From the IMG/VR virus record IMGVR_UViG_3300049215_000519, positions 1 through 64,000 of that record: 64,000 bases of DNA; one strand, 5' to 3'. Shown one piece after another: positions 1-64,000 of this stretch (position 1 is the first letter of the stretch; each line of letters starts with the position of its first letter). The notes beneath the pieces are model-generated. The model searched no databases. It had not been told where the DNA came from and was given only the letters and a program-made list of their open reading frames with translations. The stretch comes from a virus. The position numbers were made by a program, and so were the translations under genes.

Positions 1-1
1 C

Positions 2-415
2 GTCGACGTCGAGAGCAGCGAACAGCCTGCCCATGCCTCGCCTCAGCAGGTGATCGATGGCGTCTCGGCGTTCGCTGCGCGCATCAAGTCGCGCCACGGC
101 AAGGCGCCGATTCTATACGGTGGCAGCTACCTCCGCGACTTGATGATCACCGACCACATGGGCTGCGCGTACCTGATCACGGCCGACTACAACTCGTCCC
201 TGCCAGCGTTCATCTACACGCAGATGGGCTGGCCTCTCGACAAGCTACTCGGCTGGCAATTTCAAGGTACGGGAAATTGGAGCGGTCCTCCAAGCTATCC
301 TCGCGTGTGCCCCCTTGGAGCCGGTCCGCTGGATCTGACAGCGGTCACGATCGCGAATGGCTCGACGCCCGAGCAGCAGCTTGAGTGGATCAGGAACGAC
401 ATCCAGAGCACCTAG
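2..415 (+). CDS. GH25-like muramidase (endolysin-like), C-terminal part; 5' end outside window
   Basis: Frame open from window edge (ORF track lists 50..415). DVE near the start, LITADY and GWQFQGTG resemble GH25 lysozyme motifs. Confidence 0.45.
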   Translation, partial: VDVESSEQPAHASPQQVIDGVSAFAARIKSRHGKAPILYGGSYLRDLMITDHMGCAYLITADYNSSLPAFIYTQMGWPLDKLLGWQFQGTGNWSGPPSYPRVCPLGAGPLDLTAVTIANGSTPEQQLEWIRNDIQST

Positions 416-422
416 TCACGCT

Positions 423-443
423 GTCAGACCCAGCCTGTAGATT
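423..443 (+). promoter_or_regulatory. GTCAGACC-N7-TANNNN element (copy 1), 8 nt upstream of thyX ATG
   Basis: GTCAGACCCAGCCTGTAGATT, then cgagatcg, then ATG at 452. First 18 nt identical to the copy at 39612..39632. Confidence 0.5.
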
Positions 444-451
444 CGAGATCG

Positions 452-1309
452 ATGGAAACGTATCTTGATTCTGTTGGTAGGACGATGATCAACGTTCTCG
501 ATTGTGGCTATGTTCAGCTGATCGAGTCGTGGGGCTCCGATGAGCGCATCATCGAAGCAGCCCGCATGTCGACTGGAAAGGGTTTCAAGGGGTGGGGAGA
601 CCTCTGCAAGCTCTGTGGTGGCCCAGCATGGGCGCGTGGACAGATCCGAACCGATGATCGGACCGACAATCCGAGGCCGCGCTATTGTAGTGGCTGTGGC
701 CCTGTAGACTTTGAGTCGGGCGACGAGAAATTGTTGAAGAGGCTCTGGGACAAGCGGCACTCGTCGCCGTTCGAGATGGCGGGGATCGTCATCGAGGTTC
801 AGGCCCCGATCTTCGTCTTCCGCCAGTGGCATCGTCATCGCACGCAGAGCTACAATGAGCACAGCGCGCGGTACTCGCCGCTCCCTGATCTCAACTACGT
901 GCCGACCGTCGAGCGGCTCATGATGGCCAGCAAGACGAATAAGCAGGCTGGCATCGCCAAAGGCGCTGCCGAACTGACGGAGGCAAACGCAGAGATCTTC
1001 CGCGAGAAGCTCGTGTACATGTACAGCATCCAGCAAGAGCTGTACACACTTGCTCTTGGCTCAGGCGTGGCCAAAGAGCTGGCGAGGGTTCATCTACCGG
1101 TAGGGCGCTACTCGAAGATGCGCGCGAGTGGGAACCTGCGCAACATGCTTGGCTTCCTCGCGTTGCGCGATCATCCCGATGCACAGTGGGAGGAGCAGCA
1201 GTACGCCAAAGCCGTCGGCACGATCGTACAGCAGCTGTTCCCGCGCACGTACAAGCTCTTCCACGACTCTCAACTCCGAGAGTACGCTCGTGAGCAGGAG
1301 GCACAATGA
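452..1309 (+). CDS. thyX: Flavin-dependent thymidylate synthase ThyX with a Cys4 insertion
   Basis: RHRTQSYNEHSARY matches the ThyX signature RHRxxSxxxxSxRY. SPFE and FVFRQWHRHR motifs present. Extra CxxC...CxxC segment at residues about 46-89. Confidence 0.9.
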   Translation: METYLDSVGRTMINVLDCGYVQLIESWGSDERIIEAARMSTGKGFKGWGDLCKLCGGPAWARGQIRTDDRTDNPRPRYCSGCGPVDFESGDEKLLKRLWDKRHSSPFEMAGIVIEVQAPIFVFRQWHRHRTQSYNEHSARYSPLPDLNYVPTVERLMMASKTNKQAGIAKGAAELTEANAEIFREKLVYMYSIQQELYTLALGSGVAKELARVHLPVGRYSKMRASGNLRNMLGFLALRDHPDAQWEEQQYAKAVGTIVQQLFPRTYKLFHDSQLREYAREQEAQ

Positions 1310-1668
1310 GTCTGCCCACCGACGACAAATCGCGCAAGGCGCTGCCGATCTTCACCGGCCCGTTGATGTACTTCCCCGACGCACTGTTGGAGCTTGCTGC
1401 GGTGTGCAAGGCGGGCAACGAACAGCATAGCCCAGGAGAGCCACTTCATTGGGCGCGCGAGAAGTCGGTCGATCAGCTCAACACGGCGCTGCGACACATG
1501 ATGGATCATGGCACTGGGACGCGTGTCGATGTGGATGGGCGGTATCACCTGGCCAAGGCTGCCTGGCGCCTTCTCGCCGAGTTGCAGCTGTCGATCGAGG
1601 AGGCCGCTGGCAAGACCATGCGGGGTCCCGATGGCGTGCCGCGCGCAGTAGATCCGGCCAAGAAATGA
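1306..1668 (+). CDS. dATP/dGTP diphosphohydrolase-like (DUF5664-like) small protein
   Basis: ATGA overlap with thyX stop. Pattern KALPIF..P.ALLELA..(G)..H....W...S...L..AL.RH....G...D.DG..HLAKAAWRLLA recalls the phage dNTP diphosphohydrolase N-terminal domain. Confidence 0.4.
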   Translation: MSLPTDDKSRKALPIFTGPLMYFPDALLELAAVCKAGNEQHSPGEPLHWAREKSVDQLNTALRHMMDHGTGTRVDVDGRYHLAKAAWRLLAELQLSIEEAAGKTMRGPDGVPRAVDPAKK

Positions 1669-2798
1669 TCCCGTTGTTCAAGGTGCTCATGGCCGCAGAC
1701 GCAGACCAGCGCGTCGGAGAGGTGCTGCGATCGGGCTACATCTCCGAGGGGCCTGTCGTCGCCGAGTACGAACGCGTGATGCAGGAGACGCTCGCGCTTC
1801 CTGATCGGCCGCTTGCGGTCAACTCTGGCACGAGCGCGCTCCATCTCGCGCTCAAGCTAGCCGGAGTCGGCTACGGAGACTACGTACTCGTGTCGCCGAT
1901 GACGTGCTCGGCGACCATCGTGCCGATCATCCATCTCGGCGCGCGGCCGGTGTGGGTCGACGTCGATCCGGTGACTGGCCTCATGACGCCGCTGACGCTC
2001 AGCAACGCGGCGGCGGGCATGCTTCCGGGCGACATCAGGGCCGTCGTCTCGATCGACTGGGCCGGCACGCCATGCGACTACGAGGGCCTGCGCAAGAGCG
2101 TTGATCTCTACCAGAAGAACGTACCGATCATTCAGGATGCTGCACACGCGATGTTCGCCAAGGATCGCATCGGCAGGCAGATCGGCGCGACTCGAGACCC
2201 GAACCACTATGTGTGCTGGTCGACCCAGGCGATCAAGCTGCTCACGACCGGCGATGGTGGGCTGCTCTTGCCGCCAGCCGCGCAGAACATGCGCGCGCGC
2301 AAGCTGAGGTGGTTCGGGCTCGACCGTGAGAGCAAGAAGGACTTCCGCTGCGAGCAGGACATCACCGAGGCGGGCTTCAAGTACCACATGAACGACATCT
2401 CTGCGGCGATCGGCCTTGCGAACCTGCCGTACGCGCTGTTGCATTCTTCCTACCATCGTAGGAACGCGATGAGGTTTTACCAGGCGTTCAAGGATCTCTC
2501 TCCGCGCGTGATCGTTCCACCATTCAACTCTGGCTCGAGCTACTGGATCTACACGATCCTCGTCGACGATCGCGAGTCGTTCACGCAGTGGATGACCGAG
2601 CGCGAGATTCAGGTCTCTCAGGTGCATCGCCGCGTTGACACTCATCCAGCTTTCGACGATGCAGCTAAATTTCGAACCAACTTGCCAGGCCTGAACGAGT
2701 TTGCAGCCCATCAGATCAGCATTCCCTGCCATTGGGCTCTATCTGAATCTGAAGTTACCCAAATTATTGGGGCGGTCACCTTGTGGGTATATCGATGA
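1665..2798 (+). CDS. DegT/DnrJ/EryC1-family PLP-dependent sugar aminotransferase
   Basis: ATG at 1665 overlaps the upstream TGA (ATGA). NSGTSALHLALKLAGVGYGDYVLVSPMT and AIKLLTTGDGGLLL (PLP lysine context) are typical of the family. The 1449 start in the track is an upstream extension. Confidence 0.85.
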   Translation: MIPLFKVLMAADADQRVGEVLRSGYISEGPVVAEYERVMQETLALPDRPLAVNSGTSALHLALKLAGVGYGDYVLVSPMTCSATIVPIIHLGARPVWVDVDPVTGLMTPLTLSNAAAGMLPGDIRAVVSIDWAGTPCDYEGLRKSVDLYQKNVPIIQDAAHAMFAKDRIGRQIGATRDPNHYVCWSTQAIKLLTTGDGGLLLPPAAQNMRARKLRWFGLDRESKKDFRCEQDITEAGFKYHMNDISAAIGLANLPYALLHSSYHRRNAMRFYQAFKDLSPRVIVPPFNSGSSYWIYTILVDDRESFTQWMTEREIQVSQVHRRVDTHPAFDDAAKFRTNLPGLNEFAAHQISIPCHWALSESEVTQIIGAVTLWVYR

Positions 2799-2828
2799 GG
2801 GCGCCTTATCGACGCCTAGGGGCATGAC

Positions 2829-3293
2829 ATGCTAGAGAGCTTCCTTCATCGCGTGACCGGGCTTGAGGACGCGGAGCGGATGCGCGAGATCCGCAACTCA
2901 TGTCGGCAGTTCATGACCCGCAACACGCTCGAGATCTCCGTCGACGAGCAGAAGATATGGTTTCTCACGCTCGAGAATGAGACGAGACCCTTCTTGCTCG
3001 CGGTCGATGTTGAGGGACAACCCAAGGTTGGGTACGGGCTCATCCGCATGATCGACGGCTGCTACTGGATCTCAGGTGGGCTTCTGCCCGAGTGGCGCGG
3101 CAAGGGTCTCGGCAAGCGGCTCTTCGCCGAGCTGGCGCGCATCGTCAACATCGTCGAGAAGAGGACGTGTTGGCTCGAGGTCAGAGCCAGCAACATGATC
3201 GCCCAACGCGTCTATCAAAGCCTCGGCTTTGAGTTCGTCTCGATCAACACCGAGCAATTCGTCTCATGGACGATGCGAAGGCGAATCAGATGA
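2829..3293 (+). CDS. GNAT-family N-acetyltransferase
   Basis: WRGKGLGKRLFAELARI (acetyl-CoA loop R/Q-x-x-G-x-G/A) and AQRVYQSLGFEFV are typical GNAT motifs. Confidence 0.75.
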   Translation: MLESFLHRVTGLEDAERMREIRNSCRQFMTRNTLEISVDEQKIWFLTLENETRPFLLAVDVEGQPKVGYGLIRMIDGCYWISGGLLPEWRGKGLGKRLFAELARIVNIVEKRTCWLEVRASNMIAQRVYQSLGFEFVSINTEQFVSWTMRRRIR

Positions 3294-3838
3294 GGGGGAT
3301 TGCTTACCAGTTGTCTGGGTTACGATTTGGTAGACTAGTTGTCGTCGAGAAATCTAAGTCTATCGTGGAGGGCGGTCGATATTATACGGCGTGGCGGTGT
3401 CAAGGTGACTGTGGCTCGGAAAAAGTGGCCAAGGGGGTTCATTTGCAGGCCGGCTACACCAAAAGTTGTGGCTGCCTCCTTCGAGGCCATGCCCCCTCAC
3501 TTACCCATGGTGAGACATGTGGAGGCAGACGATCTATTCGCTACTACTTATGGTTCAACGCAAAAACCAGGGCCAAAAAATTCAACCTCCCATTTGATCT
3601 GAGGCTAGACGATATTGAAGTACCAGATCGTTGTCCGGTACTCGGAATCGAACTAGTGAGGAACTCTGGCGGGTGGCGAGATAACAGCCCAACTATTGAT
3701 CGTGTGCAGGGGTGTCTGGGTTATGTCCGAGGCAATGTGTGCGTAATCAGTTTGCGTGCAAATCGTCTGAAGTCAGACGCCTCGCTCGAGGAACTTCAAA
3801 AGCTGGTCAATTATGTTCAAGCCTGGGGGAGACGATGA
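3290..3838 (+). CDS. Free-standing HNH homing-endonuclease-like protein (copy 1)
   Basis: ATGA overlap with the GNAT stop. CPVLGIEL...SPTIDRV..GYVRGNVCVISLRANRLKSD HNH-type core and N-terminal SCGC Cys cluster. Visibly lower GC than neighbours. Paralogue of 4878..5431. Confidence 0.7.
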   Translation: MRGIAYQLSGLRFGRLVVVEKSKSIVEGGRYYTAWRCQGDCGSEKVAKGVHLQAGYTKSCGCLLRGHAPSLTHGETCGGRRSIRYYLWFNAKTRAKKFNLPFDLRLDDIEVPDRCPVLGIELVRNSGGWRDNSPTIDRVQGCLGYVRGNVCVISLRANRLKSDASLEELQKLVNYVQAWGRR

Positions 3839-4881
3839 TCGAGAGAGTGTTCGTGGTGCCGCTCAACTATAGCCATCGGCAGTCGGGGCTCATCCACGCC
3901 TTCGACGAGATCTTCGGCTACTCGAACGTTCACTCGGCATTCGACTACATGGCGATGCATCGCCGAGGAATGACCAGCAACCAGATCAACGGCAGCTTGT
4001 TCGACAGCGTGAGAAAGTTCAGGCCAGACTGGATCTGGATGCAGCTGCAGACTTCTGATATCGTCACGTCCGAAGTCGTAGAGAACATCAAGCAGGTCTT
4101 GCCGCAAACGATCGTCACGCATTGGATGGGTGATCTGCGCACTGAGGTACCCGATCATCTGGCCCGTATTTGTAAAGCGACCGACGCAACGTTGCTCTCG
4201 AACCGAGGTCAGTTCCAGCTATACCAAGCTGCGGGCGCCAAGCGTGTGCACTACACGCAGATCGGCCTCGACTGGGACGAGGACGTGCTCGGGCTGTCGT
4301 GGAACGGCGACAAGACCAACCGTGAAGTGTGGGAGCCGCCGTTCCGCGTGCCAGAGGTCGTATTCTGCGGTGGCTACTACGAGCACATGCCTGGCCACAA
4401 GCTGCGCCTAGCCGCGATCCGTCGGTTGCTGGAGGAGAAGATCGACGTCGGCGTCGTCAGCGAGAGTCCGTGGCCGTCAGACATCCCTGTCGTCGGTAGC
4501 TGCCACGTCAAGCAACAACACGCGGTGTATCGTCGTGCCAAGGTCGTGCTGTCGATCAACAACTACAACGACATCGAGAACTACTTCAGCGATCGTCAGC
4601 TGATCGCGATGGCCTCGGGTACGCCGGTTGTTGCGCGTTGGGTTCCAGGCCTCGACGATCTTGAGTACGGCTTCCGAACGCATGAGTGCAGCATGTTCGG
4701 CAGCTATCTGGACGACAGCCTCGATAGCATGGTCAAGCGCGTGAAGCGGCTGCTCGCGAACGAGGAGCTACGCCAGTCGATCGGGATGGCTGGCCGGATG
4801 CGCGTGATGCGCGACCACTCGTGGCACACACGCATCCTCGATCTCTTGCCTGTCGTCGAATCATGGAGGGCTCAGCTGTGA
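3835..4881 (+). CDS. Glycosyltransferase, CgeB-like / GT1-type C-terminal domain
   Basis: ATGA overlap at 3835. YRRAKVVLSINNYNDIENYFSDRQLIAMASGTPVVARWVPGLDDL resembles the CgeB / Glyco_trans_1_2 C-terminus. Confidence 0.6.
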   Translation: MIERVFVVPLNYSHRQSGLIHAFDEIFGYSNVHSAFDYMAMHRRGMTSNQINGSLFDSVRKFRPDWIWMQLQTSDIVTSEVVENIKQVLPQTIVTHWMGDLRTEVPDHLARICKATDATLLSNRGQFQLYQAAGAKRVHYTQIGLDWDEDVLGLSWNGDKTNREVWEPPFRVPEVVFCGGYYEHMPGHKLRLAAIRRLLEEKIDVGVVSESPWPSDIPVVGSCHVKQQHAVYRRAKVVLSINNYNDIENYFSDRQLIAMASGTPVVARWVPGLDDLEYGFRTHECSMFGSYLDDSLDSMVKRVKRLLANEELRQSIGMAGRMRVMRDHSWHTRILDLLPVVESWRAQL

Positions 4882-5431
4882 GACCAGCTAATCTAGCTGG
4901 AAGAGTGTTTGGTCGCTGGTCGGTGAAGAGCCGTGATGGAAGTCGCCTCTACGGAAAGTGCAGCAATGCGCTTGGCTGTGTATTTGCGCCTGTGGTAGGC
5001 GTGGGACAGTAACTAGCGCCGCCTTGACTACCGGACGAAGCAAAAGCTGCGGGTGTTGGCGCAAAGAGAAACTGGCTGCAGGAATCGGCAAGACCCACGG
5101 ACTGAGTGACACCACTATTTACAACTTGTGGCAAGGTGCGAAGAGGCGGGCCAAAGCTCAGGGGGTAGCGTTCGATCTCAAGCTAGAAGACATCGTTATT
5201 CCAAAGATCTGCCCGGCCCTAGGGATTGAAATCGTTCCGCATCGCGGTAAAGGGGCGTCTCCGCATAGCCCAACGATCGATCGGATCATTCCTTCGCTAG
5301 GCTATGTCAGGCGAAACATCGAGGTGATCAGCCATCGCGCCAATGCGATCAAAAACAACGCCTCAATCGAGGAACTTGGGCAAGTTCTCGGCCATGTGCG
5401 GATGATAACCCGTTTGAGAGGACTTCGATGA
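4878..5431 (+). pseudogene. HNH homing-endonuclease-like gene (copy 2) interrupted by a 1-nt frameshift
   Basis: GTG at 4878 overlaps the upstream TGA. The N-terminal part (VRPANLAGRVFGRWSVKSRDGSRLYGK) is in frame 0. The rest (CAWLCICACG...SPTIDRI..GYVRRNIEVISHRANAIKNN) is in the frame of ORF 4958..5431. The junction lies at the AAA run 4955-4957. Confidence 0.55.
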
Positions 5432-6135
5432 CGGCAGCAGTTTTTGGCACATTCAATCGGCTGAGTCTCCTACAACGAGCAGTTACCTCTCTGCGTGCGG
5501 CTTCGACAGATTGCCGTGCGATCGTGATCGATGGAGGATCTACGGATGGAACAATTGAGTGGCTACGGGCTCAGCCGGATGTGGATCTGATCCAGCAAAC
5601 TGGTCCGCTAACCGGCGCAGTGATTGCCTTCAACCTCGGGTTTGCACGGGCGGTTGCAGATGGGCATGCCTACGTTGCCCACCTCAACGACGACGCAGAG
5701 ATCATGACGCCAGGGGCGATTGATCAAGCGATCGAGATGATGCAGAACGATGGAAAGATTGGTGAGGTAGCATTTGCATTTGACTTGTGGGGTGAGTATC
5801 ACTTCGACCAGGTCAATCACGTTCCTTATGCAAACTTCGGCGTGGTGCGAACGACAGCCGGAATTCAGGTTGCCAAAGCTCAGGGTGATCCTGAAGGCCT
5901 GAAATGGTGGTCTCCGATCTATAGGACGTACGGAGCTGACAGCGAGTTCGGGGCGTGGCTGTGGAAGCTCGGCTGGCGGGTGCACTGCGCGGATCACCTG
6001 AAGGTGCACGACCTACGCGCCGACGACGCCCTGCGTGCCAACAACACTGGGGCGCGCAGCGAGGCCGACAGCAAGCTGTTTTGGGAGCGCTGGGGCAAGG
6101 AGAACCTCGAGCAGTACCTCGAGAAGAACAAGTGA
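5428..6135 (+). CDS. Family-2 glycosyltransferase
   Basis: ATGA overlap. FGTFNRLSLLQRAVTSLRA....VIDGGSTDGT and HLNDDAE (DxD-like) are typical of the GT2 N-terminus. Confidence 0.75.
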   Translation: MTAAVFGTFNRLSLLQRAVTSLRAASTDCRAIVIDGGSTDGTIEWLRAQPDVDLIQQTGPLTGAVIAFNLGFARAVADGHAYVAHLNDDAEIMTPGAIDQAIEMMQNDGKIGEVAFAFDLWGEYHFDQVNHVPYANFGVVRTTAGIQVAKAQGDPEGLKWWSPIYRTYGADSEFGAWLWKLGWRVHCADHLKVHDLRADDALRANNTGARSEADSKLFWERWGKENLEQYLEKNK

Positions 6136-6154
6136 TCGGGGTACGATCAGGGTT

Positions 6155-7093
6155 ATGATGAGAATCCTCGTGACTGGCGCCTCTGGCTTCCTCGGTCGAC
6201 AGCTGATGGCTCAGCTTGCGAGGGAGACCGGCGACTTCACAATCGACGACTCTGGCGACACCGATCTCGTGAGCCCGTACGAGACCTACGCTCTGATGGT
6301 GAGCAAGCGACCGACGCTGATTTTCCATCTAGCCGCAGCGGTGGGAGGCATCGGTGCAAACCAGAAGAAGCCCGGCACATTCTTCCGCGACAACATGTTG
6401 ATGGGCATCAACGTGCTCGAGGCGGCGAGGCAGATTCGTCGGCCACTTGAGGAGCCGTGCAAGATCGTGATGGTGGGCACATGTTGCAGCTATCCTGCAG
6501 TGTGCTCGCTGCCGATGCGCGAGGAGCAGCTGTGGGACGGCTACCCCGAGCCCACAAACGCGCCCTACGGCGTCGCCAAGCGTGCTCTCATCACGATGGC
6601 GCAGGCCTACCGCAAGGAGTTCGGCTCGAACATCGTGACCGCGATCCCGGCAAACCTCTACGGGCCAGGCGACAACTTTGACCTCGAGACGAGTCACGTG
6701 ATCCCGGCGATGATCCGCAAGTTCATCGAGGCTCGTGATGCAGGCTCGCCGTCGGTGGAGCTATGGGGAGACGGCTCGCCGACGCGTGAGTTCCTCTACG
6801 TCAACGACTGCGCGCGCATGCTCATCAAGCTCGCGAAGTTCTACAACAAGCCAGAGCCCGTCAACCTGGGAACAGGCTTCATGTATCGCATCACCGATCT
6901 CGCCGATCAGGTACGCTCTCTGACGCGATACTCGGGCCGCATCTCGTGGAACTACGAGAAGCCAAATGGCCAGCAGAGTCGCGTGCTCGACCTCACGCGC
7001 GCGCACCAGCTTGGGCTGAGCGCGCTCGTGTCACTGCAAGAAGGCCTCGAGCTGACGATCTCCTGGTACCAGTCGAACAGAGGATCTTCATGA
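6155..7093 (+). CDS. fcl: GDP-L-fucose synthase (GDP-4-keto-6-deoxymannose 3,5-epimerase/4-reductase)
   Basis: [16 protein letters not shown] Rossmann start, [43 protein letters not shown]. The 6035 start in the track is an extension. Confidence 0.85.
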
Positions 7094-9078
7094 AACGCGC
7101 GCTAATATTCGGTGTAACCGGCCAAGATGGCTCATATTTGGCCGACCTGCTTCTGACGAAGGGTTACGAAGTGCACGGCGTCGTTCGTAGGGCGAGTACG
7201 ATCAACACCAGCCGCGTCGATCATCTACACGATCGGGACGACTTCAAGCTGCACTACGGAGACATCTGCGACAACAGCGCTACCACTCGGCTCATGGCGC
7301 AGATCGAGCCGCACGAGGTCTACAACCTAGCGGCCCAGAGCCACGTCAAGGTGAGCTTCGAGGTTCCGATCTCGACGGTCGACTCCACAGCGATGGGGGC
7401 GCTCAAGATTCTCGAGTCGGTTCGAGAAGTCGGGCTATCGTCGTGCCGGATCTACCAGGCCTCCAGCTCGGAGATGTTCGGCTCGGCGCCCTCACCACAG
7501 CGCGAGACCACGCCGTTCCACCCACGCAGCCCGTACGGCTGCGCGAAGGTGTTCGCCTACCACGCCGCGGTCAACTACCGCGAGGCGTATGGCATGCACA
7601 TCTCCAACGGGATCCTGTTCAACCATACTTGTGTTGCTGATTGGACACCTGTGATCATCCGACAACACGGTCTCGTTAACATTCTGCCAATCGAGGAGTT
7701 GGTTCCTCACAGATCAGACCCAAAATCTGGAAAAAAGTATACAACTGAACCAAGTTCCCCCCTCGAAGTTTGGGACCGACAAGGCTGGACCAAGGTTAAA
7801 CTGCTGACGGCGAGCTGGATCAAGGACCAAGAGATCGTGATGATGCGCGGCCGTAACGCGGTTTTCACCACGACTTCAGATCACAAAATCTTTGTTGGAG
7901 GAGATGCCAAAGAGGTGGAGGCTGGAAATGTAAGGTCAGGAGATCAGCTCAGTCTGGCAACGTATACCGAGCTAGAACCAAAAACTAAAATCACGTCTGA
8001 AGAGGCCTGGCTGTTAGGAGCCTTAGTCGCCGATGGTTGGGTCGGGAGTGAGGAGGATGGCCATCAGGGTAAATTTGGAAAAGAGGATGAGTCTCTACGT
8101 AACCGCGTGGCCGATCTCTGGGAAAAGATCTCTGGTGGATGGGCGCGCGTTGAATACTCTACTTCGCCGCCTGCCGTTAGACTCAATGGCGCGGCTGCTT
8201 ACTTGCGATGGCTGCGTCCGCAACTCTACACGAAGCGCGGTCTCAAGCGGGTGCCCCTTAGAATCTTGAACGCAGATCGAGAAGTGCGTCTCGCCTTTCT
8301 ACAAGGATACAACGCTTGTGACGGGCTGAAGGGTGGCCACTGTTCTTACGAATTCAAATCTTTCACGACTAATTCTCCTACCCTCGCACAAGGATTGTGG
8401 TGGCTCTCCTCAGTCACTCTAGGGCAAAGAATGATCGTGAACGTCGAAGATCGAGATGGCCTAACTTATTTCCATATCAATCTGAACTCTTCGGCTGAGT
8501 CTAACAAGGACGCCCATCTTCGTAAGCCTCCGGAGGAGGTCATCTCCGCTAACCGGGCTCGGGACACTGGGTGGGTATTCGATCTCGAAACTGAAAGCTC
8601 TACGTTCCAAGCTGGAGTTGGCAGGGGGTGGATCCACAATTCTCCTCGCCGAGGCGAGACGTTCGTGTGCCGCAAGATCACGCGCGCGGTCGGTCGCATC
8701 CTCGTCGGCACACAGAAGAAGCTCGTGCTTGGCAACTTAAACGCCGAGCGCGACTGGGGCTGGGCACCCGAGTACGTCGAGGGGATGTGGCTGATGCTGC
8801 AGCAAGACTCGCCCGGCGACTACGTGCTTGGCACTGGCGTGAGCCATTCAGTGGGTTACTTCGTCAAGAAGGCCTTCGAAGCTGCAAACCTTGAGTGGCA
8901 ACACTACGTCGAGATCGACGAGCAACGTTACGCGAGGCCGACCGAGGTCGACATCCTACGCGCCGACACGATGAAGGCCCGTCGCATGCTGGGTTGGCAG
9001 CCTAAGGTCACCCTCGATGAGATCATCCGCCTCATGGTGAAAGCTGACACCGAACTTGCCAACTTGACGGGGGCCTGA
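7090..9078 (+). CDS. gmd: GDP-mannose 4,6-dehydratase, intein-containing
   Basis: [49 protein letters not shown], and ILFNHT / [14 protein letters not shown] split by 337 aa. ATGA overlap with fcl. Confidence 0.9.
7630..8640 (+). mobile_element. LAGLIDADG-type intein inserted in the NH(E/T)|SPRRG motif of Gmd
   Basis: Starts [10 protein letters not shown] and has a TSDHKI (TxxH) block. Two dodecapeptide motifs, [12 protein letters not shown] and [14 protein letters not shown]. Ends VGRGWIHN followed by Ser. Lower GC than the exteins. Confidence 0.85.
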
Positions 9079-9371
9079 TGAAGAAGTTGGTTCTCTTGTT
9101 CTTGATCGCAGCGTGTTGGCGAACCAAGTTCGTCGAGAAGCCCGTCGTGCGCATCGAGCGTCGTGATCACTGGGCCGCGTGCTTGGTCTCCCCTCCGCCC
9201 AAGGCGCCCATCCCGTCTGTGCCACCCAGCTTGACGCTGATGAGCATCCAGGATTGGGAGGACATCGAGCGCGCGAAGTGGGCTGACTACGGCCACGCCG
9301 CGGCGACGTGGATCGACCGGTACGCGTGGCCGCGCTGCCAGTTCGACGAGAAGACGCAGCAGTTCAAGTGA
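9078..9371 (+). CDS. Small putative lipoprotein
   Basis: [13 protein letters not shown] has a signal peptide plus lipobox-like LIAAC. Start overlaps the gmd stop. Confidence 0.5.
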   Translation: MKKLVLLFLIAACWRTKFVEKPVVRIERRDHWAACLVSPPPKAPIPSVPPSLTLMSIQDWEDIERAKWADYGHAAATWIDRYAWPRCQFDEKTQQFK

Positions 9372-10122
9372 TGATGTCGAGACCGCGGTACGCGTGGGTC
9401 GGCATGAGCACATCGAGCTTCGCGAGCACGTCGGCGGGAGTGCGCTGAGCGGTCCAGAAGTCGTTGATGACTGGGTGGAGATCGCGATGCGTCGATTCGT
9501 CGTCTGGCTTCCACGCGAGGTACTTGCCGTCGAACCAGCCTGGCTTGAACTCGGGTTGGTGGCTCGTGCACGTCAGCTTATAGCGGATCAGCTCGGGCCG
9601 CTGAGCGTAGCCGAAGTGGAAGATCGGCACGGCGTTGTCGAGGCTGCCATCGATGTCGCTCGAGTGGCGGAGATCGCGAATGCGGATCGGCTCGAAGTGG
9701 TCAACCATCGACCATCCCCAGCTGCGCCAGAAGTGGCGGAACTTCGTGCGCCAGCGGCCTGCGCAGTTCTGCATATCGGCCGATGCGAGGCCAACCGTGA
9801 GCGTCAGCGGGTCCCAGATCTCGTCGGCGTCGGCGATCGCGACGATGTGCGCGCCGCGCGAGCGGGCCTCCTCGAGCATCTGCTCGTTGTGGTTGCCCTC
9901 GCTGCCGCTCGAGACGCGATGCCACACCGGCTTCCCGAAGCGGTGGGCCTGCGCGTGTAACTCTTCTTCGGTGTCGGGGCATGGCAGCGAGCCAGAGAAT
10001 CCAAAGCTCGGTGTCGGCGAGTAGAATACGTGTACCTCATCGCACGCTGTTGAAAGAGCCTCAACGGACCACGCGAGGTACTCCTTGCCGTAGTGAAGCG
10101 GGATGCAGCCGATGCGTTTCAT
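9364..10122 (-). CDS. Putative GT-A-fold glycosyltransferase
   Basis: Start MKRIGCIPLHYGKEYL at 10122 overlaps the upstream stop (ATGA). VAIADADEIW is a DxD-like motif. Function is tentative. Confidence 0.45.
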   Translation of the reverse strand: MKRIGCIPLHYGKEYLAWSVEALSTACDEVHVFYSPTPSFGFSGSLPCPDTEEELHAQAHRFGKPVWHRVSSGSEGNHNEQMLEEARSRGAHIVAIADADEIWDPLTLTVGLASADMQNCAGRWRTKFRHFWRSWGWSMVDHFEPIRIRDLRHSSDIDGSLDNAVPIFHFGYAQRPELIRYKLTCTSHQPEFKPGWFDGKYLAWKPDDESTHRDLHPVINDFWTAQRTPADVLAKLDVLMPTHAYRGLDIIT

Positions 10123-11027
10123 CGTCGAAGGATCTCCTCTGCTGCGGGCAGCAAGAACTTGCTGTAGACCTCGTCGATCGTGTACCGACGAGCGATGTCG
10201 TGTGCAACATGAGCGTAGCACATCGCCTGATCGCTTCGGGCGATGTTGCAGACCAGTTCAGCCATTGCTGGCGCGTTGGAGACTGTGATCTCGGGGATGA
10301 CTGCGATCGACTCGGGACCAAACGGCCAGCAATCGAGCCACGAATCCTCGAGCCCTTCCGCGATCAGCGCAGCTGACGTGCTCGCGCACTGCCAAGCCCG
10401 CCACGTCGAGAACGACTTCACGCGTGAGTGCGCGACGTAGAACGATGCTGCATGGACATCGAGTGCCCCCAGGAGCTGGCGACCGAACGCGCCGCTGATG
10501 TCCTTCAGGTTCGACCCGAGCTTGCTGTGAAAGTAGGGCAGGAGCACTTCACGACGCCCGGCCATCGAACCATGATACGCGAGTAGGTGGTGCTTGGGCG
10601 CGTCCCAACGCGGAGTTCCCATCGCCTCGGCGTCCCAGCCGACTGGCAGAAGAAACGCCTTGCCAGGATGGATCGCGTTCAGCTTGCTCACCATCCACGG
10701 CGTGTGACCGAACACGAAGTCGATCGGGCTCGTCTTGAACCGTTTGAGGATCTCGTGATGCCACGGCATCAACTGAGCCTCGTCGTCGGTCATTGCCTCG
10801 TTGTAGACGAGCCCGAGCCTGCAGCGCCGGTTGTCATGCGAGAGCGTGCAGGCCTTGGTGATGTCCCAGCTCACGACCAGCGTCTGCGGATCGTCCTTGA
10901 CCGAGTTCCAGCAGTCGCCGTGCGTGTCGAGATGGATCGTGTCCACTCGCCGAGCGAGCGACTGGTAGAGCGCCCGGATGTCGACGTAGGCCCCCCAGTC
11001 GTTGGAGATGATGTTGATGATCTTCAT
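10119..11027 (-). CDS. Hypothetical protein, possible GT-B-like glycosyltransferase
   Basis: Start MKIINIISNDWG at 11027 (ATGA overlap). The C-terminal half loosely resembles the GT1 C-terminal domain. The function call is weak. Confidence 0.4.
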   Translation of the reverse strand: MKIINIISNDWGAYVDIRALYQSLARRVDTIHLDTHGDCWNSVKDDPQTLVVSWDITKACTLSHDNRRCRLGLVYNEAMTDDEAQLMPWHHEILKRFKTSPIDFVFGHTPWMVSKLNAIHPGKAFLLPVGWDAEAMGTPRWDAPKHHLLAYHGSMAGRREVLLPYFHSKLGSNLKDISGAFGRQLLGALDVHAASFYVAHSRVKSFSTWRAWQCASTSAALIAEGLEDSWLDCWPFGPESIAVIPEITVSNAPAMAELVCNIARSDQAMCYAHVAHDIARRYTIDEVYSKFLLPAAEEILRR

Positions 11028-11815
11028 GCCAGAGCTTTCACAACTTCCCAACGGAAGTCGGTGTCGATGCAGAGCTTGCGATGCAGTTTTTCCCCCTCGT
11101 CGGCGAGTCGATCCTTGTGCTTCAGCCACTCGATCACGTCCTGATCGATCTGGTCGATCGAACGCAAGACGAAGGCGAGATCACGAGCCTGATCATCGAG
11201 AAAGCTTTCGCTTACGATGGGGATGCCGTAGCTCGCGGCGATCGCGAAGCGGATCGGCTCGATGATCGGGTAGACCTCGTACTGATGCAACGTCAGCATC
11301 ATGTGGCTCGTCGCGACGATGGCGTTCTGCTCCTTCGCGCCCCAAGCCTCAGGCGCGATGCTGACACCCTGCGCTCGTAGGCGATCAACAGCCTCGAGCC
11401 GACGGCCCCACAGATACGAGAGGTGGCACACGTCCCAGTGACGAGCCGCCGTGCGCATGCCGTAGTGCTGGTGGCCCGCGAGCCGCACGAAAGTGAACCG
11501 GGGGTTCAGCGTCGCGAAGTAGCGATCGCTGACCCACACCGAGTCGATCAAGCCCTCGAGCGTGTCCATCGAGCTGGGCAGAGTCTCATCGTGCGGGCGC
11601 TCGAGGTTCCACCAGATGACCTTGGCGCGGCGCGTGCCCGCGAAGTTACGCAGGTGCGGGGCGACCTCGCCGTTCATCGGCGTGAAGATGTACGTGTTGT
11701 CTTGCGCTAGGTCGATCTGGTCGACGAAGCAAGTCTTGAACCCCGAGATCTCTACGAAGCGGAAAAAGTCGCCGTATGATGGGTACTCGTAGCGCGTGCG
11801 CGCGAAGATGATCAC
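11024..11815 (-). CDS. Hypothetical protein, possible GT-B-like glycosyltransferase
   Basis: GTG start at 11815 overlaps the upstream TGA (GTGA). The C-terminal EPIRFAIAASYGIPIVSE pattern is CgeB/GT1-like. The function call is weak. Confidence 0.4.
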   Translation of the reverse strand: MIIFARTRYEYPSYGDFFRFVEISGFKTCFVDQIDLAQDNTYIFTPMNGEVAPHLRNFAGTRRAKVIWWNLERPHDETLPSSMDTLEGLIDSVWVSDRYFATLNPRFTFVRLAGHQHYGMRTAARHWDVCHLSYLWGRRLEAVDRLRAQGVSIAPEAWGAKEQNAIVATSHMMLTLHQYEVYPIIEPIRFAIAASYGIPIVSESFLDDQARDLAFVLRSIDQIDQDVIEWLKHKDRLADEGEKLHRKLCIDTDFRWEVVKALA

Positions 11816-13140
11816 GTGATGAGCTTTCCCCTCATGAGGCTGTCGACCCAGATATCGGTCGGCATGCATTTGCCGCGCTTACTGTCGACGAGGTAGAAAG
11901 CTTGAGCCGGCTCTTCGTAACGCATACCCTTGCCGAGCGCGTACTCGTTGTAGCCGATCAACGAGCTGTTGACGACGAGGTGCGGTAGGTTGTGGTAGCT
12001 GTGGAAGTGGCCCATGTTGGTGACCGCGGCCGGGATGACCGTGTCCCAGCGCATGATCGCTTTGGTGATCGGGATCATGATGCCACCGACCCCGCCTTGG
12101 TAGTTCACCTCGTCACCATGGCAGAAGCGGTACATCCACTCGTAGATCTGGATGTACGTGTGCAGGCCCTGCGGAAGCTCGAACGTGATCCGTGAATCCT
12201 TCTCGAGTTCGCGCTTGAGACCAACGTAAAGCAGCCACTCGATCGAGTTGGCCTCGCGCGTCGAATACGTCATCTTCTCGGTCAGCCGGCCGTGGTTGCC
12301 AGAGTTGCAGACAACACGCAGGCTTTCTAGTTCGGTGCGATCGAGAATATGCTTGATGCCGGGTTCGATCCAGGTGTGCAGTGTAGCGATCGCCTGTGAT
12401 GGCGAGAGCAGGTTGTTTTGCAGATTCTCGTCGCGAAGGTACCCGGTGATGAGATCGCCACCGAGCCAGAGCACCATGTCGCGAATGAGGAACCGCTCGC
12501 GATGGTAGTTGACGAGGTAAGCAACACCTTCAAAGAATCGCTCTGCGCGACGCTTGCTGATGTCGAGGTCGTACTTGTTGACGCCGTTGACGCGGGCCGG
12601 GTCGACGTGCTCCTCGATGTGCCAGTCGGAGGCGAGGGCGACCGCGGTCGCCTCGCGTTTGCCTGATGTCTTCTCACGAATCGTGATTGGCTCGATGATC
12701 GAACGACCAGCAATCGCCTCGTTCGAGACGAGCTGATGCTTGCGCAGCTCTTCGATCTCGATCAGTGCATCGTCGAGCTGGTTCGCGAGCGAGGAGAGCT
12801 GCGCTTTGTAACGACGCTCGATAAGGTTGTCGTCGACGGTCATCTCGATCGTCGGCACCACGAAGTGCGGGTCGGTCTTCTCCTCGTCGAGTGGAGCCGC
12901 CGGTATCGCGTTGCTGATGTTGATCGCCGCGTCGCCGTACTTGAGCTGCTCTAGTTCGGGGATGATCACTCCGCGCTTGCGGAGTCGCCGCTTGGCGATG
13001 CTGTAAGCCTCTGGCGTGACCCCGATCAGCTTTGCAAGGTCTGCCTCAGATCGGCATTGCTTGGCGGCTTCTCTCAGCTCCCCATTCAGGAGCTTGCGCT
13101 CCATAATCGAGGAGGCCGAGTTCTCCTGGATGCCCGGCAT
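11812..13140 (-). CDS. Calcineurin-like metallophosphoesterase with N-terminal HTH-like region
   Basis: SDWHIEE (DxH), GGDLITG (GD), SGNHG (GNH), GHFHSYH. The N-terminus (LAKLIGVTPEAYSIAKRRL) is HTH-like. Confidence 0.75.
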   Translation of the reverse strand: MPGIQENSASSIMERKLLNGELREAAKQCRSEADLAKLIGVTPEAYSIAKRRLRKRGVIIPELEQLKYGDAAINISNAIPAAPLDEEKTDPHFVVPTIEMTVDDNLIERRYKAQLSSLANQLDDALIEIEELRKHQLVSNEAIAGRSIIEPITIREKTSGKREATAVALASDWHIEEHVDPARVNGVNKYDLDISKRRAERFFEGVAYLVNYHRERFLIRDMVLWLGGDLITGYLRDENLQNNLLSPSQAIATLHTWIEPGIKHILDRTELESLRVVCNSGNHGRLTEKMTYSTREANSIEWLLYVGLKRELEKDSRITFELPQGLHTYIQIYEWMYRFCHGDEVNYQGGVGGIMIPITKAIMRWDTVIPAAVTNMGHFHSYHNLPHLVVNSSLIGYNEYALGKGMRYEEPAQAFYLVDSKRGKCMPTDIWVDSLMRGKLIT

Positions 13141-13171
13141 TCAGTTCCAAGATGCCATTTAGTGTACTCTG

Positions 13172-13192
13172 TACCTATCAGCTGGGTCTGAC
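13172..13192 (-). promoter_or_regulatory. GTCAGACC-N7-TANNNN element (copy 2)
   Basis: Minus-strand GTCAGACCCAGCTGATAGGTA. It sits 31 nt upstream of the ATG at 13140, the longest leader of the set. Confidence 0.4.
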
Positions 13193-13281
13193 ATCGTGAT
13201 CAGTTGGGCGACGGTCGGAACGAGGTTTGGGCCTGTTAAGCCTGCTCACTTGATCAGAGATCGCCGAACGAAGTCAAGCAT

Positions 13282-13310
13282 TTGATCTCTCTTGAGGGAT
13301 CGCCTAAGGT
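13282..13310 (+). promoter_or_regulatory. sigma70-like promoter with leaderless start
   Basis: TTGATC-N17-TAAGGT, then 6 nt, then ATG at 13317. Confidence 0.45.
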
Positions 13311-13316
13311 GTCTGC

Positions 13317-13751
13317 ATGAGCCTCACCGCAACCCTCGTCGAGCAAGGCAACAACCGCCTTCGCTATCTCCTCGTCGCGAACACCACGGGTGGCGTGACG
13401 GCAACCATCACCACCACCGGGGCCGCGACCCCGGACTTGCTGACGGATAGCCTCTACGGCCCGATCAAGGTGATCGCAGGCGCGTTCACCAACGGCCTCG
13501 GCATTCTGCCAGCTGGTGCCATGACCCAGGCGCAGGCGCGCGCGATGTGGGAGGCAGACAACGCAGACACCGTGCTCGGCAACTCCAAGGTGCCCCGTGC
13601 GCTGTGCAGCCTGACGCCTCGTACCGGCACGGCCGCGTGGAACACCGACGCGAACGTCGACGGTTCGGGCCATCCTCTCATCACTGCCTTCGCTTCTGAC
13701 GTGGGCTCGGCCTACCTCGACGTCATGACGCAGGGCGGAATCGGGATCTAG
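13317..13751 (+). CDS. Hypothetical protein, tandem paralogue A
   Basis: About 60% identical by eye to 13754..14182. Shared blocks: NRLRYLLV, PDLLTDSLYGPIKV, FTNGLGIL, DTVLGN.KV.RALC..TPRTG, DGSGHP, SAYLDVMTQGGIG. Confidence 0.7.
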   Translation: MSLTATLVEQGNNRLRYLLVANTTGGVTATITTTGAATPDLLTDSLYGPIKVIAGAFTNGLGILPAGAMTQAQARAMWEADNADTVLGNSKVPRALCSLTPRTGTAAWNTDANVDGSGHPLITAFASDVGSAYLDVMTQGGIGI

Positions 13752-13753
13752 TC

Positions 13754-14182
13754 ATGAGCAGCATCACGCTCGTCGATGCGCATCACAACCGCCTTCGCTA
13801 CCTCCTCGTGTACGACGGTGAGCAAGCTCTCGCCGCGATCACGACCACGGGTGTCGCGAGCCCCGATCTCTTGACCGACAGCCTCTACGGCCCGATCAAG
13901 GTCTGTGCTCAGGCGTTCACCAACGGCCTCGGAATTCTCGCTGCCGGAGCCCTCACGCAGGCCCAGTCGCGCGCGATCTGGCTCGCGGACAACTCAGACA
14001 CCGTGCTCGGCAACGGCAAGGTGTCTCGAGCGCTCTGCAAGATCACGCCGAGGACGGGGCAGGCTCAGTGGCGCGTCGACTCCGATGTCGACGGCTCTGG
14101 CCATCCGACGGTCACGCCGGTCGCCACCGCCGCCGCGTCGGCGTACCTCGACGTGATGACCCAGGGCGGAATCGGGAAGTAG
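13754..14182 (+). CDS. Hypothetical protein, tandem paralogue B
   Basis: See 13317..13751. Separated from it by 2 nt. Confidence 0.7.
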   Translation: MSSITLVDAHHNRLRYLLVYDGEQALAAITTTGVASPDLLTDSLYGPIKVCAQAFTNGLGILAAGALTQAQSRAIWLADNSDTVLGNGKVSRALCKITPRTGQAQWRVDSDVDGSGHPTVTPVATAAASAYLDVMTQGGIGK

Positions 14183-14887
14183 CTAGCGCCGTCGACGACG
14201 CGCGCTCGCGTGGGAGAGGCCTTCCTGCATCAGCTGGATGGCCTCTTCGTACGTTTCGGGCATCGCCTCCGCGAACGCGTGGCTGAGCGCGACGTGGGCC
14301 GCCTTGATGGCGACGGCCTTCGCCGCGTTGTAGCCCTCGCCGACGCTCGGCATCGTGCCGTAGGCCCATTGCGATACGATGGATCGGAGAAGCTCGGACG
14401 TTGTCAAGCCTTCCGATTCGGCTCGCGTTCGGATCAGTGCCTCCAGGTCATCGGGTAGCCGTACAGCCATAGGTTGGGCCATTTTGACTCGTTTCAGGAT
14501 GTCAGACCGAGCTGGTAGACGTGTGCTCGATGATACTAGCCCGGCTCGGCCACGAGGCCAACGACCGGTCTCGGGGAGGACTAGCGGGCCTCTTCGCCCG
14601 TTCTCCTGGTTAGTAACTGCTTCCAAATGCGCAGGGTTACAACAACATTTGACCTTGCACAGATGATCGGTAACGAAGCCAACAGGAAATGGGCCTCTGT
14701 CAGCTGAGTAGCACATCCGATGAACGAACCGACCATTAAACCTGCCGTATCCCAAGTCGTTTAGGTTACCTAGCCACAACCAACATCCGCCCATAGGTTC
14801 CGGTAGGACATTTTTCCAAAACGATTTCGGCAATGTAGAGTCATACAACGTAAGCATCCAAAATACACCGTAAGCATTTGTATACAT
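14183..14887 (-). CDS. HNH endonuclease domain continuous in frame with an RHH (CopG/Arc-like) domain
   Basis: The N-terminal part has GYGRFNGRFVHRMCY....DHLCKVKCCCNPAHLEAVTNQEN (HNH_3-like) and is AT-rich. The C-terminal part from MAQPMAVRLPDDLEALIRTRAESEGLTTSELLRSIV (possible own start at 14482) is RHH-like and ends RRRRR. Confidence 0.55.
   Translation of the reverse strand: MYTNAYGVFWMLTLYDSTLPKSFWKNVLPEPMGGCWLWLGNLNDLGYGRFNGRFVHRMCYSADRGPFPVGFVTDHLCKVKCCCNPAHLEAVTNQENGRRGPLVLPETGRWPRGRAGLVSSSTRLPARSDILKRVKMAQPMAVRLPDDLEALIRTRAESEGLTTSELLRSIVSQWAYGTMPSVGEGYNAAKAVAIKAAHVALSHAFAEAMPETYEEAIQLMQEGLSHASARRRRR
14501..14521 (+). promoter_or_regulatory. GTCAGACC-N7-TANNNN element (orphan copy, antisense to the HNH/RHH ORF)
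   Basis: GTCAGACCGAGCTGGTAGACG, then 8 nt, then an ATG at 14530 that opens only a 27-codon ORF. Confidence 0.35.
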
Positions 14888-15255
14888 CGATGCAAATTGA
14901 CTGGGATGAACATGCGAATCAATGACTTAGACGATTCGGATAACTGTGGCGATTTGTATACGATCCATCCGAATCCCGTAGCAAATGGTTCACGATTATC
15001 CAAGTAACTGGGATGTCATCCCAATGATTTCGCATACTTAGGATATGGCATACCGATTGGATAATAGGAACCCAAGATGGCAACGCGATGCAACGAGAAC
15101 CACGAAGCTCTCAAGGCGGATCCCGTCCGCTGGTCTGCCCTGCCCGTCGCGGGCAAGGATGGCCTCCAGATCGTCGACGACGAGCTGACCCTCGAGCTTC
15201 GCAACTGCACGTGTGGCTCCACCCTGGCCATCGTCCTGAAAGGAATTCTGTAGCC

Positions 15256-15747
15256 ATGAAAGCCTTCATCATCGCGCTCGTGCTGACCGCGTGCGCCGCG
15301 CAGCCCGGCCCGGCCGTCCACCTCGAGTACGTTCAGCCTGGGGTCCCCGCTCGCGTAGTCGAGTTCTCCGAAGCCGCCGCGATGGCGTGGGAGGAGGTTG
15401 GTATCGGCTACGCGAGCGCCCCGGGCACCGTCGAGTGCCCGGCCGATTGGTACCTGCAGCCCCCGACGGACTGCACCATCACCATCCACGTCACCTACCT
15501 CCCCTCGAGCGAGCTGGGTGGCAAAGCAGGACTGACCGACGACGCCCGCAACACGGCCGTGGCCATCGAGCTGACCGACTTCGCGCTCGAGAGCGTGCTG
15601 GCGCACGAGATCGGCCACACCGTGTTCAACACCCCCGACCACCTACCGCCCGGCGAGCTGGGCATCATGGCCGCTGCCTCGCAGGGCTACACGACTCCCC
15701 AAGCTGCTGACCTCATCTACGCCGCCAACCACATCGGCAACCGCTAA
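15256..15747 (+). CDS. Putative lipoprotein zinc metalloprotease
   Basis: MKAFIIALVLTAC lipobox and a HEIGH (HExxH) motif near the C-terminus. Confidence 0.6.
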   Translation: MKAFIIALVLTACAAQPGPAVHLEYVQPGVPARVVEFSEAAAMAWEEVGIGYASAPGTVECPADWYLQPPTDCTITIHVTYLPSSELGGKAGLTDDARNTAVAIELTDFALESVLAHEIGHTVFNTPDHLPPGELGIMAAASQGYTTPQAADLIYAANHIGNR

Positions 15748-15771
15748 TCCTCAGACCAAGGACAACACCCC

Positions 15772-17184
15772 ATGTTCACCAACGACAACGACGCTTCCGC
15801 CCGCTTCTCCAACCTCGAACTCGACATCCCTGGCGACGCCAAGCCCCCCACGGTCCGTCAGACCATCCCGACCATCAAGGTGGCCCTTGCGGCGACGATG
15901 AGCCAGGACACCGAGCGCGTCGATGCGGAAGGCTCCGCGCGCGCCAAGGCTGACGAGGACATGGCCAAGAGCCTCGGGTTCTCTCCCAAGCCCCCGGTGT
16001 TCGAGATCGGCACCGTCGTGAACTCCACGGGCGTCGGCAACTTCCGCCGCTCGCGCATGGGGTGGGAAGGCCAGCCGAGCCTCCCCGAGCTGGCTCGCTC
16101 GTTCTCGGACCGCATCAAGGCCGAGCAGCGCGAGGACAAGCTAGTCGACGCGCCCGAGCTGACGGTTCTGCCCAATGGCCGGCTGACCAAGGACGCGACT
16201 GGCCAATCGGGGGGCCTCTTGCTCTCCGAGCGCGCGATGGATGGCCTGGCGACCCACGTCACCCCCGGTGGCGCGAGCTACCTCAAGCAGTGCCCGGCCA
16301 TCCTCCGCGCGACCAACCTGAACTACTGGCTCGGCCAGGCCAAGCAAGTCGACGCGCGGGCTTCCAAGAAGGCTGGTCACACGGTGACCAAATCGCGCCA
16401 GCTGACGCTTCGCACGCGCGCTCGCAAGGGCGGCAACGGTCAGGCCGATCGCGAGGTCTTCAGCGTCGTCGGCCCGAAGTACGCCGCGTTCGACGTCGAT
16501 CGCGTGGCCCGAGAAGCAGCGGCTGGCATCGGTGGCGACGCGCGCGGCACGGTGACCTACGACGGCTACAAGATGACCCTTGACGCGGTGTTCCACTCGA
16601 ACATCGCGCCCGAGAACGCGGTCGCTGGCGAGTTTTTCAAGGGCTGCGTCCGCATCCAGACAGCTGACGACGGCTCGGGTGCGGTCCGCATCTCGCTCGG
16701 CCTCTGGCGGAACCTCTGCCGTAACCTCATCATCGTCGACTTCGACAAGGTGCTGGTAGGCTCGCGCAAGCACATCGGCGCCGCGACCATGGAAGCCGAC
16801 ATCCGCGAGCTGATGGCGTCAGCGAACGACCGCATCAAGCTCATCGTCGCCAAGTGGTCCGAGGCGACCACCGAGAACGTCCTCGAGCGCTACGACCTCC
16901 AGGACGTCGATCAGGTGTTCCAGGGCCTCGTCGTCAACGACCTGGTGTCGGCCCCCGGCATCAAGACCGAGGACATGGTCAAGCGGCTGCACGAGGCGTG
17001 GGAGCGCGAGCCGGGCTACAGCAAGACCCACATCCTCAACGCGATCACCCGCTCGGCGCACGAGCAGACGTGGACGTCATGGGCGGACACTGAGGAGCTG
17101 GAGAGCCAGGCCGGAGAGCTGTTGTACGCCAAGGTCTGGAACCTCGACATCGCTGACCGCTCGGCCGAGGAGATCCTGGCCTAG
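15772..17184 (+). CDS. DUF932-like phage/plasmid protein
   Basis: TADDGSGAVRISLGLWRNLCRNLII resembles the DUF932 core (SHDGS..R...G..R.vC.N). Preceded by the conserved CAAGGACAACACCCC leader. Confidence 0.6.
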   Translation: MFTNDNDASARFSNLELDIPGDAKPPTVRQTIPTIKVALAATMSQDTERVDAEGSARAKADEDMAKSLGFSPKPPVFEIGTVVNSTGVGNFRRSRMGWEGQPSLPELARSFSDRIKAEQREDKLVDAPELTVLPNGRLTKDATGQSGGLLLSERAMDGLATHVTPGGASYLKQCPAILRATNLNYWLGQAKQVDARASKKAGHTVTKSRQLTLRTRARKGGNGQADREVFSVVGPKYAAFDVDRVAREAAAGIGGDARGTVTYDGYKMTLDAVFHSNIAPENAVAGEFFKGCVRIQTADDGSGAVRISLGLWRNLCRNLIIVDFDKVLVGSRKHIGAATMEADIRELMASANDRIKLIVAKWSEATTENVLERYDLQDVDQVFQGLVVNDLVSAPGIKTEDMVKRLHEAWEREPGYSKTHILNAITRSAHEQTWTSWADTEELESQAGELLYAKVWNLDIADRSAEEILA

Positions 17185-17329
17185 CCCGCGCCAGGCGAGG
17201 CAGTGCCTCGCGAGGAGCCTCGCAGCTTCGTGGCGACATCCACGGTCCTACAGCCGAGACCAGATGACGCGCCAGCTGGCGACGCTGCGAAGTTCCTCGC
17301 AGGGCACAACCAACCAAGGACAACACCCC

Positions 17330-17674
17330 ATGTCTACGCAGACCAAGATCATCAACAACGCCTACCAGAACCTGGTGAACCTTCGCGAGGAACGGATCGC
17401 GCGCATCGAGACAGGGCACGGCGACGCCGAAGACGCTCTGATGCGCGACATCTACACGGCCCAGATGGAGGGCATGCAAGCCAGGTTCATGCTCGATCCA
17501 ACAGCCATCCGCGACAACCAGATCCACGACGAGAAGCCAATCGCGCACGGCGAGTGGGCACCGTGCACCGCGTGCGGGCGCGAGCTGAGCTGGATGGAAG
17601 CCTCCAAGGGTCTCATGATGTGCGTGGCGAAGAACCTGTGCGCCAAGCGCGTGGCCGAGAAGAGGGGGCGCTAG
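17330..17674 (+). CDS. Hypothetical protein with C-terminal Cys cluster
   Basis: ATG directly follows the CAAGGACAACACCCC leader. Contains CTACGRE...MMCVAKNLC. Confidence 0.55.
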   Translation: MSTQTKIINNAYQNLVNLREERIARIETGHGDAEDALMRDIYTAQMEGMQARFMLDPTAIRDNQIHDEKPIAHGEWAPCTACGRELSWMEASKGLMMCVAKNLCAKRVAEKRGR

Positions 17675-17676
17675 CC

Positions 17677-17880
17677 ATGGCGTACCACCTGACCCAGAGC
17701 GAGCTTCACACCGCACGCACGGCGAACGCGCTTCGCCAGGCGCTCGGGAAGGCACTCGGCGGGAATACAACCGTCACCCACAACGTTACCGAAGGCGTGG
17801 GCGACCTCCACATCGACGTTCGACTCGCGCCGACCGAGGCCGAGACCCTCCTCAACCTCCTCTCAAGGATCAAACCGTGA
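17677..17880 (+). CDS. Hypothetical protein
   Basis: ATG 3 nt after the upstream stop. In-frame C-terminal part of ORF 17203..17880. Confidence 0.5.
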   Translation: MAYHLTQSELHTARTANALRQALGKALGGNTTVTHNVTEGVGDLHIDVRLAPTEAETLLNLLSRIKP

Positions 17881-18134
17881 GCAAGCTCAACCAACTCGTT
17901 TCGCACTTCCTGGCCGCGTTCTCCATGCTCGACGATCGCTCGCAGTTCCGCTGGCTCGACATCATCACCGAGAAGAAGAATCTCGTCGAGTGGCTCAAGG
18001 GCCTCCACGATCTGCCGGTGGATGCGGTCGCGCTCATCCTGCAGCACGAAGTCGACCACGAGCGCGAGAAGGCGCGCAAGGTCCGCAACGCTACCACACG
18101 AGAGTTTCCGCCGACCTCTAGGACTCAGCCGTGA
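17877..18134 (+). CDS. Hypothetical protein
   Basis: GTGA overlap with the upstream stop. ORF track entry. Confidence 0.5.
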   Translation: MSKLNQLVSHFLAAFSMLDDRSQFRWLDIITEKKNLVEWLKGLHDLPVDAVALILQHEVDHEREKARKVRNATTREFPPTSRTQP

Positions 18135-18356
18135 AGTTCCCCGAGAGAAAGCTCTGGTCACTCTTCGCTGGCTCATGGAGGGGGAAGCTAACAGGGGTGT
18201 TAAGTCCACCCCCAAAGTGAACGGCGAAACGGCGCGAGGGTCCTTCGGTGCCTCCTCCTCGCGTCGTCCACGCCCGAGTCGTTCTCGGCGTGCTGACGAG
18301 CCAAACGAACAAGGACAACACCCCATGATCGACCACGAAGAACAGAGAGTCAGTCC

Positions 18357-18541
18357 ATGAGCAACACCACCAACAAGTTCGATGTGACCGATGAAAAGGA
18401 CTACTTCGTCGACGAGGCGCCCACCGTGCCGATGGCTCCTCGCGTCTCTACGGTCGATGACCTGCGCGCTGCGTACGAACGCGATCGCGTGCTGGACCCC
18501 TGCGAGCGTCCAACCAAAGACCTCAAGACTCGGATGCCGTC

Positions 18542-18545
<4 letters not shown>
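18357..18545 (+). CDS. Hypothetical protein
   Basis: ATG overlaps the stop of an 11-codon uORF (18325..18360) that itself follows the conserved leader. Confidence 0.5.
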
Positions 18546-19362
<817 letters not shown>

Positions 19363-19366
<4 letters not shown>

Positions 19367-19713
19367 ACAAGCTCGAATCGCACGGCCTAGACAGGCTCAA
19401 GCATCGTATCGAGCGGCTGCGACGCCTTCTCCAGCTCGAGGCGCCTCCACTGATCGCGAACGAGATCCACATGATCGTCGACGCGATGAAGATGTACTCG
19501 CCAGAGGCCTGGTACAAGGCGCTCAAGCAATCCGAGATGCGCGCGCTCAAGCTCTCGTGCGGGTTCTGCTCGCAGGATGGTTGCGACGAGCGCCGCGACT
19601 ATGACGCCAAGGAGCTATCAGACATGTGCACCAAGCACATCGCCGAGTTCAACGAGATCGCCGAAGACTGCGAAGCTGTTCTCAGCGACGACGACATCGA
19701 GGGCATGTCATGA
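19363..19713 (+). CDS. Hypothetical protein
   Basis: ATGA overlap. ORF track entry. Confidence 0.6.
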
Positions 19714-19925
19714 CCCGCATCAAGCTCATCTGGCGCGGTCCGCGATACGGTGGCGCTCGCTACTACACCGACGGCACGCACGACTGGGGCCACGTGTTCA
19801 AGACAGACGACGGCGAGTGGGGGGCAAGCTGGGCAGGTGGCTTCAGCACGTACAAGACTCGCAAGGAAGCGATTGCTCGCGTCGAGCGAGAGGTCGCACG
19901 TCAACGCAGGAGGAAACAGCGATGA
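19710..19925 (+). CDS. Hypothetical small basic-tailed protein
   Basis: ATGA overlap at 19710. Ends ARQRRRKQR. Confidence 0.5.
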   Translation: MTRIKLIWRGPRYGGARYYTDGTHDWGHVFKTDDGEWGASWAGGFSTYKTRKEAIARVEREVARQRRRKQR

Positions 19926-20173
19926 TCATCATGGGTCTGTTAGCAGGCATCGCGATCGGTCTCGGAGTGCGAAGGCTGTACTACTGGCACGCGCTCAAGG
20001 CGCTGCATCTGAAGTCCGTCAACGTGCGCGACTACGGCGCGGTCGGCGATGGCGTGACCGACGACTCGGCCGCGTTCGCGGCAGCCAACCGAGTCGCCGC
20101 CGAGGAAGGCAAGATCACGTACGTGCCACCCGGCAACTACAAGCTCGGCCGCAAGATTCGGAGGCATCGATGA
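19922..20173 (+). CDS. TM-anchored fragment carrying only the N-terminal motif of pectate-lyase-fold depolymerases
   Basis: MIIMGLLAGIAIGLG is a TM segment. NVRDYGAVGDGVTDDSAAFAAAN is the hallmark start of beta-helix tailspike/pectate_lyase_3 proteins. The ORF stops after 83 aa. Confidence 0.5.
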   Translation: MIIMGLLAGIAIGLGVRRLYYWHALKALHLKSVNVRDYGAVGDGVTDDSAAFAAANRVAAEEGKITYVPPGNYKLGRKIRRHR

Positions 20174-20358
20174 GCCGTCTCGCCGATGCAAACGAAGATC
20201 TGAACCTGGCAATGACTCGCCTACAGAGCATCGCCGGACGCTCAGATGGTGCTGTCGCCGAGGCCCTATTCGAGGTTGTCCGAGTGCTCGGAAACCTGGC
20301 CGTCACACACGCGATGATCTACGACCTGCTCGTGCACGGAACGACAGAGAAGTCATGA
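20170..20358 (+). CDS. Hypothetical protein
   Basis: ATGA overlap. In-frame tail of ORF 19750..20358. Confidence 0.45.
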   Translation: MSRLADANEDLNLAMTRLQSIAGRSDGAVAEALFEVVRVLGNLAVTHAMIYDLLVHGTTEKS

Positions 20359-20534
20359 CGGACGATCGAGACGACGTTCTCGCCTTCGCACGCGCGGAGA
20401 TGAAGTACCCACGCAGCAACGTGTGGTCGCAGCTGTGCACGCTCGTACTCCGCTCAAGAGGAAGAGCTGCAACGGCTTCGCAGGCCGCCCGCGTTCAACT
20501 CGGGGGGCGGCTGTTCGCAGTAGGTTGTGATTAG
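20355..20534 (+). CDS. Hypothetical 59-aa protein
   Basis: ATGA overlap with the upstream stop. Below the ORF-track size cut-off. Its 3' end runs into the 15-bp inverted repeat. Confidence 0.3.
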   Translation: MTDDRDDVLAFARAEMKYPRSNVWSQLCTLVLRSRGRAATASQAARVQLGGRLFAVGCD

Positions 20535-20554
20535 TAGTCACTAATCACAACCTA
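20521..20554. repeat. Perfect 15-bp inverted repeat with 4-nt spacer (terminator hairpin or operator)
   Basis: TAGGTTGTGATTAGT-agtc-ACTAATCACAACCTA. A second palindrome, GTTTAC-tgt-GTAAAC, follows at 20557..20571. Lies in the 72-nt gap before gene 20607. Confidence 0.8.
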
Positions 20555-20606
20555 ATGTTTACTGTGTAAACCTACGAAGTTCTCTGACCACTGACCTGGA
20601 GACGCC

Positions 20607-20789
20607 ATGACCACGAGCACGTTCACAATTGGGAAGAAGACCCCCAAGGGCACCAATCCAAATCCGATGCGAGTTGCGACCAAGCACAAGCGAGTCGCGT
20701 ACGGCAAGGAGCTGCAAGCCAAGGCAGCTACGCGCCACGCGCGCCGGGCGGCTCGCATGGCCAAGTCTACTCAAGGCTTGCTGAGATGA
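20607..20789 (+). CDS. Small basic protein
   Basis: GGAG lies 5 nt upstream of the ATG. K/R-rich 60 aa. Confidence 0.5.
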   Translation: MTTSTFTIGKKTPKGTNPNPMRVATKHKRVAYGKELQAKAATRHARRAARMAKSTQGLLR

Positions 20790-21094
20790 GTTCGCGTGCC
20801 AAGCATCCAGACCTACCCGATCTCGACAAACTCGTGATCGGTAGGGTGTACAAGCTGCGCTGCCGCAACCTCGAGTACGGCGTGTTCGACGGTGGCGATG
20901 GCTTCATCGGCATCCGCACCAAATTCGGTCGGCGCTTCCTCGACACCGAGCATCACTGGGACATCGGCATGCACGGCACCGTCGCCAACGCAACCGACAC
21001 CAGCATCGACGTGCCTGCAGGGATTCCGCTTGTCATCGGGAACAACTCGGCGCTGTTCGTGTTCCTCGACACTCTCGAGGTGAGGTTGCAATGA
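20786..21094 (+). CDS. Hypothetical protein
   Basis: ATGA overlap. ORF track entry. Confidence 0.6.
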   Translation: MSSRAKHPDLPDLDKLVIGRVYKLRCRNLEYGVFDGGDGFIGIRTKFGRRFLDTEHHWDIGMHGTVANATDTSIDVPAGIPLVIGNNSALFVFLDTLEVRLQ

Positions 21095-21465
21095 CGCTCA
21101 AGACGCTGACTGGCGGCAACAACGAAGCGATCGAGTTCGCGATCAGCGTGCTCAAAACCAACCTCAACGGCTGGATGACATCGTCCACCGATCCGACGAT
21201 CATCGAGTTCGTGCGGCGGAGTCGAGAGTCGATCACCGTGCTCGAGGACATCCTCGAGACGATCCAAGGAGTGCCGACCCGTCTGCAGCAGGACGAAGAG
21301 ATCCTGAAGTTGCGCGCCGGGCTCGGAACCGCAGTTGGTATCGGCGACAAGCTCGTGCGAGATCTCTACGCCCGCTTGCGGCTTGGAGAGGACTTTGAGG
21401 CCTCTGAGGAGATTCGCAAGAAGCATCTGCAGCTGCTCGCCCTGCGAAAGGATTTCCTCCGATGA
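21091..21465 (+). CDS. Hypothetical protein
   Basis: ATGA overlap. ORF track entry. Confidence 0.6.
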   Translation: MTLKTLTGGNNEAIEFAISVLKTNLNGWMTSSTDPTIIEFVRRSRESITVLEDILETIQGVPTRLQQDEEILKLRAGLGTAVGIGDKLVRDLYARLRLGEDFEASEEIRKKHLQLLALRKDFLR

Positions 21466-22406
21466 GCCAGAGCGTGCTTCATCAGATCCTCGAAAGGGGC
21501 TCGTTCTCGCCGACGACGCGATACAAGTACGGTCGGGTGATCGATGCATGGCTACGATTTGCCGGTACCGATCCCAAGGGCTGGACACGCAAGGCTGCTC
21601 AAGCGTTCTACGACGACGCCAAGAAACGTACGTCGGTCCGCTCGGCCAACGTCTACATCGCGAGCCTGCGCTACGTTTCGCGCTGGTACGCAACTCAAGA
21701 GAACGATCCCAGCCTCGAGTTCGCAATCGTACAAACCGGACGAGCACCCTATGTGAAGTCAGCCTCTCGTCGCGCCTTGTCTCGAGAGGAGGCCACACAA
21801 ATTCTCGAGACCTGCGCTCGGTGGTCACCCATTGACCGACGAGACTTTACGTTGATGGTCTTCGGCCTTGAGACTGGCATGCGACGCTCCGGTCTTTCTG
21901 GTTGCAGGTTCGAGAACATCGGCAAGCATCACGACTATCCCTATATCAAAGTCCCGGTCAAGGGAGCCGAGGGACTCCAGACGTGGGACGTGCCGCTCTC
22001 CGAGACGTGCATGCTGGCTCTTGAGAACTGGGCAAGCTGGCTTGGTCATCCTACTCACGGCGCCATTTTCTGTCAGCTCAAACGCCAAGTCACTGCGGGG
22101 CATCTGGTGCATCAACCTGACGTCGGTCTGTCGACGAACATGATCTACAAGATCATCAAGCAGCGTGGCAACGAGGCTGGTGTCAAAGATCTCTTCCCGC
22201 ATGTCTTCCGCCACTCGTTCGTGTCTTGGCGAAAGCTCGCTCAGGTCTCCAACGAAGAGATCGCCTCGATCACGGGGCACACGCCCGACATCGGCTGGAA
22301 AGCAATGTCTGGCTACGTCGACATGGCCGTCGTCGGCAAGAGCGCTCGTCAGACCACACCACCATGGCTCGCTCAGCTCGTAAGCGAGCTGATCAAGAGA
22401 GACTAG
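21462..22406 (+). CDS. int: Tyrosine recombinase / phage integrase
   Basis: ETGMRRSGL (Arg), HVFRHSFVS (HxxR), ITGHT, MSGYV (Tyr). SAM-like N-domain. Confidence 0.85.
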   Translation: MSQSVLHQILERGSFSPTTRYKYGRVIDAWLRFAGTDPKGWTRKAAQAFYDDAKKRTSVRSANVYIASLRYVSRWYATQENDPSLEFAIVQTGRAPYVKSASRRALSREEATQILETCARWSPIDRRDFTLMVFGLETGMRRSGLSGCRFENIGKHHDYPYIKVPVKGAEGLQTWDVPLSETCMLALENWASWLGHPTHGAIFCQLKRQVTAGHLVHQPDVGLSTNMIYKIIKQRGNEAGVKDLFPHVFRHSFVSWRKLAQVSNEEIASITGHTPDIGWKAMSGYVDMAVVGKSARQTTPPWLAQLVSELIKRD

Positions 22407-22408
22407 CC

Positions 22409-22594
22409 ATGAGATACGTTCATGCCGGCAACAACGACCACTGGATCACCAAGATCTCCGACGACGAGTACGCCATCTCGTGGACCTACGACACCAAGCA
22501 CGCGCGACTGCGGTATCCGCGGCGCGTCTCGCGGATCACCAATCGCAAGGGCGCCGAGTTTTTCGCGAAGCGTTGGGGCGTGGAGATGCCGTGA
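22409..22594 (+). CDS. Hypothetical protein
   Basis: ATG 3 nt after the int stop. In-frame tail of ORF 22226..22594. Confidence 0.5.
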   Translation: MRYVHAGNNDHWITKISDDEYAISWTYDTKHARLRYPRRVSRITNRKGAEFFAKRWGVEMP

Positions 22595-22748
22595 GAGGAC
22601 TGACGTGGCTACGCTGGTCTCACCCGATTCAGTGGCCTGCGCTCTGGGCCTTCGACACCGGCAACTCGCGCGCGTACTGGGTCTGGACCTACCGCGTGTG
22701 GAACGGCTTCTCGTACTATCGCGAAGACACCTGGCGCTCGTGCTAGCT

Positions 22749-22769
22749 GTCAGACCCGTCCGCTATCTT
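22749..22769 (+). promoter_or_regulatory. GTCAGACC-N7-TANNNN element (copy 3)
   Basis: GTCAGACCCGTCCGCTATCTT, then 11 nt, then ATG at 22781. Confidence 0.4.
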
Positions 22770-22780
22770 CGGAGTGCCTC

Positions 22781-22936
22781 ATGAAGTCCAAGCGGCTCGC
22801 AGCATACATGGCTCAAGATCGACCCCTGCTCGCCACGATGGCGAGCAACATGAGCACCGTGCAGGCCATCGGCTCGCGCGCCGCGATCAACCGCGCTCGA
22901 GAGATCCTCGGATTGCTCGACGGGGAAATCAAGTGA
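22781..22936 (+). CDS. Hypothetical 51-aa protein
   Basis: Starts 11 nt after the motif hexamer. Its stop overlaps the GTG of the next gene (GTGA). Confidence 0.4.
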   Translation: MKSKRLAAYMAQDRPLLATMASNMSTVQAIGSRAAINRAREILGLLDGEIK

Positions 22937-23409
22937 TCTCGAGGTTCGCCAACGTCGGCCTGCAGCTGCTCGATGGTCTACGCGATCACATCCTCGGGCT
23001 GTGGAAGTCGGGCATCCCGAGCTACCCGTCGATGAACGTCGACGGCTGGAAGACCGACGAGAAGTTCTTCGAGTCGGACAACGCAGCCGTACAAGGCCTT
23101 CGGCGTGAACTCTCGCGGCTCATGCTTGGCCTCAACTTCGATGGGTGGGCGATGGTCAACACGCAAGGCTGTCAGCATCCGCGCCACCAGCACACCAACG
23201 TGTTGCTCTCGGGCGTGTACTACGTCGACCCGGGCGACCCACCCACTTCGACGGTGTTCGACGACATTGGTCTGCCGTACGCGCCAATCGTGCATCCTGG
23301 CGTCTTCATCACGTTCCCCGAAGGCGTGTGGCACCAAGTTCCGGTCTACCGCGGCACAAGGCCGCGCATCACCATCGTGATCAACGCCAAGAAAGAACTC
23401 AACCGATGA
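22933..23409 (+). CDS. 2OG-Fe(II) oxygenase-like protein (2OG-FeII_Oxy_5-like)
   Basis: HPRHQHTNVLLSGVYYVDPG and FPEGVWHQVPVYRGTRPRITIVIN fit the H.H...SGVYY / H.V....R.S..FN pattern. Confidence 0.5.
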   Translation: MISRFANVGLQLLDGLRDHILGLWKSGIPSYPSMNVDGWKTDEKFFESDNAAVQGLRRELSRLMLGLNFDGWAMVNTQGCQHPRHQHTNVLLSGVYYVDPGDPPTSTVFDDIGLPYAPIVHPGVFITFPEGVWHQVPVYRGTRPRITIVINAKKELNR

Positions 23410-23428
23410 AGATTCAGAAAGAGACACC

Positions 23429-23836
23429 ATGAGAAACGTACTGCTGGTTCTACTCGTCGCGTGTGGAGACAACGTCTCCGTCAAGCCAGATGCTGCGCCC
23501 GACGCAGCCGTCGCCGTGGACGCATCGCCCGACGCGCTGCCGATTCCCGTCGGAGCCCACACCTGGCAGTGGGCGTGGGACTACTACGCAACCGCGTGGT
23601 GCGCCTGGTACGATGGATGCGACCCGGCCAACTTCGCCGTGTACTACGGCACCCTCTCCGAGTGCGTCGACGCGAACTCCGGTTTCTGCGACGGAGATCT
23701 CGGCTACACGCAGTGCAAGATGGAGTACCCGCCCGAACGCGAGCCGATCATCATGCAGTGCGCGGCCGACTTCCTCGCGCTCGCGTGCGATGCATACCCC
23801 GACGTTCCCAGCTGCGACCAAGCCTTCGCCCCATAG
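23429..23836 (+). CDS. Cys-rich putative lipoprotein
   Basis: MRNVLLVLLVACGDN is a lipobox. The mature part has 10 Cys and a PDAAPDAAVAVDASPDA linker. Confidence 0.6.
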   Translation: MRNVLLVLLVACGDNVSVKPDAAPDAAVAVDASPDALPIPVGAHTWQWAWDYYATAWCAWYDGCDPANFAVYYGTLSECVDANSGFCDGDLGYTQCKMEYPPEREPIIMQCAADFLALACDAYPDVPSCDQAFAP

Positions 23837-23845
23837 GAGATCACG

Positions 23846-24037
23846 ATGTCCGATCCAGTTGTCTGCTGGCCCCAGAACGAGCCGTACAACAAGCTCGTCG
23901 TCGACGTCCGATCGATTGGTGGCAACACCGTCTCGCTCAAGATCGGTCCGTTGCCGTTCGAGATCTCGGCCGACGCTGCAGTTGAGCTGGCAGCTCAACT
24001 TTCAGTTGCCACCTTGAATTCTAGGACCCAACCGTGA
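23846..24037 (+). CDS. Hypothetical protein
   Basis: GGAG lies upstream. ORF track entry. Confidence 0.45.
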   Translation: MSDPVVCWPQNEPYNKLVVDVRSIGGNTVSLKIGPLPFEISADAAVELAAQLSVATLNSRTQP

Positions 24038-24110
24038 TCCCGATCGGGAAGGGGTCCACCATGCCTCAGCCGGTTACGTTCGCCGACTTACCGATCGGGA
24101 AGGATTGCCC

Positions 24111-25052
24111 ATGACAAATTTACTCGAAGCTTGTAATCGACTCGATGCAGCCCTGGCCGACAATCTCATCATCCGAAATCAGTGGACAAGCGAGCAGGAT
24201 GGCAAACACCTCGCCTGCCTACTTGCCACGATTGCACCAGAATGTGGAGAACAAAAAACCGCGGATGTTTGCCCCGCGACAGTGATGCCGAGCTGGTTGG
24301 CCCATTTGACTCCCTGGATCGATGACGCTGGCAGCAATAGTCAATGGTCAGAAGTCCTCAAAGAATATGCTCATCTGCTACGCGCATCGACCAAACTCTT
24401 ACCGGAGCAATGGCGTCGCCTAGACTTTACGATGAGGGCAATCTTCGTTCGTGAGGCTAGAAGTTATACTACCAATATAGCAGTTCTTTCAGCCGTTGAT
24501 GGGGTTCTGCTCCTTCTAGACCGCGCCAAGACTGGGGAAGCCGTAACCGCACAAGAATGGGCGAGGGTGGCGGAGGCGGCGGCGAGGGCGGCGATGGCGG
24601 CGTGGGCGGCGGCGAGGGCGGTGGCGAGGGCGGCGTGGGCGGTGGCGGAGGCGGCGGCGAGGGCGGTGAGGGCGGCGTGGGCGGCGGAGGCGGCGGCGAG
24701 GGCGGCGACGGCGGCGGCGGCGTGGGCGGCGAGGGCGGCGGAGGCGGCGGCGAGGGCGGCGACGGCGGCGGATCGTATGATCTTACAGATTTTTGCGGCG
24801 TGGCATAACGCAATAATTTCCCCTGTCACGTTCGCGGAGCTGCCGATCGGGAAGGCTTTCAGGCTCGTCCCACGCCCACACGGGTGGTCGGGCGGCAAGA
24901 TGGTGAAGCTCGAGAAGATGCCCGGGTGGGCCATGCCCGAGGGCTGGGACTTCGTCCTCGCTGATGACCCAGAGGCTCAGGCCTTTACTGTCGAGGTCTT
25001 GGACGAGCCCCCGCAGCTGCCAATGGGGCTGCCCTCGCTCGGCGAGGGATGA
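24111..25052 (+). CDS. Ala/Trp heptad-repeat protein (paralogue 2)
   Basis: ATG at 24111 (the track starts at TTG 24105). AVTAQEWARVAEAAARAAMAAWAAARAVARAAWAVAEAA... is followed by a distinct C-domain. Confidence 0.7.
   Translation: MTNLLEACNRLDAALADNLIIRNQWTSEQDGKHLACLLATIAPECGEQKTADVCPATVMPSWLAHLTPWIDDAGSNSQWSEVLKEYAHLLRASTKLLPEQWRRLDFTMRAIFVREARSYTTNIAVLSAVDGVLLLLDRAKTGEAVTAQEWARVAEAAARAAMAAWAAARAVARAAWAVAEAAARAVRAAWAAEAAARAATAAAAWAARAAEAAARAATAADRMILQIFAAWHNAIISPVTFAELPIGKAFRLVPRPHGWSGGKMVKLEKMPGWAMPEGWDFVLADDPEAQAFTVEVLDEPPQLPMGLPSLGEG
24540..24771 (+). repeat. GC-rich coding repeat (period 21 nt), paralogous to 18977..19312
   Basis: Same GCCGTAACCGCACAAGAATGGGCG entry, followed by GCGGCG/GAGGCG/TGGGCG units. 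Confidence 0.8.
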
Positions 25053-25064
25053 TAAGCTAACTGC

Positions 25065-25823
25065 ATGATCTCCCTAGGCGGCTCGTTTGCAGCCCTTCCG
25101 ATGATGACTCGAGCATCCGCCGCAGCACCCGCGATGGCACCAGCCTCACAGATCCAAAACACGCGACCGATCGCCCCGATGTTCACGCCCGCGCTGCTAA
25201 CCAAGGCGCCTGACGCGTCCCATCCGACGTTGTGCTCATCGCTGTGCCCGAACGCCAAGCTGCACTGCCAAGCCGACGGCACGTGCTTGTGCCCCTCGGG
25301 GCAGCTCTGCTACAACCCGCCTCCGTCGACGCTGCCGCCCCCACTATACACCGATCCAGCGGGGAATACATGTCCCCCGAGCGCGGTCGACGGCAGCGGC
25401 TACTGCCCGCAGCTCTCGAGCGGCACGCAGCATCCGTACACCGATCCCAACGGCGTGACCTGCTACCCCGACCAGCTCGACGGCTACGGCTACTGCCCGG
25501 GATCGCTGCAGCCCGCCACCGATGGTGGGGGCTACACCACGCAGCCCGTGCCGGTCTCGCCACAGCCGATCTTCGTGCCGCAGCCGCCGGTCTCTCCGCA
25601 GCCGATGTACACGACGCCCTCTGCGCCATCGCCCGACGACGGCAGCCAGTACGCGTCGTCGCAGGTACCCGCGCCCGGCATGCTCGTTCCGGTGTCGACG
25701 GCCTCGCCATACGCGTGGTCGCAGCTGTCGACGATGGCGAAGATCGCGGTCGTGCTTCTCGGGGTCGGCGTGGTCGGTGGCGGGTACTACATGATCAAGC
25801 GTCGGCGCAGGGCGGCTGCGTAG
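25065..25823 (+). CDS. Pro/Cys-rich tail-anchored protein
   Basis: Two YTDPxGxTC.P...DG.GYCP repeats and PQP-rich stretches. C-terminal TM helix (IAVVLLGVGVVGGGYYMI) then KRRRRAAA. Confidence 0.6.
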   Translation: MISLGGSFAALPMMTRASAAAPAMAPASQIQNTRPIAPMFTPALLTKAPDASHPTLCSSLCPNAKLHCQADGTCLCPSGQLCYNPPPSTLPPPLYTDPAGNTCPPSAVDGSGYCPQLSSGTQHPYTDPNGVTCYPDQLDGYGYCPGSLQPATDGGGYTTQPVPVSPQPIFVPQPPVSPQPMYTTPSAPSPDDGSQYASSQVPAPGMLVPVSTASPYAWSQLSTMAKIAVVLLGVGVVGGGYYMIKRRRRAAA

Positions 25824-25825
25824 CC

Positions 25826-26050
25826 ATGGCGATCGACGTCAAGTACAGCTGCTTCGAGTGCGGGCTCTACGAAGTCGTATGCAAGGTGAACGCTCGGCAG
25901 CCCGGCGAAGACGTGCTCGTGTGGCTCAAGAAGCTCTCGCAAGCGCTCGCCGATGATCACGCCAGACGAAGCCCGAACTGCCGGCCACTCTCGTTCTCCA
26001 ACGTGATGATCCCCTTCCACGAAGGCTCCGTCGGGACGATGCCATCGTGA
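25826..26050 (+). CDS. Hypothetical protein with CxxC
   Basis: ATG 3 nt after the upstream stop. YSCFECGLYEVVC. Confidence 0.5.
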   Translation: MAIDVKYSCFECGLYEVVCKVNARQPGEDVLVWLKKLSQALADDHARRSPNCRPLSFSNVMIPFHEGSVGTMPS

Positions 26051-26232
26051 TCAACCGAGCATCTGTGCTCAAGCGCTACGAATGCGGTCATCGCGAGTTC
26101 GCTGGCTGGTCGACGTCGACCATCGTCCAGAAGCCCACAATCGCCTGCAAGGGGCTGTGTACGATGTGTAGGCCTCGACAGCCGGCCTTGACGGAGTGGA
26201 ACTACCAACGGCAAGATTGGGAGACATCATGA
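26047..26232 (+). CDS. Hypothetical protein
   Basis: GTGA overlap. ORF track entry. Confidence 0.4.
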   Translation: MINRASVLKRYECGHREFAGWSTSTIVQKPTIACKGLCTMCRPRQPALTEWNYQRQDWETS

Positions 26233-26537
26233 GCGAAGAGAACGGCGTGAACGGACACCCGATCGAAGTCGTCGTCGAGCCTCCACCACCTCCGACGTAT
26301 AACCCAGAGAAGATCACGGCGCGGCTCGATCCTCGAGACGTAAAGCCCTCGCTGTCGTGCGCGATCGCGTACCTCGAGCAGGTTGGCCCGTGGACGACGT
26401 ACGCATTCCGGCTCGGCATCCTGCAGCTCATCGAGGGCTGCACCAAGGAGCTAACCGAGCCCGACGCAGGCCGCGAGACCGTCGAGAAGCTGCAGCTCCT
26501 CGTGACCTCACTCTCTCATCTCCCCTTCGACCAGTGA
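26229..26537 (+). CDS. Hypothetical protein
   Basis: ATGA overlap at 26229. In-frame part of ORF 26196..26537. Confidence 0.55.
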   Translation: MSEENGVNGHPIEVVVEPPPPPTYNPEKITARLDPRDVKPSLSCAIAYLEQVGPWTTYAFRLGILQLIEGCTKELTEPDAGRETVEKLQLLVTSLSHLPFDQ

Positions 26538-26640
26538 AATCGACCTCCAAGCAGTAGATCTGTGGCAAGCCGAGTGCCTGGTGGGGCTTCGCGTCTGACG
26601 GCCCGTGGACGTGGCTTCCCGATCGCGGCTTCTCGGTCCC

Positions 26641-26877
26641 CTAGACTGGGATGCCGTAGCGGATGCAGAACAGCTGAATCGCGAGCGCCATCGCCTTGGT
26701 GAGCGACGTGCCCACGGTGAGCGAGGCCGGGAAGCTGTCCTCGTGCAGCGCGCCCGTCGGATCGTAGCCACGCACGCGGACCTGCCACACGAACGAGGTG
26801 AGCCCGACCTGGATCTCGAGGCCGTGCCGCTGCATCAGGTCGGTGACCTGCTGCTCGTCGCTCATCACCACGATCAC
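26641..26877 (-). CDS. Hypothetical protein (last gene of the long minus-strand operon)
   Basis: ATGA-type overlap with the upstream gene. ORF track entry. Confidence 0.55.
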   Translation of the reverse strand: MIVVMSDEQQVTDLMQRHGLEIQVGLTSFVWQVRVRGYDPTGALHEDSFPASLTVGTSLTKAMALAIQLFCIRYGIPV

Positions 26878-27074
26878 TTTGGCTTGAGAACCGTCTGGAC
26901 CTTCATCGAGGTCTTGCAGAGCTTCTTCTTGCGGTTCCAGCGCGTCGTCGGGCAGCAGAGCACGACCTTCGTGCCATGCTCTCCGACGGCCTTCGTGCGG
27001 AATGAGCCGTGCGCGCAGTGGCTCGGACTGAACCTGCGCTCGCGGATGAAGTTCTTGGTGACGTCGCGCGGCAT
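26874..27074 (-). CDS. Small basic Cys-containing protein
   Basis: TGATG overlap. HCAHGSF...VVLCCP. K/R-rich. Confidence 0.55.
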   Translation of the reverse strand: MPRDVTKNFIRERRFSPSHCAHGSFRTKAVGEHGTKVVLCCPTTRWNRKKKLCKTSMKVQTVLKPK

Positions 27075-27349
27075 CAGCGTCTCCTCTTCATCACGCGCGA
27101 CACGCCGAGCGCGCCGAGCCCGAGGATGGCAAGCACCACAAGGCCCGTGGTGACGCCTGGATCGTCGCCGAGCCCCATCATAGAGGTACTCGCCTTGTCA
27201 ACGTAGTGCGTGAAGTGAAGATCGTCGACGTGAACCTTGCCGCCCTTCTTCGTGGGCGGAGGTGGTGGGGGTGATAGATCTCTGATGCTAGCCGCGAGAA
27301 TAATAGGGTACTCGATGATCGGAACGCCGAGGCCTTTGAGGATCATCAT
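27074..27349 (-). CDS. Tail-anchored protein, GLGD-TM-KRRR C-terminus
   Basis: Starts MMILKGLG at 27349. Has a PPPPPP stretch. Ends SMMGLGDDPGVTTGLVVLAILGLGALGVSRVMKRRR. Confidence 0.6.
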   Translation of the reverse strand: MMILKGLGVPIIEYPIILAASIRDLSPPPPPPTKKGGKVHVDDLHFTHYVDKASTSMMGLGDDPGVTTGLVVLAILGLGALGVSRVMKRRR

Positions 27350-27351
27350 GG

Positions 27352-27669
27352 TCAACGCCTCCGTCCCGCGCGGCCGAGTGAGCGGGGCTGCTTGAAGTAG
27401 GGATGCTGCTTCCAGAACTCGATCTTCCACTTGTGCGTGTCGTTGCAGGCCTTCGGCATCTTCTTGACCTTGCCGATGACCGTGAGATTGTTCGATTGGT
27501 AGACGCCGACGTGTGGATTCGACGAGTCGACCTTGTGCCCGGGATTGAACGTGCAGAGGACCGCTGAGCGCGTGTTCGCGCTCAGGACGATGGCCTTGCC
27601 GTGCTTGTACTTGCCGCGCTGCTCCCACTTATCGGGTCGCCGCACGATCTGGCCGCGCTTGAGCTTCAT
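27352..27669 (-). CDS. Small basic protein ending GRRR
   Basis: ATGA overlap. The terminal codons CGG AGG CGT contain the GGAGG SD of the next gene. Confidence 0.6.
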   Translation of the reverse strand: MKLKRGQIVRRPDKWEQRGKYKHGKAIVLSANTRSAVLCTFNPGHKVDSSNPHVGVYQSNNLTVIGKVKKMPKACNDTHKWKIEFWKQHPYFKQPRSLGRAGRRR

Positions 27670-27971
27670 CGACGCCTCCGTCGGCGCGCGCCGTCAAGCG
27701 CGTTGGCCGCACCCGTGATGCGTACGCAGTGATCGCTGAACGCGCCACCGGCCTCCGTGAGCGACGTCAGCGGCAGGTAGACATTGCCGCCCGAGCGCAT
27801 GTGAGCCTCGGCAGCGCCCTCAGCCCGCTTCATCTCGGCGTACGCGAGGTACGCGGCCATGCAGCGGCCCTCCTTCGAGAGCGACTTCACCGAGGCAGCC
27901 TCACGCTCGATCTTGGCCACCATCTGCTTGCCGGCGGCAGTGTGGGTCGCTTTGGGACTTCCGAACGCCAT
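27666..27971 (-). CDS. Small protein ending RRRRRR
   Basis: GGAGG lies 9 nt upstream of the ATG. The terminal Arg codons carry the next SD. Confidence 0.6.
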   Translation of the reverse strand: MAFGSPKATHTAAGKQMVAKIEREAASVKSLSKEGRCMAAYLAYAEMKRAEGAAEAHMRSGGNVYLPLTSLTEAGGAFSDHCVRITGAANALDGARRRRRR

Positions 27972-27974
27972 GGC

Positions 27975-28376
27975 TCAGCGCCTCCGCCGCTTGCGGAGCG
28001 GCTTCACGAAGTAGCCGCCAGCCTTGCTCGCGATCGCAGAGGCGACGCGCTTGGCCTTCGCCGACGAGTTGTAGACCCCGGTCTGCTTGCCGCGACCGAT
28101 GCCCTTGCCGATCGTCTGCACCTGGCAGTTCTTGAACACACCGATCTGGTAGTGCCTCGGGATGCTCTGGAACGCGCCTCGCCTCTCGCCGCCCTTGGAC
28201 TCGACGAAGTAGGTCTTGCCGCCCTTGCCGTGGCCCGCGGGGTAGACCGCGACCAGGCGAGCGTTGAAGAACCGCATCGAGCCCGGATCGAAGTAGTGCG
28301 AGCCGCAAGCCTTGGCCTGCGACTTCAGATCCTGCTTGGTGTAGGCAACTCCGCCGAGTCCTCGTCGTCGAGCCAT
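27975..28376 (-). CDS. Basic protein ending KRRRR
   Basis: GGAGG lies 8 nt upstream of the ATG. GSHYFDPGSMRFFNARL motif. Gly/Lys-rich. Confidence 0.65.
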   Translation of the reverse strand: MARRRGLGGVAYTKQDLKSQAKACGSHYFDPGSMRFFNARLVAVYPAGHGKGGKTYFVESKGGERRGAFQSIPRHYQIGVFKNCQVQTIGKGIGRGKQTGVYNSSAKAKRVASAIASKAGGYFVKPLRKRRRR

Positions 28377-28378
28377 GA

Positions 28379-28639
28379 CTAACGCCTCCGCTTGCGGCCA
28401 AAGAGGCCGCGGTGTCGAGCCATCGTCTCCGTCGAGATGTTGCCGGTCGACGCCATCTCACGCGAGAACTCGGCGCAGCCGGCCATGAGGCTCTTCCGCG
28501 CGCGCGCTCGCTCGGCAGCCGTGAACCGATGGCCCTTCGGGTAGTTCATCGAGTTGAGCGCGTGGCCGTGACGATCCCACAGGATCGCTGCCGGGCCGCT
28601 ACGCCCCGTGATGAAGGTGACCTTGCACTTGGCTTTCAT
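28379..28639 (-). CDS. Small protein ending KRRR
   Basis: Start MKAKCKV at 28639 overlaps the upstream stop (ATGA). The track ORF 28379..28861 is an extension. Confidence 0.6.
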   Translation of the reverse strand: MKAKCKVTFITGRSGPAAILWDRHGHALNSMNYPKGHRFTAAERARARKSLMAGCAEFSREMASTGNISTETMARHRGLFGRKRRR

Positions 28640-28803
28640 CGCTTGCGCCTCGACGCGAGGAAGATCCCGCCCGCGAGCCCGAGAACAAGCATCACCGGGT
28701 GCTCGATCGCTGGGTCGAAGATGCCCATCAGGCTCACGCGCGGCGCGCGCGGCCCGGAGAGCTGCATGACGTACTGAAGACTTCCTAGACTTCCTAGGGC
28801 CAT
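28636..28803 (-). CDS. 55-aa tail-anchored protein ending RRKR
   Basis: Not in the ORF track (<60 aa). MALGSLGSLQYV...SLMGIFDPAIEHPVMLVLGLAGGIFLASRRKR. Its SD lies in the upstream Arg codons. Confidence 0.5.
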   Translation of the reverse strand: MALGSLGSLQYVMQLSGPRAPRVSLMGIFDPAIEHPVMLVLGLAGGIFLASRRKR

Positions 28804-28806
28804 GGC

Positions 28807-29100
28807 TTATCGCCTCCGGCGATGGCCATGGAGCCCGAGGCGTTTCTTCGTCCACGGCCATGCGGTCTTGAGACCGAAGTAGCCAGCCCCGACCCCGACG
28901 ATCCCTACGAGCAGCGCCGAGACCCAGTCAGGGATCGGCGTGTCGCCGAGCCCGCTGAGCGTCGCCGTCGTGGGCACGCGGTTGTAGTAGTACGAAGCAT
29001 ACCCTCCGGGAATACCTGCGTAATATACGTAGGTCTTCTGGAGGGGGTTCATCGGGTCGTACTGGGCAGCTTGCTCCCACTGAGACAGAATCGTAGCCAT
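28807..29100 (-). CDS. Tail-anchored protein, GLGD-TM-RRRR C-terminus
   Basis: TLSGLGDTPIPDWVSALLVGIVGVGAGYFGL...HGHRRRR. Confidence 0.6.
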   Translation of the reverse strand: MATILSQWEQAAQYDPMNPLQKTYVYYAGIPGGYASYYYNRVPTTATLSGLGDTPIPDWVSALLVGIVGVGAGYFGLKTAWPWTKKRLGLHGHRRRR

Positions 29101-29190
29101 AGTCTAATCCTTTCGCGTAGAACGCGAAGAGCCGACGAGCTGATTCTCGCCTAGGGGTCGCCCGGTAGGCCCGCCCGTCGAGAGGCGGGT

Positions 29191-29292
29191 CTAGTGCTTG
29201 CGATGCTTCCGGCACTGCCCCTTGCGGCGACCACGGCGAACTTTCCCGAAGCGGCAATGCATCTTGCTGGAGTGACGACGACGACGAGCCAT
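29191..29292 (-). CDS. 33-aa protamine-like Arg/Lys/His-rich peptide
   Basis: MARRRRHSSKMHCRFGKVRRGRRKGQCRKHRKH. AAGGAG lies 7 nt upstream of the ATG. A GC hairpin (29170..29189) lies just downstream. Below the ORF-track cut-off. Confidence 0.45.
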   Translation of the reverse strand: MARRRRHSSKMHCRFGKVRRGRRKGQCRKHRKH

Positions 29293-29354
29293 GGTGAGTC
29301 TCCTTGGAGAGTTACGAAGGAAGCCTTGCATGCCACCACCACGGAGTCAAGCCG

Positions 29355-29480
29355 CTACCGTCTCCGCTGCTCCACCTGCCTCAGCTCGAGGTCGGTCACC
29401 CGTCTCTGGAGACGACTCACGTGCTCGGCGAGTTCCTTGGTGAGCTTGACCAGCTCTTGGATCCGGTCGGAGTCGGTCAT
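29355..29480 (-). CDS. 41-aa coiled-coil-like peptide ending QRRR
   Basis: MTDSDRIQELVKLTKELAEHVSRLQRRVTDLELRQVEQRRR. TGATG overlap with the upstream gene. Confidence 0.4.
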   Translation of the reverse strand: MTDSDRIQELVKLTKELAEHVSRLQRRVTDLELRQVEQRRR

Positions 29481-29695
29481 CAGTTCTCGAATCCTTCTGG
29501 GTCGGGCAAGCCCATCTTGCGGCGGTTCGCGATCACGAAGTCAACCAGCTCGGTCTTCTCGAATTTCTCGCACATCGGCAGCGTGTGAATCCCGACCGGC
29601 TCTCCGTGCTCGGTGCCGTCGTCGACGAACGCGAGCACGAGACGCGCGCCGCAGAAAGCGCAGACGGTGTCGACCTTGCCGAGCTTGAGCTTCAA
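29480..29695 (-). CDS. Small CxxC protein
   Basis: ATGA overlap with the LuxR-type gene. VCAFCGARL....LPMC. Confidence 0.55.
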   Translation of the reverse strand: MKLKLGKVDTVCAFCGARLVLAFVDDGTEHGEPVGIHTLPMCEKFEKTELVDFVIANRRKMGLPDPEGFEN

Positions 29696-29937
29696 AGCGG
29701 GCAGATCCCGATCTTCGCGAGCAGGCGAGCGAGCGCGACGTTGTTGCGCAGGCCCAGCTTCTTCAAGATGTGCCCGCGATGCGTGTCAACGGTCTTGACC
29801 GAGATCTCCAGCCTGTCGGCGACCTCACGATTGGTGTCGCCGTAGCCGAGACGTTCGGCGACCTGCCTCTCTCGAGTGGTCAACGCTGCGATCGGGCTCT
29901 GTTCGTCGGCGGTAGTTTCGGTCTCGTGATCTTCCAT
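29692..29937 (-). CDS. LuxR/GerE-type HTH transcription regulator
   Basis: LTTRERQVAERLGYGDTNREVADRLEISVKTVDTHRGHILKKLG. Start MEDHE at 29937, just after the dam stop. Confidence 0.75.
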   Translation of the reverse strand: MEDHETETTADEQSPIAALTTRERQVAERLGYGDTNREVADRLEISVKTVDTHRGHILKKLGLRNNVALARLLAKIGICPL

Positions 29938-29939
29938 GG

Positions 29940-30764
29940 TCAGCTCCTGATGAGTAGGCACTTCTTCTTGCCTCGTTGATCTTTGGTCGGGCCAACCGAG
30001 TGTCGCTCGTCGATCTCCTCGATCTTGGCCCAAGCGTAGATCTCTCGAATGAGGGGCGTGTCGCTATTGGTTGCCCAGATTCTACTTCCACGATACGCAA
30101 GCTGCTCGAGATCGGCAGCAAGGTCCCGCTGATCGTTCTCGTTGAAACCATCCTTGGTGTAGCCGGTGAACGTATCATGATACGGACAGTCGGCGTATAC
30201 GGCCACGCCACGGTTGAAGATGATCACATCGCTGTTGGCAAGTAGATCATGTGCCTTCATCGTGAAGAGCTGCACGGTCTGCAGCCAGCCATAGAGTCGC
30301 GCGGCTTCGTCGATGTCGATCGACGCGGGCTCCTTGAACTTGCCCCAGGGCACGTTGAAGAACCCTCTCGAGTTCGTGCGCCAGAGCCCGTTGTAGCAGC
30401 GCGCGTTGATGTAGAGGAAGAGCGCCGCACGGCGGAACCAGTACGGACATGGATCGAGGATTGATCGGTTCAGCTCGGCACGCGCGTCGAGGTAGCCTGC
30501 CTGCGAGTTGGGGTACTGCCGCACCACCCGCTCGAGTTCGGCGATCAGCGTCGTCGGCGAGCGCTGCAAGCAACGCCACGCATCCATGAGCGTCGTGTTC
30601 GTGTCGTTCAGGATCTTGGGAATCGAGTCCTTGATCGCGAGCGCGATCGCACCCCCGCCCACGAACGGCTCGACGTAGACTCGAGGCCCCATCTCCTCGA
30701 TCTCGGCAGCGACGCGCTCAGCGAGCCACCGCTTCCCGCCGGCCCATCTCGTGAACGGCTTCAC
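29940..30764 (-). CDS. dam: DNA adenine methyltransferase (Dam / D12 class)
   Basis: FTRWAGGKRWL, EPFVGGGAIAL (motif I), YADCPY (DPPY variant). Confidence 0.85.
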   Translation of the reverse strand: MKPFTRWAGGKRWLAERVAAEIEEMGPRVYVEPFVGGGAIALAIKDSIPKILNDTNTTLMDAWRCLQRSPTTLIAELERVVRQYPNSQAGYLDARAELNRSILDPCPYWFRRAALFLYINARCYNGLWRTNSRGFFNVPWGKFKEPASIDIDEAARLYGWLQTVQLFTMKAHDLLANSDVIIFNRGVAVYADCPYHDTFTGYTKDGFNENDQRDLAADLEQLAYRGSRIWATNSDTPLIREIYAWAKIEEIDERHSVGPTKDQRGKKKCLLIRS

Positions 30765-32347
30765 GGGATATTAACCTGCGTATCGTCGGCTTTGATCTCA
30801 ACGATCTTCCTAGAGAGCTTGCCAACTAGATCCATCCCGTCAGGCATGTCGACCCAGACCAACTCGTTGCGCGCGCGAGTAATTCCTACATACTCTACGT
30901 TAAATTCGGATTGCTCGATCGGCTTGGTCATCCACACCTCTCGAGGCTTGTGCCGTGCGAAGGTCTGCTTGAGCAGGTACACGCGGTCGGCCTCGAGCCC
31001 CTTAGCCTTGTGCACGGTCGACAAGATCGTCGTCGCCTCTTCGTTAGCGAGGATGTCAGCGAGGAGCTGCTTGAACTGCGTCGGCTCGGCGAAGGCCAAC
31101 ATCATCGAGAGCATCGCGTGCTGCTGCTCGACGCGATCAGCCCACGCAGTAGCATGAGCCTTCTCGGCCTTGGACATCTCGACCTGAAACCAGATCACCA
31201 AGCTCGACGAGAATCGCTCCTTGGACTTCTTGTCCAAGCGATCGATGATCTCGTAGAGCGGCTCGACGATCTCCTTGCCCGCCGCGAGCTGGAAGTTGAC
31301 CTTGGCCGACCACAAGGTCAGCGCTGCCATCAGGAGATCGGCGTTGGTGCGCGAGAGGACGAACGCGTCGTCAGCAGTCTGGAGATCTTCGGCCAGCCCG
31401 TGGAACGCAAGCTTGCGTACCTCACCCTCGCCAGCGCCCTCGCGAGGTCTCAGGCTGGGTACCAGCGTATTGGCTTGCTTGACGATCGCGCGCGCGCAGC
31501 GGAACGTCGTCGACAACGGTAATGTCTCGGCCTTGAACTCGGTGCGCAACTGGGTCCACACCAAAGAACCAACCGCGCCGCGCCAGTCATAGATCTCCTG
31601 GTTGCGGTCGCCGATCGCGAAGATGCGACCATTCGGCGCGATCATTTTCTTGACCAGAGCCAGTTGCGGAAGACTCAGATCCTGCGCCTCGTCGACGAAG
31701 ACAGCCTGGTAGCGGTTGGGGGGCGGAATCTCGAGCACGACCGGCAGCCATGTCATGTCCACGAAGTCGATCGGCACTACCGCTCGTGCTGCACCACGAC
31801 GCTTGAGATCGGCGCCCATCGTGTACGCGGCGACCACGACCCTCACGCACTTGCCGATGTCTTCGATGTCGAGCTTGCCGAAGTGGTTGTAGTTGTGTCC
31901 AGTTGCTTCGACCACGACTCTGGTGATCGCGCGTTCGGTGCAAGTCTCCTTGCACGTCCGCAACAGTTTCACCGCAGCGCGTCGCACCGCGAACGGGATC
32001 TTGGCCTCGAACTCGCCCGCGGCCTCGTTGACAAGCCGCTCGGTCGACTGCGGATCGACCTCGAAGCGGTAGCCACGTACTGACTTCAGGATACCAAGGC
32101 CGATCGCGTGGAACGTCTGCGACTTGAAGAAGTAGCCCTTGGGCGCAGGAGGCATTTTCTCCTCGAGATCGACGGCGTTACGCTTGTTGAACGCGCAGAA
32201 CAGCACCGAGCGTTGTGGGATGTACTTCAGGCTCTCGAGCGCCGTCGATGTCTTTCCCGCGCCCGCGAGCGCCTCGACGATGAGATTGCCCGCCCCGCGA
32301 TGCACGAAGTCGAAGATCGCACGCTGCTCTTCGGTCGGCTCTCTCAC
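30761..32347 (-). CDS. UvrD/PcrA-like superfamily-1 helicase
   Basis: GTG at 32347 overlaps the upstream TGA. AGAGKTS (Walker A), VFVDEAQDLSL (motif II), STVHKAKGLEADRVYL (motif VI). The 32617 start in the track is an extension. Confidence 0.8.
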   Translation of the reverse strand: MREPTEEQRAIFDFVHRGAGNLIVEALAGAGKTSTALESLKYIPQRSVLFCAFNKRNAVDLEEKMPPAPKGYFFKSQTFHAIGLGILKSVRGYRFEVDPQSTERLVNEAAGEFEAKIPFAVRRAAVKLLRTCKETCTERAITRVVVEATGHNYNHFGKLDIEDIGKCVRVVVAAYTMGADLKRRGAARAVVPIDFVDMTWLPVVLEIPPPNRYQAVFVDEAQDLSLPQLALVKKMIAPNGRIFAIGDRNQEIYDWRGAVGSLVWTQLRTEFKAETLPLSTTFRCARAIVKQANTLVPSLRPREGAGEGEVRKLAFHGLAEDLQTADDAFVLSRTNADLLMAALTLWSAKVNFQLAAGKEIVEPLYEIIDRLDKKSKERFSSSLVIWFQVEMSKAEKAHATAWADRVEQQHAMLSMMLAFAEPTQFKQLLADILANEEATTILSTVHKAKGLEADRVYLLKQTFARHKPREVWMTKPIEQSEFNVEYVGITRARNELVWVDMPDGMDLVGKLSRKIVEIKADDTQVNIP

Positions 32348-32692
32348 AGCGCCTTCTTGTTGTAGGAACCAAGATGGTGCCACTGGTTGAACCGAGCTAG
32401 CTTCTCGATGATGCGCCGCTGGATGCGGTTGCCGTCGAGACCGCAGTGATCGGTCACGAACCGAGCCGCGGCTACCATGTCGGCGATCTCCTCCTCGAGC
32501 TTCTCCTTGAGATGCGAGCCGTCCCAGTGCTCGCCCTTGCCACCCGTGCCCATGAGCTTGCCGCAGACCTGCAACACCTCGCCCGATTCCTCGACGAGCT
32601 TGGAGATCCCAGGCCAATCTTGATCACCGATGGCGAAAATAGTTCACCTGACCTTCCAACGAGTGTTGTTGATGATCCACCAAACTCGTCAT
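32344..32692 (-). pseudogene. MazG-like NTP pyrophosphohydrolase gene with apparent +1 frameshift
   Basis: ATG at 32692 lies 6 nt after the motif hexamer and opens MTSLVDHQQHSLEGQVNYF. The MazG-like body (AIGDQDWPGISKLVEESGEV...LEEEIADMVAAARF) is in the +1 frame. The junction is at the T4 run (plus-strand A run 32636-32639). Confidence 0.45.
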
Positions 32693-32994
32693 GCTTCTTC
32701 TGTATCACCTGAGTCTGACACCGCGTCGGGCTCCTTGAAGGCTGACTTGGTCTTCCCCACGTCGTAGCTCTCAAAGGCCTTGTTGACCCCGTCCAAGATC
32801 GCCTCTCGCCGGATCCCAGAGGCCTGCAACATGTCGATGCCAGCCCCCAAGAGCGTCACGCCGACGTACTCCGGCGACCAGCCCTTCTTGACCAGCCGCT
32901 TCGAGATGCGCATGATGCGCGAGTTGACCTCGACGAGGGCTTTAGCCCTCTCGAGCTGCTTGACGGTTCGTGCTGCGAGTTCAAAAACGTTCAT
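32689..32994 (-). CDS. Hypothetical protein
   Basis: ATGA overlap with the polymerase stop. ORF track entry. Confidence 0.55.
   Translation of the reverse strand: MNVFELAARTVKQLERAKALVEVNSRIMRISKRLVKKGWSPEYVGVTLLGAGIDMLQASGIRREAILDGVNKAFESYDVGKTKSAFKEPDAVSDSGDTEEA
32699..32719 (-). promoter_or_regulatory. GTCAGACC-N7-TANNNN element (variant GTCAGACT)
   Basis: Minus-strand GTCAGACTCAGGTGATACAGA, then 6 nt, then ATG at 32692. Embedded in the 3' end of gene 32689..32994. Confidence 0.4.
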
Positions 32995-35900
32995 ATGTCA
33001 CTCCATGCTTGACCGATGTCGACCTCGACGAGGAATTTCACCGTCTGACCGTTCGCCTCGTTGGTGTGCTCGTACGTGAAGCACTCGATGATGTCTTGCT
33101 TGACCGCTTCGGCGTCGTCAGCCCAGCACTCAAACACCGCAGCGTCGTGGATCTGCGCGATGCAGAAAGCTTCCTTATAGCGCACGAGCCGCTGGTCCAT
33201 CTTGAACATGCCGATGTTCATGATCGCAGCGCCAGTCGACTGCGGCACGATGCTGAGCGCTTCGGACGCTTCGACCTGGCCCATCGGCCACACGCGACGA
33301 CGGCCACCGACGAAATCTCTCAGCTCGTAGGGCGGCTGGCTCGCCATTTGAATCGTCTCGCGCTGCCAGCGGACGATGCCCTGCATTTTCTTGCGCAGCA
33401 CGTTGAGCGAGCCAACGACGTCCTGGAACTTGAACTTGTAGCCTTCCTGTAGAAGCCCCTTCCACACCTTGTCGTCGGAGGCGCCGTACCACGTTGCGTA
33501 TTCGAGGGTCTTGCAGACCGTACGGGCCATCTTCCGCTCGCTCGCTGTCTTGCCGTCGAATCCAGCGAAGACGACGCGTGCGCACTCGGTGTGAAGATCA
33601 CCATCACGGCCGAACACCTCGCACATGAACTCGTCGCCAGAGATCAACGCCAAGATTCGAGCTTCGATCTGCGCAAAGTCGAAGCCCACAAGCTTTCGAC
33701 CGGGCCTAGCGACTACCTGACGCTTCGTGGTTGGGCGCTCAGCGTACTCGATCCACCCAGCGATGTATTTGTGGTCGGAGTTCTTGTGCTCGTACTCGAC
33801 CTTCTCGCAGACCTTGCAGAGCACCTTGGTGATGATCGTATCCTTGTGAAGCTTGGTCTCGATCGGCACCTTCTTGGTCTTCTCGCGTGGCGCGTTAGAG
33901 ATGCCAAACGGCTCACTCGAAGCCCAACGACCGGAGATCTTGTGGATCGACCAGATCGGATGAATGCGATCGTTCTCGTCGGCGAAGCCGTGCTGGATGA
34001 TCTTGTCGCCGTCGATGCGGTCGAAGATCGGCCACACAAAATCGAGCATCTTGTTGTTCTGGCGATACGTCAGGATGCTCTGGACGATTGAATGGTCGAC
34101 AAGGCTCTCGAGTACTGACTTCTTCGTCGAGATAGCTCCACCCTCAGTAACCTGGATCAGCGGCACACCCATCGCCTGCAACAGCGATGAGATGTGCTTG
34201 CTGTTGTTGATCTTCCAGTTCCACTTGAAGCTATTGGTGTCGTCGAGCCGAGTGTTGTAGCGCGTCTCGAAGTCGTCGGAGTCCGCCTTGCGCTTTTTCT
34301 GGGCCAGCTGCAGCGCGAGGTGATGCCGCACAGCCTCAAGCGTCTTGGGGTCACGGGCCTGCGCCTCGACGGCGGCTCGCGAGTCCTTGGCGAGCCGCGT
34401 GAACGTGCGAACGAGCTGAGAATTGACCTCGCGGTCGATCGGGATGCCTGCGAGATGCATCCGACTTGCGATGTCGCTCATCCGCTTGTCGAGTTCGTAG
34501 ATCCGCTCGGTCTTGGTCTTGCGGATCCAGTGCATGAGCGGCGCAACGAGAGCTTGCGTTCCACCCGTGTCGAGGCCATTGTAGACGGCGAGCTTGTCGA
34601 GCGTCTCTTCCTGATTCCGAAACTCGGCCTTCCAAGGACCCGCACCGAAGAACTGCGAGACGACGTTCTGCAGACGATGAGCGTTGCCCGGGAACGCCGC
34701 GTGGTGCGCGAGCAGCGTATTACCATAAAAAGCTGGCTTGCCACGGCTACGGGTAATCAGAGTCTCGTTGGGGACCGAGAAACAGACGATGTGGTCATCG
34801 ACCTCGATCTTGGTCACCTTGCTGTTAGCGCCTGCGAGTCGAGTTCTGATGGGCACTGAAATCGGAACTGATCGAGAGATGAAGACATGACAGATGTCGT
34901 CTGGCCTGTAAGTTTTTGGGTTGGTGGCTGACCACCCAATCGACAGGGCTAAGGCCTGAACCCCATCAGCCAAGGCTTCAGATCCAGATCGATAGACAAA
35001 TCGTTGGGCTCGGCCTCCGTGCTCAGAGCCATCTCCAAGAAATAGGGCCTCCAAAAAGGTTTCTCGTGCCTCCTGAGACCACTGAAAAGCATCGGCGGGC
35101 AATTTTCTACTTCTAGAGTGACGGCCTAGTAAAGCAAACTCCTCCGCAATGGCGGGGTCGCTTAGGTCCCAAATCTCCTCGATAACGGGATGGTTTCTCC
35201 ATTCATCATCGTGAAGGTGCTCTCGCATGGTGAACTCAAAAGTTTTTGCGAGATGACGTAGAAGCTTTGAGGCATGACCATCTCGAGCTTGAGAGATCAT
35301 GATCGAACGGGGCTTGCCGTTGTAATAACTCAAGGCCCCATCCGCCAACCAAAGCCCCATCAGTTGCAGCTTGGCCAACTCCGGCGTTTTGCCCATCTTG
35401 GGCGGTTCGCAGGCTTGCTGAACCGCATACGAATCGGTTGAGCTATTCAGCATGTCAGCGGCTTTGGTGAAACCCCACGGGGCCATCGGCTTGCCTCGCC
35501 ACTCCTTGCTCGTGCGCCGTAGAGGCTGACACCACATACGGTGATTTGGCGTGACCACCGCTCTTGTATGATTGGTCTCAAAGATGAGGGCTTCGCCTTG
35601 ATAGTGACGGCTAGTCCTACTAAAAAAGCTCTGCCACTCCAGTTGGCCAGCCTGGTTCACGGTGGCTAGCAAGGTTCCAGCCTTGACATCTTCGTACTTC
35701 TTCCAACCAAGTTGAGTCAGGAACTCTGTCTCACTCTCGATGTAGCAATCTTCGAAGTTCTGGGCATGCTCGTCGACGCCGTAGCTCGGCAAGACGAAGC
35801 CGTACGCGCGCAACACCGTGCGATCGTAGAGCGCGTTGTGGTAGACCGTCGGCACGTTGCCGAGCACGAGCTGGAGATACGAGAAACACCAGTTGGGCAG

Positions 35901-37106
35901 CAGATCCCAGAGCACCGAGACGCGTCGACGCTTCGACGAGATGCCGATGACGCGGATCTTCGCGACGTAGGCCATGAGCGCGTGGTGGCGATCGACGTCA
36001 TCGACGTAGGTCTCGAGGTCGATCGTCACCTGGTTGTCGTCGATCGCGTCCTGCAGGATGTTCAACATCAGCTGCGCAGCGCGTTCGGGGTCGGTCAGCT
36101 CGTACTCGACGTCGAGCTTGAGCCGGATATCGCGGCCCTTTCCTAGTGCGTCGACTTTCCCTGCATCGTAGATGAGGTTGATGAACGCCATGTCCGGCGT
36201 GTGCGAACCACCAATGGTTGCGCCACCACCACGAAGCAAGGCTGCGGGGTGGATCGCCGGAATGACAGGGCGCACGCCAGAACCATCAACATCGACATCG
36301 AAGAGCGTCCCAACGATGTCGGTGATCTTGATCGGCTTTTTCTTGGTCGGCTTCTTGCCGACTTTCGCCTGCTTCGCAAGCTCCTTCTCCTTCTGCTTGG
36401 CGTGGTACTCGACGTTCGCGTCGGCTGTCGCCTTGATCCAGAGCTTCTTGTGATCGCGCTCGGTCTCCTTCTCAAGGTACTGCCTCCAGTTGCTAGGCTT
36501 CCTCTTATGGATGCGGATGCACTCGTGCTTGACCTGTTCCTGCCGAATCTTGAGGAGCTTTTTGAATCGGCGCGCCGCGATCTTCTCGATCGCTGCACTC
36601 TCGGCCTTGGCGTCCTTGCTCGCGGCCTTCTGTTTCTCCTTCTGTGACTTCTTCCTCGTCTTCGGTACATCCGGCGGGTCAATCGCGTCGAGCGATTCCT
36701 GAGGGATGATCGCGCGCGCGGCAACCGCGCCGAGCGTGAGCACGGGCTTGCCGGGAAACTGCGCCAGCTCGGCCGCGAGCCTCGGCTTGCAGCACGCTGC
36801 CGCGCGCTCGCGTTCTTCGACGGGCGAGCCCTGCGGCGGTTGGCAGAGCGTCGCGTAGCCAACGAATAGGTGATCACGTGGTCGGCCGATCTTGTGCAAG
36901 ATCTGGTTGACCACCTGACCCGATGCGCCGATGAACGGACGACCCTGCTTCGTCTCGTGGAAGCCCGGCCCCTCGCTGATCAAGATCCACAGCGGATCAT
37001 CGGGATACTCCGAGAACACCGGCCGCGTCGGTCCACCATGCGTGGAGAACGGGCACTCCTCGCATCGAGCCCCATCGCACGTGCCGCGGTTGAGCCCCTC
37101 GCCCAT
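32991..37106 (-). CDS. Family-A DNA polymerase with N-terminal UDG-family-4-like domain, intein-containing
   Basis: UDG-like: CEECPF, SEGPGFHETKQGRPFIGASG. Exo: IDLETY, NALYD. Pol: FDFAQIEARILA (motif A), KTLEYATWYGAS (motif B), IAQIHDAAVFE (motif C). K/E-rich linker. A 343-aa insertion follows NFED. Confidence 0.9.
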   Translation of the reverse strand: MGEGLNRGTCDGARCEECPFSTHGGPTRPVFSEYPDDPLWILISEGPGFHETKQGRPFIGASGQVVNQILHKIGRPRDHLFVGYATLCQPPQGSPVEERERAAACCKPRLAAELAQFPGKPVLTLGAVAARAIIPQESLDAIDPPDVPKTRKKSQKEKQKAASKDAKAESAAIEKIAARRFKKLLKIRQEQVKHECIRIHKRKPSNWRQYLEKETERDHKKLWIKATADANVEYHAKQKEKELAKQAKVGKKPTKKKPIKITDIVGTLFDVDVDGSGVRPVIPAIHPAALLRGGGATIGGSHTPDMAFINLIYDAGKVDALGKGRDIRLKLDVEYELTDPERAAQLMLNILQDAIDDNQVTIDLETYVDDVDRHHALMAYVAKIRVIGISSKRRRVSVLWDLLPNWCFSYLQLVLGNVPTVYHNALYDRTVLRAYGFVLPSYGVDEHAQNFEDCYIESETEFLTQLGWKKYEDVKAGTLLATVNQAGQLEWQSFFSRTSRHYQGEALIFETNHTRAVVTPNHRMWCQPLRRTSKEWRGKPMAPWGFTKAADMLNSSTDSYAVQQACEPPKMGKTPELAKLQLMGLWLADGALSYYNGKPRSIMISQARDGHASKLLRHLAKTFEFTMREHLHDDEWRNHPVIEEIWDLSDPAIAEEFALLGRHSRSRKLPADAFQWSQEARETFLEALFLGDGSEHGGRAQRFVYRSGSEALADGVQALALSIGWSATNPKTYRPDDICHVFISRSVPISVPIRTRLAGANSKVTKIEVDDHIVCFSVPNETLITRSRGKPAFYGNTLLAHHAAFPGNAHRLQNVVSQFFGAGPWKAEFRNQEETLDKLAVYNGLDTGGTQALVAPLMHWIRKTKTERIYELDKRMSDIASRMHLAGIPIDREVNSQLVRTFTRLAKDSRAAVEAQARDPKTLEAVRHHLALQLAQKKRKADSDDFETRYNTRLDDTNSFKWNWKINNSKHISSLLQAMGVPLIQVTEGGAISTKKSVLESLVDHSIVQSILTYRQNNKMLDFVWPIFDRIDGDKIIQHGFADENDRIHPIWSIHKISGRWASSEPFGISNAPREKTKKVPIETKLHKDTIITKVLCKVCEKVEYEHKNSDHKYIAGWIEYAERPTTKRQVVARPGRKLVGFDFAQIEARILALISGDEFMCEVFGRDGDLHTECARVVFAGFDGKTASERKMARTVCKTLEYATWYGASDDKVWKGLLQEGYKFKFQDVVGSLNVLRKKMQGIVRWQRETIQMASQPPYELRDFVGGRRRVWPMGQVEASEALSIVPQSTGAAIMNIGMFKMDQRLVRYKEAFCIAQIHDAAVFECWADDAEAVKQDIIECFTYEHTNEANGQTVKFLVEVDIGQAWSDI
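34719..35747 (-). mobile_element. LAGLIDADG-type intein in the exonuclease region of the polymerase
   Basis: Starts CYIESETEFLT and has a TPNHRMW (TxxH-like) block. Dodecapeptide motifs LMGLWLADGALS and FLEALFLGDGSEHG. Ends KPAFYGN followed by Thr. The extein joins as NFED|TLLAHH. Lower GC. Confidence 0.85.
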
Positions 37107-37114
37107 CTAGTCCT

Positions 37115-37600
37115 TCAGACCATCCTCCGTGGCGAGACGACGCGGCCACCGTAGATCGCTCGCGTCTCGTGTGGGCTGGTATCGCGGAAGTTGTCGAGGA
37201 TGTCTCGCACGAAGTCGACGTCTCGAGCGAACTTCGCCGACGGCTTGAGGTACGCATACATCCGCTGGCCGACGTCGACGCGCAGCAGACGCCCCGCGCG
37301 GCAGAGCATCACGAGATGCCGATGCAACGTGCGATCGCCGGTGTTCGGCGTCGCGCCGATCGACCCGAAGTCGTTCTCGACCTCGTGGAAGATAGCCTGG
37401 AAGCTGGCGACGTTCAGCCGGTTGATCACCCGCATGATCGACTCGTCGAGCGCCTCCGGCGAGTTCATCAGCTTCCACGGCTCTCGCTTGGAGCGTGGCT
37501 GCTGTTCCTTCTTAGCGCGCACCTCGTGCGGCTCGTGAATCCCCTCGATGTCGCAATCATCTTCACGACAGATCTCTACCGGCAGATCTTCCTGCTGCAT
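37115..37600 (-). CDS. Hypothetical protein (winged-helix-like C-terminal half)
   Basis: ATG at 37600 with AAGGAG 5 nt upstream. The track start at 37663 lies inside the motif variant. Confidence 0.55.
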   Translation of the reverse strand: MQQEDLPVEICREDDCDIEGIHEPHEVRAKKEQQPRSKREPWKLMNSPEALDESIMRVINRLNVASFQAIFHEVENDFGSIGATPNTGDRTLHRHLVMLCRAGRLLRVDVGQRMYAYLKPSAKFARDVDFVRDILDNFRDTSPHETRAIYGGRVVSPRRMV

Positions 37601-37627
37601 GACGACTCCTTGACGAGCCCACCCGGG

Positions 37628-37649
37628 CTCTATGTGGTTCGCGTCTGAC
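37628..37649 (-). promoter_or_regulatory. Degenerate GTCAGACG element
   Basis: GTCAGACGCGAACCACATAGAG. The TA is displaced by 2 nt and the downstream gene has a normal SD-containing leader. Confidence 0.25.
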
Positions 37650-37937
37650 GAGGACGCTGACAACCTGAGTACTATAAGATCACTATCAAGAGAAGATCGA
37701 AGTGGGGTGCCGATGGGGTAGCGAGAAAAAGTGCCCTGACTGGTAAGGTCTACTTTCGCCCGGGCCAGGCTAGCCCCGTACCAAGGGGCAAGGACAAAAG
37801 GTGGCCGTTACTTTCCACGGCCAAGTCATCGAGTTAGGCCACTCTCGCGGCCGGCTAGCACTCGGGCTGTTCGATGGGGGTGGAACCACCGTGGATGGGG
37901 GAATCCACAGCCTCAGGCTTGGCTGGTCCTCGAACCG

Positions 37938-38492
37938 TTACGCGCGACGAGTCGCAGGCGCAGCCGCGGGCTTCGTAGTCGTAGCAGTAGCCTTCTTCGT
38001 CGCCGGGGGAGGCGGCGGAGGGGCGGCGGCCTCGATCGTCTCGAGTGGCCTCTCGTTGCAGAGGTTCGCGAACATGCGGGCCTCACGCGGCTGACCATCT
38101 GGCCCTGGAGTCGCATCGCCCTGGTTGTGGACGATCGACGCACGATACTTCGCGCCCATGAGCGCCGACGCACGGAACTTGTCGAGCGGCGCGCCGCAGG
38201 CGATCATGATGTTCTTCAGGCGCCCCATCGCCTTGTCGGTGAGCGGGTAGTTGGCCCACACCTTCTGGCCGGTGTACTTCGCGGCCTCGTCGTCCTCCTG
38301 GCCCTCGGCGACCTTGCTAGTCACCACGACCATCGGCGTGTTCTTCGAGGACGGCTTCTGCTCGACATGCTCCACCTCGAAGATGTAGTCATTGACGGGC
38401 AGCAGCGGGAATCCCCTGCCACCGAACTCCTTGATGTTCTCGAAATCTGCTTCGATCTCGAAGTCGACGAACTCTTGCTGTTCCGTTGCCAT
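37938..38492 (-). CDS. DUF669-like phage ssDNA-binding protein
   Basis: LPVNDYIFEVEHVE...., GQKVWANYPLTDKAMGRLKNIMIACG. Pro/Ala/Thr-rich tail. Directly downstream of the AAA_24 ATPase, as in Sak4-type modules. Confidence 0.6.
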   Translation of the reverse strand: MATEQQEFVDFEIEADFENIKEFGGRGFPLLPVNDYIFEVEHVEQKPSSKNTPMVVVTSKVAEGQEDDEAAKYTGQKVWANYPLTDKAMGRLKNIMIACGAPLDKFRASALMGAKYRASIVHNQGDATPGPDGQPREARMFANLCNERPLETIEAAAPPPPPPATKKATATTTKPAAAPATRRA

Positions 38493-38516
38493 GGCATTCT
38501 CTTTCTGTTGTTGTTG

Positions 38517-39440
38517 TTACTTCACCGTCGACTTCTCGACGGACGAACCGTTGGAGACACCCTTGACGACGAACGTCGCGGGCTTGACTGCAACTGCAGC
38601 CGGCTTGGCCATAACCGGAGGTGCCTTAGGCGCGACCGGCGTGACCGCGGGGATCTTGTTCATCGGCACGAGGCCCTTGCGGATCGCGTCGACATCGTAG
38701 CCGAGCGACTCCATCATCGTGGCGTAGGTGCCGCGCATCGGGCTCGCCAAGAGATTCGCGCGCCCACCGAGGCGGTTTCCCGCGACGTAGTGCCGACCAT
38801 CCTTCACCGGGTACCGCTTGGTATAGATGTTGAAGTTGGCGGGCTGCGATGGCTGCGGCTGATCCACACGGAAGTGGAAGATGAAGTCACAGCCAGCGCT
38901 GAACTTGTCGGACTGCTGGCCCGGAATGAGCGGTCGACCGACGGGATCATCCTCCTCAGGATGGCGCGCCAGCGCGAGCCAGCCAAAGTTGACGCCAAGC
39001 GCGTGGCCTTGGATGCGGACGTTGCGCAGGTGGATCCCAAGATCGCCGTACGCCTTGCGCATGTCGACCTTGGTCTGCCTCATCAGGATCGAGTTCAGGA
39101 TCAAATCCGAGTAGAACGAGATCGAGTCGAGCCAGATTGACTTGATCCGTCCGCTCTGGATGAGCGGCTTGGCCCGCTCGAGGCACTGCACGAAGTCGGC
39201 CTCCGTCTCGATGCCCCACACGATCGGCGGCACGTTCTCCTCGAAGCGTGGCGTTGCCTCATCGTTCCAGTTGTCGTCACGCAACGATTCGAAGCCCTTC
39301 TCCGTCACGTCAGAGAGGAATAGCGGACGTGGAAACGTGCCAGCCCACGTCGTCTTACCAGAGCGCGTGTCGCCGTAGCAGAGGAACGTGTTGATCGGCA
39401 TGACGCCGACGTCGGTTGCCTTGAGGTCGATCTCACGCAT
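38517..39440 (-). CDS. AAA_24-family (Sak4-like) recombination ATPase
   Basis: FLCYGDTRSGKTTWAGTFPRPLFLSDVTEKG matches the AAA_24 N-terminus. IWLDSISFY is Walker B-like. Confidence 0.75.
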   Translation of the reverse strand: MREIDLKATDVGVMPINTFLCYGDTRSGKTTWAGTFPRPLFLSDVTEKGFESLRDDNWNDEATPRFEENVPPIVWGIETEADFVQCLERAKPLIQSGRIKSIWLDSISFYSDLILNSILMRQTKVDMRKAYGDLGIHLRNVRIQGHALGVNFGWLALARHPEEDDPVGRPLIPGQQSDKFSAGCDFIFHFRVDQPQPSQPANFNIYTKRYPVKDGRHYVAGNRLGGRANLLASPMRGTYATMMESLGYDVDAIRKGLVPMNKIPAVTPVAPKAPPVMAKPAAVAVKPATFVVKGVSNGSSVEKSTVK

Positions 39441-39903
39441 GCTTGGTCTTCCTCGGTCCGCGTTTGGTCAGGCCGTTGGTGTGCAGTGGGTGCAAGCTCT
39501 CTCGGCCGCACCGCTCGTCGCGGCACGGGATGAAATCGATCTCGTCGAGAAAGTCGCGCTGTGGTTGCACGACGATCGTCTTGGGCTCAGGCAGCCTCAT
39601 CTGTCGCGGTAACACTACAGGCTGGGTCTGACTCTGTGCGGCTTGCAGACGCTTGACCTTCTCCTCGAGCTGAACAGCGTAATGCTCGACGAGCCGCGTG
39701 CGCTCGTTCGCTTCTCGCACTTTCGTTTGCAGTTCAGTATTTTGCGTCGTGAGCTGCAAGTTTCTCGCGATCAGCCGAGTATCGTTGCCGGTCTTCTCGA
39801 CGTGTTCGAGCACGCGCTCGAGAAGTTCGATGGGCTCATCGAGCGTCACGCAGCCCACGCTGTGCAGCAATAGAAAACGCCTCGCGTCGGTGATCGCGCT
39901 CAT
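39433..39903 (-). CDS. Hypothetical coiled-coil protein with internal promoter-like element
   Basis: AGGAGG lies 5 nt upstream of the ATG at 39903. Contains motif copy 39612..39632 followed by the in-frame ATG 39600. Confidence 0.55.
   Translation of the reverse strand: MSAITDARRFLLLHSVGCVTLDEPIELLERVLEHVEKTGNDTRLIARNLQLTTQNTELQTKVREANERTRLVEHYAVQLEEKVKRLQAAQSQTQPVVLPRQMRLPEPKTIVVQPQRDFLDEIDFIPCRDERCGRESLHPLHTNGLTKRGPRKTKHA
39612..39632 (-). promoter_or_regulatory. GTCAGACC-N7-TANNNN element (intragenic copy)
   Basis: GTCAGACCCAGCCTGTAGTGT, then 11 nt, then in-frame ATG at 39600. Confidence 0.4.
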
Positions 39904-40033
39904 GTTCCTCCTAGGCTAGTCGCCGCGGACGGCTGTTCAACCGCCTTCCTATGTTGACGAGGGTGGCGCCCTAACACGGTCAAGAACCCAAACTCTCGAC
40001 CAGCCAAATCTTGAAGTAGCTGACCAGCGTGCA

Positions 40034-41071
40034 TCACTCGCCCGTCGCGCAATGATTGAAAAGATCGCACTTGCCCCAACGCCCGATGCAGGCTGCACGA
40101 GCGCGAGGGAAGTTGCCCGTCGCGACCGCGTGCTGCATCTGCGCTCCCCACACCCGCAAGTCTTTCTCGTGTTGTCCGACTTGCCAAGAGTTCGGGCCGA
40201 TCGTCGTGCGATGGAGCTGAGGTTCCTTCTGCTTGCCGAGGAGGTTGACGATCGTGCCACGTAGCTCTCCGAACTTGTTGTGCAGGCCAAGCCGCTTCCA
40301 CAGCATCGTCTGCCCCAAGATCTCGCCGTCGTTAGACCACCCATTGAGGCTAGCGTCATCAAAGCGCGCCGTCGACTTGTGCTCGATGTTGTACGTGCCA
40401 GCGAGTCGATCGCCGATCGTCGTCGGGAAGTACGCGATCAAGTCATAGCGGCAACTCTCACCCGTGCGAGGATCCTGAAGGTTGTACTCGACCGCGAGTG
40501 GCATGATCTCTTCGCGTTGGTAGAACAGCGCGTAGTTCAGGAACACGCGCCAGCCTTCGTGTACGTGATCGGGCTTGGCCTTCATCAGCGCCTGGTCCCG
40601 TACGATCTCCGGCGTGAGTGGGTAGCCCGGCGTGATCATTCGCGTGTAGTAGATCGCGAGGAACGTGTGGATGAGCGTGCCGATCGCGAGCGCTTCGCGA
40701 TCTCCGTGCGACATGATCCCGGGCGGCAACGGCTCAACGTACTTGCGATACCAGAGATACGGGCAGCGCTGAAATGTGCTGATCATCGACCAGCCACGAC
40801 CACTCGAGATCCCGCCGAGTCGAGGCACCTTCGCGTTGTCGAAGATCTCGACGAGCACCTTCTCCATCGGCGGGAAGGGCACGAGATCCAACTCCTCGAA
40901 GAAGTTCTCGTCAGACGGGATGACCTCCGTCTTGAGAGCGACATCATCCTCGACGGCGATCCCGTAATCGTCGGTCTTTATCACGAGGCAGTCTTCAGCC
41001 TTCGGGTGACGAAACCGGCCGTTCATGCGCAGCAGGAGCGACCGTCCGCAGAGCAAGCACTTGACCGCCAT
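40034..41071 (-). CDS. PD-(D/E)XK Cas4/RecB-like exonuclease
   Basis: FQRCPYLWYRKY, YDLIAYF...YNIEHKST (D..ExK). C-terminal CIGRWGKCDLFNHC Fe-S-type Cys cluster. N-terminal CxxC. Confidence 0.7.
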   Translation of the reverse strand: MAVKCLLCGRSLLLRMNGRFRHPKAEDCLVIKTDDYGIAVEDDVALKTEVIPSDENFFEELDLVPFPPMEKVLVEIFDNAKVPRLGGISSGRGWSMISTFQRCPYLWYRKYVEPLPPGIMSHGDREALAIGTLIHTFLAIYYTRMITPGYPLTPEIVRDQALMKAKPDHVHEGWRVFLNYALFYQREEIMPLAVEYNLQDPRTGESCRYDLIAYFPTTIGDRLAGTYNIEHKSTARFDDASLNGWSNDGEILGQTMLWKRLGLHNKFGELRGTIVNLLGKQKEPQLHRTTIGPNSWQVGQHEKDLRVWGAQMQHAVATGNFPRARAACIGRWGKCDLFNHCATGE

Positions 41072-41169
41072 CTACCGGCCGTTCAGCTGCAGCGCCGCGG
41101 AGTGCCAGCGCAGAATGAATGCAAGATCCTGCCTATGGGGGCAATATCTGGTCTTCGCTGCTTGCGTCA

Positions 41170-42063
41170 TCACGTCAAACACCTCATGCAGGGGCCACAG
41201 CGACGCGCCTCGGACTTACCATGCGCGTCGACGGGACAAACAAGGCCACGCTGATGCGGCGTGAGTGATTGCCACCACTCGCTGTCGGCGAGAGACGGCA
41301 CCGACTTCGGCCGTAGTGCGTAGTCCGGGAAGATCACGTCGTCGACCTCGAGATCGTCGGGCACTTTGCCGTCGATCGTCAGGTAACAAAGACGCAGCCG
41401 CTTCGTGTCATTGTAGACGAAGGTCGAGTCTCCTTCGTACGTGTTATCACCCGGCTCGAACGCGTAGCGCTCGGCTGCAGAGCGGGCGATCTCGTAGTTG
41501 TCGACGTCGCACGAGAGGTTGATCGCAAGATTGCCGCCACGCTGGGTGGACACAACAACCAAGGGATGAAGGAACTTGTTGCCGAAGCTGCGCGTATAGA
41601 TCCAGAACGGAACCTCGGGTGCCTGACGACACACATCCGCGATCCATTCCGCGTACCTCGCTGAGAACAGGTCACCGCTGACGTGCCAACGAAACCCACC
41701 GCGAGCTTCTTGCCTGATCCAGTCCGCCATGATCTCAGACCACTCGACGTACAGGATCGGATCAGCAATGATACGCTTGATCTCATCGGTGTTGTGGCGA
41801 TATAGCTGCCACGTTGGATTCTGGTGCTTCTCTAGACCATGGACGTAGCAAGCCTTCTGGCACGCAGCCGTCGAGCCCGGGCACGTCTCGATCTGTACGA
41901 GCGAGAACGCGTTCGGCTTAGGGTCCGCGAGTGATCCGTTCTCTCGAGTGATCTTGCCGTTGCCATCGACGAAGAGATGCGTGCCGTTCGGACCGCCGAG
42001 CCGCTCGGAGCAGAACGCCGTCGTGGCTGCGGTCGTGCCGACTACTGGTAGATGGGGCTTCAT
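41170..42063 (-). CDS. Cys-rich hypothetical protein (Gp88-family-like?)
   Basis: Start MKPHLP at 42063 (ATGA overlap). CPGSTAACQKACY, FRWHVSGDLFS, CPVD....RRCGPCMRC. The family assignment is uncertain. Confidence 0.5.
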   Translation of the reverse strand: MKPHLPVVGTTAATTAFCSERLGGPNGTHLFVDGNGKITRENGSLADPKPNAFSLVQIETCPGSTAACQKACYVHGLEKHQNPTWQLYRHNTDEIKRIIADPILYVEWSEIMADWIRQEARGGFRWHVSGDLFSARYAEWIADVCRQAPEVPFWIYTRSFGNKFLHPLVVVSTQRGGNLAINLSCDVDNYEIARSAAERYAFEPGDNTYEGDSTFVYNDTKRLRLCYLTIDGKVPDDLEVDDVIFPDYALRPKSVPSLADSEWWQSLTPHQRGLVCPVDAHGKSEARRCGPCMRCLT

Positions 42064-42299
42064 GGCTCCCCTCCGATCCCGCTGACGGATTTGCAGATGG
42101 GGCACGCCTTGATCTCGCGCTTGTTGACCACCGAGATCCACGTCTTGCCCTCGCGGAAGAACGAGTCGTGGACCTGCACGACGCCATCGGCCGCGTTGTA
42201 CTCGACGCTGCAGTATGACGTCGCGATCGCTTTGAGGCCCTTGCGAGCGGTGTGGAGCACGATGCAGAGCTTCTGCGGCGCTTCAATGGCTGCGATCAC
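42060..42299 (-). CDS. Hypothetical protein with C-terminal CPIC
   Basis: GTG at 42299 overlaps the upstream TGA. GGAGG lies 6 nt upstream. Confidence 0.45.
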   Translation of the reverse strand: MIAAIEAPQKLCIVLHTARKGLKAIATSYCSVEYNAADGVVQVHDSFFREGKTWISVVNKREIKACPICKSVSGIGGEP

Positions 42300-42472
42300 C
42301 AGAAACCTCCAGCGCTGAGGACGAGTACGTTGCTTGCGATCAGTCCGATCACGATCAACATGAGCACAACCGCGCCAGCGTGCGACAGCTTGCGGTCTGT
42401 GATCACGTCGCACACGGCGACCGCTAACCAGATCACGAACTCGATGAGGACGACAATTTGGGGCCACTGCAT
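42296..42472 (-). CDS. 58-aa two-TM membrane protein
   Basis: MQWPQIVVLIEFVIWLAVAVC....AVVLMLIVIGLIASNVLVL. ATG lies 8 nt after the motif hexamer. Below the ORF-track cut-off. Confidence 0.5.
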   Translation of the reverse strand: MQWPQIVVLIEFVIWLAVAVCDVITDRKLSHAGAVVLMLIVIGLIASNVLVLSAGGFW

Positions 42473-42480
42473 GCTGGTCT

Positions 42481-42501
42481 CTTGTATCAGATGGGTCTGA
42501 C
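42481..42501 (-). promoter_or_regulatory. GTCAGACC-N7-TANNNN element
   Basis: GTCAGACCCATCTGATACAAG, then 8 nt, then ATG at 42472. Lies between the SNF2 stop and the next gene. Confidence 0.45.
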
Positions 42502-42507
42502 AGCTTG

Positions 42508-44064
42508 CTAGCCAAGCCCGCTCGCGATGAGATCGTCGAAGAACCGTTGCATGTCGGGCTCGTCACGAGGCCCCTCGATCGCGTCTCGGAGCGCGTCGAT
42601 CGAGTCGACCGCAGCACCAAGGCCTAGCGGCTCTGACGAGCTGAGCTTGGAGACGAGCGCTCGCACGAGTCGTTGGTCTACCACGTGGTTGGCGACGACG
42701 AACGTGATGTTCATCGCACGTTCAGGCGCGTAGGTCCGCATCTCGGCCTGCGCGAGGATTGCGGGCGTGTAGTCGACCTCTGCGAAGATCGCGAGGTGCG
42801 AGTGCGAGAGGTCGATGCCGACCTGAGCAACGGCCATGGTGGCGACGAGCGCTGAGCTTGGCGTCGCTCTCCAAGCCGCCATCCGTTCTTCGCGCTTGTC
42901 GGCGTGGACATCACCATGGATGACGAATGCACGCTCGCCGAGTACGTCGGCGATGTCATCGGCGAACTGCTTGTGCCACGTCCACACCACTACCGGCTCT
43001 CCGCGGTCCATCGCCTTGTTCGCTTCCTCGACGACGGTCTTGAGCTTGATCTTGCACAGTTGTGACCGGTAGTGGGCGAGATTGCCCGCGGTGTTCGTCC
43101 GCTCAGATCGGAGCTTGCCCGCGAGCACGTCGAGCTTGCGGCTCGTCGCCGCGTCGACCTCGGAGAGCACGACGCTACGCGAGATCGACGGCAAGTCGGC
43201 CTGCGCATCCTTCCACAACCGACGGATCATGATCTCCGACAGCCGCGCGGTCAGCTCGTCACCGTTCGAGAGGCCTGTGAATCTAGTACCAAAAGCGGTT
43301 TCTTCAGGCGCTCCATAGCGAGATGAGAACTCCCAGTAACTGCCCCACGCCCCCGGCGCTAGAGTACCAAGCACGTTCCACAAATCCGTCGGCCTCTTCC
43401 AGATTGGGGTTCCGGTAAGAGCTAACACCTTCTCTGCACGGCTAGCGAGAAGAACCACCGCGTTGGATCGACTCGAACGCCGATTTGTGATCGCATGAGC
43501 CTCGTCAAGAATGAGCGTGCCGATCGGCATGATCACTTGCCACTTGCGAACGATGTCGTAGTGCGCGAAGATGATCGGACGAGAGAGCAACTCTCGGTTC
43601 ACCGTCCAGCCTGTCAACACACCCACCGGGACTCCAGGAAACACACGGCGAAGCCAGCCAAGCCAAACCGCGCGTGCCGACAAAGGCGCCACGATGACCA
43701 ACGAACCACGATCTGGGTCGTGAGCCATAATCCCCGTAAGTGTTTTCCCCAGACGCATCGCGTCACCAACCAAGACTCCCCGTCTAGGCGCTATAAAATC
43801 AAGAGCTTGCTGCTGAGTCGTGCGAAGCTTGAAGCCGAGCTGGGCCGTGCGTACGTCGCGCGCGTTCCAATCGCCAGCGCAGCGCGAAAGCGCCATAGAA
43901 GCCTCTGGCGTGTCGAGCAGCGGAAGGTGGGTCTCGTGCAAGGACCACGAGCGATCGCGCTCCTGCTTCAGGCCAACGCCCGCGCCGCGCTTGAGGATCC
44001 GGTTCGCGGTCTCTTGATCGGCGGACCACCAGCCGGGGAATCGCTTGCCGGTCGCAGGTTTCAT
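42508..44064 (-). CDS. SNF2-family helicase
   Basis: GDAMRLGKTLTGI (motif I), LILDEAHAITN (DEAH), and a helicase C-domain with ATMAVAQVGIDLS. Confidence 0.85.
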   Translation of the reverse strand: MKPATGKRFPGWWSADQETANRILKRGAGVGLKQERDRSWSLHETHLPLLDTPEASMALSRCAGDWNARDVRTAQLGFKLRTTQQQALDFIAPRRGVLVGDAMRLGKTLTGIMAHDPDRGSLVIVAPLSARAVWLGWLRRVFPGVPVGVLTGWTVNRELLSRPIIFAHYDIVRKWQVIMPIGTLILDEAHAITNRRSSRSNAVVLLASRAEKVLALTGTPIWKRPTDLWNVLGTLAPGAWGSYWEFSSRYGAPEETAFGTRFTGLSNGDELTARLSEIMIRRLWKDAQADLPSISRSVVLSEVDAATSRKLDVLAGKLRSERTNTAGNLAHYRSQLCKIKLKTVVEEANKAMDRGEPVVVWTWHKQFADDIADVLGERAFVIHGDVHADKREERMAAWRATPSSALVATMAVAQVGIDLSHSHLAIFAEVDYTPAILAQAEMRTYAPERAMNITFVVANHVVDQRLVRALVSKLSSSEPLGLGAAVDSIDALRDAIEGPRDEPDMQRFFDDLIASGLG

Positions 44065-44071
44065 CGCCCAC

Positions 44072-44092
44072 AGACTACGCCCTCGGTCTGAC
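44072..44092 (-). promoter_or_regulatory. GTCAGACC-N7-TANNNN element driving SNF2
   Basis: GTCAGACCGAGGGCGTAGTCT, then 7 nt, then ATG at 44064. Confidence 0.5.
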
Positions 44093-44102
44093 TCCTCGCG
44101 CT

Positions 44103-44123
44103 GTCAGACCCATGGGGTAGCTT
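44103..44123 (+). promoter_or_regulatory. GTCAGACC-N7-TANNNN element driving gene 44132
   Basis: GTCAGACCCATGGGGTAGCTT, then 8 nt, then GTG at 44132. Back-to-back with the copy at 44072..44092, boxes 10 nt apart. Confidence 0.5.
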
Positions 44124-44131
44124 AGAGCGAC

Positions 44132-45760
44132 GTGAAGGTCCCTGCGGAACAGGCGGCACTCTGCAAGCTCAGGGTGTCGGTGCTGACGGCCACGGGCAAG
44201 GTCGCCGAGAAGAAGAAGGCCGTCTGGAACTACATCGTCCAGATGGAGACGACGCTGGGAACGCAGTTCATCTGCACCAAACCCGATCGAATCTTGTACG
44301 TCGTGCTCGGGGCGACCAACGAGATCGTGCGGCTGCCACCTCACGGCCGTGGGGGCGAGCGCATCTTCGGCTACCTGTTCGCGATGTACGGTCTCACCGA
44401 GGACGATTCGGTTACGAAGGGTGTCTACGCGGCGATGCGCGCGCACGCGATCAACGAGGGCACGCGCGCTGAACTCCGGCGGTTCTCGGCGTACAACACG
44501 ACCAGCCAGACCGCCTACCTCTCCACATACACCGGCTTCATGTGGAAGCTAGATGGCACCGAGGCGTATTCCAAGGTCTCGCCAGGCGAAGACGAAGTGT
44601 TCTTCATCGACGACGACGGTGGAATCCCCGTCGAGCCTGATATCGGCCCGCACGGACTTCTGATCGAGCATCTGACCAATCTGAACTTCACGACGGCCGG
44701 ACTAGGTGGAATCCCGTCGGAGCTGCAACAGAAGGCGCTCACCGTGTGGCTCTTCGCGCTCGCGTTCCCCGACTTGATGCCGACCAAGCCTCTGCTCATG
44801 GTCGAAGGCGTACAAGGCTCGGGCAAGACGTCGAGCCTACAGCTCATCCAGACCGCACTTCTCGGCAAGCACAAAACGATGTCAATCTCGTCGAGCCAAG
44901 AGGCCGACTTCGGCGTCCTACTCCTGCGTTCGCCGATTGCTTTGCTCGACAACATCGACTCGTATATCGACTGGCTCGCGGACAAGACCTGCCAGTACAC
45001 GACCGACGGCAGCTTCCCCAAGCGCAAGCTCTACTCCGACGACGATGAGGTGTCGATCAAGCCGCATGCGTTCATGGCCGTCGCGACCAAGAATCCCTCG
45101 AGCTTCCGCCGTGAGGACGTAGCTGACCGCTGCGTGATCTTGCGCTTCGACAAGCGCGAGAAGTTCACTCGCCTAGCGCAGCTGTTCGAGGAGACTATTG
45201 ACCTCAGGCCACGCCTGTTCGGCGAGTACATCTACTACGTCAACCGCATCGTCGCCGAGATCCGCGCGGGTGCGTATAGCGAGGACGTCGACGAGTTCCA
45301 TCGCATGGCAGACTTCGCCGCGCTCGCACGCGTCGTCGGCAAGGTGCTCGAGTGGTCGGAGCAAGACGTCTTCGATCTGATGGCCGGCTTACAGGACGAG
45401 CGCAACGCATTCGCTGCCGAGGAAGATCCGCTGAACGAGTTGCTCCACCAGTGGATCGGCTACAAGCCGCGCATGGGGCCGTCAAACATCGGTCGAGAAG
45501 TGACGGTCCACGTGCTCTACGCCGACCTCAACTCGCTCGCGCAGGCGCAGGGCATCACCTGGTACAAGAACTCTAAGGTGCTCTCGCAGAAGCTTCGCTC
45601 GTCACACATCGAGCGCGACTTCATCGTGCAGATGTCCGCGGTCGCGGGCCGCAAGACGTATCGCATCTGGCGCCAAACTGACGCGCAGCTCACCGTCGTT
45701 CCCGACGAGGCCCCACTTCAACTGAAAGGAACAGGTACCGATGAAGCTGACGATCAGTGA
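44132..45760 (+). CDS. P-loop NTPase, VirE / SF3-helicase-like replication protein candidate
   Basis: VEGVQGSGKTSSLQLI (Walker A), IALLDNID (Walker B-like). The family assignment is tentative. Confidence 0.55.
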   Translation: MKVPAEQAALCKLRVSVLTATGKVAEKKKAVWNYIVQMETTLGTQFICTKPDRILYVVLGATNEIVRLPPHGRGGERIFGYLFAMYGLTEDDSVTKGVYAAMRAHAINEGTRAELRRFSAYNTTSQTAYLSTYTGFMWKLDGTEAYSKVSPGEDEVFFIDDDGGIPVEPDIGPHGLLIEHLTNLNFTTAGLGGIPSELQQKALTVWLFALAFPDLMPTKPLLMVEGVQGSGKTSSLQLIQTALLGKHKTMSISSSQEADFGVLLLRSPIALLDNIDSYIDWLADKTCQYTTDGSFPKRKLYSDDDEVSIKPHAFMAVATKNPSSFRREDVADRCVILRFDKREKFTRLAQLFEETIDLRPRLFGEYIYYVNRIVAEIRAGAYSEDVDEFHRMADFAALARVVGKVLEWSEQDVFDLMAGLQDERNAFAAEEDPLNELLHQWIGYKPRMGPSNIGREVTVHVLYADLNSLAQAQGITWYKNSKVLSQKLRSSHIERDFIVQMSAVAGRKTYRIWRQTDAQLTVVPDEAPLQLKGTGTDEADDQ

Positions 45761-45953
45761 CGAGGACGAGGCTGGCAAGACCAGATACTTGTACACCGCG
45801 GCGTGGTACGGCACGAAAGGCGAGCTGAGCGACGAGCAAGCTCACAAGCTGTTCCAGACGCTCGGCTGGAAGAACACGTGGGCCAAGTGGTACCAGCGCG
45901 CCTGGTGGTGGCTCAAGGGCGTCTACCGGCGTGTTGTCAGACCCATCGAGTAA
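45741..45953 (+). CDS. Trp-rich hypothetical protein
   Basis: ORF track entry. Overlaps the upstream gene by 20 nt. Its 3' end contains motif copy 45936..45956. Confidence 0.45.
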   Translation: MKLTISDEDEAGKTRYLYTAAWYGTKGELSDEQAHKLFQTLGWKNTWAKWYQRAWWWLKGVYRRVVRPIE

Positions 45954-45956
45954 AAC
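45936..45956 (+). promoter_or_regulatory. GTCAGACC-N7-TANNNN element
   Basis: GTCAGACCCATCGAGTAAAAC, then 6 nt, then GTG at 45963. Near-identical to the copy at 55917..55937. Confidence 0.45.
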
Positions 45957-45962
45957 TGAAGG

Positions 45963-46550
45963 GTGAAGAAACCGCGGCGCAAGCCCCCCAAGAAGGTTCA
46001 TCCCAAGCAGCCCAAGATCGACGACGATCTCGCCGAGCTGGCGAGCGTACTCGACGAGTACCGACTCGAGCGAAACGCTGATGGCTGGTTCGCGATCCCT
46101 TGGCACGACGGTTGGAATGCGACTGGGCTAGCGATGTCGCTAAGTGACTTCCAAGACGGAGAGGAAGCAGCCGCCCGGTTATTCTTGAAGGTCACATGGG
46201 AAAGTCGACGGAGCGACGCGAGCGTATATTGGGAAGCAGGTAACTTTCTTCAATCGCTAGGTCGCGACATCAACGTCGTGACGTGCGCTGCGCTGCGCTG
46301 CCTCCAGATCACCGTCTCGAACAGCTCAGGTGGAGGCGAGGTCTACAACGCGATCCTGTCACGCGCGCTGACCGAGCTTCCTGTCAACCTCGTCGACGCG
46401 CACATACTCGAGTGGCGCTGTCGAGACGCGATCGGAACGACTGCCCTGCTGCAGGGTGATCTATTCGATCGTCGACGACGGGCCTTCAAGATCGCGTGGG
46501 AGCGTGGGCTCTTCCTCGCAGCCTATGCAATCATGCCGACAAGGATCTGA
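45963..46550 (+). CDS. Hypothetical protein with Lys/Pro-rich N-terminus
   Basis: GTG start lies 6 nt after the motif hexamer. ORF track entry. Confidence 0.55.
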   Translation: MKKPRRKPPKKVHPKQPKIDDDLAELASVLDEYRLERNADGWFAIPWHDGWNATGLAMSLSDFQDGEEAAARLFLKVTWESRRSDASVYWEAGNFLQSLGRDINVVTCAALRCLQITVSNSSGGGEVYNAILSRALTELPVNLVDAHILEWRCRDAIGTTALLQGDLFDRRRRAFKIAWERGLFLAAYAIMPTRI

Positions 46551-46695
46551 TCCATGAGAAAAGTGAAGTGGTACGCAAGGGGCGGTGGCATACAAAGATG
46601 TGGACCGTTCAAGACTCAGGCTGAAGCCACGAGGGCTATGCGCCTCGTTAGAGGTGGATTCCCACCAGATATTTTGTTTGGCCCGAGGAGGATTG

Positions 46696-46983
46696 ATGAA
46701 GTTGTTCAATGTTGTGATCATTCATGACGTCTTCGTCGTCGGTGATAATCCAGAAAAGGCACGTGAGGCGGTGCTCGCGGCGATTCGTGAGGGCACTTCT
46801 CCGACGGAGATGACAGCACTCGAGGCGCGATCGGAGAGCAACATCCGCCAAAGCTGGCGCGAGCAGAAACCGTACGTAGCCGCTGACATCTCCGATGCCG
46901 ACTTCGAGAAGGTGGTTAAGGGTCACACCACCATCGAAATGTTCAAGCAGATCTACACCAAGCAACCCGGAGCCAAGAAATGA
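46696..46983 (+). CDS. Hypothetical protein
   Basis: GGAGG lies 5 nt upstream of the ATG at 46696. In-frame part of ORF 46585..46983. Confidence 0.5.
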   Translation: MKLFNVVIIHDVFVVGDNPEKAREAVLAAIREGTSPTEMTALEARSESNIRQSWREQKPYVAADISDADFEKVVKGHTTIEMFKQIYTKQPGAKK

Positions 46984-47089
46984 AGATCGAGATCAGTAAC
47001 GTGAACTTCGGCCACAGTGGTCACATCACCATCGAGCCCGGTCGCGTGTGGCGCATCGTGCACGCGATCGCGAGGCTGTTCGGTCGCTG

Positions 47090-47350
47090 ATGCCGTTGCC
47101 CGACAACTTCGACGAGATCGTTCACGCGATCGCATGGGCGAATGCGCGGCTGCAATCGGCCTCGAAGGAACCTAACCGTTCCCTGCTCAGGGAGGAGTTG
47201 AGCCGCCTCGCGCGCGCCAACGAGCGCATGCGCACCGCGATCGGTGACTCGTTCAACTCTCTGCCGGAAGCCTTGAAGCTAGAGGTGCGTGTCGTCGAGA
47301 TGGGCTTCAACAAACTTGATCAGAAGCTGAAGGCCAAGAAGACGCCCTGA
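47090..47350 (+). CDS. Hypothetical coiled-coil protein
   Basis: TGATG junction at 47090. In-frame part of ORF 47048..47350. Confidence 0.5.
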   Translation: MPLPDNFDEIVHAIAWANARLQSASKEPNRSLLREELSRLARANERMRTAIGDSFNSLPEALKLEVRVVEMGFNKLDQKLKAKKTP

Positions 47351-47351
47351 T

Positions 47352-47984
47352 CTACATGTTGGACATCTCGGCAACTACCAGCTGATGGGTCCAGACGCCC
47401 GCTGAGCCCGGGTTCACGCTGATGCCGATGATGAGACCCGCAACCGTCGTATCGAAGCCTGCGCTCGTTGCCTGAAGAACCTCAGACGCGATCGTCGCGA
47501 ATCCTGTAGTAGCAAGGTTGTGCACCAAGTTCATCCCACCAGCGAGCACGCCCGCAGCGCCGATGTTGCGCAACACCGCAGAGAATTCGACGAAGCCTGT
47601 ATCGATGGCGGCTGTCTGCGCGCCACCCGTGAACGTCAACCGCGCGGCGTCAGCGACGGTGCCAGTGGTGCCAACACGCACCGTCCATACTGGAGTTGCG
47701 ACGCCCGCAGCCGTCTTCGTCATGATCAGACGCCACTTCAGCGTCGCGCCGGCTTGAAGAAGATGCTGAGGAACGATGAGATTCGAGCCTGCGAGGTACG
47801 TGTCGGCCGCGTTGGCTACGACGTCGACCGTGTTCCAATTGCGGATCACGCCGTCGAGGCTGAACTTGCGGCCGGTGTCGTTGAGTGCGGTCAGCTGCTT
47901 CGTGCTCGAGTCCGGGTATACAAGGAGCTTGCTGGTAGCTGGGGTTGTTCCAACACCCTGCGCATCGAGGAGGATCTCCGCCAT
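47352..47984 (-). CDS. Structural (receptor-binding/tail-fibre-associated?) protein
   Basis: Gly/Thr/Ala-rich beta-type sequence. Last gene of the tail-fibre-like block. Confidence 0.6.
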   Translation of the reverse strand: MAEILLDAQGVGTTPATSKLLVYPDSSTKQLTALNDTGRKFSLDGVIRNWNTVDVVANAADTYLAGSNLIVPQHLLQAGATLKWRLIMTKTAAGVATPVWTVRVGTTGTVADAARLTFTGGAQTAAIDTGFVEFSAVLRNIGAAGVLAGGMNLVHNLATTGFATIASEVLQATSAGFDTTVAGLIIGISVNPGSAGVWTHQLVVAEMSNM

Positions 47985-48193
47985 CAGTTGATCCTGAGGC
48001 AGCTGTCGCCCGCGAGCGTCGCTCGCTGCGAGCTGGTGAGCGTGAGCCGCTTGGCCATGAGCGCGAACTGTCCTGCAGCGAGCGCGAACGAGCCCGGCGC
48101 GTACGATCCGATCGCTGGATCGTCGACGGTGTCTCCTGCTGGCAGCTGCTGTAGCTGCCCGCTGATGACGATGAGAGGAAGCCTAATCGCCAT
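47984..48193 (-). CDS. Short paralogue of the tail-fibre N-terminal module
   Basis: MAIRLPLIVISGQLQQLPAGDTV matches the N-terminus of 48195..48671. The true start at 48193 lies inside track ORF 47984..48277. Confidence 0.5.
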   Translation of the reverse strand: MAIRLPLIVISGQLQQLPAGDTVDDPAIGSYAPGSFALAAGQFALMAKRLTLTSSQRATLAGDSCLRIN

Positions 48194-48194
48194 G

Positions 48195-48671
48195 CTAGAG
48201 GAGGATCGGGGGCATGATGTTGATCTTGAGATCGGTCGCCGACATCGCGATGCCGACCTCGCAGACGTACTGCCCAACAGTCGTTGGAGCTGTCGAGGTC
48301 AGCTTCCCAGAGGTGGCAGGATCGAGGTAGTAGCGGGTCTTGAAGGTGAGACCACCAGATCCGCCGGTGACCGCATCCCACTGCGCCGTGGTCGCGGTCA
48401 GAACGCCGTCGAGAGAGACAGCACCCGCAACACCGTTGGCGATGCTTGGAGACTGCCCCACAAGGCCGACGACGTCCTTAGTACCGGATGCGTTGGCCTG
48501 TGCCTTCTTGAAGCCGCCCGCGGCGTCGTCGTAGACCGGCGCGCAGATGACCACGGGGGTTGCTTCGTCGTTGGTGAGCTGAAATTGCTCGGCCCTGGTA
48601 TCGAGGCTGTCACCAGATTGAAGCTGTTGAACTTGACCGTTGACGATGACGAGAGGTAAGCGAATGGCCAT
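48195..48671 (-). CDS. Tail-fibre-like protein
   Basis: MAIRLPLVIVNGQVQQLQSGDSL N-module. The C-module (AQWDAVTGGSGGLTFKTRYYLDP..GKLT) is shared with 48680..49096. Confidence 0.65.
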   Translation of the reverse strand: MAIRLPLVIVNGQVQQLQSGDSLDTRAEQFQLTNDEATPVVICAPVYDDAAGGFKKAQANASGTKDVVGLVGQSPSIANGVAGAVSLDGVLTATTAQWDAVTGGSGGLTFKTRYYLDPATSGKLTSTAPTTVGQYVCEVGIAMSATDLKINIMPPILL

Positions 48672-48679
48672 GGTGTCTC

Positions 48680-49096
48680 CTACTGGTAGATGTACGGCTG
48701 GATGTGCAACACCAAGACGGTGCTCGAGAGTGCACGACCTATTGCCGTAATGCTGGTTCCAGGAGCACTTGGTGGCGTAGTTGTGATCTTACCAGGTATC
48801 GCGTCTAGGTAGTAGGTGGCCCCATGAACGAGGCCTCCACTACTACCAGTCACCTGATCCCACTGCTCGGTGTAGAGCACCAAGATGCCTTCAGATTTGA
48901 CGATCAACCCGAGCGTCGGGTCAGCTCCAACGACGACGACACCAAGCACCGACGATAGTGCTGCCGAAGCAGCGTTCGCGCGGACTACTCGGTCTGAGAC
49001 CACGTCGGTAGCAACTGGAGTTCCTGCGACCACCCAAAAGGCTTCCCCATTGGCCGCTACAAACGTATCTGGATTGAGGATCGACACCTGAGTCAA
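48680..49096 (-). CDS. Tail-fibre-like protein (shares C-module)
   Basis: EQWDQVTGSSGGLVHGATYYLDAIPGKITT. Confidence 0.65.
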   Translation of the reverse strand: MTQVSILNPDTFVAANGEAFWVVAGTPVATDVVSDRVVRANAASAALSSVLGVVVVGADPTLGLIVKSEGILVLYTEQWDQVTGSSGGLVHGATYYLDAIPGKITTTPPSAPGTSITAIGRALSSTVLVLHIQPYIYQ

Positions 49097-49782
49097 GGAA
49101 TCAACCGAACCAGGACGTAGGACACCCCAAGAAAGGCATCCGGTGATCCTGGCGGCGGAATGGAGCCCGTGTCGATTGGAACACCAACCGTGACTTCAGC
49201 GTCCGTCGTGTCGACGATCAAACCGATCGGTCCTTGCACGTCGGGTGGGAACGTCGCAATGCTAGGGATGTGCATCGAGATCAGTTCGACGCGTTGTATG
49301 ATCGCAGCCGGTGTAACCAACGTGAATGGGATCGTGACGAAGGTTCCGTGGTCGACGACAGGCCCTGACTGAGTCAGACCTTGACCTCGAAAGTTGGTGA
49401 CAGTGTACGTTTGCCCACCTCCACCTGGGAACCCAAACTTGAGGTCGAATGTCATCGCGTCGGTGATCGGAAGATAAGTCAGCCCGAACAGCCCGCTTAC
49501 GAACGGTTGCGGCGCCAGCTGTGTGGTCTGCTGGTTTCCGAACGCGCGCTCGATCGTGTGCCACGACTCGCAGAGCACATCGACCGTCACAGGCACGACC
49601 GCGACGCTCGTCAGCGTGACGTTGGTGTCGTCCGCCGTCATCGTCACGATCCCGGGGATCGACGGCAGCAGAACGTCAGGGATCAGCTTCTTGAAGGTGT
49701 TGTTGAGCCCGTGTGGCAGCGTCTGGGTTCCGCCCGGCTGAATGTTGACGAAGTGCAAGATATTTTTCAGCTGCGACGCCAC
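49093..49782 (-). CDS. Structural protein (tail/baseplate-associated?)
   Basis: GTG start preceded by TAGCCT-N6. ATGA overlap with the downstream gene. Confidence 0.6.
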   Translation of the reverse strand: MASQLKNILHFVNIQPGGTQTLPHGLNNTFKKLIPDVLLPSIPGIVTMTADDTNVTLTSVAVVPVTVDVLCESWHTIERAFGNQQTTQLAPQPFVSGLFGLTYLPITDAMTFDLKFGFPGGGGQTYTVTNFRGQGLTQSGPVVDHGTFVTIPFTLVTPAAIIQRVELISMHIPSIATFPPDVQGPIGLIVDTTDAEVTVGVPIDTGSIPPPGSPDAFLGVSYVLVRLIP

Positions 49783-49823
49783 GACCCAAGGCTACCACTT
49801 CGACGGCGGGTTAAGCTTCGTGC

Positions 49824-50048
49824 ATGAAGATTTTCCTCCTGGTGCCACGCGGAGGCATCGTGCTCGGCGCGCACACTCGAGAGGAACTTGCGATCGTGCA
49901 CGAGCGATGTATGCTCGGGGTCGAAGTCGTCGAGTGCGAGCTGCGTGACACGTTGCCCTCCGTGGTCAGAGATGACCTCACGGAGTTCGACGACGTGGAG
50001 AACACGCCTGTGGTGCCTCTTGAGGACATCGACGATGCTGAGGCGTAA
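49824..50048 (+). CDS. Hypothetical acidic protein
   Basis: TAAGCT-N6-ATG. ORF track entry. Confidence 0.45.
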   Translation: MKIFLLVPRGGIVLGAHTREELAIVHERCMLGVEVVECELRDTLPSVVRDDLTEFDDVENTPVVPLEDIDDAEA

Positions 50049-50253
50049 CCCTAAGCGCGTGCCGCTGAGCTGGTGGCGCTTCGATGATGGCACCGTACGC
50101 GTCGTCTGCTCTCAAGGCCATGCGTCTCTGCTGAGGCACATCGTGCTCGAGGACGGCTCGTTGCGCGCGCCGGCAGGGCAGCTCAGCTCGTGCCACTGTG
50201 GGCACTGCAACGAGGACTTGCCGCTCAAGCTCGAGGGCTGGCTGAGTCCTTGA
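50035..50253 (+). CDS. Hypothetical Cys/His protein
   Basis: ATG at 50035 overlaps the upstream 3' end. Contains SSCHCGHC. Confidence 0.4.
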   Translation: MLRRNPKRVPLSWWRFDDGTVRVVCSQGHASLLRHIVLEDGSLRAPAGQLSSCHCGHCNEDLPLKLEGWLSP

Positions 50254-50532
50254 CCCAACGGTTTTTGTGTTACTGTAGCCAGCCGTACGTTATTCTGGGT
50301 AAAGTAAACGTGCCTCGCGAAGTGCTCGTTTATATCCATATATTTTTTCCCGACGTGGTCTGGAAACCCCATATAAACCTAATTCTTGTATAAACTATAT
50401 ATTATAATCTCTTTATATAAGATCTAAGTTGTATAGAGAAATATAGGCCGTTGGGCCGATCTATATATAGGTATAAACGGGCACTTCCAAATTTAGGGCT
50501 ACGGCTTAGTTGGAGACCCTACAAATTTTAGC
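50254..50532. other. AT-rich non-coding island with TATAAAC and TATATA repeats
   Basis: By far the most AT-rich stretch of the window. TATAAAC at 50372, 50389 and 50472, plus several TATATA/TTTATAT runs. No ORF. Confidence 0.7.
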
Positions 50533-51297
50533 TTGACCGATGGTACCAAGGAGGTTAGATCGGGAACCATGCCAAGAGCCAGAATCCGCGTGACCGCCAT
50601 TTCAGATACCTCGGTGACCCTAAATACTGTGGACGTGCCACGAGAGCTGTGGAACATCCTGGAACAGTGGGGATCCCTTCAGAGATTGAGCGCCAACCAA
50701 TCCTTTTGGATCTTCATGCTCAAGACCCTTACCGCAATCAAGAAGCGGAACCCGGCGTTCGAGGAGATCACGGCCGCATGTCATATGGGCCGCGAGAAAG
50801 CCATGGCGGATGAGGAGGATCGATCTGATCCTCAGGCAGTCAAGGCAAGGGATCTACCGCCGGTAGAATCCTACTACGACCTGCTCGAGACGAACGACAA
50901 GGCTGCGAGCGGATTCGTTGGTGTCTACCAAAACGGCAAAGCGTTCAGGGCGTCAGCCCCAAGGCCTGATGGACGTGGCAGTCGGAACGCGGTGAATGTG
51001 GGTACCTACGAAACCCCAGATCAAGCTGCGTTAGCCCGCCTGCTCTACTACCGGAAGCACAAGCTGATTTACGGTCGGCACGCCTTTGAGATCACAAGGC
51101 ATCAACAGATGCTCCATGAAATGGGTCGGACGGACACAACTTTCGAGGAGGCTCTTGAGTCCTTGAACGAGGCACGTGAGATGCGAGGCCAGGTGCGCAT
51201 CGAGATAGCAGACAACTGGCTTCTGTACATCGGAGAGAGGCCGACAGCGCTACTGGAGTTGCCTAGCGACGACGGCGCCGACGCTGCTTCTTCATGA
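50533..51297 (+). CDS. AP2-domain DNA-binding protein
   Basis: SGFVGVYQNGKAFRASAP.....VNVGTYETPDQAALARLLYY fits the AP2/integrase DNA-binding fold pattern. The start is uncertain (TTG 50533 or ATG 50569). Confidence 0.5.
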   Translation: MTDGTKEVRSGTMPRARIRVTAISDTSVTLNTVDVPRELWNILEQWGSLQRLSANQSFWIFMLKTLTAIKKRNPAFEEITAACHMGREKAMADEEDRSDPQAVKARDLPPVESYYDLLETNDKAASGFVGVYQNGKAFRASAPRPDGRGSRNAVNVGTYETPDQAALARLLYYRKHKLIYGRHAFEITRHQQMLHEMGRTDTTFEEALESLNEAREMRGQVRIEIADNWLLYIGERPTALLELPSDDGADAASS

Positions 51298-51538
51298 AGC
51301 GGTAACCGCCGTAGCCAAGCGCGCCGACGAGCGCGAGCAGGCCGAGCGTCTGCGTGGTCGACAGCGACGAGAGATCACCAAGGCCGGCGACGCCACGCAC
51401 GCAGCCTGCACAGCCGAAGGCGTTGCGCACGGGATGCATGTACGGGACGCCTCCGGTCTGGATCGGCGGCAGGCCAGTCGGCTCGAGGAACGAGCGGGTC
51501 AACGCGTCGGGCGTCATCCCCGTAGAGAGGATCATCAT
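51263..51538 (-). CDS. Tail-anchored protein, GLGD-TM-RRRRRR C-terminus
   Basis: GVAGLGDLSSLSTTQTLGLLALVGALGYGGYRFMKKQRRRRRR. TAGCAT-N6-ATG. The 3' end overlaps the AP2 gene by 35 nt. Confidence 0.6.
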   Translation of the reverse strand: MMILSTGMTPDALTRSFLEPTGLPPIQTGGVPYMHPVRNAFGCAGCVRGVAGLGDLSSLSTTQTLGLLALVGALGYGGYRFMKKQRRRRRR

Positions 51539-51865
51539 GCATGCATGCTAGCACGGGCTATGGATGCATGGATGCTCACCAAGCGCGTTGGACGGCTCGC
51601 CGCCGAATGCCGGGTGGAAGCGACGAGCCGTCTAGGGCCTGGAGGAGTCGTCAGTCTCGGGGCCTTGAATCGATGCTACCTCCGTCGTCGAATGGGTGCA
51701 AGCGTCGCGCGAGAGACGCGGATGATGCGGATGGTGGCTTCGTCGCGACGCATCGGAAACTCTGGGTCGTGCTGCATCAAGCAGTCAACGGGACGTCGAC
51801 ATGGGCATTCGCCAGCCTCGGATCCGCCAAGGCATGTGAGCCTGCAGTACGTGGCCCAGCGGGCT

Positions 51866-52354
51866 CTAGACGCCATCGTCCAGCTGAGAGGAGGTCTCGC
51901 GAGCAAGCTCGTCGTCCGCCGCGCGCGCGAGAGCCGCTGCGTCGACTACCGCGCGCGCGGTCGGCTGGTGAGGCTCGGGAACGTAGCGCTCGGGCTCGTT
52001 CTTACGCTTGACCTCCCACACTTCGCACTCACGTGCGAACTTCTCCATCTCGGATGCCAGCTCGAGGTCATGCGGCGAGCACGTCGGCAGCGCACGTACA
52101 CCCGCGGCGAGTGCGTTGAGTGCGGCGAACGGCCAGCGCTTGTTGACCTCGGGCGAGAGGTTTGCGATCGCGTAGCTGACGATTTCGAGCGCCGCGCGCA
52201 CGGCGTCGTGTAGCTGACGAACCTCGCCATCGTTCGCCTCGAACTTGGCGGCTAAGAGTTCGTCTTGCAGCTTCTTGACCTTCAGGCTCAGCTCGGCGTT
52301 CAGGTCGCGAGTCTGTTGATATTCCTCGAAGGGGAGGGTGACTGTCGCGGGCAT
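51866..52354 (-). CDS. Hypothetical coiled-coil protein
   Basis: ORF track entry. Immediately downstream of 52355..52612. Confidence 0.55.
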   Translation of the reverse strand: MPATVTLPFEEYQQTRDLNAELSLKVKKLQDELLAAKFEANDGEVRQLHDAVRAALEIVSYAIANLSPEVNKRWPFAALNALAAGVRALPTCSPHDLELASEMEKFARECEVWEVKRKNEPERYVPEPHQPTARAVVDAAALARAADDELARETSSQLDDGV

Positions 52355-52612
52355 TCAGACTCCTATGAGCAGTTGTCGTAGTTTGCCGGCCCAGCCGAGG
52401 TCGTATCCCGACGGAGCCACGAAGAACAGGATCGGCAAATAGCGGTCAGTCGGGTTGAAGATGTTCACCATTTCTCGACTGATCGTCGTCACCTGCATCC
52501 CCACCTTGATCAAGGTCAGGACCACCGGAGCCTCCGCTGGCGTCATCGGTGGAGTCACCTTGATCATCAGCGACCGGCCCGGAGGTAGGAAGCTCGTTCG
52601 CAGGTTTCTCAT
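52355..52612 (-). CDS. Hypothetical protein
   Basis: Third-position GC is clearly high in this frame from 52612 downward. The ATG at 52612 forms ATGA with a TGA in the -1 frame of the upstream gene. Confidence 0.5.
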   Translation of the reverse strand: MRNLRTSFLPPGRSLMIKVTPPMTPAEAPVVLTLIKVGMQVTTISREMVNIFNPTDRYLPILFFVAPSGYDLGWAGKLRQLLIGV

Positions 52613-52874
52613 TCCGGGGTTTCTTCTTTGGTTTGAGCTTCTTGCCTGGAGGATTCGACTCCCACTGGTACGGCTCCTTGTCGGCGTCGCCTTGGAAGAC
52701 TCCGCCGATCCGCCGGCCCCGCGTGCGCAGGTACGTGACCTCGAGCCCTAGCAGCTTCGCCGCGGCGTCCTCGTCCCAGTCAGCATAGACCAGAGCATCT
52801 CGCATTAGCTGCCGCTCGTGGCGACGCAGCTGTACGAAGAACGAGGCGTTGGGGTCACCCTTCGCACCCTTCAT
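52446..52874 (-). pseudogene. Fis-type HTH protein gene, probably frameshifted near its 3' end
   Basis: GGAGG lies upstream of the ATG at 52874. LMRDALVYADWDEDAAAKLLGLEVTYLRTRGRRIG is HTH_8-like. After the C4 run (plus 52616-52619) the frame loses GC3 bias. The -1 frame stops at TGA 52609-52611. Confidence 0.5.
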
Positions 52875-53203
52875 GGTTCCTCCTCTCCGACCGCGGTCCC
52901 CGCGTGGTCGAAGCCCCACTGCATGATGCCCGCGCCGATCGGCGTGAGCACGATCGAGCAGAGCCCGACGACTAGGCCTCCGACGATGTTGTCCAGAGGA
53001 ATTCCTAGGTAATCTAGATGGTAACCCCAGCCTACCGTCGCGGCGAGGAAGTTGCCCCACCAAAATCCGATGCATGCCGGGCAGTCGGCGAACGTGGCGA
53101 GCCAGCGCGGGTACCGTGACCAGAGCGCGCGCGTGATGACTGCCCGACTGCCTAGGTACCACAGAGAAGTGCTTAGGAGTGTGAAAAGCAGCACAGTAAA
53201 CAT
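52871..53203 (-). CDS. DUF1360-like membrane protein
   Basis: FADCPACIGFWWG motif and 3-4 TM segments. ATGA overlap. Confidence 0.55.
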   Translation of the reverse strand: MFTVLLFTLLSTSLWYLGSRAVITRALWSRYPRWLATFADCPACIGFWWGNFLAATVGWGYHLDYLGIPLDNIVGGLVVGLCSIVLTPIGAGIMQWGFDHAGTAVGEEEP

Positions 53204-53205
53204 GA

Positions 53206-53685
53206 CTACTCCACCTTGCCGCCGTTGTGCAGGTCATCCATCAACTCTTCTGGTAGCTTGTCAGCCTTTTCCCCTTCACGGGCGATGGAGGCTCCTTGAG
53301 CTGCGGTCCACCGGTCGCAGAGGAAGGTCGAGAAGACGAATTCGCCAACCGGGTCTCCGTTGGCGAGTCTTCCATGAGAGCAGCAGCCAATCTGCTTGGT
53401 GTGCACCTTTTCATCGATCATCGGAACTTGGGTTCTGATCGCTCGAACCTTGGGATGCTCTTCGCCCTGAGGTGAAGATAGCGCAATGGAAACCGCTCGA
53501 TTGAGCAGATCAAGCCGAGCATGGTCCCACCATTTCTTGTCAGCTTGCTCTGGGGACCAGTGGATGCAGTTCCAGCATCCTTGAGTTCGGATGGCCACGC
53601 GCTCGGCACCGACACCTGGCAACTTAGGTAGGAGGGCGTCTCGAAGCAACTCCTTGGATGTTTTGAGTGGCATTGCGCATGGCAC
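53206..53685 (-). CDS. Cys-rich hypothetical protein
   Basis: GTG start preceded by TAAGAC-N6. Contains GCWNCIHW and IGCCSHG. Confidence 0.55.
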   Translation of the reverse strand: MPCAMPLKTSKELLRDALLPKLPGVGAERVAIRTQGCWNCIHWSPEQADKKWWDHARLDLLNRAVSIALSSPQGEEHPKVRAIRTQVPMIDEKVHTKQIGCCSHGRLANGDPVGEFVFSTFLCDRWTAAQGASIAREGEKADKLPEELMDDLHNGGKVE

Positions 53686-53714
53686 TCTAATGTCTTATTT
53701 TGCCCAAGGCAAGT

Positions 53715-53743
53715 TTGACGTTCCCCTAGTCTAGGAGTAAGTA
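53715..53743 (+). promoter_or_regulatory. sigma70-like promoter with leaderless start
   Basis: TTGACG-N17-TAAGTA, then 6 nt, then GTG at 53750. Confidence 0.5.
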
Positions 53744-53749
53744 CATCAC

Positions 53750-55915
53750 GTGTCGAAAACATCTAAGTCTATCCCGAAGTCCCTCGACGCGGCGGCACTC
53801 GAGGAGATGGTGGAGCCTCTGACCATTCAGATCCAGAGGCAAAAGAATGGGATGCTGTCGCCTATCCCGATGCCGATCGGTGAGAGTGGGCAACCAGGTG
53901 TTGGATGGTCGAAGGCAGAGGTGCTCGCGATCGATCAGGGCTGGCTCGTCAACCACTGGTCAGGTGGCGGCTACTACGTCATCACCGTGACCGATGACAC
54001 TCGGCCCACACCCAAGAAACTCGTGTGGAATCCGATGTGGGACCCGGCGCTCTACCCCGAGAAGGTTCCACCGACGCTTGCCGACGCGGCGCGGCCGGGC
54101 ATCTTGGTCCAGCAACAGCAACCCGCGCAACCTCAACCAACGTCTCAACCTCAACCGCAGTTGATACCTCAACCGCAGTTGATACCTCAACCCCAGCAGG
54201 TGCCCATGTCGCAGTTTCCTGGTGGCCTACCTACGGGTGGGCTTCTCCCCATCCACACTGCCCAGTCGGGCTATCCTCAGCCGTCGCCGACGTACGCGCC
54301 TCAGCAGCCGTACTACAACCAGCCGCAGGGGTATCCTCAGGGATACCAGCAGGGCTATAACCCGATGATGGCTCAGATGGAAGCCGATCGTCGGCGACTC
54401 GAGGAACAGGTTGCTGCGATGCAGGTGGCGCTGCGCGCGACCGAGCTGGATGCGGTGCGGAAGCAGTACGCAGCCGAGCTGGAACGTGAGAAAGCTTCCA
54501 ACGCTGCAATGATCCAGCGTCTCGAGCAGAGGATTGCTGAGTTCACGGCGAGCGCGGCGACATCGAAGGTGAGCCCCGAGGTCGAGACGATTCGCGAGCA
54601 GATGCGCGCGCAGCAGGCTCAGCTCGAGTCGGAGCGCCGCGAGCGCGAGGCCGAGCGGCGCGAGCGCGAGATGCGCGAGCTGGTCGCCGGGCAGAATGCT
54701 CAGATCCAACGCCAGATCGAGCAGATGCAGCAAAACTACCAGATGATGGTGCAGGCTCAGGCTACCAAGGGGCCTGATCCTCTCATCCAGGTGATGATGG
54801 ACCAGAGCCGTAACTCGATGGAGGCCATGAAGGAGATCGCGCGCCAGTCGGGGGCCGCGATCGACAAGTTCCAGGCCTTCATGATGTCGCCGCGCGACGT
54901 CATGTCGATCACCAAGGACGCGTCGAACGGTCTAGACAACGTGACTCAGAAGATGACTCAGATGTTCTCGGGCGTGTTCGATCTGCAGAACAAGGTGCTC
55001 GAGAGCGCGATGTCGCTCAACCAAGGCGGCAACGACACCGTGGGGCTCATCCGCGAGGGCGTGACGAACGCCAAGGATCTATTCGAGCGCTACATCGTGT
55101 CGAAGAGCCGCGAAGCGCAGGTGACCGCGCAGGCGAGCGCCGCGACTGCACAGGCACAAGCACAGGCCGCAGCAGTGCGCGCGCAAGCTGATGCTTCAAT
55201 CGCGCAGTCTCGTCGGATGCCGCAGCAAGCTGGCCCGAACGGTGAAACGAGGGTGCAGCAAACGTCGTCGGCGATGCCTCAGCAGGCTGGGTTAGCTGGT
55301 CCGCCTGCGGGGCCTGGGAATGGCCGACCCAACGGCCATACCAACGGCAATGGCCAGCCCAACGGTAAGGCGGCTTTTGATGCGTGGCAGCAATCACGGC
55401 AGCAGGGTGAGCCGGCGAGGCCGACGCAGGCATACGTTCCCGAGCCCGCCCCTCCGCCTCAGCCGGCACCAGCGCAACATCAAGCGGCGCCGAGCGCCGT
55501 CGAAGTGATCGCGCAGCCGATGGTAAAATCCGATCAGGAATGGTTTGGCCCGCTCTTGCCCGAGGTGATCCAGCTGCGGCGCAGCGTCGATCTGTTCTTC
55601 GTCGGACTGCGGAAGCAGCCGCCCGTCGTCCAGCCCGGCAGTGCAGATCCGGCTGCAGTTGCCAAGGGCATCGCCACTGCGCTGCAGGCTGTGATGCAGC
55701 ACAACATCCCGATCCCGGCGTTGAACGAGCTGCTCGCGCCGGGCGACTTCGAGGGCTTCTTCCGCGTGCTCTTGCCCGCAGCCACACCCGAGTTCCATGC
55801 CGATGCGATCCACGAACTGAAGCAGCTGCTTGGCCTACCGCCTGAAGAAGGCGAAGAAGAGGACGACTTCGGGGACGACGACAGCGACGACGTGCGCGAC
55901 GGCGCGTCAGCATGA
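53750..55915 (+). CDS. 721-aa protein: globular N-domain, PQ-repeat linker, long coiled coil, acidic tail
   Basis: 18-nt tandem repeat at 54149..54192 (PQLIPQ, 2 copies). E/R/Q-rich heptad-like region. C-terminus EEGEEEDDFGDDDSDD. Confidence 0.65.
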   Translation: MSKTSKSIPKSLDAAALEEMVEPLTIQIQRQKNGMLSPIPMPIGESGQPGVGWSKAEVLAIDQGWLVNHWSGGGYYVITVTDDTRPTPKKLVWNPMWDPALYPEKVPPTLADAARPGILVQQQQPAQPQPTSQPQPQLIPQPQLIPQPQQVPMSQFPGGLPTGGLLPIHTAQSGYPQPSPTYAPQQPYYNQPQGYPQGYQQGYNPMMAQMEADRRRLEEQVAAMQVALRATELDAVRKQYAAELEREKASNAAMIQRLEQRIAEFTASAATSKVSPEVETIREQMRAQQAQLESERREREAERREREMRELVAGQNAQIQRQIEQMQQNYQMMVQAQATKGPDPLIQVMMDQSRNSMEAMKEIARQSGAAIDKFQAFMMSPRDVMSITKDASNGLDNVTQKMTQMFSGVFDLQNKVLESAMSLNQGGNDTVGLIREGVTNAKDLFERYIVSKSREAQVTAQASAATAQAQAQAAAVRAQADASIAQSRRMPQQAGPNGETRVQQTSSAMPQQAGLAGPPAGPGNGRPNGHTNGNGQPNGKAAFDAWQQSRQQGEPARPTQAYVPEPAPPPQPAPAQHQAAPSAVEVIAQPMVKSDQEWFGPLLPEVIQLRRSVDLFFVGLRKQPPVVQPGSADPAAVAKGIATALQAVMQHNIPIPALNELLAPGDFEGFFRVLLPAATPEFHADAIHELKQLLGLPPEEGEEEDDFGDDDSDDVRDGASA

Positions 55916-55916
55916 A

Positions 55917-55937
55917 GTCAGACCCATCGAGTACAAC
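55917..55937 (+). promoter_or_regulatory. GTCAGACC-N7-TANNNN element
   Basis: GTCAGACCCATCGAGTACAAC, then 6 nt, then GTG at 55944. Confidence 0.45.
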
Positions 55938-55943
55938 TGAGGA

Positions 55944-56261
55944 GTGCTTGGAGCCCTTCAGATTGTCTCGACGGTGGTCGCAACGGCGTTGCTGATCTTT
56001 TGGAACCCGGCCATCTACGCGCTTGGTGCTGCGTTCGTGTGGATGACCATCTTCGCGCTCTTCGTTGTTCGAGAACGTGAGCTGAAGACGACGCTCTACC
56101 AGAACAAGATCAGGTACCCGTCTGAGTCGGTCGAGCCGATCTACGCGGTCATCTCGTCGTTGATCTTGGCCGGGCTATGGCCCGGCTTGCCGATCATCGT
56201 CTGGTACGACTTCGGGACCGTCGCAACGCAGAACCGCTCGAGAGGCAGTGAGCGCCTTTGA
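55944..56261 (+). CDS. Three-TM membrane protein
   Basis: Hydrophobic segments VVATALLIFW, AAFVWMTIFALFVV and ISSLILAGLWPGLPIIV. Confidence 0.6.
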   Translation: MLGALQIVSTVVATALLIFWNPAIYALGAAFVWMTIFALFVVRERELKTTLYQNKIRYPSESVEPIYAVISSLILAGLWPGLPIIVWYDFGTVATQNRSRGSERL

Positions 56262-56490
56262 GGCCGGTGTGCTTGGCGTCGAAGATGCGCAGCAGCGTGA
56301 GCGTGCTGATGAACATCGACGCGAGCGCCGAGCCGACGAAGGCCTGCTTGGCTGGCACGCCGACGAACAGCATCGGCGGAGCGATGAGCAGCGTGCGCAG
56401 CGCCGTCCAGCCAAGAAGTGCAAATCCCGAGCCCTTCTCGTTCTCGAGGACGCCCGCGACGGTGCGGTACGTGGGGAGCTTGGGAGTCAT
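56194..56490 (-). CDS. Membrane protein with Arg-rich C-terminus
   Basis: High third-position GC. TM segments. Ends RRSRSRTRR. Convergent 68-nt overlap with 55944..56261. Confidence 0.5.
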   Translation of the reverse strand: MTPKLPTYRTVAGVLENEKGSGFALLGWTALRTLLIAPPMLFVGVPAKQAFVGSALASMFISTLTLLRIFDAKHTGLKGAHCLSSGSALRRSRSRTRR

Positions 56491-56510
56491 GACCTTGAAG
56501 GAAAGATATC

Positions 56511-56990
56511 ATGGGCAGACCATTTGAAAATGTCTTCTCAAGATTCTGGAAAAAGACCAAGAAGCAGGGGTCTTGCTTGATTTGGATTGGGAGCAAATAC
56601 AGTGGAGATCGAGGATCTTTCACTGTGGCCGTACCTGGTGAAAATCGAAGGATATGCGTGATGGCCCATCGGTGGATCTACCAGCAAGTATTTGGTCCGC
56701 TGCCAAGAAGCACGGTTCTCCTTCATTCATGTGATGTCTCATCATGTGTAGCTTTGCAGCATTTGAGTCCCGGATCTCAACGACAAAACATTAGAGACTG
56801 TATCGATAAAGGTCGGTTTGCTTATGCAGATCGGATGCCTCATAGCAAACTGACTTTTGAACAAGTAAAAGAAATTAGGCGGTTAAGGGAGAAAAATGGG
56901 CTGTCCCAGCAGAAGTTGGCTGATCGTTTTGGTGTGAGTCGTGAACTAGTTAGGGACATCGTGCTGGGGAGGAAACGCAATGGCCATTAA
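56511..56990 (+). CDS. HNH homing-endonuclease-like protein with C-terminal HTH
   Basis: CLIWIGSKYSGDRGSF...AHRWIYQQVFGPLP....LHSCDVSSCVALQHL (HNH_3-like), then SQQKLADRFGVSRELVRDIV (HTH). Markedly AT-rich. Confidence 0.7.
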   Translation: MGRPFENVFSRFWKKTKKQGSCLIWIGSKYSGDRGSFTVAVPGENRRICVMAHRWIYQQVFGPLPRSTVLLHSCDVSSCVALQHLSPGSQRQNIRDCIDKGRFAYADRMPHSKLTFEQVKEIRRLREKNGLSQQKLADRFGVSRELVRDIVLGRKRNGH

Positions 56991-57642
56991 AGTGAGCATT
57001 GGAATTCCGGCGTACGGTGGGAAGGTAGCAGTAGGCCAAGCTCGGATGTGGCTCGCGTTCGGCGCCGCGATGCGCTCGGCGATTTCCGCACGGCACGCCG
57101 ACTTCGCCACGTTCATCACAATGGATGTATGTGGGGTCGATCGCGCGCGGAACTACCTGCTCGCGCACGCGATGGCTCAGGGAGCTGATTGGCTGCTCAT
57201 GGTCGACTCCGACACGTGGACCGACAACGGCGGAGGCCTGCTCACGATGATCTTGGCTGGCGCGCAGCTGGAGGCCACGATCATCGGAGCGCCCGTGTAC
57301 CGTTCGGTCGACGGCAAGCAAATGCTGAACGTCTACCAGCGCGAGGACGGCAAGCGCGTCTGCATCGACCCTCGCGACATGCGCGCCGGCGGCGTGATAC
57401 CTTTCGAGGTCGACTCGATCGGTTCAGCCGTGATGGCGATCGATCTCCACCGAGTCCCCGCCGATCTCTCGTTCAAGTTCACCGAGGACACAAGCGAGGA
57501 TCTCTACTTCTGCGAGGGCATCAAGAAGGCGGGTGGCAAGATCTACTGCGATCGGCGCATCGAAACCAACCACATCAAGTCGTACACGATGACCTACAAG
57601 TTGGGTGAGCTTTCCACTAACCCGCCTGAGCGGAAAGAATAG
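56980..57642 (+). CDS. Putative GT-A-fold glycosyltransferase
   Basis: VSIGIPAYGG, ARNYLLAHAMAQGADWLLMVDSDTW (DxD), EDLYFCEGIKKAGGKIY. Confidence 0.5.
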   Translation: MAIKVSIGIPAYGGKVAVGQARMWLAFGAAMRSAISARHADFATFITMDVCGVDRARNYLLAHAMAQGADWLLMVDSDTWTDNGGGLLTMILAGAQLEATIIGAPVYRSVDGKQMLNVYQREDGKRVCIDPRDMRAGGVIPFEVDSIGSAVMAIDLHRVPADLSFKFTEDTSEDLYFCEGIKKAGGKIYCDRRIETNHIKSYTMTYKLGELSTNPPERKE

Positions 57643-58291
57643 CTTCCTCTTCGTCGAGGAGTCGTCGCTCTTGCTTGATCAGCTTCGCGTTGCGGATCGT
57701 GGTCACGATCGACGAGATCACGATCGCCGAGGTCGAGAGGATCGACAGCCAGAAGAGTTTGTTGTTTCGAGCTTGCTGAGCGGCGAGGTTCGCCAGTATC
57801 TGCATCACAGTTGGATCGGTGACACCGGCGTCGCCGAGTGGCCGGCCAGGAACGGGATTCGCGGGTGAATTCTCGAGCCAGCTGCGATCGCGAGGCACCA
57901 TGCGTGGGCCGTACCCGCCAGCCGGGTCGTACCCGTTCGGCGGGATCCACGTGCCGGGTTGAAAGCCTTCCTTCGCGGCGACGAAGCCGTCGCTGAACGG
58001 TACCCAGCCGTAGGTCGATGCGAGGTCGAAGTCGGTCGGGATCGAGCGGCCGAGGCCGAGCTTCTTCGCAACCTTCTTCGCGACGCGCCTCTCAAGCCAG
58101 GAAGGCTTCTTGCGCGCGCTGCCCAGCTGCGTGTCGTGGTAGAAGCCGACCTCGCCGCGGGTGTTGTGGAACGGATCGTCCGGGCAGAGGTACGTGCCGT
58201 CGCCGCCGTAGCTGTAGCCGACCTCGAAGGGTGGCGCGCCCGGGATCTGGCCTTGGGGCGTGAGCTTGATGCCGAGACCGAGATGGCTCAT
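57617..58291 (-). CDS. Membrane-anchored hypothetical protein
   Basis: MSHLGLGIKL start. PLGDAGVTDP followed by the TM segment LFWLSILSTSAIVISSIVTTI. Confidence 0.55.
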   Translation of the reverse strand: MSHLGLGIKLTPQGQIPGAPPFEVGYSYGGDGTYLCPDDPFHNTRGEVGFYHDTQLGSARKKPSWLERRVAKKVAKKLGLGRSIPTDFDLASTYGWVPFSDGFVAAKEGFQPGTWIPPNGYDPAGGYGPRMVPRDRSWLENSPANPVPGRPLGDAGVTDPTVMQILANLAAQQARNNKLFWLSILSTSAIVISSIVTTIRNAKLIKQERRLLDEEEAILSAQAG

Positions 58292-58311
58292 GTCATGAGC
58301 CTAACACGGAT

Positions 58312-58644
58312 TTACAGCTTCTTCATTGCCAGCCAGACCGCGTACAGGAGCCCGAATCCTAGGGCTGCAATGCCGAATATGGTCGTGGTGGTCATGTCGC
58401 CGCGGAGGCCCTTGAGCTGCGACTGCGTGCCGTACATGTCGAGCAGCACGGGCTGCCCGGAGTCGTCCGTCATCGCCGAGGCCGGCATGCCCGGAGGCCA
58501 GAGCGGCGGTAGCCCGCTGGTGTCGTACCAGCCGTACATCGGCACACCGTACGAGCCCGAACTGATCTCGTCAGGCGGGCACGTCGCGGGCGCGCCGAGC
58601 TGGATGGTGTACGAGCCAGGTGAAACGCCGACGGTCCGCATCAC
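58312..58644 (-). CDS. Tail-anchored protein (GLRGD-TM-KK)
   Basis: QLKGLRGDMTTTTIFGIAALGFGLLYAVWLAMKKL. Confidence 0.55.
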   Translation of the reverse strand: MMRTVGVSPGSYTIQLGAPATCPPDEISSGSYGVPMYGWYDTSGLPPLWPPGMPASAMTDDSGQPVLLDMYGTQSQLKGLRGDMTTTTIFGIAALGFGLLYAVWLAMKKL

Positions 58645-58850
58645 GAGCCTCTCTTCAGGCGCTTCACGGCGACGAAGCTCGTGAGGCCGAACATCACGCC
58701 GAGAAGTCCAAGTGCGAGCGACGCGAGGACGTATGGCATGACCGTCGCCTTCACCTGCATCTGGATCTCGGGGATCGCGGCTTCAGCACCAGCGGTCGCC
58801 TTGCCCTGGATGTAGTTCGTAACGTCGTCGAGAAACCCGTTGAATTGCAC
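58641..58850 (-). CDS. Tail-anchored small protein
   Basis: VMPYVLASLALGLLGVMFGLTSFVAVKRLKRGS. Confidence 0.5.
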   Translation of the reverse strand: MQFNGFLDDVTNYIQGKATAGAEAAIPEIQMQVKATVMPYVLASLALGLLGVMFGLTSFVAVKRLKRGS

Positions 58851-58858
58851 GAGTCACC

Positions 58859-59287
58859 TCACTTCGCGAGCTTGTAGACGCCGAAGCCGAGCAGGGCCAC
58901 GATGCCGAGGATACCGAGCGGCGTGGCGTAGAATGGCGTGGGTGCCTGAAGGCACGTGGGATAGGAGCCGGGCGAACCAGGAAGGCACGCGCACGCGGGG
59001 TAGCTGCCTTGCGAACCTGGCGGACACACGCCACCAGGAGTCACGAGCCCCGACGCGGCGCCCTTCACGAGCGACGTCAGCGCGGTCGGCCACCACGAGG
59101 ACTGGTTGTTCTGCGGCGAGCCAGAGCTTCCAGTCGAGGATGATCCAGAGTTCGCGGCTGCGGAGTCGGCGTCGACACATGCGTTGTTGCAGTTGTAGAA
59201 CGCGTCCGAGGTCGGATCGTAGTTCGCTTGGCAGGCTGCGTTGCAGGACGTGTAGTCCCCAAGCCCGCTGAGACCGAGGAACATCAT
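58859..59287 (-). CDS. Cys-rich tail-anchored protein
   Basis: MMFLGLSGLGDYTSCNAAC start. Has 10 Cys. C-terminal TM LGILGIVALLGFGVY then KLAK. Confidence 0.55.
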   Translation of the reverse strand: MMFLGLSGLGDYTSCNAACQANYDPTSDAFYNCNNACVDADSAAANSGSSSTGSSGSPQNNQSSWWPTALTSLVKGAASGLVTPGGVCPPGSQGSYPACACLPGSPGSYPTCLQAPTPFYATPLGILGIVALLGFGVYKLAK

Positions 59288-59302
59288 CGTGGGTAACCTT
59301 TG

Positions 59303-60823
59303 CTAGGGATTAGTAGGCGCGGTGCGAGACTTCTTCGCTGAAATGATACCCAATCCTACGGCACCGATCACGCCAACGATCACGTACCACTGAAGGTACC
59401 ATGGGGTCGCATCTGGTGGCCTGCAGATAGGATTCGTGGCTGCTTGCGCGGGGTCCAAGCAGTTGACAGACGATGTCGGAGGCTTATGACAGAGCTTGGA
59501 GGCTGCGAGCACAGCTGCCGCGGCGTAGGGACTCGACTTCGCCATCTGGGTCGCTTGCGCAGGGTTGGAACAGACGAGCGAGAGGATCGCGCTCAGCGCA
59601 TCGGCAGCGAGACCACCGAGTGTCATCGGGATCCACTCGAGCGCGTCGATGATGTAATCGTACCAGGGCTCTTGCGGAAGTGGTCCGATGCCGATCTTCA
59701 ACTTGTAGCCGTTGGGATTATCGGTCTGCACGTTCCACGCGCCGTTCGCGTACGCGTTCGAGTCGATGATCGCGGCCATCCAGATGCCCCACGTGTCTCC
59801 AGTGATCGGATGGCGGAACTTCGAGATCGGCGGAACGTTCAGCGGCGGGTCGTACTCGAAGAACTGGTGAGCGAGCTGCGCGTCGGTTTTGGCTACGCCA
59901 CCCGAGTTCCAGAAGAACTGCGCGATACCGTCTTGATCCGAGAGCCCAGGCTTGAACGAATTGAGCCAGTCTCGCGTGTCGAACCACTTGTACACGTTCG
60001 GATCGCCCGCGTACTGGACCCACTCGGCGGGGAAGTTATTCGCGTCGGGCGCGGCGCCGACGAAGACAACCGGCTTGTTGGGGGTGCTCTGCGTGTGCTT
60101 GTAGCAACCAGGATCGCTCGTGCAGTTGCACTCCTGATAGCCCTGCGTGTTTGGTTGGCCTCCCCACGTTGCGGGTACCGTGCAGACCTTCGAGCCGTCA
60201 GGGCAGCAGCCTGCTGGCAGCTTGCCGGCGAAGCCTCGAGTCGGGTCGAAGTACGGAAACGAGAACGACGTCGGCGCGTCTGGGAAGTGGTTCGGTAGCC
60301 CTGTTCTGAGCGCGGTTGCAAACGCGGCCGCGAACCAATCTCTCCAGCCCTTTGGAATCTGCGCAGGATCGGAGATGGTCGTGATCTGAACACCCATCGC
60401 CTGCTGACCGCTCGCCGAATCCTTGATCGCCGCTGAGGTCAGATCGGCAACGGTGCTACCAAACACCATGTTGGCGCGGTTGATCGCACTCTCGTCGGCT
60501 GCGATCGCTCCACCGTTGATGCTCCACGCGAGTGGGCCGATGAAGACTGGGTAGCCAGCCGTGATGATGTCGTGCGCGCTCTGCGCGACGTGGCCAGCGA
60601 ACGTGACAGCCGAGTCATCGCTGACGACGCGCCATGCACCTTGCTGCCAGATCAACCGACCATCCGACGTCCCGTAGTTCTCGAGCGCCTGGTTCTTCGC
60701 GTTGTCCGGTGATTGCACCGTGCCAGTTGTGATCTGGCCCGGATGTGTGATGGCAGGGTTGATCAGCGCGTTCGGCGCGGCCCCGAGTGCGAATCTACGG
60801 CCGCTCGACAGCCCGAAGTACAT
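59303..60823 (-). CDS. 506-aa tail-anchored ectodomain-like protein
   Basis: Large Cys-containing domain (CCPDGSKVC, CNCTSDPGC). Single C-terminal TM WYVIVGVIGAVGLGII then SAKKSR. Confidence 0.6.
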   Translation of the reverse strand: MYFGLSSGRRFALGAAPNALINPAITHPGQITTGTVQSPDNAKNQALENYGTSDGRLIWQQGAWRVVSDDSAVTFAGHVAQSAHDIITAGYPVFIGPLAWSINGGAIAADESAINRANMVFGSTVADLTSAAIKDSASGQQAMGVQITTISDPAQIPKGWRDWFAAAFATALRTGLPNHFPDAPTSFSFPYFDPTRGFAGKLPAGCCPDGSKVCTVPATWGGQPNTQGYQECNCTSDPGCYKHTQSTPNKPVVFVGAAPDANNFPAEWVQYAGDPNVYKWFDTRDWLNSFKPGLSDQDGIAQFFWNSGGVAKTDAQLAHQFFEYDPPLNVPPISKFRHPITGDTWGIWMAAIIDSNAYANGAWNVQTDNPNGYKLKIGIGPLPQEPWYDYIIDALEWIPMTLGGLAADALSAILSLVCSNPAQATQMAKSSPYAAAAVLAASKLCHKPPTSSVNCLDPAQAATNPICRPPDATPWYLQWYVIVGVIGAVGLGIISAKKSRTAPTNP

Positions 60824-60843
60824 GCGGCAAGGCTACCACGTAG

Positions 60844-61176
60844 TTACGCCTTGCCCATAGCGCGCTTGTCGGCACGATACAACCAGAAAGCCCCACCACC
60901 AAGGATCACGAAGAACACCGCGAGTGGCCACTTCCAACCGCCGCCCGCGATTGAGGCCGCGGCAGCCGACGGCGAGATCGCCGATGTCGGGTCGAGCTGG
61001 ATGTTCGGGTCGACGTACTGCCCGCGGACTGCAGACTGGCAGAACGACTGGTTGGGGTCCTGTTCGCAAGGATCCTTCGGACCGACAGGGCCGAAGGCCT
61101 GGCACACGGGATCGCCGGGGTTGAGCGTGCAAGGGTCTGTGTCGGTGACGTAGTCCGAGAGACCCATGATCATCAT
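60844..61176 (-). CDS. Cys-rich tail-anchored protein
   Basis: MMIMGLSDYVTDTDPC start. C-terminal TM WPLAVFFVILGGGAFWLY then RADKR. TAGCCT-N7-ATG. Confidence 0.55.
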   Translation of the reverse strand: MMIMGLSDYVTDTDPCTLNPGDPVCQAFGPVGPKDPCEQDPNQSFCQSAVRGQYVDPNIQLDPTSAISPSAAAASIAGGGWKWPLAVFFVILGGGAFWLYRADKRAMGKA

Positions 61177-61214
61177 GCAGAGCAGGCTACCACGCTGTGG
61201 TAGGCTTGTGCCAA

Positions 61215-61907
61215 ATGGCTAGCCTCCTCAAGATCTCCGGTTGGCTCGGGGTCGGGCTGCTCGCGACGGGGATCTACCTCTATTGGCGCGAGAAGAAGCT
61301 GCAAGGCCTCGGTGGGCATCGCTACATGGCTGGTCGCTTTGCAGAGGCACCCGTCGTCGACAGCTACTCCGACGGCAACATGACCACGGTACTGCGCGCG
61401 AGCCAAGACATGCCGATCGAACAAAGGATCGCCTCGATTCAGAAGCTGATCGAGAAGAGCGTGCAAGACCCCGAGATGAGAAAACTAGCTGGAGTTCTGA
61501 CTGCACACTGCGGTGATCGGGATGGTACATGCGAGGCAAAGGCGATCTACAAGGCCATCAAGAAACGTGTTCGCTATGTCGGAGACGTGGCCCCGATCAA
61601 ATGGTCGTCAGGTGATGTAGAAGGTATTGATTTGTATCAGAGTGCGAGAAGGACCTGGGAGCTGAAAATAGGTGATTGTGATGACATGGCTATCCTTGCC
61701 TCTACCTTGCTCTCTGTCATCGGAATCACGTCACGATTGAGAGTTACTGCAGAGTCCGCTGATGCGGACTGGGGTCACATTTATGCCGTCGGGTTGTTAC
61801 CTAAGTTTTCCCCGACTTACGCTGTCGCCTTAGATACGACGTTGCCCGGCTCCTCTAAATTTGGAGTCGAAGTGCCTTCAGGCAAGATCATGGATTTTGA
61901 TGCCTGA
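61215..61907 (+). CDS. N-terminally membrane-anchored transglutaminase-like cysteine enzyme
   Basis: TM segment ISGWLGVGLLATGIYLYW. GDCDDMAILASTLLSVIGI (Cys), WGHIYAV (His), ALDTT (Asp). TAGGCT-N8-ATG at 61215 (the track starts at GTG 61197). Confidence 0.6.
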   Translation: MASLLKISGWLGVGLLATGIYLYWREKKLQGLGGHRYMAGRFAEAPVVDSYSDGNMTTVLRASQDMPIEQRIASIQKLIEKSVQDPEMRKLAGVLTAHCGDRDGTCEAKAIYKAIKKRVRYVGDVAPIKWSSGDVEGIDLYQSARRTWELKIGDCDDMAILASTLLSVIGITSRLRVTAESADADWGHIYAVGLLPKFSPTYAVALDTTLPGSSKFGVEVPSGKIMDFDA

Positions 61908-62419
61908 AGATACTCTGCAGCGGCAATCAGTCTAGTTGATGAGTCCTTGAAGTGCCCTAGGCCCTGATTGCAGGAATTGCAGAGCAGGCCTCGAATCTTC
62001 TTCGTGTGATGATCGTGGTCAACAGCAAGTTTCATCACGCGGCCGAGCTTCATCGTTGTCTCAGGCTGCTTGCAGATTTTGCAGACTCCACTCTGTTCGA
62101 GCATCATGCGTTCGAAGTCGTTTGGAGTCAGTCCCAACCGACGTAGTTTATTTTTGTGATTTAGTGCGATCTCTTTTTCGCGATAGCTTGGGTCATCGCG
62201 TCGACGTTGGTTCTGGCGGGCCTTTTTACGCTCGAGCCTGGCTCGTTTATAGTGGGGGTCAATTGTTAGCGTTTTCATCTTGGCGAGCTTTGCTTCTCGA
62301 AAACCTGGCTTGGTTCGATAGCGTTCTCGGTCATACGCGTTCCAGCATTTTCGACAGCGGCCAAGTCGATGAGGATCAACCTCTCCGGTTTGGAGGCACT
62401 TTGGGCATAGGATCGTCAT
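61817..62419 (-). CDS. Endonuclease VII-family (Endo_7) nuclease
   Basis: CKICKQ....LAVDHDHHTKKIRGLLCNSCNQGLGHFKDS...AAAEYL. ATG at 62419 lies 7 nt after the motif hexamer. AT-richer than the surroundings. Confidence 0.75.
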   Translation of the reverse strand: MTILCPKCLQTGEVDPHRLGRCRKCWNAYDRERYRTKPGFREAKLAKMKTLTIDPHYKRARLERKKARQNQRRRDDPSYREKEIALNHKNKLRRLGLTPNDFERMMLEQSGVCKICKQPETTMKLGRVMKLAVDHDHHTKKIRGLLCNSCNQGLGHFKDSSTRLIAAAEYLQASKSMILPEGTSTPNLEEPGNVVSKATA

Positions 62420-62426
62420 GCCTTCC

Positions 62427-62447
62427 AAAATACACCGGACGTCTGAC
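62427..62447 (-). promoter_or_regulatory. GTCAGACC-N7-TANNNN element (variant GTCAGACG)
   Basis: GTCAGACGTCCGGTGTATTTT, then 7 nt, then ATG at 62419. Confidence 0.45.
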
Positions 62448-62469
62448 AACGTGTGGTAGGCTCGGGATC

Positions 62470-62730
62470 ATGCAACGGAAGGCCAGAGGATTACGGTGTG
62501 GGGTTGGCGAGAAGCGTTTCACCGTCGTGCAGGTCGGCAATGATCCGGGCGACTCTCATGCTGGTCGGTCGTTCCAGGACGCGATGGAGCTGGCGATGCC
62601 CGATCGTGGATCGCACGTGAACGTCTTCGTGACGTGCGCTCGAGATGGCGGTGAAGCCAGAATGCCGTACAACTACAGGTCACGAGGCAAGCTCGTGCGT
62701 TCGTTCCGAACCAAGCGAGGTGGCTCATGA
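62470..62730 (+). CDS. Hypothetical protein
   Basis: TAGGCT-N7-ATG at 62470. The stop overlaps the next ATG (ATGA). In-frame tail of ORF 62056..62730. Confidence 0.45.
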   Translation: MQRKARGLRCGVGEKRFTVVQVGNDPGDSHAGRSFQDAMELAMPDRGSHVNVFVTCARDGGEARMPYNYRSRGKLVRSFRTKRGGS

Positions 62731-63068
62731 GATTCGCACGTACATCGCTCGGGCTCATCCCCGACTGGCAGTTCTCGACGGATCCAGCCGTCAACCTGAA
62801 GATCAACCCGCACGTTCAGTATCCTGCGGGCGTGTACCAGACGACGTCTCAGCCGCTCGGGCCGTACTACGGTGGCTCCGAAGGCCGTGGTGAAGGTCTT
62901 GGCTACACGACGCAGCGGTTCGCGAACATGAAGTTCCCGGCGCGAGGCAGCCTGCTCGGGCTCAGCGATCTTTCGTCGACGCAGATGACCGTCGGCGCGA
63001 TCGCGCTGCTTGGCGTCGCGGCGGTGGCGTGGAACGTCCTCGGCAAGAAGAAGCGTCGTCGGCGATGA
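62727..63068 (+). CDS. Tail-anchored protein, GLSD-TM-KKKRRRR C-terminus
   Basis: SLLGLSDLSSTQMTVGAIALLGVAAVAWNVLGKKKRRRR. The tail is homologous to that of 51263..51538. Confidence 0.55.
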   Translation: MRFARTSLGLIPDWQFSTDPAVNLKINPHVQYPAGVYQTTSQPLGPYYGGSEGRGEGLGYTTQRFANMKFPARGSLLGLSDLSSTQMTVGAIALLGVAAVAWNVLGKKKRRRR

Positions 63069-63256
63069 TCGTCTTCTGGTTGCCGCTGATGTTCGTGCTC
63101 AGCACGATGCGGCTCGCGAACTACATGAAGCAGCGCTGGCCGAACCAAGACGCGATCGACTGGGTGCACGATTCGTACTGGGGGAGGATTCCGGTGTTCG
63201 TGCGCCGCGCGCCGCTGCCGAAGGCGACTGCTAGGTACCGTCGAGAGACGCGATGA
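63065..63256 (+). CDS. Small membrane protein
   Basis: ATGA overlap at 63065. MIVFWLPLMFVLSTM is a TM segment. Confidence 0.4.
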   Translation: MIVFWLPLMFVLSTMRLANYMKQRWPNQDAIDWVHDSYWGRIPVFVRRAPLPKATARYRRETR

Positions 63257-63764
63257 CGTCAGCGGGCACGAAGCGGTAGATCCGACCGAACTTTAGGTAC
63301 GGGATCTGGCCGGACTTCACGAGTCGGCGCACGGTGACGACGCTGCACTCGAGGATCTCGGCCATGCGTTCGATGCCAACAGGCTGATCGCCGATCCCAG
63401 CAGGGTGCGTGCGGTCGAGTAGATCCTGCAGCGAGTCCTGCGCGGTGTGCGCGATGTGCGTGACGATGTAGTCGGCGGGCTGGAACCATCCATCGTGTAG
63501 GTGGGCCTGCTCGAAGTCGGCCGCGATCGCGTCAGCATCCTCGAGCGGAGTGAGCGTGGGCGTCAGGCCGATCAAGCGAACCTCGAACGCGTTGTCGCGC
63601 GCGATCGCGATGAGGCGGTTCGCGAGCTGGTCGCCGCGGATGCCTTCGATCTTGATCGGGCCGGTGTTCGCACCCGGGGGCGTGAGTTGCAAGTAGACGA
63701 GCCACGAACCTTGGGCCGCGTGGAGCGCGATGACAGCTGCGGTCGTAGTCGAGAGGGCGATCAT
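63231..63764 (-). CDS. Protein with C-terminal excisionase/MerR-type HTH (HTH_17-like)
   Basis: IERMAEILECSVVTVRRLVKSGQIPYLKFGRIYRFVPADV. Confidence 0.65.
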   Translation of the reverse strand: MIALSTTTAAVIALHAAQGSWLVYLQLTPPGANTGPIKIEGIRGDQLANRLIAIARDNAFEVRLIGLTPTLTPLEDADAIAADFEQAHLHDGWFQPADYIVTHIAHTAQDSLQDLLDRTHPAGIGDQPVGIERMAEILECSVVTVRRLVKSGQIPYLKFGRIYRFVPADVIASLDGT

Positions 63765-63820
63765 CTGATCAGCGGTGATCCAGGATAGGTCTACCAGCTA
63801 AAGCGATCGAGACCTTGCAT

Positions 63821-63842
63821 ATCACGATCTGATCATCGTGAT
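63821..63842. promoter_or_regulatory. 8-bp inverted repeat, operator-like
   Basis: ATCACGAT-ctgatc-ATCGTGAT, in the divergent region between 63764 (-) and 63907 (+). Confidence 0.5.
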
Positions 63843-63872
63843 CACTGGAGGTGGTACAACCTATTTGAATCC

Positions 63873-63900
63873 TTGCGCTTTGTGGGGGACTGGGTATCTT
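63873..63900 (+). promoter_or_regulatory. sigma70-like promoter with leaderless start
   Basis: TTGCGC-N16-TATCTT, then 6 nt, then ATG at 63907. Confidence 0.4.
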
Positions 63901-63906
63901 GTCTCC

Positions 63907-64000
63907 ATGATCATCACCCGGCACGGCGGTTCGTCTCACTACATGCGTCCCGACGCGGTCTACAAGACCTCCGTCCTACGCTCGATGACGGGCTACATCC
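63907..64000 (+). CDS. Hypothetical protein, 5' part only (runs off window)
   Basis: ATG at 63907 opens MIITRHGGSSHYMRPDAVYKTSVLRSMTGYI with no stop before the window end. Confidence 0.35.
   Translation, partial: MIITRHGGSSHYMRPDAVYKTSVLRSMTGYI

Follow-up and report, generated by a model that had tools for sequence, protein, structure and literature searches.

Scattered over the 64-kb window (the whole stretch of DNA analysed here, from an uncultivated phage) is a rigidly built element, GTCAGACC followed by seven variable nucleotides and a hexamer beginning with TA, mostly placed just ahead of a start codon, which raises the question of what it does there. The preliminary description offered two readings, namely a class of promoters peculiar to the virus, perhaps requiring an activator or sigma factor, from which leaderless mRNAs arise, and an asymmetric operator comparable to the stoperators of mycobacteriophages. 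Comparative evidence now favours the former and disfavours the latter. Judging from the sequence, the element is very probably a promoter, and we consider it fairly probable that it forms the core of a phage-lineage-specific class from which leaderless mRNAs are made.

Architecture and copy number of the element

All twelve copies previously described were recovered at their positions and on their strands (Table 1). Each has a spacer of exactly 7 nt, which starts with CA in eight, and the reported longer identities hold as well (18 nt between the copies at 423 and 39632, 17 nt between those at 45936 and 55917). GTCAGAC-N8-TA occurs 12 times in the window, compared with 0.37 ± 0.63 expected from the dinucleotide-shuffled control that had been proposed (100 dinucleotide-preserving shuffles, none of which reached 12). 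Ten sites match GTCAGACC-N7-TA exactly, and two carry one mismatch in the box. Allowing two mismatches brings the box family to 35, fewer than the 41.9 expected; weak copies thus form no halo around it, and box-only copies (GTCAGACC/G at 15857, 22348, 33049 on the minus strand and 49373) are about as numerous as chance would give. All twelve copies point along local transcription, and nine fall in non-coding DNA, which makes up 13% of the window.

Conservation extends upstream by six positions, C-N2-G-N-W, of which C(-5) and T/A(0) are found in 12/12 window copies and G(-2) in 11/12. The full element is thus C-N2-G-N-W-GTCAGACC-CA-N5-TA, 23 bp long, and extends from about -33 to -11 when the start codon is taken as the transcription start (a numbering that sets the T of TA at -12 to -14). 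A position matrix built from 66 sites has conserved C(-5), G(-2) and T(0); in it, hexamer position 3 prefers G/C, position 6 is T in 47%, and TTGACA is absent from the -35 position. TGn directly precedes TA in 4 of the 12 window sites and in 7 of the 9 sites of the relative L123. The earlier remark that the box lies only 7 nt from the -10-like hexamer is true but incomplete, since the conserved block, about -33 to -18, takes in the place where a -35 hexamer usually lies. Only about half of the sites have T as the final hexamer base, which counts against a -10 reading; the -7 T is normally near-invariant in sigma70-family -10 elements.

Start codons and gene context

In 9 of the 12 sites an ATG or GTG stands n = 6–8 nt after the hexamer, where the background is 0.10 (P = 1.7e-7). 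The preliminary count of 11 of 12 copies at 6–11 nt from a start codon stands, but it covers unequal cases: seven open substantial ORFs at n = 6–8 (452, 42472, 44064, 44132, 45963, 55944 and 62419), two open tiny ORFs alone (14530 and 32692), and two lie at n = 11 (22781 and the in-frame internal start 39600). The sites outside the 6–8 nt rule for a real gene are 13192 (n = 31), 22749 and 39632; they count against the promoter reading, as do the two tiny ORFs and the antisense placement of the copy at 14501. For the thyX, SNF2, 542-aa, 195-aa and 105-aa genes, the codon at box distance is the earliest possible start of the ORF, so a leader with a Shine–Dalgarno sequence does not fit. Box-headed genes have no usable Shine–Dalgarno sequence, and many internal genes have GGAGG-type sites. 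Both this distribution and the rigid box–TA spacing, with 6–8 nt to the first possible start codon, favour the promoter reading. Public gene calls put starts at n = 6–8 for 5/5 sites in L120, 5/7 in L121 and 4/7 in L122. Among the gene labels given earlier, thyX, SNF2 and endonuclease VII were confirmed, whereas 'MazG-like' for 45963-46550 was not, as it drew no Pfam hit.

The same genome provides controls in the form of classical -35/-10 promoters and extended -10 promoters (GTGGTAGSCT), which also have an RTG at n = 6–8. The shared TA-to-start geometry again favours a promoter and suggests that leaderless expression is general in this phage. On geometrical grounds, transcription from the box-headed sites is likely to start at the start codon itself.

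The divergent SNF2/primase-like intergenic region is only 67 nt long and has little in it except two back-to-back copies of the element. Each gene needs a promoter there, which argues that the copies are those promoters. This back-to-back architecture is kept in L120–L125, with box-to-box spacings from -3 to 43 nt, indicating that the two copies act independently.

Table 1. Copies of the element, other promoter classes and candidate box readers in the window (n, nucleotides between hexamer and start codon)
Feature	Position	Strand	Sequence	Start codon (n)	Context
Putative box promoter	417..443	+	C..G.T GTCAGACC cagcctg TAGATT	ATG 452 (8)	thyX, then nucleotide/sugar-modification operon
Putative box promoter	13172..13198	-	GTCAGACC cagctga TAGGTA	ATG 13140 (31)	divergent intergenic region; exonuclease, 442 aa; 5-codon ORF begins at n = 13
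Box copy, atypical	14495..14521	+	GTCAGACC gagctgg TAGACG	ATG 14530 (8)	antisense within HNH/RHH ORF 14183-14887; 27-aa ORF only; next rightward gene from 15077
Putative box promoter	22743..22769	+	GTCAGACC cgtccgc TATCTT	ATG 22781 (11)	51-aa ORF, then 2OG-Fe(II) oxygenase
Putative box promoter	32699..32725	-	GTCAGACT caggtga TACAGA	ATG 32692 (6)	within final codons of ORF 32689-32994; 22-aa ORF
Degenerate relative	37628..37649	-	GTCAGACG, TA shifted to N9		upstream of 161-aa gene and PolA
Box copy	39612..39638	-	GTCAGACC cagcctg TAGTGT	ATG 39600, in frame (11)	inside ORF 39433-39903; upstream of Sak4-like gene 38517-39440
Putative box promoter	42481..42507	-	GTCAGACC catctga TACAAG, with TGn	ATG 42472 (8)	58-aa membrane-like protein, then GP88 and PD-(D/E)XK exonuclease genes
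Putative box promoter	44072..44098	-	GTCAGACC gagggcg TAGTCT	ATG 44064 (7)	SNF2 helicase
Putative box promoter	44097..44123	+	GTCAGACC catgggg TAGCTT	GTG 44132 (8)	542-aa primase-like protein
Putative box promoter	45930..45956	+	GTCAGACC catcgag TAAAAC	GTG 45963 (6)	195-aa protein
Putative box promoter	55911..55937	+	GTCAGACC catcgag TACAAC	GTG 55944 (6)	105-aa membrane-like protein
Putative box promoter	62427..62453	-	GTCAGACG tccggtg TATTTT	ATG 62419 (7)	endonuclease VII, 200 aa
Classical leaderless promoter	53715..53749	+	TTGACG-N17-TAAGTA-N6-GTG		heads 721-aa gene
Classical site	13282-13316		TTGATC-N17-TAAGGT-N6-ATG
Classical site	50533-50568		TTGACC-N17-TAGATC-N7-ATG
Extended -10 leaderless promoter	60830..60838	-	GTGGTAG[GC]CT-N6-8-RTG
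Extended -10 copy	49789-49797	-
Extended -10 copy	61184-61192	-
Extended -10 copy	61198-61206	+
Extended -10 copy	62454-62462	+
Extended -10 variant	58298-58306	-
Candidate box reader, 242 aa	50569..51297	+			classical promoter; conserved in L120-L124
Candidate box reader, 142-aa Fis-type HTH_8	52446..52874	-			putative early operon; conserved in L120-L123
Candidate box reader, stand-alone GerE/LuxR-type HTH	29692..30033	-			sigma-region-4-like fold

Conservation in relatives

Metagenomic relatives with an SNF2 protein of 88–64% identity keep the element at their gene starts, and this conservation also favours a promoter. More distant relatives have drifted boxes (GTCGGACC, GnCGKACC, GWCAGMCC) and retain the N7-TA geometry. 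An unbiased count of 8-mers upstream of TA-N10-12-RTG, applied to the window and L120–L125, recovered GTCAGACC from the window and L120–L122, GTCGGACC six times from L123, and related box variants from L124 and L125. Across the relatives, N7 and TA are constant and the spacer sequence is variable. At the position equivalent to 32699..32725, promoters of the relatives open a 99–119 aa gene ahead of UvrD. L121 and L122 keep the copy upstream of the Sak4-like gene and have a canonical copy ahead of the PolA operon, where the window has its degenerate relative. The 195-aa protein is present in all relatives. The MAG labels of these relatives disagree.

Alternative explanations

The block could instead be the asymmetric operator of a phage repressor, serving immunity or early-gene shut-off as in Cluster A operators and stoperators; binding would silence the replication regulon, and the promoters would be -10-only elements used by host polymerase unaided. 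The sites resemble stoperators in being asymmetric, dispersed and aligned with the direction of transcription, but most stoperators are not promoter-associated (PMC6550527), whereas nearly all copies here have a TA hexamer and, at a fixed distance, a start codon. The box consensus drifts among related phages as stoperator motifs do, and the window has genes for an integrase-like tyrosine recombinase and several small DNA-binding proteins, including repressor-typical RHH-like folds. Many actinobacterial promoters function without a -35, which would suit an operator too. However, an occluding or roadblock repressor needs no invariant 7-nt distance to TA, and 12/12 window sites, like nearly all sites of the six relatives, retain this distance while the spacer varies freely. 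The chance-level number of box-only copies also speaks against an operator, which we regard as unlikely, and so do the weak hexamers (last-position T about 50%), which suggest that these promoters need help. Alternatively, the 23-bp element could be the promoter of a phage RNA polymerase or sigma factor, either encoded beyond the window or too divergent to recognise; in a T7-like version, GTCAGACC-N7-TA would represent -17 to -1, with a start just past TA and a fixed 10–12 nt leader. The block is contiguous, long, near-invariant and asymmetric with a terminal TA, its length of 17 nt is that of the -17 to -1 segment of the T7 promoter, and its mismatch intolerance recalls promoters of single-subunit polymerases. 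About 25% of the genome (~21 kb of 85 kb) lies beyond the window, and relatives encode a small protein adjoining SNF2 with weak Sigma70_r4 or HTH_23 hits. Yet the HTH_23 gene is absent from the window, where the ~75 proteins include no PF00940-type polymerase, sigma region 2 or multisubunit polymerase fragment, and the sole large unassigned protein (721 aa) is a Q/P-rich coiled-coil. For the T7-like version, moreover, the four bases after TA are not conserved, only half of the sites would have G at +1, a fixed leader of that length without a Shine–Dalgarno sequence has no obvious rationale, and the classical and extended -10 promoters of this genome have the same TA-to-RTG distance. A dedicated phage polymerase or sigma is thus quite improbable.

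A signal acting in RNA, by protein binding or by cleavage that makes leaderless ends, would be a start-associated translation or processing element comparable to the SASs of Cluster K mycobacteriophages. The element is tied to, and oriented towards, start codons as SASs are, but SASs lie 3–7 nt upstream (PMC3203893) and the box 27–29 nt. Several copies lie between co-oriented genes, so read-through transcripts would include them. In the 67-nt divergent region, by contrast, a promoter that put the element into the 5' UTR would need to sit within the copy or gene on the other side, and nothing else is conserved there. The element has no anti-Shine–Dalgarno complementarity and matches no Rfam family, and its invariant TA with TGn, together with the G/C-then-T order in the hexamer, is the mark of a -10; an RNA signal is highly improbable.

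Proposed mechanism and candidate box readers

If the element is a promoter, as we favour, the asymmetric block C-N2-G-N-W-GTCAGACC-CA at about -33 to -18 would stand in for the -35 hexamer, followed by a short spacer often ending in TGn and a -10-like hexamer TA[G/C]nn[T], and the ATG/GTG 6–8 nt past the hexamer would be both transcription start and start codon. A host sigma-A-type holoenzyme would recognise the TA hexamer through its region 2; the classical and extended -10 promoters of this genome show an equal TA-to-start distance. The upstream block may be bound by a dedicated specificity factor in stereospecific contact with the polymerase, which would account for the invariant N7. This factor would most likely be an activator that the phage makes early, working as T4 MotA/AsiA do in sigma appropriation. 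We propose a phage-encoded accessory factor tentatively, with nearly as much to be said for it as against, the other options being a phage sigma or polymerase beyond the window or a host factor. The predicted regulon comprises DNA replication, recombination and nucleotide metabolism, and would make this a middle (delayed-early) promoter class. In T4, middle promoters pair a sigma70 -10 and, frequently, TGn with a phage box that takes the place of the -35, and they drive replication and nucleotide-metabolism genes (PMC2988021). The working of the window element would be similar to that of MotA promoters, but it lies outside that family.

No homologues of sigma, RNA polymerase, MotA or AsiA were found among the ~75 proteins of the window. 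The candidate box readers given in Table 1 are conjectural. The 242-aa candidate carries an AP2/ERF-like domain in its centre and, at its N-terminus, a ribbon-helix-helix-like one. Its AP2-like assignment derives from profile hits at E = 0.002; a fold search with the whole model gave nothing significant and no AP2 fold, and the weak matches were mostly RHH repressors and antitoxins.

Architecture of the element

The element is real, far from random and shared across the family; the best explanation for it is a phage-specific class of promoters without a -35 that serve leaderless middle genes and the upstream block of which would be read by a separate, as yet putative, factor. A dinucleotide-shuffle control had been proposed in the preliminary description and, once run, it ruled out chance as the origin of the element: GTCAGAC-N8-TA occurs 12 times on the two strands of the 64-kb window, against 0.37 ± 0.63 expected from dinucleotide-preserving shuffles and a maximum of 3 in any of them. 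The 7-mer GTCAGAC alone is found 21 times in the window versus 13.2 expected, and it is therefore the composite element that carries the signal. When two mismatches are allowed, the window contains 35 matches against 41.9 expected; the family therefore consists of 12 sharp copies without a degenerate halo, with the box being exactly GTCAGACC in 10 of them, GTCAGACT in one and GTCAGACG in one. The invariant TA is all the more telling because the TA dinucleotide is depleted in this window (G+C 60%) to about half, with 2661 occurrences on both strands versus ~5100 from base composition.

Alignment of the copies bore out what had been described of them, namely the 7-nt spacer in all 12, its initial CA in 8, and the 18-nt and 17-nt identities shared by pairs of copies; it also extended that description, as additional upstream positions proved to be conserved. 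With the G of the box counted as +1, position -5 is C in 12/12 copies, position -2 is G in 11/12 and position 0 is T or A in 12/12, and the box is followed by C in 9/12 and then A in 10/12. The same conserved columns recur in a matrix of 66 sites from the window and seven related loci, and the block therefore reads C-N2-G-N-W-GTCAGACC-CA, with N5 and then TA behind it. With the T of TA set at -12, the conserved block spans -33 to -18 and overlaps the usual place of a -35. Within the hexamer TA is invariant, position 6 is T in 6 of the 12 window sites and in 31 of the 66 sites overall, and position 3 is G or C in 58 of the 66, a preference that matches high-GC Gram-positive promoters. TGn directly precedes TA in 4 of the 12 window sites and in 7 of 9 sites of L123, the locus of a metagenomic relative.

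The TTGACA-like hexamer that a canonical sigma70 promoter requires 16–18 bp before its -10 is not part of the element: the position matrices contain no TTGACA pattern in columns -8 to -1, where a -35 would fall, and a generic sigma70 scan of 38–57 kb returned 4 sites versus 4.0 expected, with 0 at the motif. An exact-pattern scan of IMG/VR for GTCAGACCCAGCNNNTA gave only one match per contig, which is compatible with chance, and literature searches for a matching motif returned nothing specific.

Position relative to genes and start codons

All 12 copies are directed towards downstream genes, and 9 fall within non-coding DNA, which by the gene map makes up 13% of the window; the other three overlap gene ends or the interior of one ORF. 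If n denotes the number of nucleotides between the end of the hexamer and an ATG or GTG (RTG), such a codon stands at n = 6–8 in 9/12 sites, where the background frequency is 0.10 (P = 1.7e-7). For the thyX, SNF2, 542-aa, 195-aa and 105-aa genes this codon is the earliest possible start of the ORF, so any leader must originate upstream of the element, and Logan gene calls on a contig identical to the window pick the same starts for these genes. GGAGG-type Shine–Dalgarno sites are present on many internal genes; none was found at a usable distance before the motif genes.

The SNF2 and 542-aa genes are divergent and 67 nt apart, and the interval comprises two back-to-back copies and almost nothing else, so that each gene must have its promoter exactly within these 67 nt. 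The same divergent architecture is found in L120–L125, the SNF2 neighbourhoods of six metagenomic relatives. The box-to-box distance at this pair is -3, 10, 10, 12, 12, 14 or 43 nt in the window and these loci; given this variability, the two copies are independent units, and the reading of the pair as one palindromic operator for a dimer was rejected.

Two other sets of putative promoters show a similar placement (see the table). Three classical sites are candidates for early, host-type, leaderless promoters, and a GTGGTAG[GC]CT repeat reads as an extended -10 (TGnTAnnnT) leaderless class that probably belongs to another temporal class than the GTCAGACC sites; its core TGGTAGSCT, with at most 1 mismatch, occurs 29 times versus 12.4 expected. 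The distance from TA hexamer to RTG is 6–8 nt in all three classes (box, classical and extended -10), as is usual between a -10 element and the transcription start site (TSS). By analogy, the TA of the element would be the -10 and the start codon +1, and leaderless expression appears to be general in this phage. Leaderless translation in mycobacteria needs an ATG or GTG at the 5' end, which is also sufficient for it, and transcripts there commonly begin with small ORFs (PMC4633059); the GTG start codons and the pair of tiny ORFs found here fit these rules.

Two copies lie in unusual surroundings. The copy at 14501 (+) is on the antisense strand of an HNH endonuclease ORF that has a C-terminal RHH-like segment; the codon usage of the HNH part is poor. 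The 32719 copy precedes a 22-aa ORF and then a separate 77-aa ORF, where relatives have a single leaderless gene of 99–119 aa before UvrD; a frameshift, gene decay or an error of assembly could explain the split.

Coordinates of start codons associated with the element, of other putative promoters, of candidate readers and of further features in the window (L120–L124, SNF2 neighbourhoods of relatives)
Feature	Position	Strand	Remarks
ATG/GTG at n = 6–8, substantial ORF	452, 42472, 44064, 44132, 45963, 55944, 62419		7 sites; thyX at 452, SNF2 at 44064, EndoVII at 62419
ATG/GTG at n = 6–8, tiny ORF	14530, 32692		2 sites; 27 aa and 22 aa, respectively
Start codon at n = 11	22781, 39600		2 sites
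Start codon at n = 31	13140		1 site
Classical site, candidate promoter	53715-53749	+	TTGACG-N17-TAAGTA-N6-GTG, before 721-aa gene (start 53750)
Classical site, candidate promoter	50533-50568	+	TTGACC-N17-TAGATC-N7-ATG, before gene 50569
Classical site, candidate promoter	13282-13316	+	TTGATC-N17-TAAGGT-N6-ATG, before gene 13317
Putative extended -10 repeat	49789-49797	-	GTGGTAG[GC]CT-N6-8-RTG, before gene 49782
Putative extended -10 repeat	60830-60838	-	as above, before gene 60823
Putative extended -10 repeat	61184-61192	-	as above, before gene 61176
Putative extended -10 repeat	61198-61206	+	as above, before gene 61215
Putative extended -10 repeat	62454-62462	+	as above, before gene 62470
Variant of GTGGTAG[GC]CT repeat	58298-58306	-	
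Candidate reader, 242-aa protein	50569-51297		behind classical promoter; conserved in L120–L124; 34 family homologues
Candidate reader, Fis-type HTH_8 protein	52446-52874		conserved in L120–L123
Candidate reader, GerE/LuxR HTH	29692-30033		stand-alone DNA-binding domain
721-aa protein	53750-55915	+	
HNH/RHH-like ORF	14183-14887	-	
Split 22-aa and 77-aa ORFs	32577-32692	-	
ThyX and sugar-gene region	452-9371	+	
2OG-Fe(II) oxygenase	22774-23409	+	
Dam-type methyltransferase	29940-30764	-	
tRNA-Ser(cga) call	738-817	+	ARAGORN
PolA	32991-37106	-	
AT-rich island	50340-50480		~140 bp

Conservation in metagenomic relatives

Isolated phages include no close relative by DNA or by capsid-region protein, SNF2 identity to isolates being at most 29%, and IMG/VR contains no close relatives. 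A SNF2 search of 5.8 billion proteins, in contrast, revealed a large metagenomic family (best 120 of 357 relatives), many members of which are on 76–95 kb contigs. The neighbourhoods compared, L120–L125, have SNF2 identities of 88, 64, 70, 55, 54 and 52%, respectively. The GTCAGACC-N7-TA pattern is present in 5 copies in L120, 6 in L121 and ~7 in L122, and public gene calls, which are blind to the motif, start at n = 6–8 at 5/5, 5/7 and 4/7 sites of these loci. When all 8-mers standing 7 nt before a TA-N10-12-RTG were counted without bias, the top 8-mer was GTCAGACC in the window and in L120–L122, GTCGGACC in L123 (6 copies by count, 8 by pattern scan), G[TAC]CG[GT]ACC variants in L124 and G[TA]CAG[AC]CC in L125. 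Across the loci, the N7 spacing and the TA are constant and the spacer sequence is free to change.

Public calls for three L123 genes (7542-8225, 8226-9920 and 11635-12060) start at ATGTCGGAC, an ATG made by a conserved '..AT' and the first G of the box. The true starts are likely ~28 nt downstream of the called ones, at n = 7, and starts called at ATGTCGGAC look like a systematic mis-annotation in this phage family.

If the promoter interpretation is correct, the element provides a ready-made regulatory map for a large family of metagenomic phages of roughly 80–95 kb without a cultured member, fixes true start codons miscalled by public gene callers, and would mean that a phage relies on leaderless mRNAs wholesale. 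Its rigid N7 geometry offers a sharp DNA target for seeking a new polymerase-redirecting factor, and, where a host translates leaderless mRNAs, the element could be used as a compact cassette of 40 bp that combines promoter and start.

Comparison with known systems

The functionally nearest system is the T4 middle promoter, but the element is not a member of the T4 family. T4 middle promoters have a host sigma70 -10, a frequent TGn and a phage box replacing the -35; they drive a regulon of replication and nucleotide metabolism, and their reader is an activator that the phage makes early (PMC2988021). The likeness includes a host-type -10 (putative here), often with TGn, combined with an asymmetric phage-specific box in the -35 place, many copies per genome with strict box-to-(-10) spacing, a regulon of replication, recombination and nucleotide metabolism, and an early phage protein as the expected, here putative, reader. 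The differences are in the box itself (C..G.WGTCAGACCCA of ~16 bp here versus the MotA box (a/t)3TGCTTtA of 9–10 bp), in its distance to the -10 (7 bp versus 12 ± 1 bp), in the near absence of tolerated mismatches, whereas MotA boxes are tolerant, in the weak -10 hexamers, where T4 needs excellent ones, and in the probably leaderless mRNAs. Thermus phage phiYS40 reportedly lacks a polymerase of its own, as none was found in the present window, and its middle and late promoters are reported to consist of a -10-like element without a -35 and to give mostly leaderless transcripts, as predicted for the element; unlike the element, these promoters are not known to share a long upstream box in addition to the -10-like element. 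[quoted passage not shown] Unlike the element, the -10-dominated promoters of Actinomycetota lack a conserved 16-bp block abutting the -10.

A repressor operator is a disfavoured alternative. The stoperators of Cluster A mycobacteriophages are asymmetric sites of 13–14 bp for the immunity repressor that block elongation, are aligned with transcription and are mostly not promoter-associated (PMC6550527). Like them, the element is a short asymmetric site present in a dozen or more copies per genome, oriented with transcription in 12/12 cases, and its consensus drifts between related phages; unlike them, it has a fixed partner, with TA at N7 in every copy and RTG at n = 6–8 in 9/12, and its sites are promoter-like. 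A signal acting in RNA, a very unlikely alternative, would be analogous to the start-associated sequences (SAS) of Cluster K mycobacteriophages, a 13-bp repeat with an AGGAG Shine–Dalgarno core 3–7 bp before the start codon (PMC3203893). These and the accompanying ESAS are likewise conserved, oriented repeats just upstream of non-structural gene starts, conserved across subclusters, the function of SAS being unproven; the element, however, has no Shine–Dalgarno core and its box is 27–29 nt upstream of the start. A structured RNA was rejected as there was no Rfam match, and iterons or a replication origin were rejected since the copies form no cluster but are dispersed.

Sigma54 promoters and T7-type promoters differ from the element as well. 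The two blocks of the element are ~12 bp apart centre to centre, but their sequence is GTCAGACC...TA, where sigma54 promoters have GG at -24 and GC at -12 (TGGCAC-N5-TTGC); neither a sigma54 factor nor an AAA+ bEBP activator was found in the window, and the HTH_8 protein has no AAA+ domain. Promoters of the T7 type are conserved through +1 to +6, whereas the bases after TA are not conserved here, and none of the window proteins scanned was recognised as a polymerase. The rest of the ~85-kb genome, beyond the window, may encode a phage sigma factor or polymerase.

Candidate readers of the block

The invariant N7 argues that a block-binding factor touches polymerase bound at the -10, and a box that is near-invariant within a genome and drifts between genomes speaks for a reader dedicated to it. 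Scans of ~75 window proteins against Pfam or PHROGs (20 of them against PHROGs; 64 kb of a ~85-kb genome) returned no sigma region 2, single-subunit (PF00940) or multisubunit polymerase, MotA or AsiA. The 506-aa and 542-aa proteins, checked as possible polymerases, have no PDB relatives. The 721-aa protein was rejected as a phage polymerase, being a Q/P-rich, low-complexity coiled-coil protein, and it has no family or PDB match. It is Q/P/A-rich with an acidic tail and a predicted classical promoter, and its counterparts in relatives are 668–699 aa.

Three DNA-binding candidates are listed in the table. The best PDB profile matches of the 242-aa protein are AP2/ERF domains (AtERF1, E = 0.002; ERF096, E = 0.047). 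Its structure was predicted with a mean pLDDT of 76, and the N-terminus is modelled as strand-helix-helix with a weak resemblance to RHH repressors. A fold search with this model gave nothing significant, the weak matches being mostly RHH proteins over short stretches, and the AP2 assignment is therefore one of sequence profiles only. It is conceivable, though we consider it rather unlikely, that the block is read by a new type of phage promoter-specificity factor unrelated to MotA, AsiA or sigma (e.g. the 242-aa RHH + AP2-like protein or the Fis-type HTH protein), which would dock by region 2/3 of the host sigma-A holoenzyme and give a -33..-18/-10 geometry dedicated to leaderless genes. If true, 'sigma appropriation' would have been invented a second time, independently, by a large family of uncultivated phages whose hosts are probably high-GC Gram-positive bacteria.

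Host and genome content

The window comes from a novel tailed phage of ~85 kb and encodes ThyX, UvrD-like and SNF2 helicases, a Sak4-like recombinase, a PD-(D/E)XK nuclease, EndoVII, a Dam-type methyltransferase and an integrase-like recombinase. TAG/TAC-type hexamers, GTG leaderless genes, GGAGG Shine–Dalgarno sites, a GP88 domain and mostly actinophage matches at low identity point to Actinomycetota as putative hosts; the MAG labels of relatives contradict one another (Polyangiales, Actinomycetes, Hyphomicrobium and Tepidisphaeraceae). Downstream of thyX are aminotransferase, nucleotide-sugar epimerase and transferase genes, and the ThyX/sugar genes, together with the 2OG-Fe(II) oxygenase and the methyltransferase, hint at DNA base hypermodification, which could affect the reading of a promoter block containing T and C. 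The tRNA-Ser(cga) called by ARAGORN inside the thyX coding region has no tRNA counterpart in Rfam and is therefore probably a false call. A strongly AT-rich island with TATA/TATAG-type repeats, immediately before the gene of the 242-aa RHH/AP2-like protein, could be an origin or a regulatory hub. PolA, of 1371 aa, has an N-terminal UDG-superfamily domain and a LAGLIDADG intein inside; the PolA of relatives is 1029–1032 aa and intein-free, and inteins are found in SNF2 and in a primase-like gene of other relatives.

Follow-up and report, generated by a model that had tools for sequence, protein, structure and literature searches.

Arg/Lys-rich termini of unrelated small proteins in a viral operon and their overlap with downstream ribosome-binding sites

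In termination-reinitiation coupled operons, the cistrons are closely spaced and the Shine-Dalgarno (SD) sequence of the next gene lies inside the upstream coding sequence. Tripartite sorting signals, such as LPXTG/sortase, PEP-CTERM/exosortase, and GlyGly-CTERM/rhombosortase, combine a motif, one transmembrane (TM) helix, and an Arg/Lys cluster. Disordered, terminal poly-Arg stretches are found in the HBV core C-terminal domain, the capsid arms of circoviruses and nodaviruses, and adenovirus VII and mu, and adenovirus pVII and pre-mu are processed at (M/L/I)-x-G-G. The T4 internal-protein capsid targeting sequence and the encapsulin cargo-loading peptides are short terminal peptides that otherwise unrelated proteins of a single virus or compartment have in common, and the positive-inside rule relates basic clusters beside TM helices to membrane topology.

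The operon at positions 26641-29480 of the stretch of viral DNA analyzed here (64,000 nucleotides; the window) shares features with all of these systems. As in coupled operons, its nine co-directional cistrons from 29100 down to 26641 are separated by only -4, -1, +2, or +3 nt, and GGAGG, GAGG, or AGGAG lies 5-9 nt before the starts, inside the upstream gene; however, the reading frame across the SD is always the Arg-Arg one, within a longer basic run, and such runs also occur without an SD or without a downstream gene. As in tripartite sorting signals, at least seven window proteins end in a motif (L-x-G-L-G-D or G-L-S-D), one TM helix, and an Arg/Lys cluster, an architecture seen in 27074, 28807, 28636, 51263, 62727, and 58312. 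The motif differs from the known ones, though, and L-x-G with a basic run is also found without a TM helix and mirrored at N-termini. The curated NCBIfam sorting-domain models gave sub-threshold matches to the TM-plus-Arg part only (NPXTG, E = 0.1; LPXTG_anchor, E = 0.46), and the N-termini MATILSQWEQ, MMILKGLG, and MALGSLGS, judged by eye only, do not resemble signal peptides. Like Arg-rich virion core and DNA-condensing proteins, the operon proteins are very basic with Arg-rich disordered termini, and a 33-aa protamine-like peptide is encoded in the same locus; in contrast to those systems, the tails here sit on about ten unrelated small proteins beside replication genes, with no capsid protein, in a prokaryotic virus with SD-led translation. 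The L-x-G beside the run may be comparable to the adenovirus processing sites. In sequence the tails do not resemble the T4 and encapsulin peptides; in addition, the length of the basic run varies widely, and no shell protein is identified here. The membrane proteins carry their basic cluster directly after the TM helix, as the positive-inside rule has it, and control of membrane topology, one of the fates originally proposed, is plausible for those with a TM helix just before the tail (27074, 28636, 28807, 51263, 62727, and 25134). The rule is inapplicable to the soluble tail-bearers (27352, 27666, 27975, 28379, 29355, and 14183), and runs of 6-7 Arg exceed the needs of topology.

All ten minus-strand cistrons listed for 26641-29480 in the original prediction are present in the sequence, and an independent pipeline run on the public copy of the contig made identical calls (41, 97, 55, 86, 133, 101, 105, 91, 66, and 74 aa). 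In codon usage they score 0.17-0.40 per codon, in line with long genes (0.27 +/- 0.07). Eight of ten consecutive cistrons end in at least three Arg/Lys, as had been claimed, and direct reading gives the tails as QRRR, HRRRR, RRKR, RKRRR, RKRRRR, RRRRRR, GRRR, and KRRR. The bodies are unrelated, as predicted, since BLASTP found no mutual similarity among the operon proteins. The operon lies behind the replication genes PolA, UvrD, and Dam, and no virion or structural genes are recognizable in the window or anywhere in about 73 kb. Co-packaging with DNA, another of the fates originally proposed, gains no support from this location.

The 41-aa coiled-coil-like cistron at 29355..29480 ends in QRRR (CGG AGA CGG TAG) and has no tightly coupled downstream gene; a 33-aa ORF lies 62 nt away. 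The 33-aa protamine-like peptide (29191..29292), MARRRRHSSKMHCRFGKVRRGRRKGQCRKHRKH, has a homologue in relative L010 (2687-2785) and is followed by a GC-rich hairpin. The first gene of the conserved operon, 28807..29100, encodes a 97-aa product whose N-terminus carries TWEQ and which continues with L-S-G-L-G-D, a TM helix, and KKRLGLHGHRRRR; its tail occupies 28810-28821, and all six orthologues (6/6) keep a basic tail. It is followed by a 55-aa membrane protein (28636..28803) with LMGIFDP, a TM helix, and SRRKR, whose stop overlaps the next start (ATGA), and by an 86-aa basic soluble protein (28379..28639; pI 11.7) ending in RGLFGRKRRR, with an orthologue in L007 (5245-5430). The 133-aa product of 27975..28376, MARRRGLGG...KPLRKRRRR, matches Pfam DUF7447 (PF24239) at 31.0 bits, above the gathering cutoff of 24.1; both of its termini are basic and predicted to be disordered, a profile search found 170 relatives at E <= 0.001, and a fold search gave no match. 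The 101-aa protein of 27666..27971 ends in NALDGARRRRRR, its stop overlaps the next start, and its homologue in L008 (1784-2086) ends in SLSGPRKRHR. The 105-aa basic protein of 27352..27669 (pI 11.0) has an SH3-like small beta-barrel and a helix, with weak fold matches (E >= 0.1), and ends in SLGRAGRRR. A 91-aa membrane protein (27074..27349) begins with MMILKGLG and carries MMGLGDDP, a TM helix, and SRVMKRRR. The terminal run is missing from the last two genes, which encode a 66-aa basic protein (26874..27074; pI 10.8) ending in LKPK and the operon's last product (26641..26877), an acidic protein of 74-78 aa (pI 5.4) that is convergent with plus-strand genes. The very basic soluble tail-bearers have pI values of 10-11.7, the bodies are basic even without the tails, and the tails and termini are predicted to be disordered (pLDDT < 50).

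The SD-like sequences with a 5-9 nt spacer before the internal starts comprise GGAGG five times, GAGG once (after 28636), and AGGAG once (after 27074, within AAG AGG AGA CGC), while no SD-like sequence precedes the last cistron, 26641. CGG-AGG-CGN-stop had been reported at six junctions; the motif is real, with GGAGG 5-9 nt before the ATG, but it is exact at four (genes 28807, 28379, 27975, and 27352), and the fifth GGAGG junction, of gene 27666, reads CGG-AGG-CGT-CGA-stop. On the minus strand, the five in-tail GGAGG words lie at 27358-27362, 27675-27679, 27981-27985, 28385-28389, and 28813-28817, the last of them 9 nt upstream of the ATG that follows. Counting back from the stop, AGG and CGG cluster at codons -2 and -3, and ordinary CGN codons fill the other tail positions. 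The Arg codons thus double as the SD of the next gene, in agreement with the original prediction, and this dual coding holds for two codons.

In the whole window, 11 of the 107 predicted proteins end in three or more Arg/Lys, where the rate of internal runs predicts 0.25-0.40 and the count in 2000 per-protein shuffles averaged 0.24 and never exceeded 3. With the same gene caller, no tails were found in three control phages of high GC, with GC and Arg/Lys contents similar to those of the window (0/54 in phiC31, 0/90 in mycobacteriophage L5, and 0/59 in Pseudomonas phage JG054; 0/203 in total; Fisher p = 6e-6). The enrichment is real and far from chance. The tails are confined to small proteins (11/67 at <=150 aa vs 0/40 larger ones in the window). 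When five relatives are added to the window, 27 of the 43 genes in the syntenic operon are tailed (63%) vs 12/161 elsewhere (7.5%), with home-made gene calls outside the operon.

Outside the operon, the tails noted at 51263, 62727, 19710, and 19922 are present in the sequence. The minus-strand gene 51263..51538 encodes a 91-aa membrane protein with VAGLGD, a TM helix, and KKQRRRRRR (Arg run CGT CGG CGC CGT CGT CGC), and its downstream neighbor is convergent. On the plus strand, 62727..63068 encodes a 113-aa membrane protein with LLGLSD, a TM helix, and GKKKRRRR; the next gene overlaps (ATGA), yet the tail contains no SD word. The two overlapping plus-strand cistrons within 19710..20173, starting at 19710 and 19922, have the tails RQRRRKQR and RKIRRHR, both with GGAGG in the Arg frame. 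At 14183 the minus-strand run is real, ending in GLSHASARRRRR (CGT CGT CGA CGG CGC) with no co-directional downstream gene, but the ORF is more likely to encode a soluble protein of 56 aa (14183..14353) than one of 234 aa. The tail KRRRRAAA given for 25065-25823 is likewise present, but the plus-strand start is more likely at 25134 (25134..25823), which yields a 229-aa protein, rich in Pro and Cys, whose C-terminal TM helix is followed by IKRRRRAAA and which has a faint LPXTG-anchor-like match only (E = 0.46). The tail assigned to 56194-56490 is ambiguous, its ORF being in conflict with plus-strand ORFs.

The basic run is the end of a longer conserved module, consisting of [L/M]-x-G and the run, or L-x-G-L-G-D, a TM helix, and the run. 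[LM]-x-G stands directly before the run in 13/38 tails without a preceding TM helix (9/29 families), against a background of 2.7%, and the words GL[x]G and GL[GS]D occur 24 times in the proteome vs 5.4 +/- 2.5 in shuffles; the p-values for L-x-G are optimistic because the data had been inspected before the motif was defined. A mirrored form, Met-Ala-Lys-Arg-Arg-Arg-Gly-Leu-x-Gly, is found at N-termini. In the DUF7447 superfamily, N-terminal M-A-K/R-R-R..G-L-x-G co-occurs with the C-terminal tail (odds ratio 8, p = 1e-6), and 106/161 members have neither end. The same junction formula is seen in the distant relative L096. The longer module, its N-terminal mirror, and the lineage-wide conservation did not figure in the original prediction.

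Orthologous tails show Arg <-> Lys swaps and length changes; those of DUF7447 (RR, RRRRR, RKRKRK, and KRKKAKR) are variable but always basic. In the 27352 family, 12/12 orthologues end in L-(A/G)-G-x-[RK]2-8 and Leu98 is invariant. The 51263 homologues P0013-P0015 keep KKHRRRRRR, and between the uncoupled tail of 51263 and L012, three of six Arg codons differ synonymously while the six Arg are kept. These patterns show selection on the peptide sequence of the tail. Conservation of the trait extends over a deep, uncultivated lineage of viruses, probably actinobacterial.

We consider it somewhat probable, at roughly 55%, that the runs form a polycationic terminal module, specific to this lineage and under selection as a peptide, on which the SD rides, and that the free end tethers the proteins to a polyanionic surface. 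The enrichment, its conservation, its independence from the SD, and the dual coding are observed directly, whereas the binding partner of the tail is inferred. The module would be a short, disordered extension carried by numerous small proteins that are not related to each other, with its highest density in one conserved operon. A conserved Leu-x-Gly would link it to the protein body or, in membrane proteins, L-x-G-L-G-D and a TM helix. The GGAGG for the next cistron sits inside tail codons -3 and -2 because Arg can be spelled CGG-AGG, so that the ribosome-binding site would be a passenger of the tail and not its cause. For the very basic soluble proteins (one with the SH3-like barrel) the surface may be DNA or RNA, and for the single-pass membrane proteins it may be the membrane on its cytoplasmic side, with the tail acting as a positive-inside anchor. 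Because soluble and membrane proteins have the module in common, a single tether function fits only loosely, and the conserved Leu-x-Gly beside the run counts against the tether, since it points to a specifically recognized site (for docking or cleavage, for example) over generic electrostatics.

That Leu-x-Gly, conserved in unrelated families and mirrored at both termini, is what lends some weight to a sorting or processing signal, in which C-terminal L-x-G plus poly-Arg/Lys and N-terminal poly-Arg/Lys plus G-L-x-G would be read by a virus or host factor and lead to one destination (virion interior, viral DNA, or a virus-induced compartment), and a protease might cut at L-x-G and free the cationic peptide. 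Such a signal would be akin to the T4 capsid targeting sequence, the encapsulin cargo peptides, or the processing of adenovirus pVII and pre-mu. The word enrichment in the proteome, the specificity of the trait to the lineage, and a retropepsin-like protease encoded in relatives L002 and L003 also favor it; nevertheless, we regard it as rather unlikely, as no protease gene was found in the window, the operon adjoins replication genes with no recognizable virion genes nearby, the tails vary greatly in length and composition for a docking peptide, and Leu-x-Gly could be a mere last hydrophobic contact and hinge. Put more broadly, and again rather improbably, the module, together with its variant of L-x-G-L-G-D, a TM helix, and poly-Arg, may be a dedicated, lineage-specific addressing or processing signal, possibly cleaved at L-x-G, by which small proteins of varying identity and no mutual relationship are sent to one place, such as the viral genome, the inside of the virion, or a compartment built by the virus; if so, it would amount to a viral targeting code of a new kind, in which the operon's translational coupling signal is also embedded. 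The confinement of the tails to small proteins and the early/middle position of the operon fit a tag for stability or turnover, a charged C-terminus shielding proteins from C-end-directed proteolysis or a MuA-like basic end (RRKKAI) serving as a ClpX recognition signal by which the clearance of early proteins would be timed. Bacterial protein degradation is governed by C-terminal residues, and ClpX recognizes the basic C-terminus of MuA, but such a tag, which we hold to be improbable, leaves the mirrored N-terminal module and the TM-plus-tail variants unexplained.

Translational coupling could also produce the runs as a by-product, the need for GGAGG in the upstream gene forcing Arg-Arg and slippage or an extended purine-rich initiation region supplying further Arg codons. 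The correctly spaced GGAGG at five operon junctions, the AGG/CGG clustering, and an SD-like word in 24/28 coupled tails agree with this, but across the window and five relatives 13/41 tails have no coupled downstream gene, 11/41 contain no SD-like 4-mer, and tail presence is weakly linked to coupled junctions (odds ratio 1.9, p = 0.12). Elsewhere the embedded GGAGG is read as Gly-Gly or x-Glu (genes 41170, 42060, 1306, and 52446, and L003 7246-7485), so the tails are not explained by the SD, as had been anticipated. Moreover, the window has many coupled junctions that lack an SD, L008 keeps Lys-rich tails without one, the extra codons (CGT, CGC, CGA, AAG, and AAA) are not SD-like, the Arg of 51263 persist through synonymous change, and tails are absent from the control phages, whose small genes are densely coupled. 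The by-product account is largely refuted and very improbable. Least credible is a cassette boundary, in which the junction ..CGN CGG AGG CGN stop NN ATG GCG AAG CG.. would promote recombinational shuffling of small-gene cassettes and leave the protein ends as footprints. It would suit the formulaic junction, retained even in the distant relative, and the finding that every relative has a different set and order of genes between its two conserved anchors, the 28807 family and DUF7447. Against it, junction nucleotide identity extends over about 8-10 nt only with freely varying tail codons, the mirrored order at the N- and C-termini makes sense at the protein level but not as a direct DNA repeat, and tails also stand at isolated gene ends. 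The sole apparent cassette indel, between L002 and L003, was merely a missed gene call.

Ten tightly packed small cistrons, together with a 33-aa ORF, run along the minus strand of the window from 29480 to 26641, and eight of the ten end in an Arg/Lys run of three to six residues, as the original prediction had read from the sequence. An independent pipeline, applied to the publicly deposited version of the contig, called the same ten genes, and their codon-usage scores equal those of the long genes in the window. BLASTP found no match between any two of the operon proteins, in agreement with their earlier description as mutually unrelated. Only one of them, the 133-aa product of 27975-28376 (minus strand), was assigned to a family by Pfam and PHROGs (DUF7447, also phrog_4655). 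Three are single-pass membrane proteins, and the soluble ones remain very basic (pI 10.4-10.9) when the tails are removed. A promoter and terminator scan, together with RNA folding of the 29100-29200 spacer, gave nothing exceeding shuffles. The 33-aa ORF (29191-29292, minus strand) encodes a protamine-like peptide of ~60% Arg/Lys/His with two Cys, followed by a GC-rich hairpin; a homologue is kept in a related contig (L010, 2687-2785), and a 48-aa ORF in a further locus of this genome (L011, 4855-5001) may be a paralogue.

The operon lies directly downstream of a replication block, which comprises a family-A DNA polymerase (32991-37106, minus strand), a UvrD helicase (30761-32347), a Dam-type methyltransferase (29940-30764), and a GerE/LuxR-type HTH protein (29692-29937). 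The polymerase carries a UDG-superfamily domain at its N-terminus and contains 1371 aa, compared with 961-1029 aa in the relatives; the extra ~350 aa, including a LAGLIDADG_3 match at residues 683-732, are probably an intein or a homing-endonuclease insertion.

Our own simple, self-trained codon-usage caller, which supplied the gene calls outside the operon, found 107 genes in the window. Eleven of the 107 proteins end in three or more Arg/Lys residues, whereas 0.25-0.40 are expected from the internal run frequency, and 2000 per-protein shuffles gave a mean of 0.24 and a maximum of 3. All eleven have at most 150 aa (11/67 small versus 0/40 large proteins, p = 0.006). With the same caller, no such protein was found in Streptomyces phage phiC31 (0/54), mycobacteriophage L5 (0/90), or Pseudomonas phage JG054 (0/59), and the window differs from these three by Fisher p = 6e-6. 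The controls are comparable in GC (0.58-0.64), Arg (5.7-6.8%), and Lys content (4.4-4.9%), and L5 has 58 small, densely coupled genes; therefore, the trait is not general to high-GC phages with coupled small genes. A count of C-terminal Arg/Lys runs over the window and the related loci also showed enrichment in the operon, and it included tails without a Shine-Dalgarno (SD) sequence.

Related contigs were reached through DUF7447 homologues (L002/L003, L004, L007, L008/L009, and L010) and share a common layout of polymerase, UvrD helicase (in most), methylase, and then the operon. Their operon opens with an orthologue of gene 28807 (genes are named by their lower coordinate), which has a TWEQ motif, a transmembrane (TM) helix, and a basic tail, and DUF7447 lies inside; gene content between these anchors and beyond them varies from genome to genome. 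A candidate cassette indel between L003 and L002 was rejected, the apparent extra gene being identical DNA left uncalled in L002. Basic tails occur in 27 of the 43 syntenic-operon genes (63%) versus 12 of 161 elsewhere in the same loci. The tails of the DUF7447 orthologues are varied (RR, RRRRR, RKRRRR, RKRKRK, and KRKKAKR), and all 12 orthologues of 27352, a 105-aa basic operon protein, end in (S/A)-L-(A/G)-G-x-[RK]2-8 with an invariant Leu at 53-87% identity.

This Leu belongs to a wider module. The motif [L/M]-x-G directly precedes the basic run in 13 of 38 tails without a preceding TM helix (9 of 29 families) against a background of 2.7%; the motif was defined post hoc, and p values of ~1e-8 to 1e-11 are hence optimistic. 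Examples, with varied codons, are GLSGLRRRRRR, ALSGPRRRKRRR, RGLFGRKRRR, and ALDGARRRRRR. Membrane proteins show the form L-x-G-[LIVP]-[GF]-D, followed by one TM helix and the basic run, in 27074, 28807, 28636, 51263, 62727, and 58312, and in the relatives. Many N-termini read M-A-(K/R)-R-(K/R)..R-G-L-x-G. At both ends the charge is at the free terminus and G-L-x-G faces the protein body, thus indicating a protein logic rather than a direct DNA repeat. The words GL[x]G and GL[GS]D occur 24 times in the proteome versus 5.4 expected. In addition, the proteins of a Cys-/Pro-rich cluster (57617-61176, minus strand, and 62727-63256, plus strand) have a single TM helix at the C-terminus with a short basic end; several of them start with M-M-(I/F)-(L/M)-G-L-(S/G)-D (MMFLGLSGLGDY, MMIMGLSDY, and MYFGLSSGRRF), and similar starts are seen in the related contigs at L002 15932-16591 (MIFMGLGDTP) and L004 10381-10806 (MVFLGLGRGG).

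Another 149 DUF7447 proteins came from a profile search over 1.8 billion representatives. Among the 161 members of the set, 31 have a basic C-tail, 44 have a basic N-terminus, and 106 have neither; the two basic ends co-occur (odds ratio 8, p = 1e-6). Several superfamily tails read GGLSGARRRRRR, and there are N-termini such as MAKRRRRGLFG. Since many members have neither basic end, these ends were added in a lineage-specific manner to domains that elsewhere occur bare. The contig of one distant member (L096) repeats the formula: the product of the upstream gene ends in a TM helix plus KRLKQRR, and the sequence across the junction is CAG CGG AGG TAG GCC ATG GCG AAG CGT CGA CGA CGA GGG CTG TTT GGC. 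AlphaFold models predict that both termini of DUF7447 and the tail of 27352 are disordered. DUF7447 (pLDDT 70) is predicted to fold as a helix, four strands, and a helix, and its model had no match in the PDB; the 27352 family (pLDDT 84) is predicted to form an SH3-like small barrel plus a helix, with nothing significant in the PDB and a weak likeness (E >= 0.1) to MazF/Kid, KOW domains, and ribosomal proteins. PDB sequence searches with two large proteins of no assigned family returned nothing.

The tail codons also carry the SD of the following gene. The claim that the Arg codons double as this site held, with GGAGG within the tail at five junctions, 5-9 nt before the next ATG, and GAGG or AGGAG in its place at two further operon junctions. 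Six junctions reading CGG-AGG-CGN-stop had been proposed, which is slightly high: four are exact and one more has an extra CGA codon. Counting back from the stop, AGG and CGG cluster at codons -2 and -3, and ordinary CGN codons are used at -1, -4, -5, and -6; therefore, two codons per tail are shaped by the SD. Arg is not imposed by the SD. At other places in the window, an embedded GGAGG falls in the Gly-Gly frame (genes 41170 and 42060) or encodes x-Glu (1306 and 52446), the SD is absent altogether at many ATGA-overlapping junctions, and the last operon gene of the related contig L003, which is tailless, spells Leu-Gly-Gly with its embedded GGAGG.

That the tails are a pure by-product of the SD is largely excluded. 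Among 224 pooled genes from this genome (window and L011) and five non-redundant relatives, 41 have a basic tail, and the association between having a tail and lying at a coupled junction is only weak (odds ratio 1.9, p = 0.12). Thirteen of the 41 have no coupled downstream gene and 11 have no SD-like 4-mer, which bears out the earlier view that the need for an SD does not account for the tails. The tail of 51263-51538, whose neighbour is convergent, is spelled CGT CGG CGC CGT CGT CGC; that of 14183 is spelled CGT CGT CGA CGG CGC, and that of 62727, AAG AAG AAG CGT CGT CGG CGA, overlaps the next start with no SD. Two tails of the related contig L008, KTKRKKAKR and KKKIRKRRRKR, also lack an SD. 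The 51263 tail is kept in three homologues, and in comparison with that of L012 (contig Ga0137409_10009407), three of the six Arg codons are changed synonymously and the peptide RRRRRR is unchanged.

As a peptide feature, the tails are under selection and specific to the lineage, and wherever there is a following cistron, two of their codons also spell the SD. The free cationic ends would tether the proteins to polyanions: the basic soluble proteins to nucleic acid, and the membrane proteins to the cytoplasmic face of the membrane. The chief alternative is that the module is a specific sorting or processing signal; the mirrored termini and the conserved Leu-x-Gly agree better with this than with generic electrostatics. 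Pfam, PHROGs, and NCBIfam searches of the operon proteins and the tail-bearing membrane proteins found no known C-terminal sorting domain. A weaker rival is that the tail is possibly a degron or stability tag, but this leaves the N-terminal mirror unexplained. Another weaker proposal, that the shared ends are a recombination boundary sequence, is consistent with the mosaic gene content but at odds with the free variation of the tail codons. Literature searches on the SD with C-terminal Arg, polyarginine phage proteins, DUF7447, Arg-rich packaged proteins, and tail-anchored actinophage proteins turned up no account of the pattern. As a natural example of dual coding, the module is unusually clean: the same codons serve both as a peptide signal and as a ribosome-binding site, two layers that synonymous recoding can separate here. 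If the module is a functional tag, it would provide a sequence handle on an entire class of small phage proteins that otherwise resist annotation and would make the destination of these proteins experimentally askable.

The lineage is barely known, so whatever organises its proteome is informative. Megablast and tblastn found no close relative in INPHARED, where UvrD shares only ~30% identity with proteins of Pseudomonas and Xanthomonas phages and DUF7447 has no match. IMG/VR scans with UvrD and the DUF7447 alignment, and a GTDB scan with DUF7447, returned nothing; a JGI metagenome scan returned one short locus only. In ~73 kb of the 85-kb contig (window 1-64000 and L011 1-9516), Pfam and PHROGs recognised no capsid, portal, terminase, or tail genes; this DNA does encode an integrase, an endolysin (GH25), ThyX, sugar-modifying enzymes, and a full replication set. 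L012 1-9935 is syntenic with the window from 53.4 to 44.1 kb. Past position 7000, its GC rises from ~0.55 to 0.70, and this part contains two genes for Liv-type ABC ATPases, which are matched best in GTDB by Actinomycetota (55-59% identity); the homologue of 44132-45760 has 318 aa in L012 versus 542 aa in the window. L012 is an integrated or decayed copy residing in a high-GC host, or else its assembly is chimeric. In addition, a box, TGGTAG(G/C)CT, stands 6-8 nt before the SD-less start codons of genes 49093, 59303, 60844, 61215, and 62470. Copies are located at 49789-49797, 60830-60838, and 61184-61192 on the minus strand and at 61198-61206 and 62454-62462 on the plus strand, and weaker ones at 58298-58306 (minus strand) and near 44132; with one mismatch allowed, there are 29 matches versus 12.4 +/- 3.4 in shuffles. 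The box looks like an extended -10 element (TG-n-TAnnnT) driving leaderless mRNAs, which are common in Actinomycetota. The Actinomycetota-like flank of L012 and these promoter-like boxes at SD-less starts tentatively suggest an actinobacterial host.

Several other features were observed in the window. Rfam found nothing, and the one tRNA reported by ARAGORN, a tRNA-Ser(cga) at 738-817 (plus strand), lies inside the thyX coding sequence (485-1309) and is probably a false positive. Tandem paralogues of 144 and 142 aa at 13317-14182 (plus strand) are 70% identical and share the ending AYLDVMTQGGIG. A near-pure Gly ORF at 18994-19317 (plus strand), MGGGGGGGGEGG...GGGVGGGGGGGVD, has a high coding score in our caller and could be a real Gly-rich protein or a composition artefact. 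The repeat ACCCATCGAGTA(A/C)AACTGA(A)GG occurs at 45941-45962 and 55922-55943, directly before the GTG starts of 45963 and 55944, and the repeat CCAAGGACAACACCCC occurs at 15756-15771 and 17314-17329, directly before the ATG starts of 15772 and 17330.

Follow-up and report, generated by a model that had tools for sequence, protein, structure and literature searches.

In a 64,000-nt stretch of phage DNA (the window) and 17 independent related loci, a short peptide motif, hydrophobic-x-Gly-Leu-Gly/Ser (Φ-x-G-L-[GS]), recurs in membrane-anchored proteins of families without detectable similarity and in a transglutaminase-fold enzyme encoded among them. The motif looks like the cleavage site of a viral protease, not like a sortase-type sorting tail, and the enzyme (61215-61907) may be a protease for maturation or processing, with Φ-x-G-L↓G as its cut site, a reading that we put forward tentatively. 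The phages that carry these genes are a poorly known soil group with genomes of approximately 85 kb; the membrane anchors are part of a lineage-specific set of single-pass membrane proteins of such a temperate phage.

C-terminal anchors of the window proteins

The anchored proteins of the window are as follows:

25134..25823, + strand: 229-aa protein; C-terminal TM helix, KRRRR, motif absent
27074..27349, − strand: 91-aa protein; starts MMILKGLG; M-M-G-L-G-D (27164-27181), TM helix, KRRR
28636..28803, − strand: 55-aa small membrane protein; LMGIFD (a loose motif fit), TM helix, SRRKR
28807..29100, − strand: 97-aa protein; L-S-G-L-G-D (28942-28959), TM helix, basic tail ending HRRRR
51263..51538, − strand: 91-aa protein; V-A-G-L-G-D (51374-51391), 9 residues, Gly-rich TM helix, KKQRRRRRR
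57617..58291, − strand: 224-aa tail-anchored protein; starts MSHLGLG; internal KKLGLGR
58312..58644, − strand: tail-anchored protein; N-terminal VGVxPGT domain, L-K-G-L-R-G-D (58396-58416), TM helix, KKL
58641..58850, − strand: 69-aa tail-anchored protein of the conserved AIPxIQ family
58859..59287, − strand: 142-aa Cys-rich tail-anchored protein; two overlapping N-terminal motif copies, MMFLGLSGLGD (59255-59281)
59303..60823, − strand: 506-aa Cys-rich tail-anchored protein; starts MYFGLSSG; one internal GLSD
60844..61176, − strand: 110-aa Cys-rich tail-anchored protein; starts MMIMGLSD (61153-61170); divergent from the enzyme gene
62727..63068, + strand: 113-aa tail-anchored protein; conserved N-terminal LGLIPDWQF domain, L-L-G-L-S-D (62952-62969), TM helix, KKKRRRR

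An earlier note on this DNA had quoted six of these tails (27074, 28636, 28807, 51263, 58312, and 62727) as one family-independent signal, G-L-[GS]-D followed by a TM helix and a poly-basic end. The quoted letters match the sequence exactly, and each tail is a hydrophobic stretch followed by 2–7 Lys/Arg with no acidic residue. GL[GS]D proved to be non-random and the TM/basic layout is present, but 28636 (GIFD) and 58312 (GLRGD) are off the motif; the tripartite layout is seen in 4–6 window proteins. Independence of family holds only in part: the 51263 and 62727 tails are alike at the DNA level (GATCTyTCGTCG...ACGCAGA).

The six tails are ordinary C-terminal membrane anchors, of the generic type in which a TM helix precedes a basic cluster. 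Within the 27074-29480 operon, Arg codons that also serve as Shine-Dalgarno sequences extend this cluster: the poly-Arg ends are largely ...CGG AGG CGx TGA, an in-frame GGAGG Shine-Dalgarno of the coupled downstream gene, and five proteins of the same operon without a TM helix share this ending. For example, the final CGG AGG CGA of 28807..29100 is the next gene's Shine-Dalgarno, and AAG AGG AGA CGC TGA of 27074..27349 shares bases with the Shine-Dalgarno and start of the gene that follows. Such an overlap does not account for the basic tails of 62727 and 51263; the Arg codons of the latter are not a Shine-Dalgarno, and no gene lies downstream.

In the model raised by the earlier note, the tripartite tail is a true C-terminal sorting signal, which a dedicated transpeptidase or protease, here the transglutaminase-like enzyme, would cleave, re-anchoring or cross-linking the proteins. 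The layout itself, the juxtamembrane L-x-G-L-G conserved in three families, and a conserved, syntenic candidate enzyme all speak for this proposal, yet we consider it improbable. All known systems of this kind need signal peptides on their substrates (PMC11980579), and none of the 12 anchored proteins has one, their best 10-residue N-terminal hydropathy being at most 1.9 compared with 2.9–3.3 for three lipoprotein-type signals in the window. The NCBIfam and Pfam -CTERM models gave zero matches. An HMM built from the six tails found nothing convincing beyond its own seeds (non-seed matches at most 15 bits vs. 10 bits for reversed sequences), and its matches were often split into an N-terminal motif match and a separate TM match. 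The motif-to-TM spacing is loose (5–25 residues), the basic tails of orthologues are short or missing, the Arg runs, partly Shine-Dalgarno, occur on soluble proteins too, and motif copies in relatives are found mostly at N-termini or as tandem arrays within other proteins rather than in C-terminal tails. As the earlier note had said, a sortase-class enzyme was not found. Cross-linking is disfavoured, as neither Gln nor Lys is conserved in the motif.

Distribution and conservation of the motif

In the window's predicted proteome, GL[GS]D occurs 7 times, whereas composition-preserving shuffles predict 0.8 and reach 4 at most. All seven copies fall in C-terminally anchored proteins, four ahead of the TM helix (27074, 28807, 51263, and 62727), two at the extreme N-terminus (58859 and 60844), and one internal (59303). 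The Asp is not conserved in homologues (P2' is Asp at 21 of 167 sites); the robust feature is the wider motif, hydrophobic-x-Gly-Leu-Gly/Ser, with Asp often next in this genome. Outside TM segments of the window and the 17 related loci, [LMFIV].GL[GS] was observed 167 times vs. 29.2 expected (maximum of 200 shuffles, 45) and [LMFIV].GLG 136 times vs. 17.4 expected, counts that take in orthologous sites and are thus not phylogenetically independent. Within the window, 8 motif sites lie in the 2,066 aa of the anchored proteins and the enzyme, compared with 2 in 16,629 aa elsewhere (Fisher p = 8e-7).

The motif occupies four kinds of location. The first is the first 5–12 residues of many tail-anchored proteins: G[LFIM][GS] lies within the first 14 residues of 35/213 tail-anchored proteins vs. 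13/541 others (p = 4e-11), and the MM[IF][LM]GL[SG] starts already pointed out in the window are real. Orthologues start with MMFYGLRGLGG, MILMGLSGFGG, or MITMNGLG (58859), MLLMGLSD, MFLGLGD, or MYFRGLRGLGD (60844), and MMLLGIADD or MMLFGFRGLSD (58641); a counterpart of 27074 (locus L022) starts MIFMGLS and ends TM-EPRRRRRRR. The second location, 5–25 residues ahead of the C-terminal TM helix, is conserved in three families. In the 28807 family (alignment A2), L48 and G50 are invariant, L51 and G52 are at least 90% conserved, and D53 is variable; in the 58312 family (A8), the L and first G are at least 90% conserved, with L-x-G-L-G in most orthologues; and in the 62727 family (A9), at least 6 of 10 orthologues have juxtamembrane x-G-L-G-[IV]-(D), with WWWxNRKW-TM-LK replacing LSSTQ-TM-polybasic. 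The gene at the position equivalent to 51263 in locus L006 encodes V-D-G-L-G ahead of its TM helix. Orthologues of 57617 have L-x-G-L-G at the internal site; 59303..60823 has no strict Φ-x-G-L-[GS] site outside its TM helix and no Pfam or PHROG match. The third location is the linker behind the TM anchor of the enzyme. The fourth is in tandem in two conserved late proteins encoded outside the window, one of ~216 aa with 2–7 copies, mostly LNGLGI at 11-residue spacing, in 15/16 orthologues, and one of ~177 aa with up to 3 copies.

Gly/Leu-rich composition, paralogue ancestry, and translational-coupling sequences might together create such a pattern with no dedicated motif function. Several families are indeed linked by BLAST (e.g., 58859 with 60844), the 51263 and 62727 tails are similar in DNA, GGAGG accounts for Arg runs, and orthologues are included in the enrichment counts. 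We nevertheless find this explanation very doubtful: the composition-preserving shuffles never came near the observed counts, the motif occurs in families without detectable similarity and in the enzyme, and sites in the 28807, 58312, and 62727 families are kept while their flanks vary or carry indels. Moreover, the motif Gly codons vary synonymously (GGC 62, GGG 50, GGT 45, and GGA 10), which argues for selection on the peptide. In the distant lineage L002, whose enzyme is 25% identical, the cluster of enzyme and anchored proteins persists with similar composition and architecture, yet the motif is unenriched (3 observed, 1.5 expected); paralogues there have a different N-terminal motif, MxFxPSPYS.

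The transglutaminase-fold enzyme and its candidate sites

The enzyme and related features of its surroundings are as follows:

61215..61907, + strand: membrane-anchored transglutaminase-fold Cys-His-Asp enzyme, putative cysteine protease (Pfam, triad, and AF2 model)
61184..61206, no strand: inverted pair of GTGGTAGSCT promoter-like elements, each 7–8 nt upstream of an ATG (genes 60844 and 61215)
60830-60839, 62453-62462, and 49789-49798: further GTGGTAGSCT copies; 58298-58307, copy with one mismatch
53750..55915, + strand: 721-aa Gln/Pro-rich coiled-coil protein with an acidic tail, conserved in the same gene neighbourhood

The enzyme was correctly recognised in the earlier note: Pfam Transglut_core scores 27.6 bits (cut-off 23), and Cys155, His188, and Asp207 are invariant in 36 homologues, as are C99 and C106. 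We placed its start at ATG 61215, since the alternative GTG at 61197 falls within the promoter-like element. An N-terminal TM helix is followed by REKK, the motif LQGLG (61299-61313), and the catalytic domain; the linker bears the motif or a G[LFM][GSA] variant in 53/80 homologues (strict motif in 19/80). The AF2 model has a pLDDT of 90.5. Its top Foldseek matches are transglutaminase-like proteases, LapG, PNGase, and PeiW/PeiP, all too weak (TM-score 0.3–0.4) to fix the enzyme class (protease, amidase, deamidase, or lysin); an adenain-like fold is absent from the top 50.

In all related loci examined, anchored-protein genes flank the gene for the enzyme. GTGGTAGSCT has 13 matches (at most one mismatch) vs. 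4.0 expected, a count reached in 0 of 100 shuffles, and no Shine-Dalgarno was found in the leaders behind the elements. This promoter-like element, common to the enzyme and anchored-protein genes, is a co-regulation signal. Orthologues of 53750..55915 (668–712 aa) are found in 14 loci, and the protein has no Pfam or PHROG match.

The link between enzyme and motif proposed in the earlier note gains circumstantial support from synteny, the shared promoter-like element, the linker motif, and the papain-type form of the site, and we read it as processing. The 61215-61907 product would be a membrane-tethered cysteine protease that recognises Φ-x-G-L-[GS] and cuts within it, the simplest position being the bond from Leu to Gly/Ser. 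N-terminal peptides would thereby be trimmed and domains freed from their anchors, and the enzyme itself might be freed as well; the mode of action would resemble that of the maturation protease of adenovirus, by which many virion precursors are cut. As counterpoints, cleavage at an N-terminal site would remove 5–10 residues only, and cleavage at 11-residue spacing would give tiny peptides, a pattern that a docking or structural repeat fits at least equally well.

A rather unlikely alternative is that the motif has no catalytic role and is a short linear element (a hinge, a turn, or a docking site in membrane-protein or virion assembly), with the enzyme doing something else, for example as a PeiW/PeiP-like, membrane-tethered cell-wall endopeptidase in lysis or entry. 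Tandem LNGLGI at 11-residue spacing is more like a structural or binding repeat than a series of cleavage sites. The charge flanks also put the enzyme domain at the basic face of its TM helix, which is normally the cytoplasmic one, and the substrates' pre-TM motifs at the opposite face of theirs, a topology conflict for cleavage, even though these substrates have no signal peptide. PeiW and PeiP are among the Foldseek matches, but they match no better than proteases do (E ~2e-3, TM-score ~0.3). The enzyme's TM helix is Gly-rich and weakly hydrophobic (1.5), as in signal-arrest-release lysins, and neither the window nor loci L024/L027 yielded a recognisable canonical endolysin; the enzyme gene, however, sits among anchored-protein genes and is no neighbour of the holin- and spanin-like genes, which lie at the far end of the related genome. 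The presence of the motif in the enzyme's own linker and its pattern of a hydrophobic P4 and a Gly at P2, which is typical of sites cut by papain-type viral proteases (PMC4246237), favour processing over a non-catalytic role.

Comparison with known systems

Substrates of LPXTG/sortase, PEP-CTERM/exosortase, GlyGly-CTERM/rhombosortase, and MYXO-CTERM/myxosortase carry N-terminal signal peptides (PMC11980579). The proteins described here share with them the C-terminal order of motif, TM helix, and Arg-rich cluster, several carriers per genome, and unrelated domains upstream of the tail. They differ in having no signal peptides, no match to curated models, looser TM spacing, a motif that lies chiefly at N-termini or in tandem in other places, no detected enzyme of the sortase class, and an Arg cluster that is partly a translational-coupling artefact.

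LapG is soluble, calcium-dependent, and periplasmic, and cuts a di-alanine site in a single adhesin. It resembles our enzyme in its transglutaminase-like Cys-His-Asp fold (Foldseek 4u65, 4fgp, and 4fgq) and in the activity proposed here, the cutting of a membrane-retained protein at a short motif of small residues close to its N-terminus; the structural match is weak (TM-score ~0.3), and the sequences gave no sign of a relationship. PeiW and PeiP, pseudomurein endoisopeptidases of methanogen phages, are likewise phage transglutaminase-fold cysteine enzymes (matches in PDB and BFVD), but they are cell-wall lysins with wall-binding repeats, no TM anchor, and no set of motif-bearing membrane proteins.

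Internal-membrane icosahedral viruses of the PRD1 and sphaerolipovirus types include HHIV-2 and SH1 (PMC6414509). As in these viruses, many small single-pass membrane proteins are encoded together with late genes here, and neither a terminase nor a portal nor an HK97 capsid was detected. Among the late proteins, the most conserved one (236 aa) has an N-terminus homologous to that of the 58312..58644 product; it is all-beta in a low-confidence model (pLDDT 65.7), and jelly-roll capsid proteins, with HHIV-2 at the top, are its best matches, although these are not significant. In contrast, the genome is four to eight times larger, this phage group encodes tailspike-like pectate-lyase proteins, and no FtsK/HerA-type packaging ATPase was found.

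The closest parallel to the putative processing is the adenovirus maturation protease (AVP, adenain), whose sites are (M/I/L)-X-G-G↓X and (M/I/L)-X-G-X↓G, for example IVGL↓G in pVI (PMC4246237). Our enzyme differs in its transglutaminase-like fold, membrane anchor, and bacterial host, its cleavage is putative, and its putative substrates include many membrane proteins. Common to both are a single virus-encoded Cys-His-acid enzyme and one short consensus, hydrophobic at P4 and Gly at P2, whose copies are scattered close to either end of many late proteins that are unrelated to one another, and [LMFIV]-x-G-L-G fits the second adenain consensus literally.

The C-terminal tails of the anchored proteins

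The earlier note proposed that at least six unrelated proteins, the six listed being named here by the lower coordinates of their genes (27074, 28636, 28807, 51263, 58312, and 62727), end with the same three-part signal, in which GL[GS]D is followed by a transmembrane (TM) helix and a poly-basic tail. All six tails were found in the sequence; the three-part arrangement is strict in 27074, 28807, 51263, and 62727 and only loose in 28636 and 58312. GL[GS]D itself is non-random (7 copies vs. 0.8 expected in ~18,700 predicted residues), and every protein of the window that bears it has a C-terminal TM helix (7/7 copies). Membrane anchors usually consist of a TM helix followed by basic residues, and the charge flanks show that the TM helix and basic cluster of the tails have this generic form. 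Genuine Arg/Lys runs are found in the tails of 51263 and 62727, which are similar to each other at the DNA level and are thus probably homologous modules. For a hidden Markov model (HMM) built from the six tails, matches other than the seeds scored at most 15 bits, compared to 10 bits on reversed sequences, and were not convincing; in relatives the HMM splits into a match to an N-terminal motif and a separate TM match. The pre-TM sequence L-x-G-L-G is kept in three families, yet its spacing to the TM helix ranges from 5 to 25 residues and the basic tails are variable.

Small and very basic proteins are encoded by an operon at 27074-29480 (minus strand). Whether or not their products have a TM helix, almost all of its genes end in CGG AGG CGx TGA, and these Arg-Arg ends arise because the GGAGG Shine-Dalgarno sequence of the coupled downstream gene is read in frame. 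The same overlap of Arg runs and GGAGG occurs in two related loci, L021 and L022. These may be DNA-condensing or virion-core proteins, or the Arg runs may reflect translational coupling only.

Known sorting substrates bear N-terminal Sec signal peptides (PMC11980579). Signal peptides are absent from the 12 candidates, for which the best N-terminal 10-residue hydropathy, a heuristic measure, is 0.0-1.9; by the same heuristic, three lipoprotein-type signals within the window score 2.9-3.3, indicating that the phage employs standard export signals where they are needed.

Classical lipoprotein-type signals, each with its lipobox Cys (LIAAC, LTAC, and LVAC)
9078-9371, lipoprotein-type signal
15256-15747, lipoprotein-type signal
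23429-23836, lipoprotein-type signal

Searches for -CTERM or anchor models gave only sub-threshold noise in NCBIfam at E up to 10 (LPXTG_anchor, 11.2 bits; Rumino_NPXTG, 12.9 bits) and no match to the tails in Pfam, and no sortase, exo- or archaeosortase, rhombosortase, or CPBP myxosortase was detected in the scanned window proteins or the related loci. Because the candidates have no signal peptides, no curated -CTERM model matches, and the motif copies described below are mostly not C-terminal, a sortase-type sorting signal is unsupported. This result corrects the attractive reading of the tails as a new signal of this kind, even if the motif proves to be no more than a docking or structural element.

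The Φ-x-G-L-[GS] motif and the transglutaminase-fold enzyme

The Asp of GL[GS]D, which the earlier note counted as part of the motif, is specific to the window's genome. The wider motif is [LMFIV]-x-G-L-[GS] (Φ-x-G-L-[GS]), with the consensus L-[NRSA]-G-L-G-[AID] across relatives. Outside TM segments it occurs 167 times in the window and 17 related loci vs. 29 expected, and its [LMFIV].GLG form 136 times vs. 17.4 expected in the same set, with no shuffle coming near either count. Within the window, 8 sites fall in the 2,066 aa of the anchored proteins (those with a C-terminal TM helix) and the enzyme encoded at 61215-61907, vs. 2 in the other 16,629 aa (p = 8e-7). Sites of the [LMFIV].GLG form are spread over at least eight families plus the enzyme. 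The motif takes four places. The first is the initial 5-12 residues of tail-anchored proteins (MMFLGLSGLGD, MMIMGLSD, MFLGLGD, MLTLGLGD, MYFRGLRGLGD, and others). The second lies 5-25 residues ahead of the C-terminal TM helix, where the motif is conserved in the 28807, 58312, and 62727 families and is also present in the positional counterpart of 51263. The third is the enzyme's linker just behind its TM anchor, which reads KLQGLGG here and holds G[LFM][GSA] in 53 of 80 homologues. The fourth is a tandem arrangement within two conserved late proteins whose genes lie just past the window end: one of ~216 aa with 2-7 copies, typically LNGLGI every 11 residues, and one of ~177 aa with up to 3 copies. 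A DNA-level motif was rejected, as the Gly codons vary synonymously, which points to selection at the peptide level. A second idea, in which internal starts would make each pre-TM motif the N-terminus of a very short protein, was likewise rejected, since orthologues conserve the domains that precede the motif in 62727, 58312, and 28807.

The gene at 61215-61907 (plus strand) encodes an N-terminal TM helix and a transglutaminase-fold domain, a putative cysteine protease. The earlier assignment to this fold was borne out by Pfam Transglut_core (PF01841; 27.6 bits vs. a cut-off of 23, E = 3.8e-6), and a precomputed PF01841 match is found on most homologues. Across 36 sequences that share 53-71% identity, C155 (GDCDD), H188 (HIY), and D207 (LDTT) never vary, nor do Cys99 and Cys106. 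The AF2 model has a pLDDT of 90.5, and Foldseek returned eight matches at E<=1e-3, mostly transglutaminase-like (3kd4, 3isr, TglA, LapG, PNGase), the one exception being a chain of a doublet-microtubule entry. We regard the predicted transglutaminase fold and its catalytic triad as established; the reaction may be proteolysis, transamidation, deamidation, or that of an amidase. Two of these matches, 3kd4 and 3isr, are putative proteases. The TM-scores of the enzyme's structural matches are only 0.3-0.4, and a profile search of the enzyme family against PDB sequences gave only noise.

A serious rival to proteolysis at the motif is that the motif is non-catalytic and the enzyme a lysin. The nearest solved structures also include the phage pseudomurein endoisopeptidases PeiW/PeiP, together with CPR-C4, at the low TM-score of 0.3-0.4, and PeiW/PeiP are thus among the weak structural matches. 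A signal-arrest-release or transglutaminase-fold phage lysin would be expected to carry its muralytic domain behind an N-terminal TM helix that is Gly/Ala-rich and weakly hydrophobic, and to be encoded beside holin or spanin genes. The enzyme's TM helix is Gly-rich (hydropathy 1.5), and the holin- and spanin-like genes of a related genome lie at its opposite end, not adjoining the enzyme gene.

In each related locus examined, the enzyme gene is surrounded by tail-anchored genes, five to eight flanking it on the opposite strand and one to three more lying downstream. The last 91 nt of the enzyme gene are shared with an Endonuclease VII (HNH-type) gene at 61817-62449 (minus strand); in most relatives the position of this nuclease gene holds a tail-anchored gene of the GYHGYRRN family, and it is probably a mobile nuclease insertion, of which the related locus L003 has one too. 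The enzyme and the anchored-protein cluster are also kept in a distant lineage (L002, IMGVR_UViG_3300032214_001486), whose enzyme is 25% identical and itself tail-anchored. The motif is not enriched there; the paralogues carry a different N-terminal motif, MxFxPSPYS, and poly-Lys/Arg runs precede the TM helix rather than follow it. One L002 protein contains tandem RRNTLLMNLHGNG repeats.

The sequence GTGGTAGSCT recurs in this cluster and elsewhere in the window, where 13 matches with at most one mismatch were counted vs. 4 expected.

Copies of GTGGTAGSCT
61184-61206, a pair forming an inverted repeat between genes 60844 and 61215
60830-60839, single copy
62453-62462, single copy
49789-49798, single copy
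58298-58307, single copy

Six genes have it 7-8 nt ahead of their ATG, namely the enzyme gene, 60844, 59303, 57617 (one mismatch), 62470, and 49093, and a Shine-Dalgarno sequence is absent from their leaders. The shared element suggests co-regulation, possibly with leaderless transcripts, and in sequence it resembles late promoter elements of the -10 type, which would yield leaderless mRNAs.

Lineage, late module, and virion type

The window has ~60% G+C and phage-like gene content: a family-A DNA polymerase, UvrD- and SNF2-type helicases, a primase-like protein, a Sak4-like annealing protein, an exonuclease, an integrase, and a block of sugar-nucleotide genes.

Replication gene with intein
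32991-37106, minus strand, family-A DNA polymerase with N-terminal UDG-like domain and LAGLIDADG intein

The intein is the sole part of the polymerase with tblastn matches in cultured phages (mycobacteriophages, ~31% identity), and L021 and L022 encode intein-free polymerases of ~1,030-1,055 aa. The window is without a close cultured-phage relative: cultured phages gave no match to 40-64 kb of the window (megablast) or to a 506-aa protein (tblastn), and locus searches with the 506-aa protein alone or the UvrD protein alone found no relatives. The transglutaminase-like protein has >250 metagenomic homologue clusters, typically on 77-94 kb contigs, and an identical protein is found on a contig of 85,185 bp. 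The DNA used for comparison surrounds homologues from ~20 related genomes, with genes called by a codon-usage script. Integrase genes and, in L021, a flanking SulP/STAS transporter gene were noted at 1-1900 and 20184-20300 of L021, 18334-19368 of L022, and 21462-22406 of the window; both indicate that the phages are temperate and that some copies are prophages within bacterial contigs. Temperate genomes of ~85 kb of this lineage are abundant in metagenomes; the lineage comprises hundreds of metagenomic protein clusters, and most of its late genes are without a PHROG match. One Polyangiales MAG contig (L023) and one protein named as from Tepidisphaeraceae are the sole host hints, too little to name a host.

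Three further features of the window were recorded. A 107-codon ORF at 18994-19317 (plus strand), nearly all Gly and Glu (GGGGEGGEGG...) and with a good codon-usage score, may represent either repetitive sequence or a low-complexity protein. Tandem paralogues at 13317-13751 and 13754-14182 (144 and 142 aa) both end in DVMTQGGIG, and those at 47352-49782 are four genes starting with MAIRLPL or similar, one with a weak tail-fibre PHROG match.

No terminase, portal, or HK97 capsid was found among window ORFs of at least 300 aa or in the late module of collinear relatives. With L024 and L027 supplying that module from the collinear genome IMGVR_UViG_3300005445_000001, the search of these two loci and the entire window covered ~97% of the genome. 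Internal-membrane viruses with a jelly-roll capsid would be expected to lack those three proteins and to encode an FtsK/HerA-type packaging ATPase; the late module has not a single Walker A motif. It holds pectate-lyase-like spike proteins, more membrane proteins, and a thioredoxin-like gene.

Thioredoxin-like gene (CxxC) of the late module
L024 10937-11275, thioredoxin-like
L001 20132-20488, thioredoxin-like
L009 18307-18666, thioredoxin-like

This gene adjoins Cys-rich membrane proteins without signal peptide, and the virus may therefore encode a disulfide pathway. The most conserved late protein (236 aa, 78% mean column identity) has a copy on the window's own contig. Its model is all-beta (pLDDT 65.7), and its best structural matches are jelly-roll capsid proteins, that of the internal-membrane virus HHIV-2 first, at a non-significant E >=0.026; the other matches, to SH1, SPV1, and picorna-, papilloma-, and polyomaviruses, are also non-significant. 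The jelly-roll capsid link of the modelled protein is a lead, not a result. Only noise came from profile searches of PDB sequences with the late families of 236, 165, and 337 aa, and PHROGs gave nothing for nine late proteins (eight of L008, one of L006) or the L008 homologue of the window's 721-aa protein. A 274-aa tail-anchored protein of L024 was considered as a SleB-like cell-wall hydrolase, which Pfam and PHROGs did not support.

One reading, which we consider unlikely, is that these genomes form a new lineage of bacterial viruses that are non-tailed and combine a jelly-roll capsid with an internal membrane. Under it, the tail-anchored, often Cys-rich proteins would be the virion membrane proteome, served by the virus thioredoxin-like protein, and the transglutaminase-fold enzyme would be a maturation protease, or even a sortase-like transpeptidase, acting at Φ-x-G-L↓G. 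If the virion is membrane-containing and tailless, the known genome-size range of such bacterial viruses would be greatly extended.

A candidate processing protease and its comparison with known systems

The earlier observation is partly confirmed, and its interpretation is supported in one part: processing by the enzyme is plausible, and the sorting signal is unsupported. The cross-linking also suggested there is not favoured, since the motif has no conserved Gln or Lys, and we set isopeptide cross-linking aside. Our favoured reading, held tentatively and at somewhat less than even chances, is that the enzyme may be a membrane-tethered processing protease acting at the motif. It is favoured because the motif is shaped like the sites of papain-type viral proteases; read as a cleavage site, it would present a hydrophobic P4, Gly at P2, Leu at P1, and Gly/Ser at P1'. 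However, judged by the charge flanks, the pre-TM motifs lie on the other membrane face from the enzyme domain, cleavage at the N-terminal sites would free only 5-10 residues, and the 11-residue tandem units resemble a docking or structural repeat.

Should the enzyme cut the motif, it would be the first known case of a transglutaminase fold among phage proteases for maturation or processing. The substrates, membrane anchors among them, could then be read directly from sequence, and the recognition peptide would be defined (5-6 residues) and testable in vitro. Such an enzyme would also give a handle on the assembly of membrane-associated late proteins in a large, essentially unannotated phage lineage.

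The adenovirus protease, for which IVGL↓G is a consensus site, processes many unrelated virion precursors near their ends, and the adenain-type consensus is (M/I/L)-X-G-X↓G (PMC4246237). As in the adenain system, one consensus-type site is over-represented here in several unrelated late proteins. Unlike adenain, the enzyme does not have the adenain fold, and no adenain, Ulp, or I7 protease is among its best 50 Foldseek matches; the likeness would be one of working mode, not of family membership. A bacterial counterpart of adenovirus-type maturation with a different protease fold would be part of the jelly-roll and internal-membrane reading. On our analysis, it is plausible that the window encodes a viral protease with a consensus site that differs from known ones in its fold, is anchored in the membrane, and has membrane proteins as targets, the phage lineage being uncharacterised.
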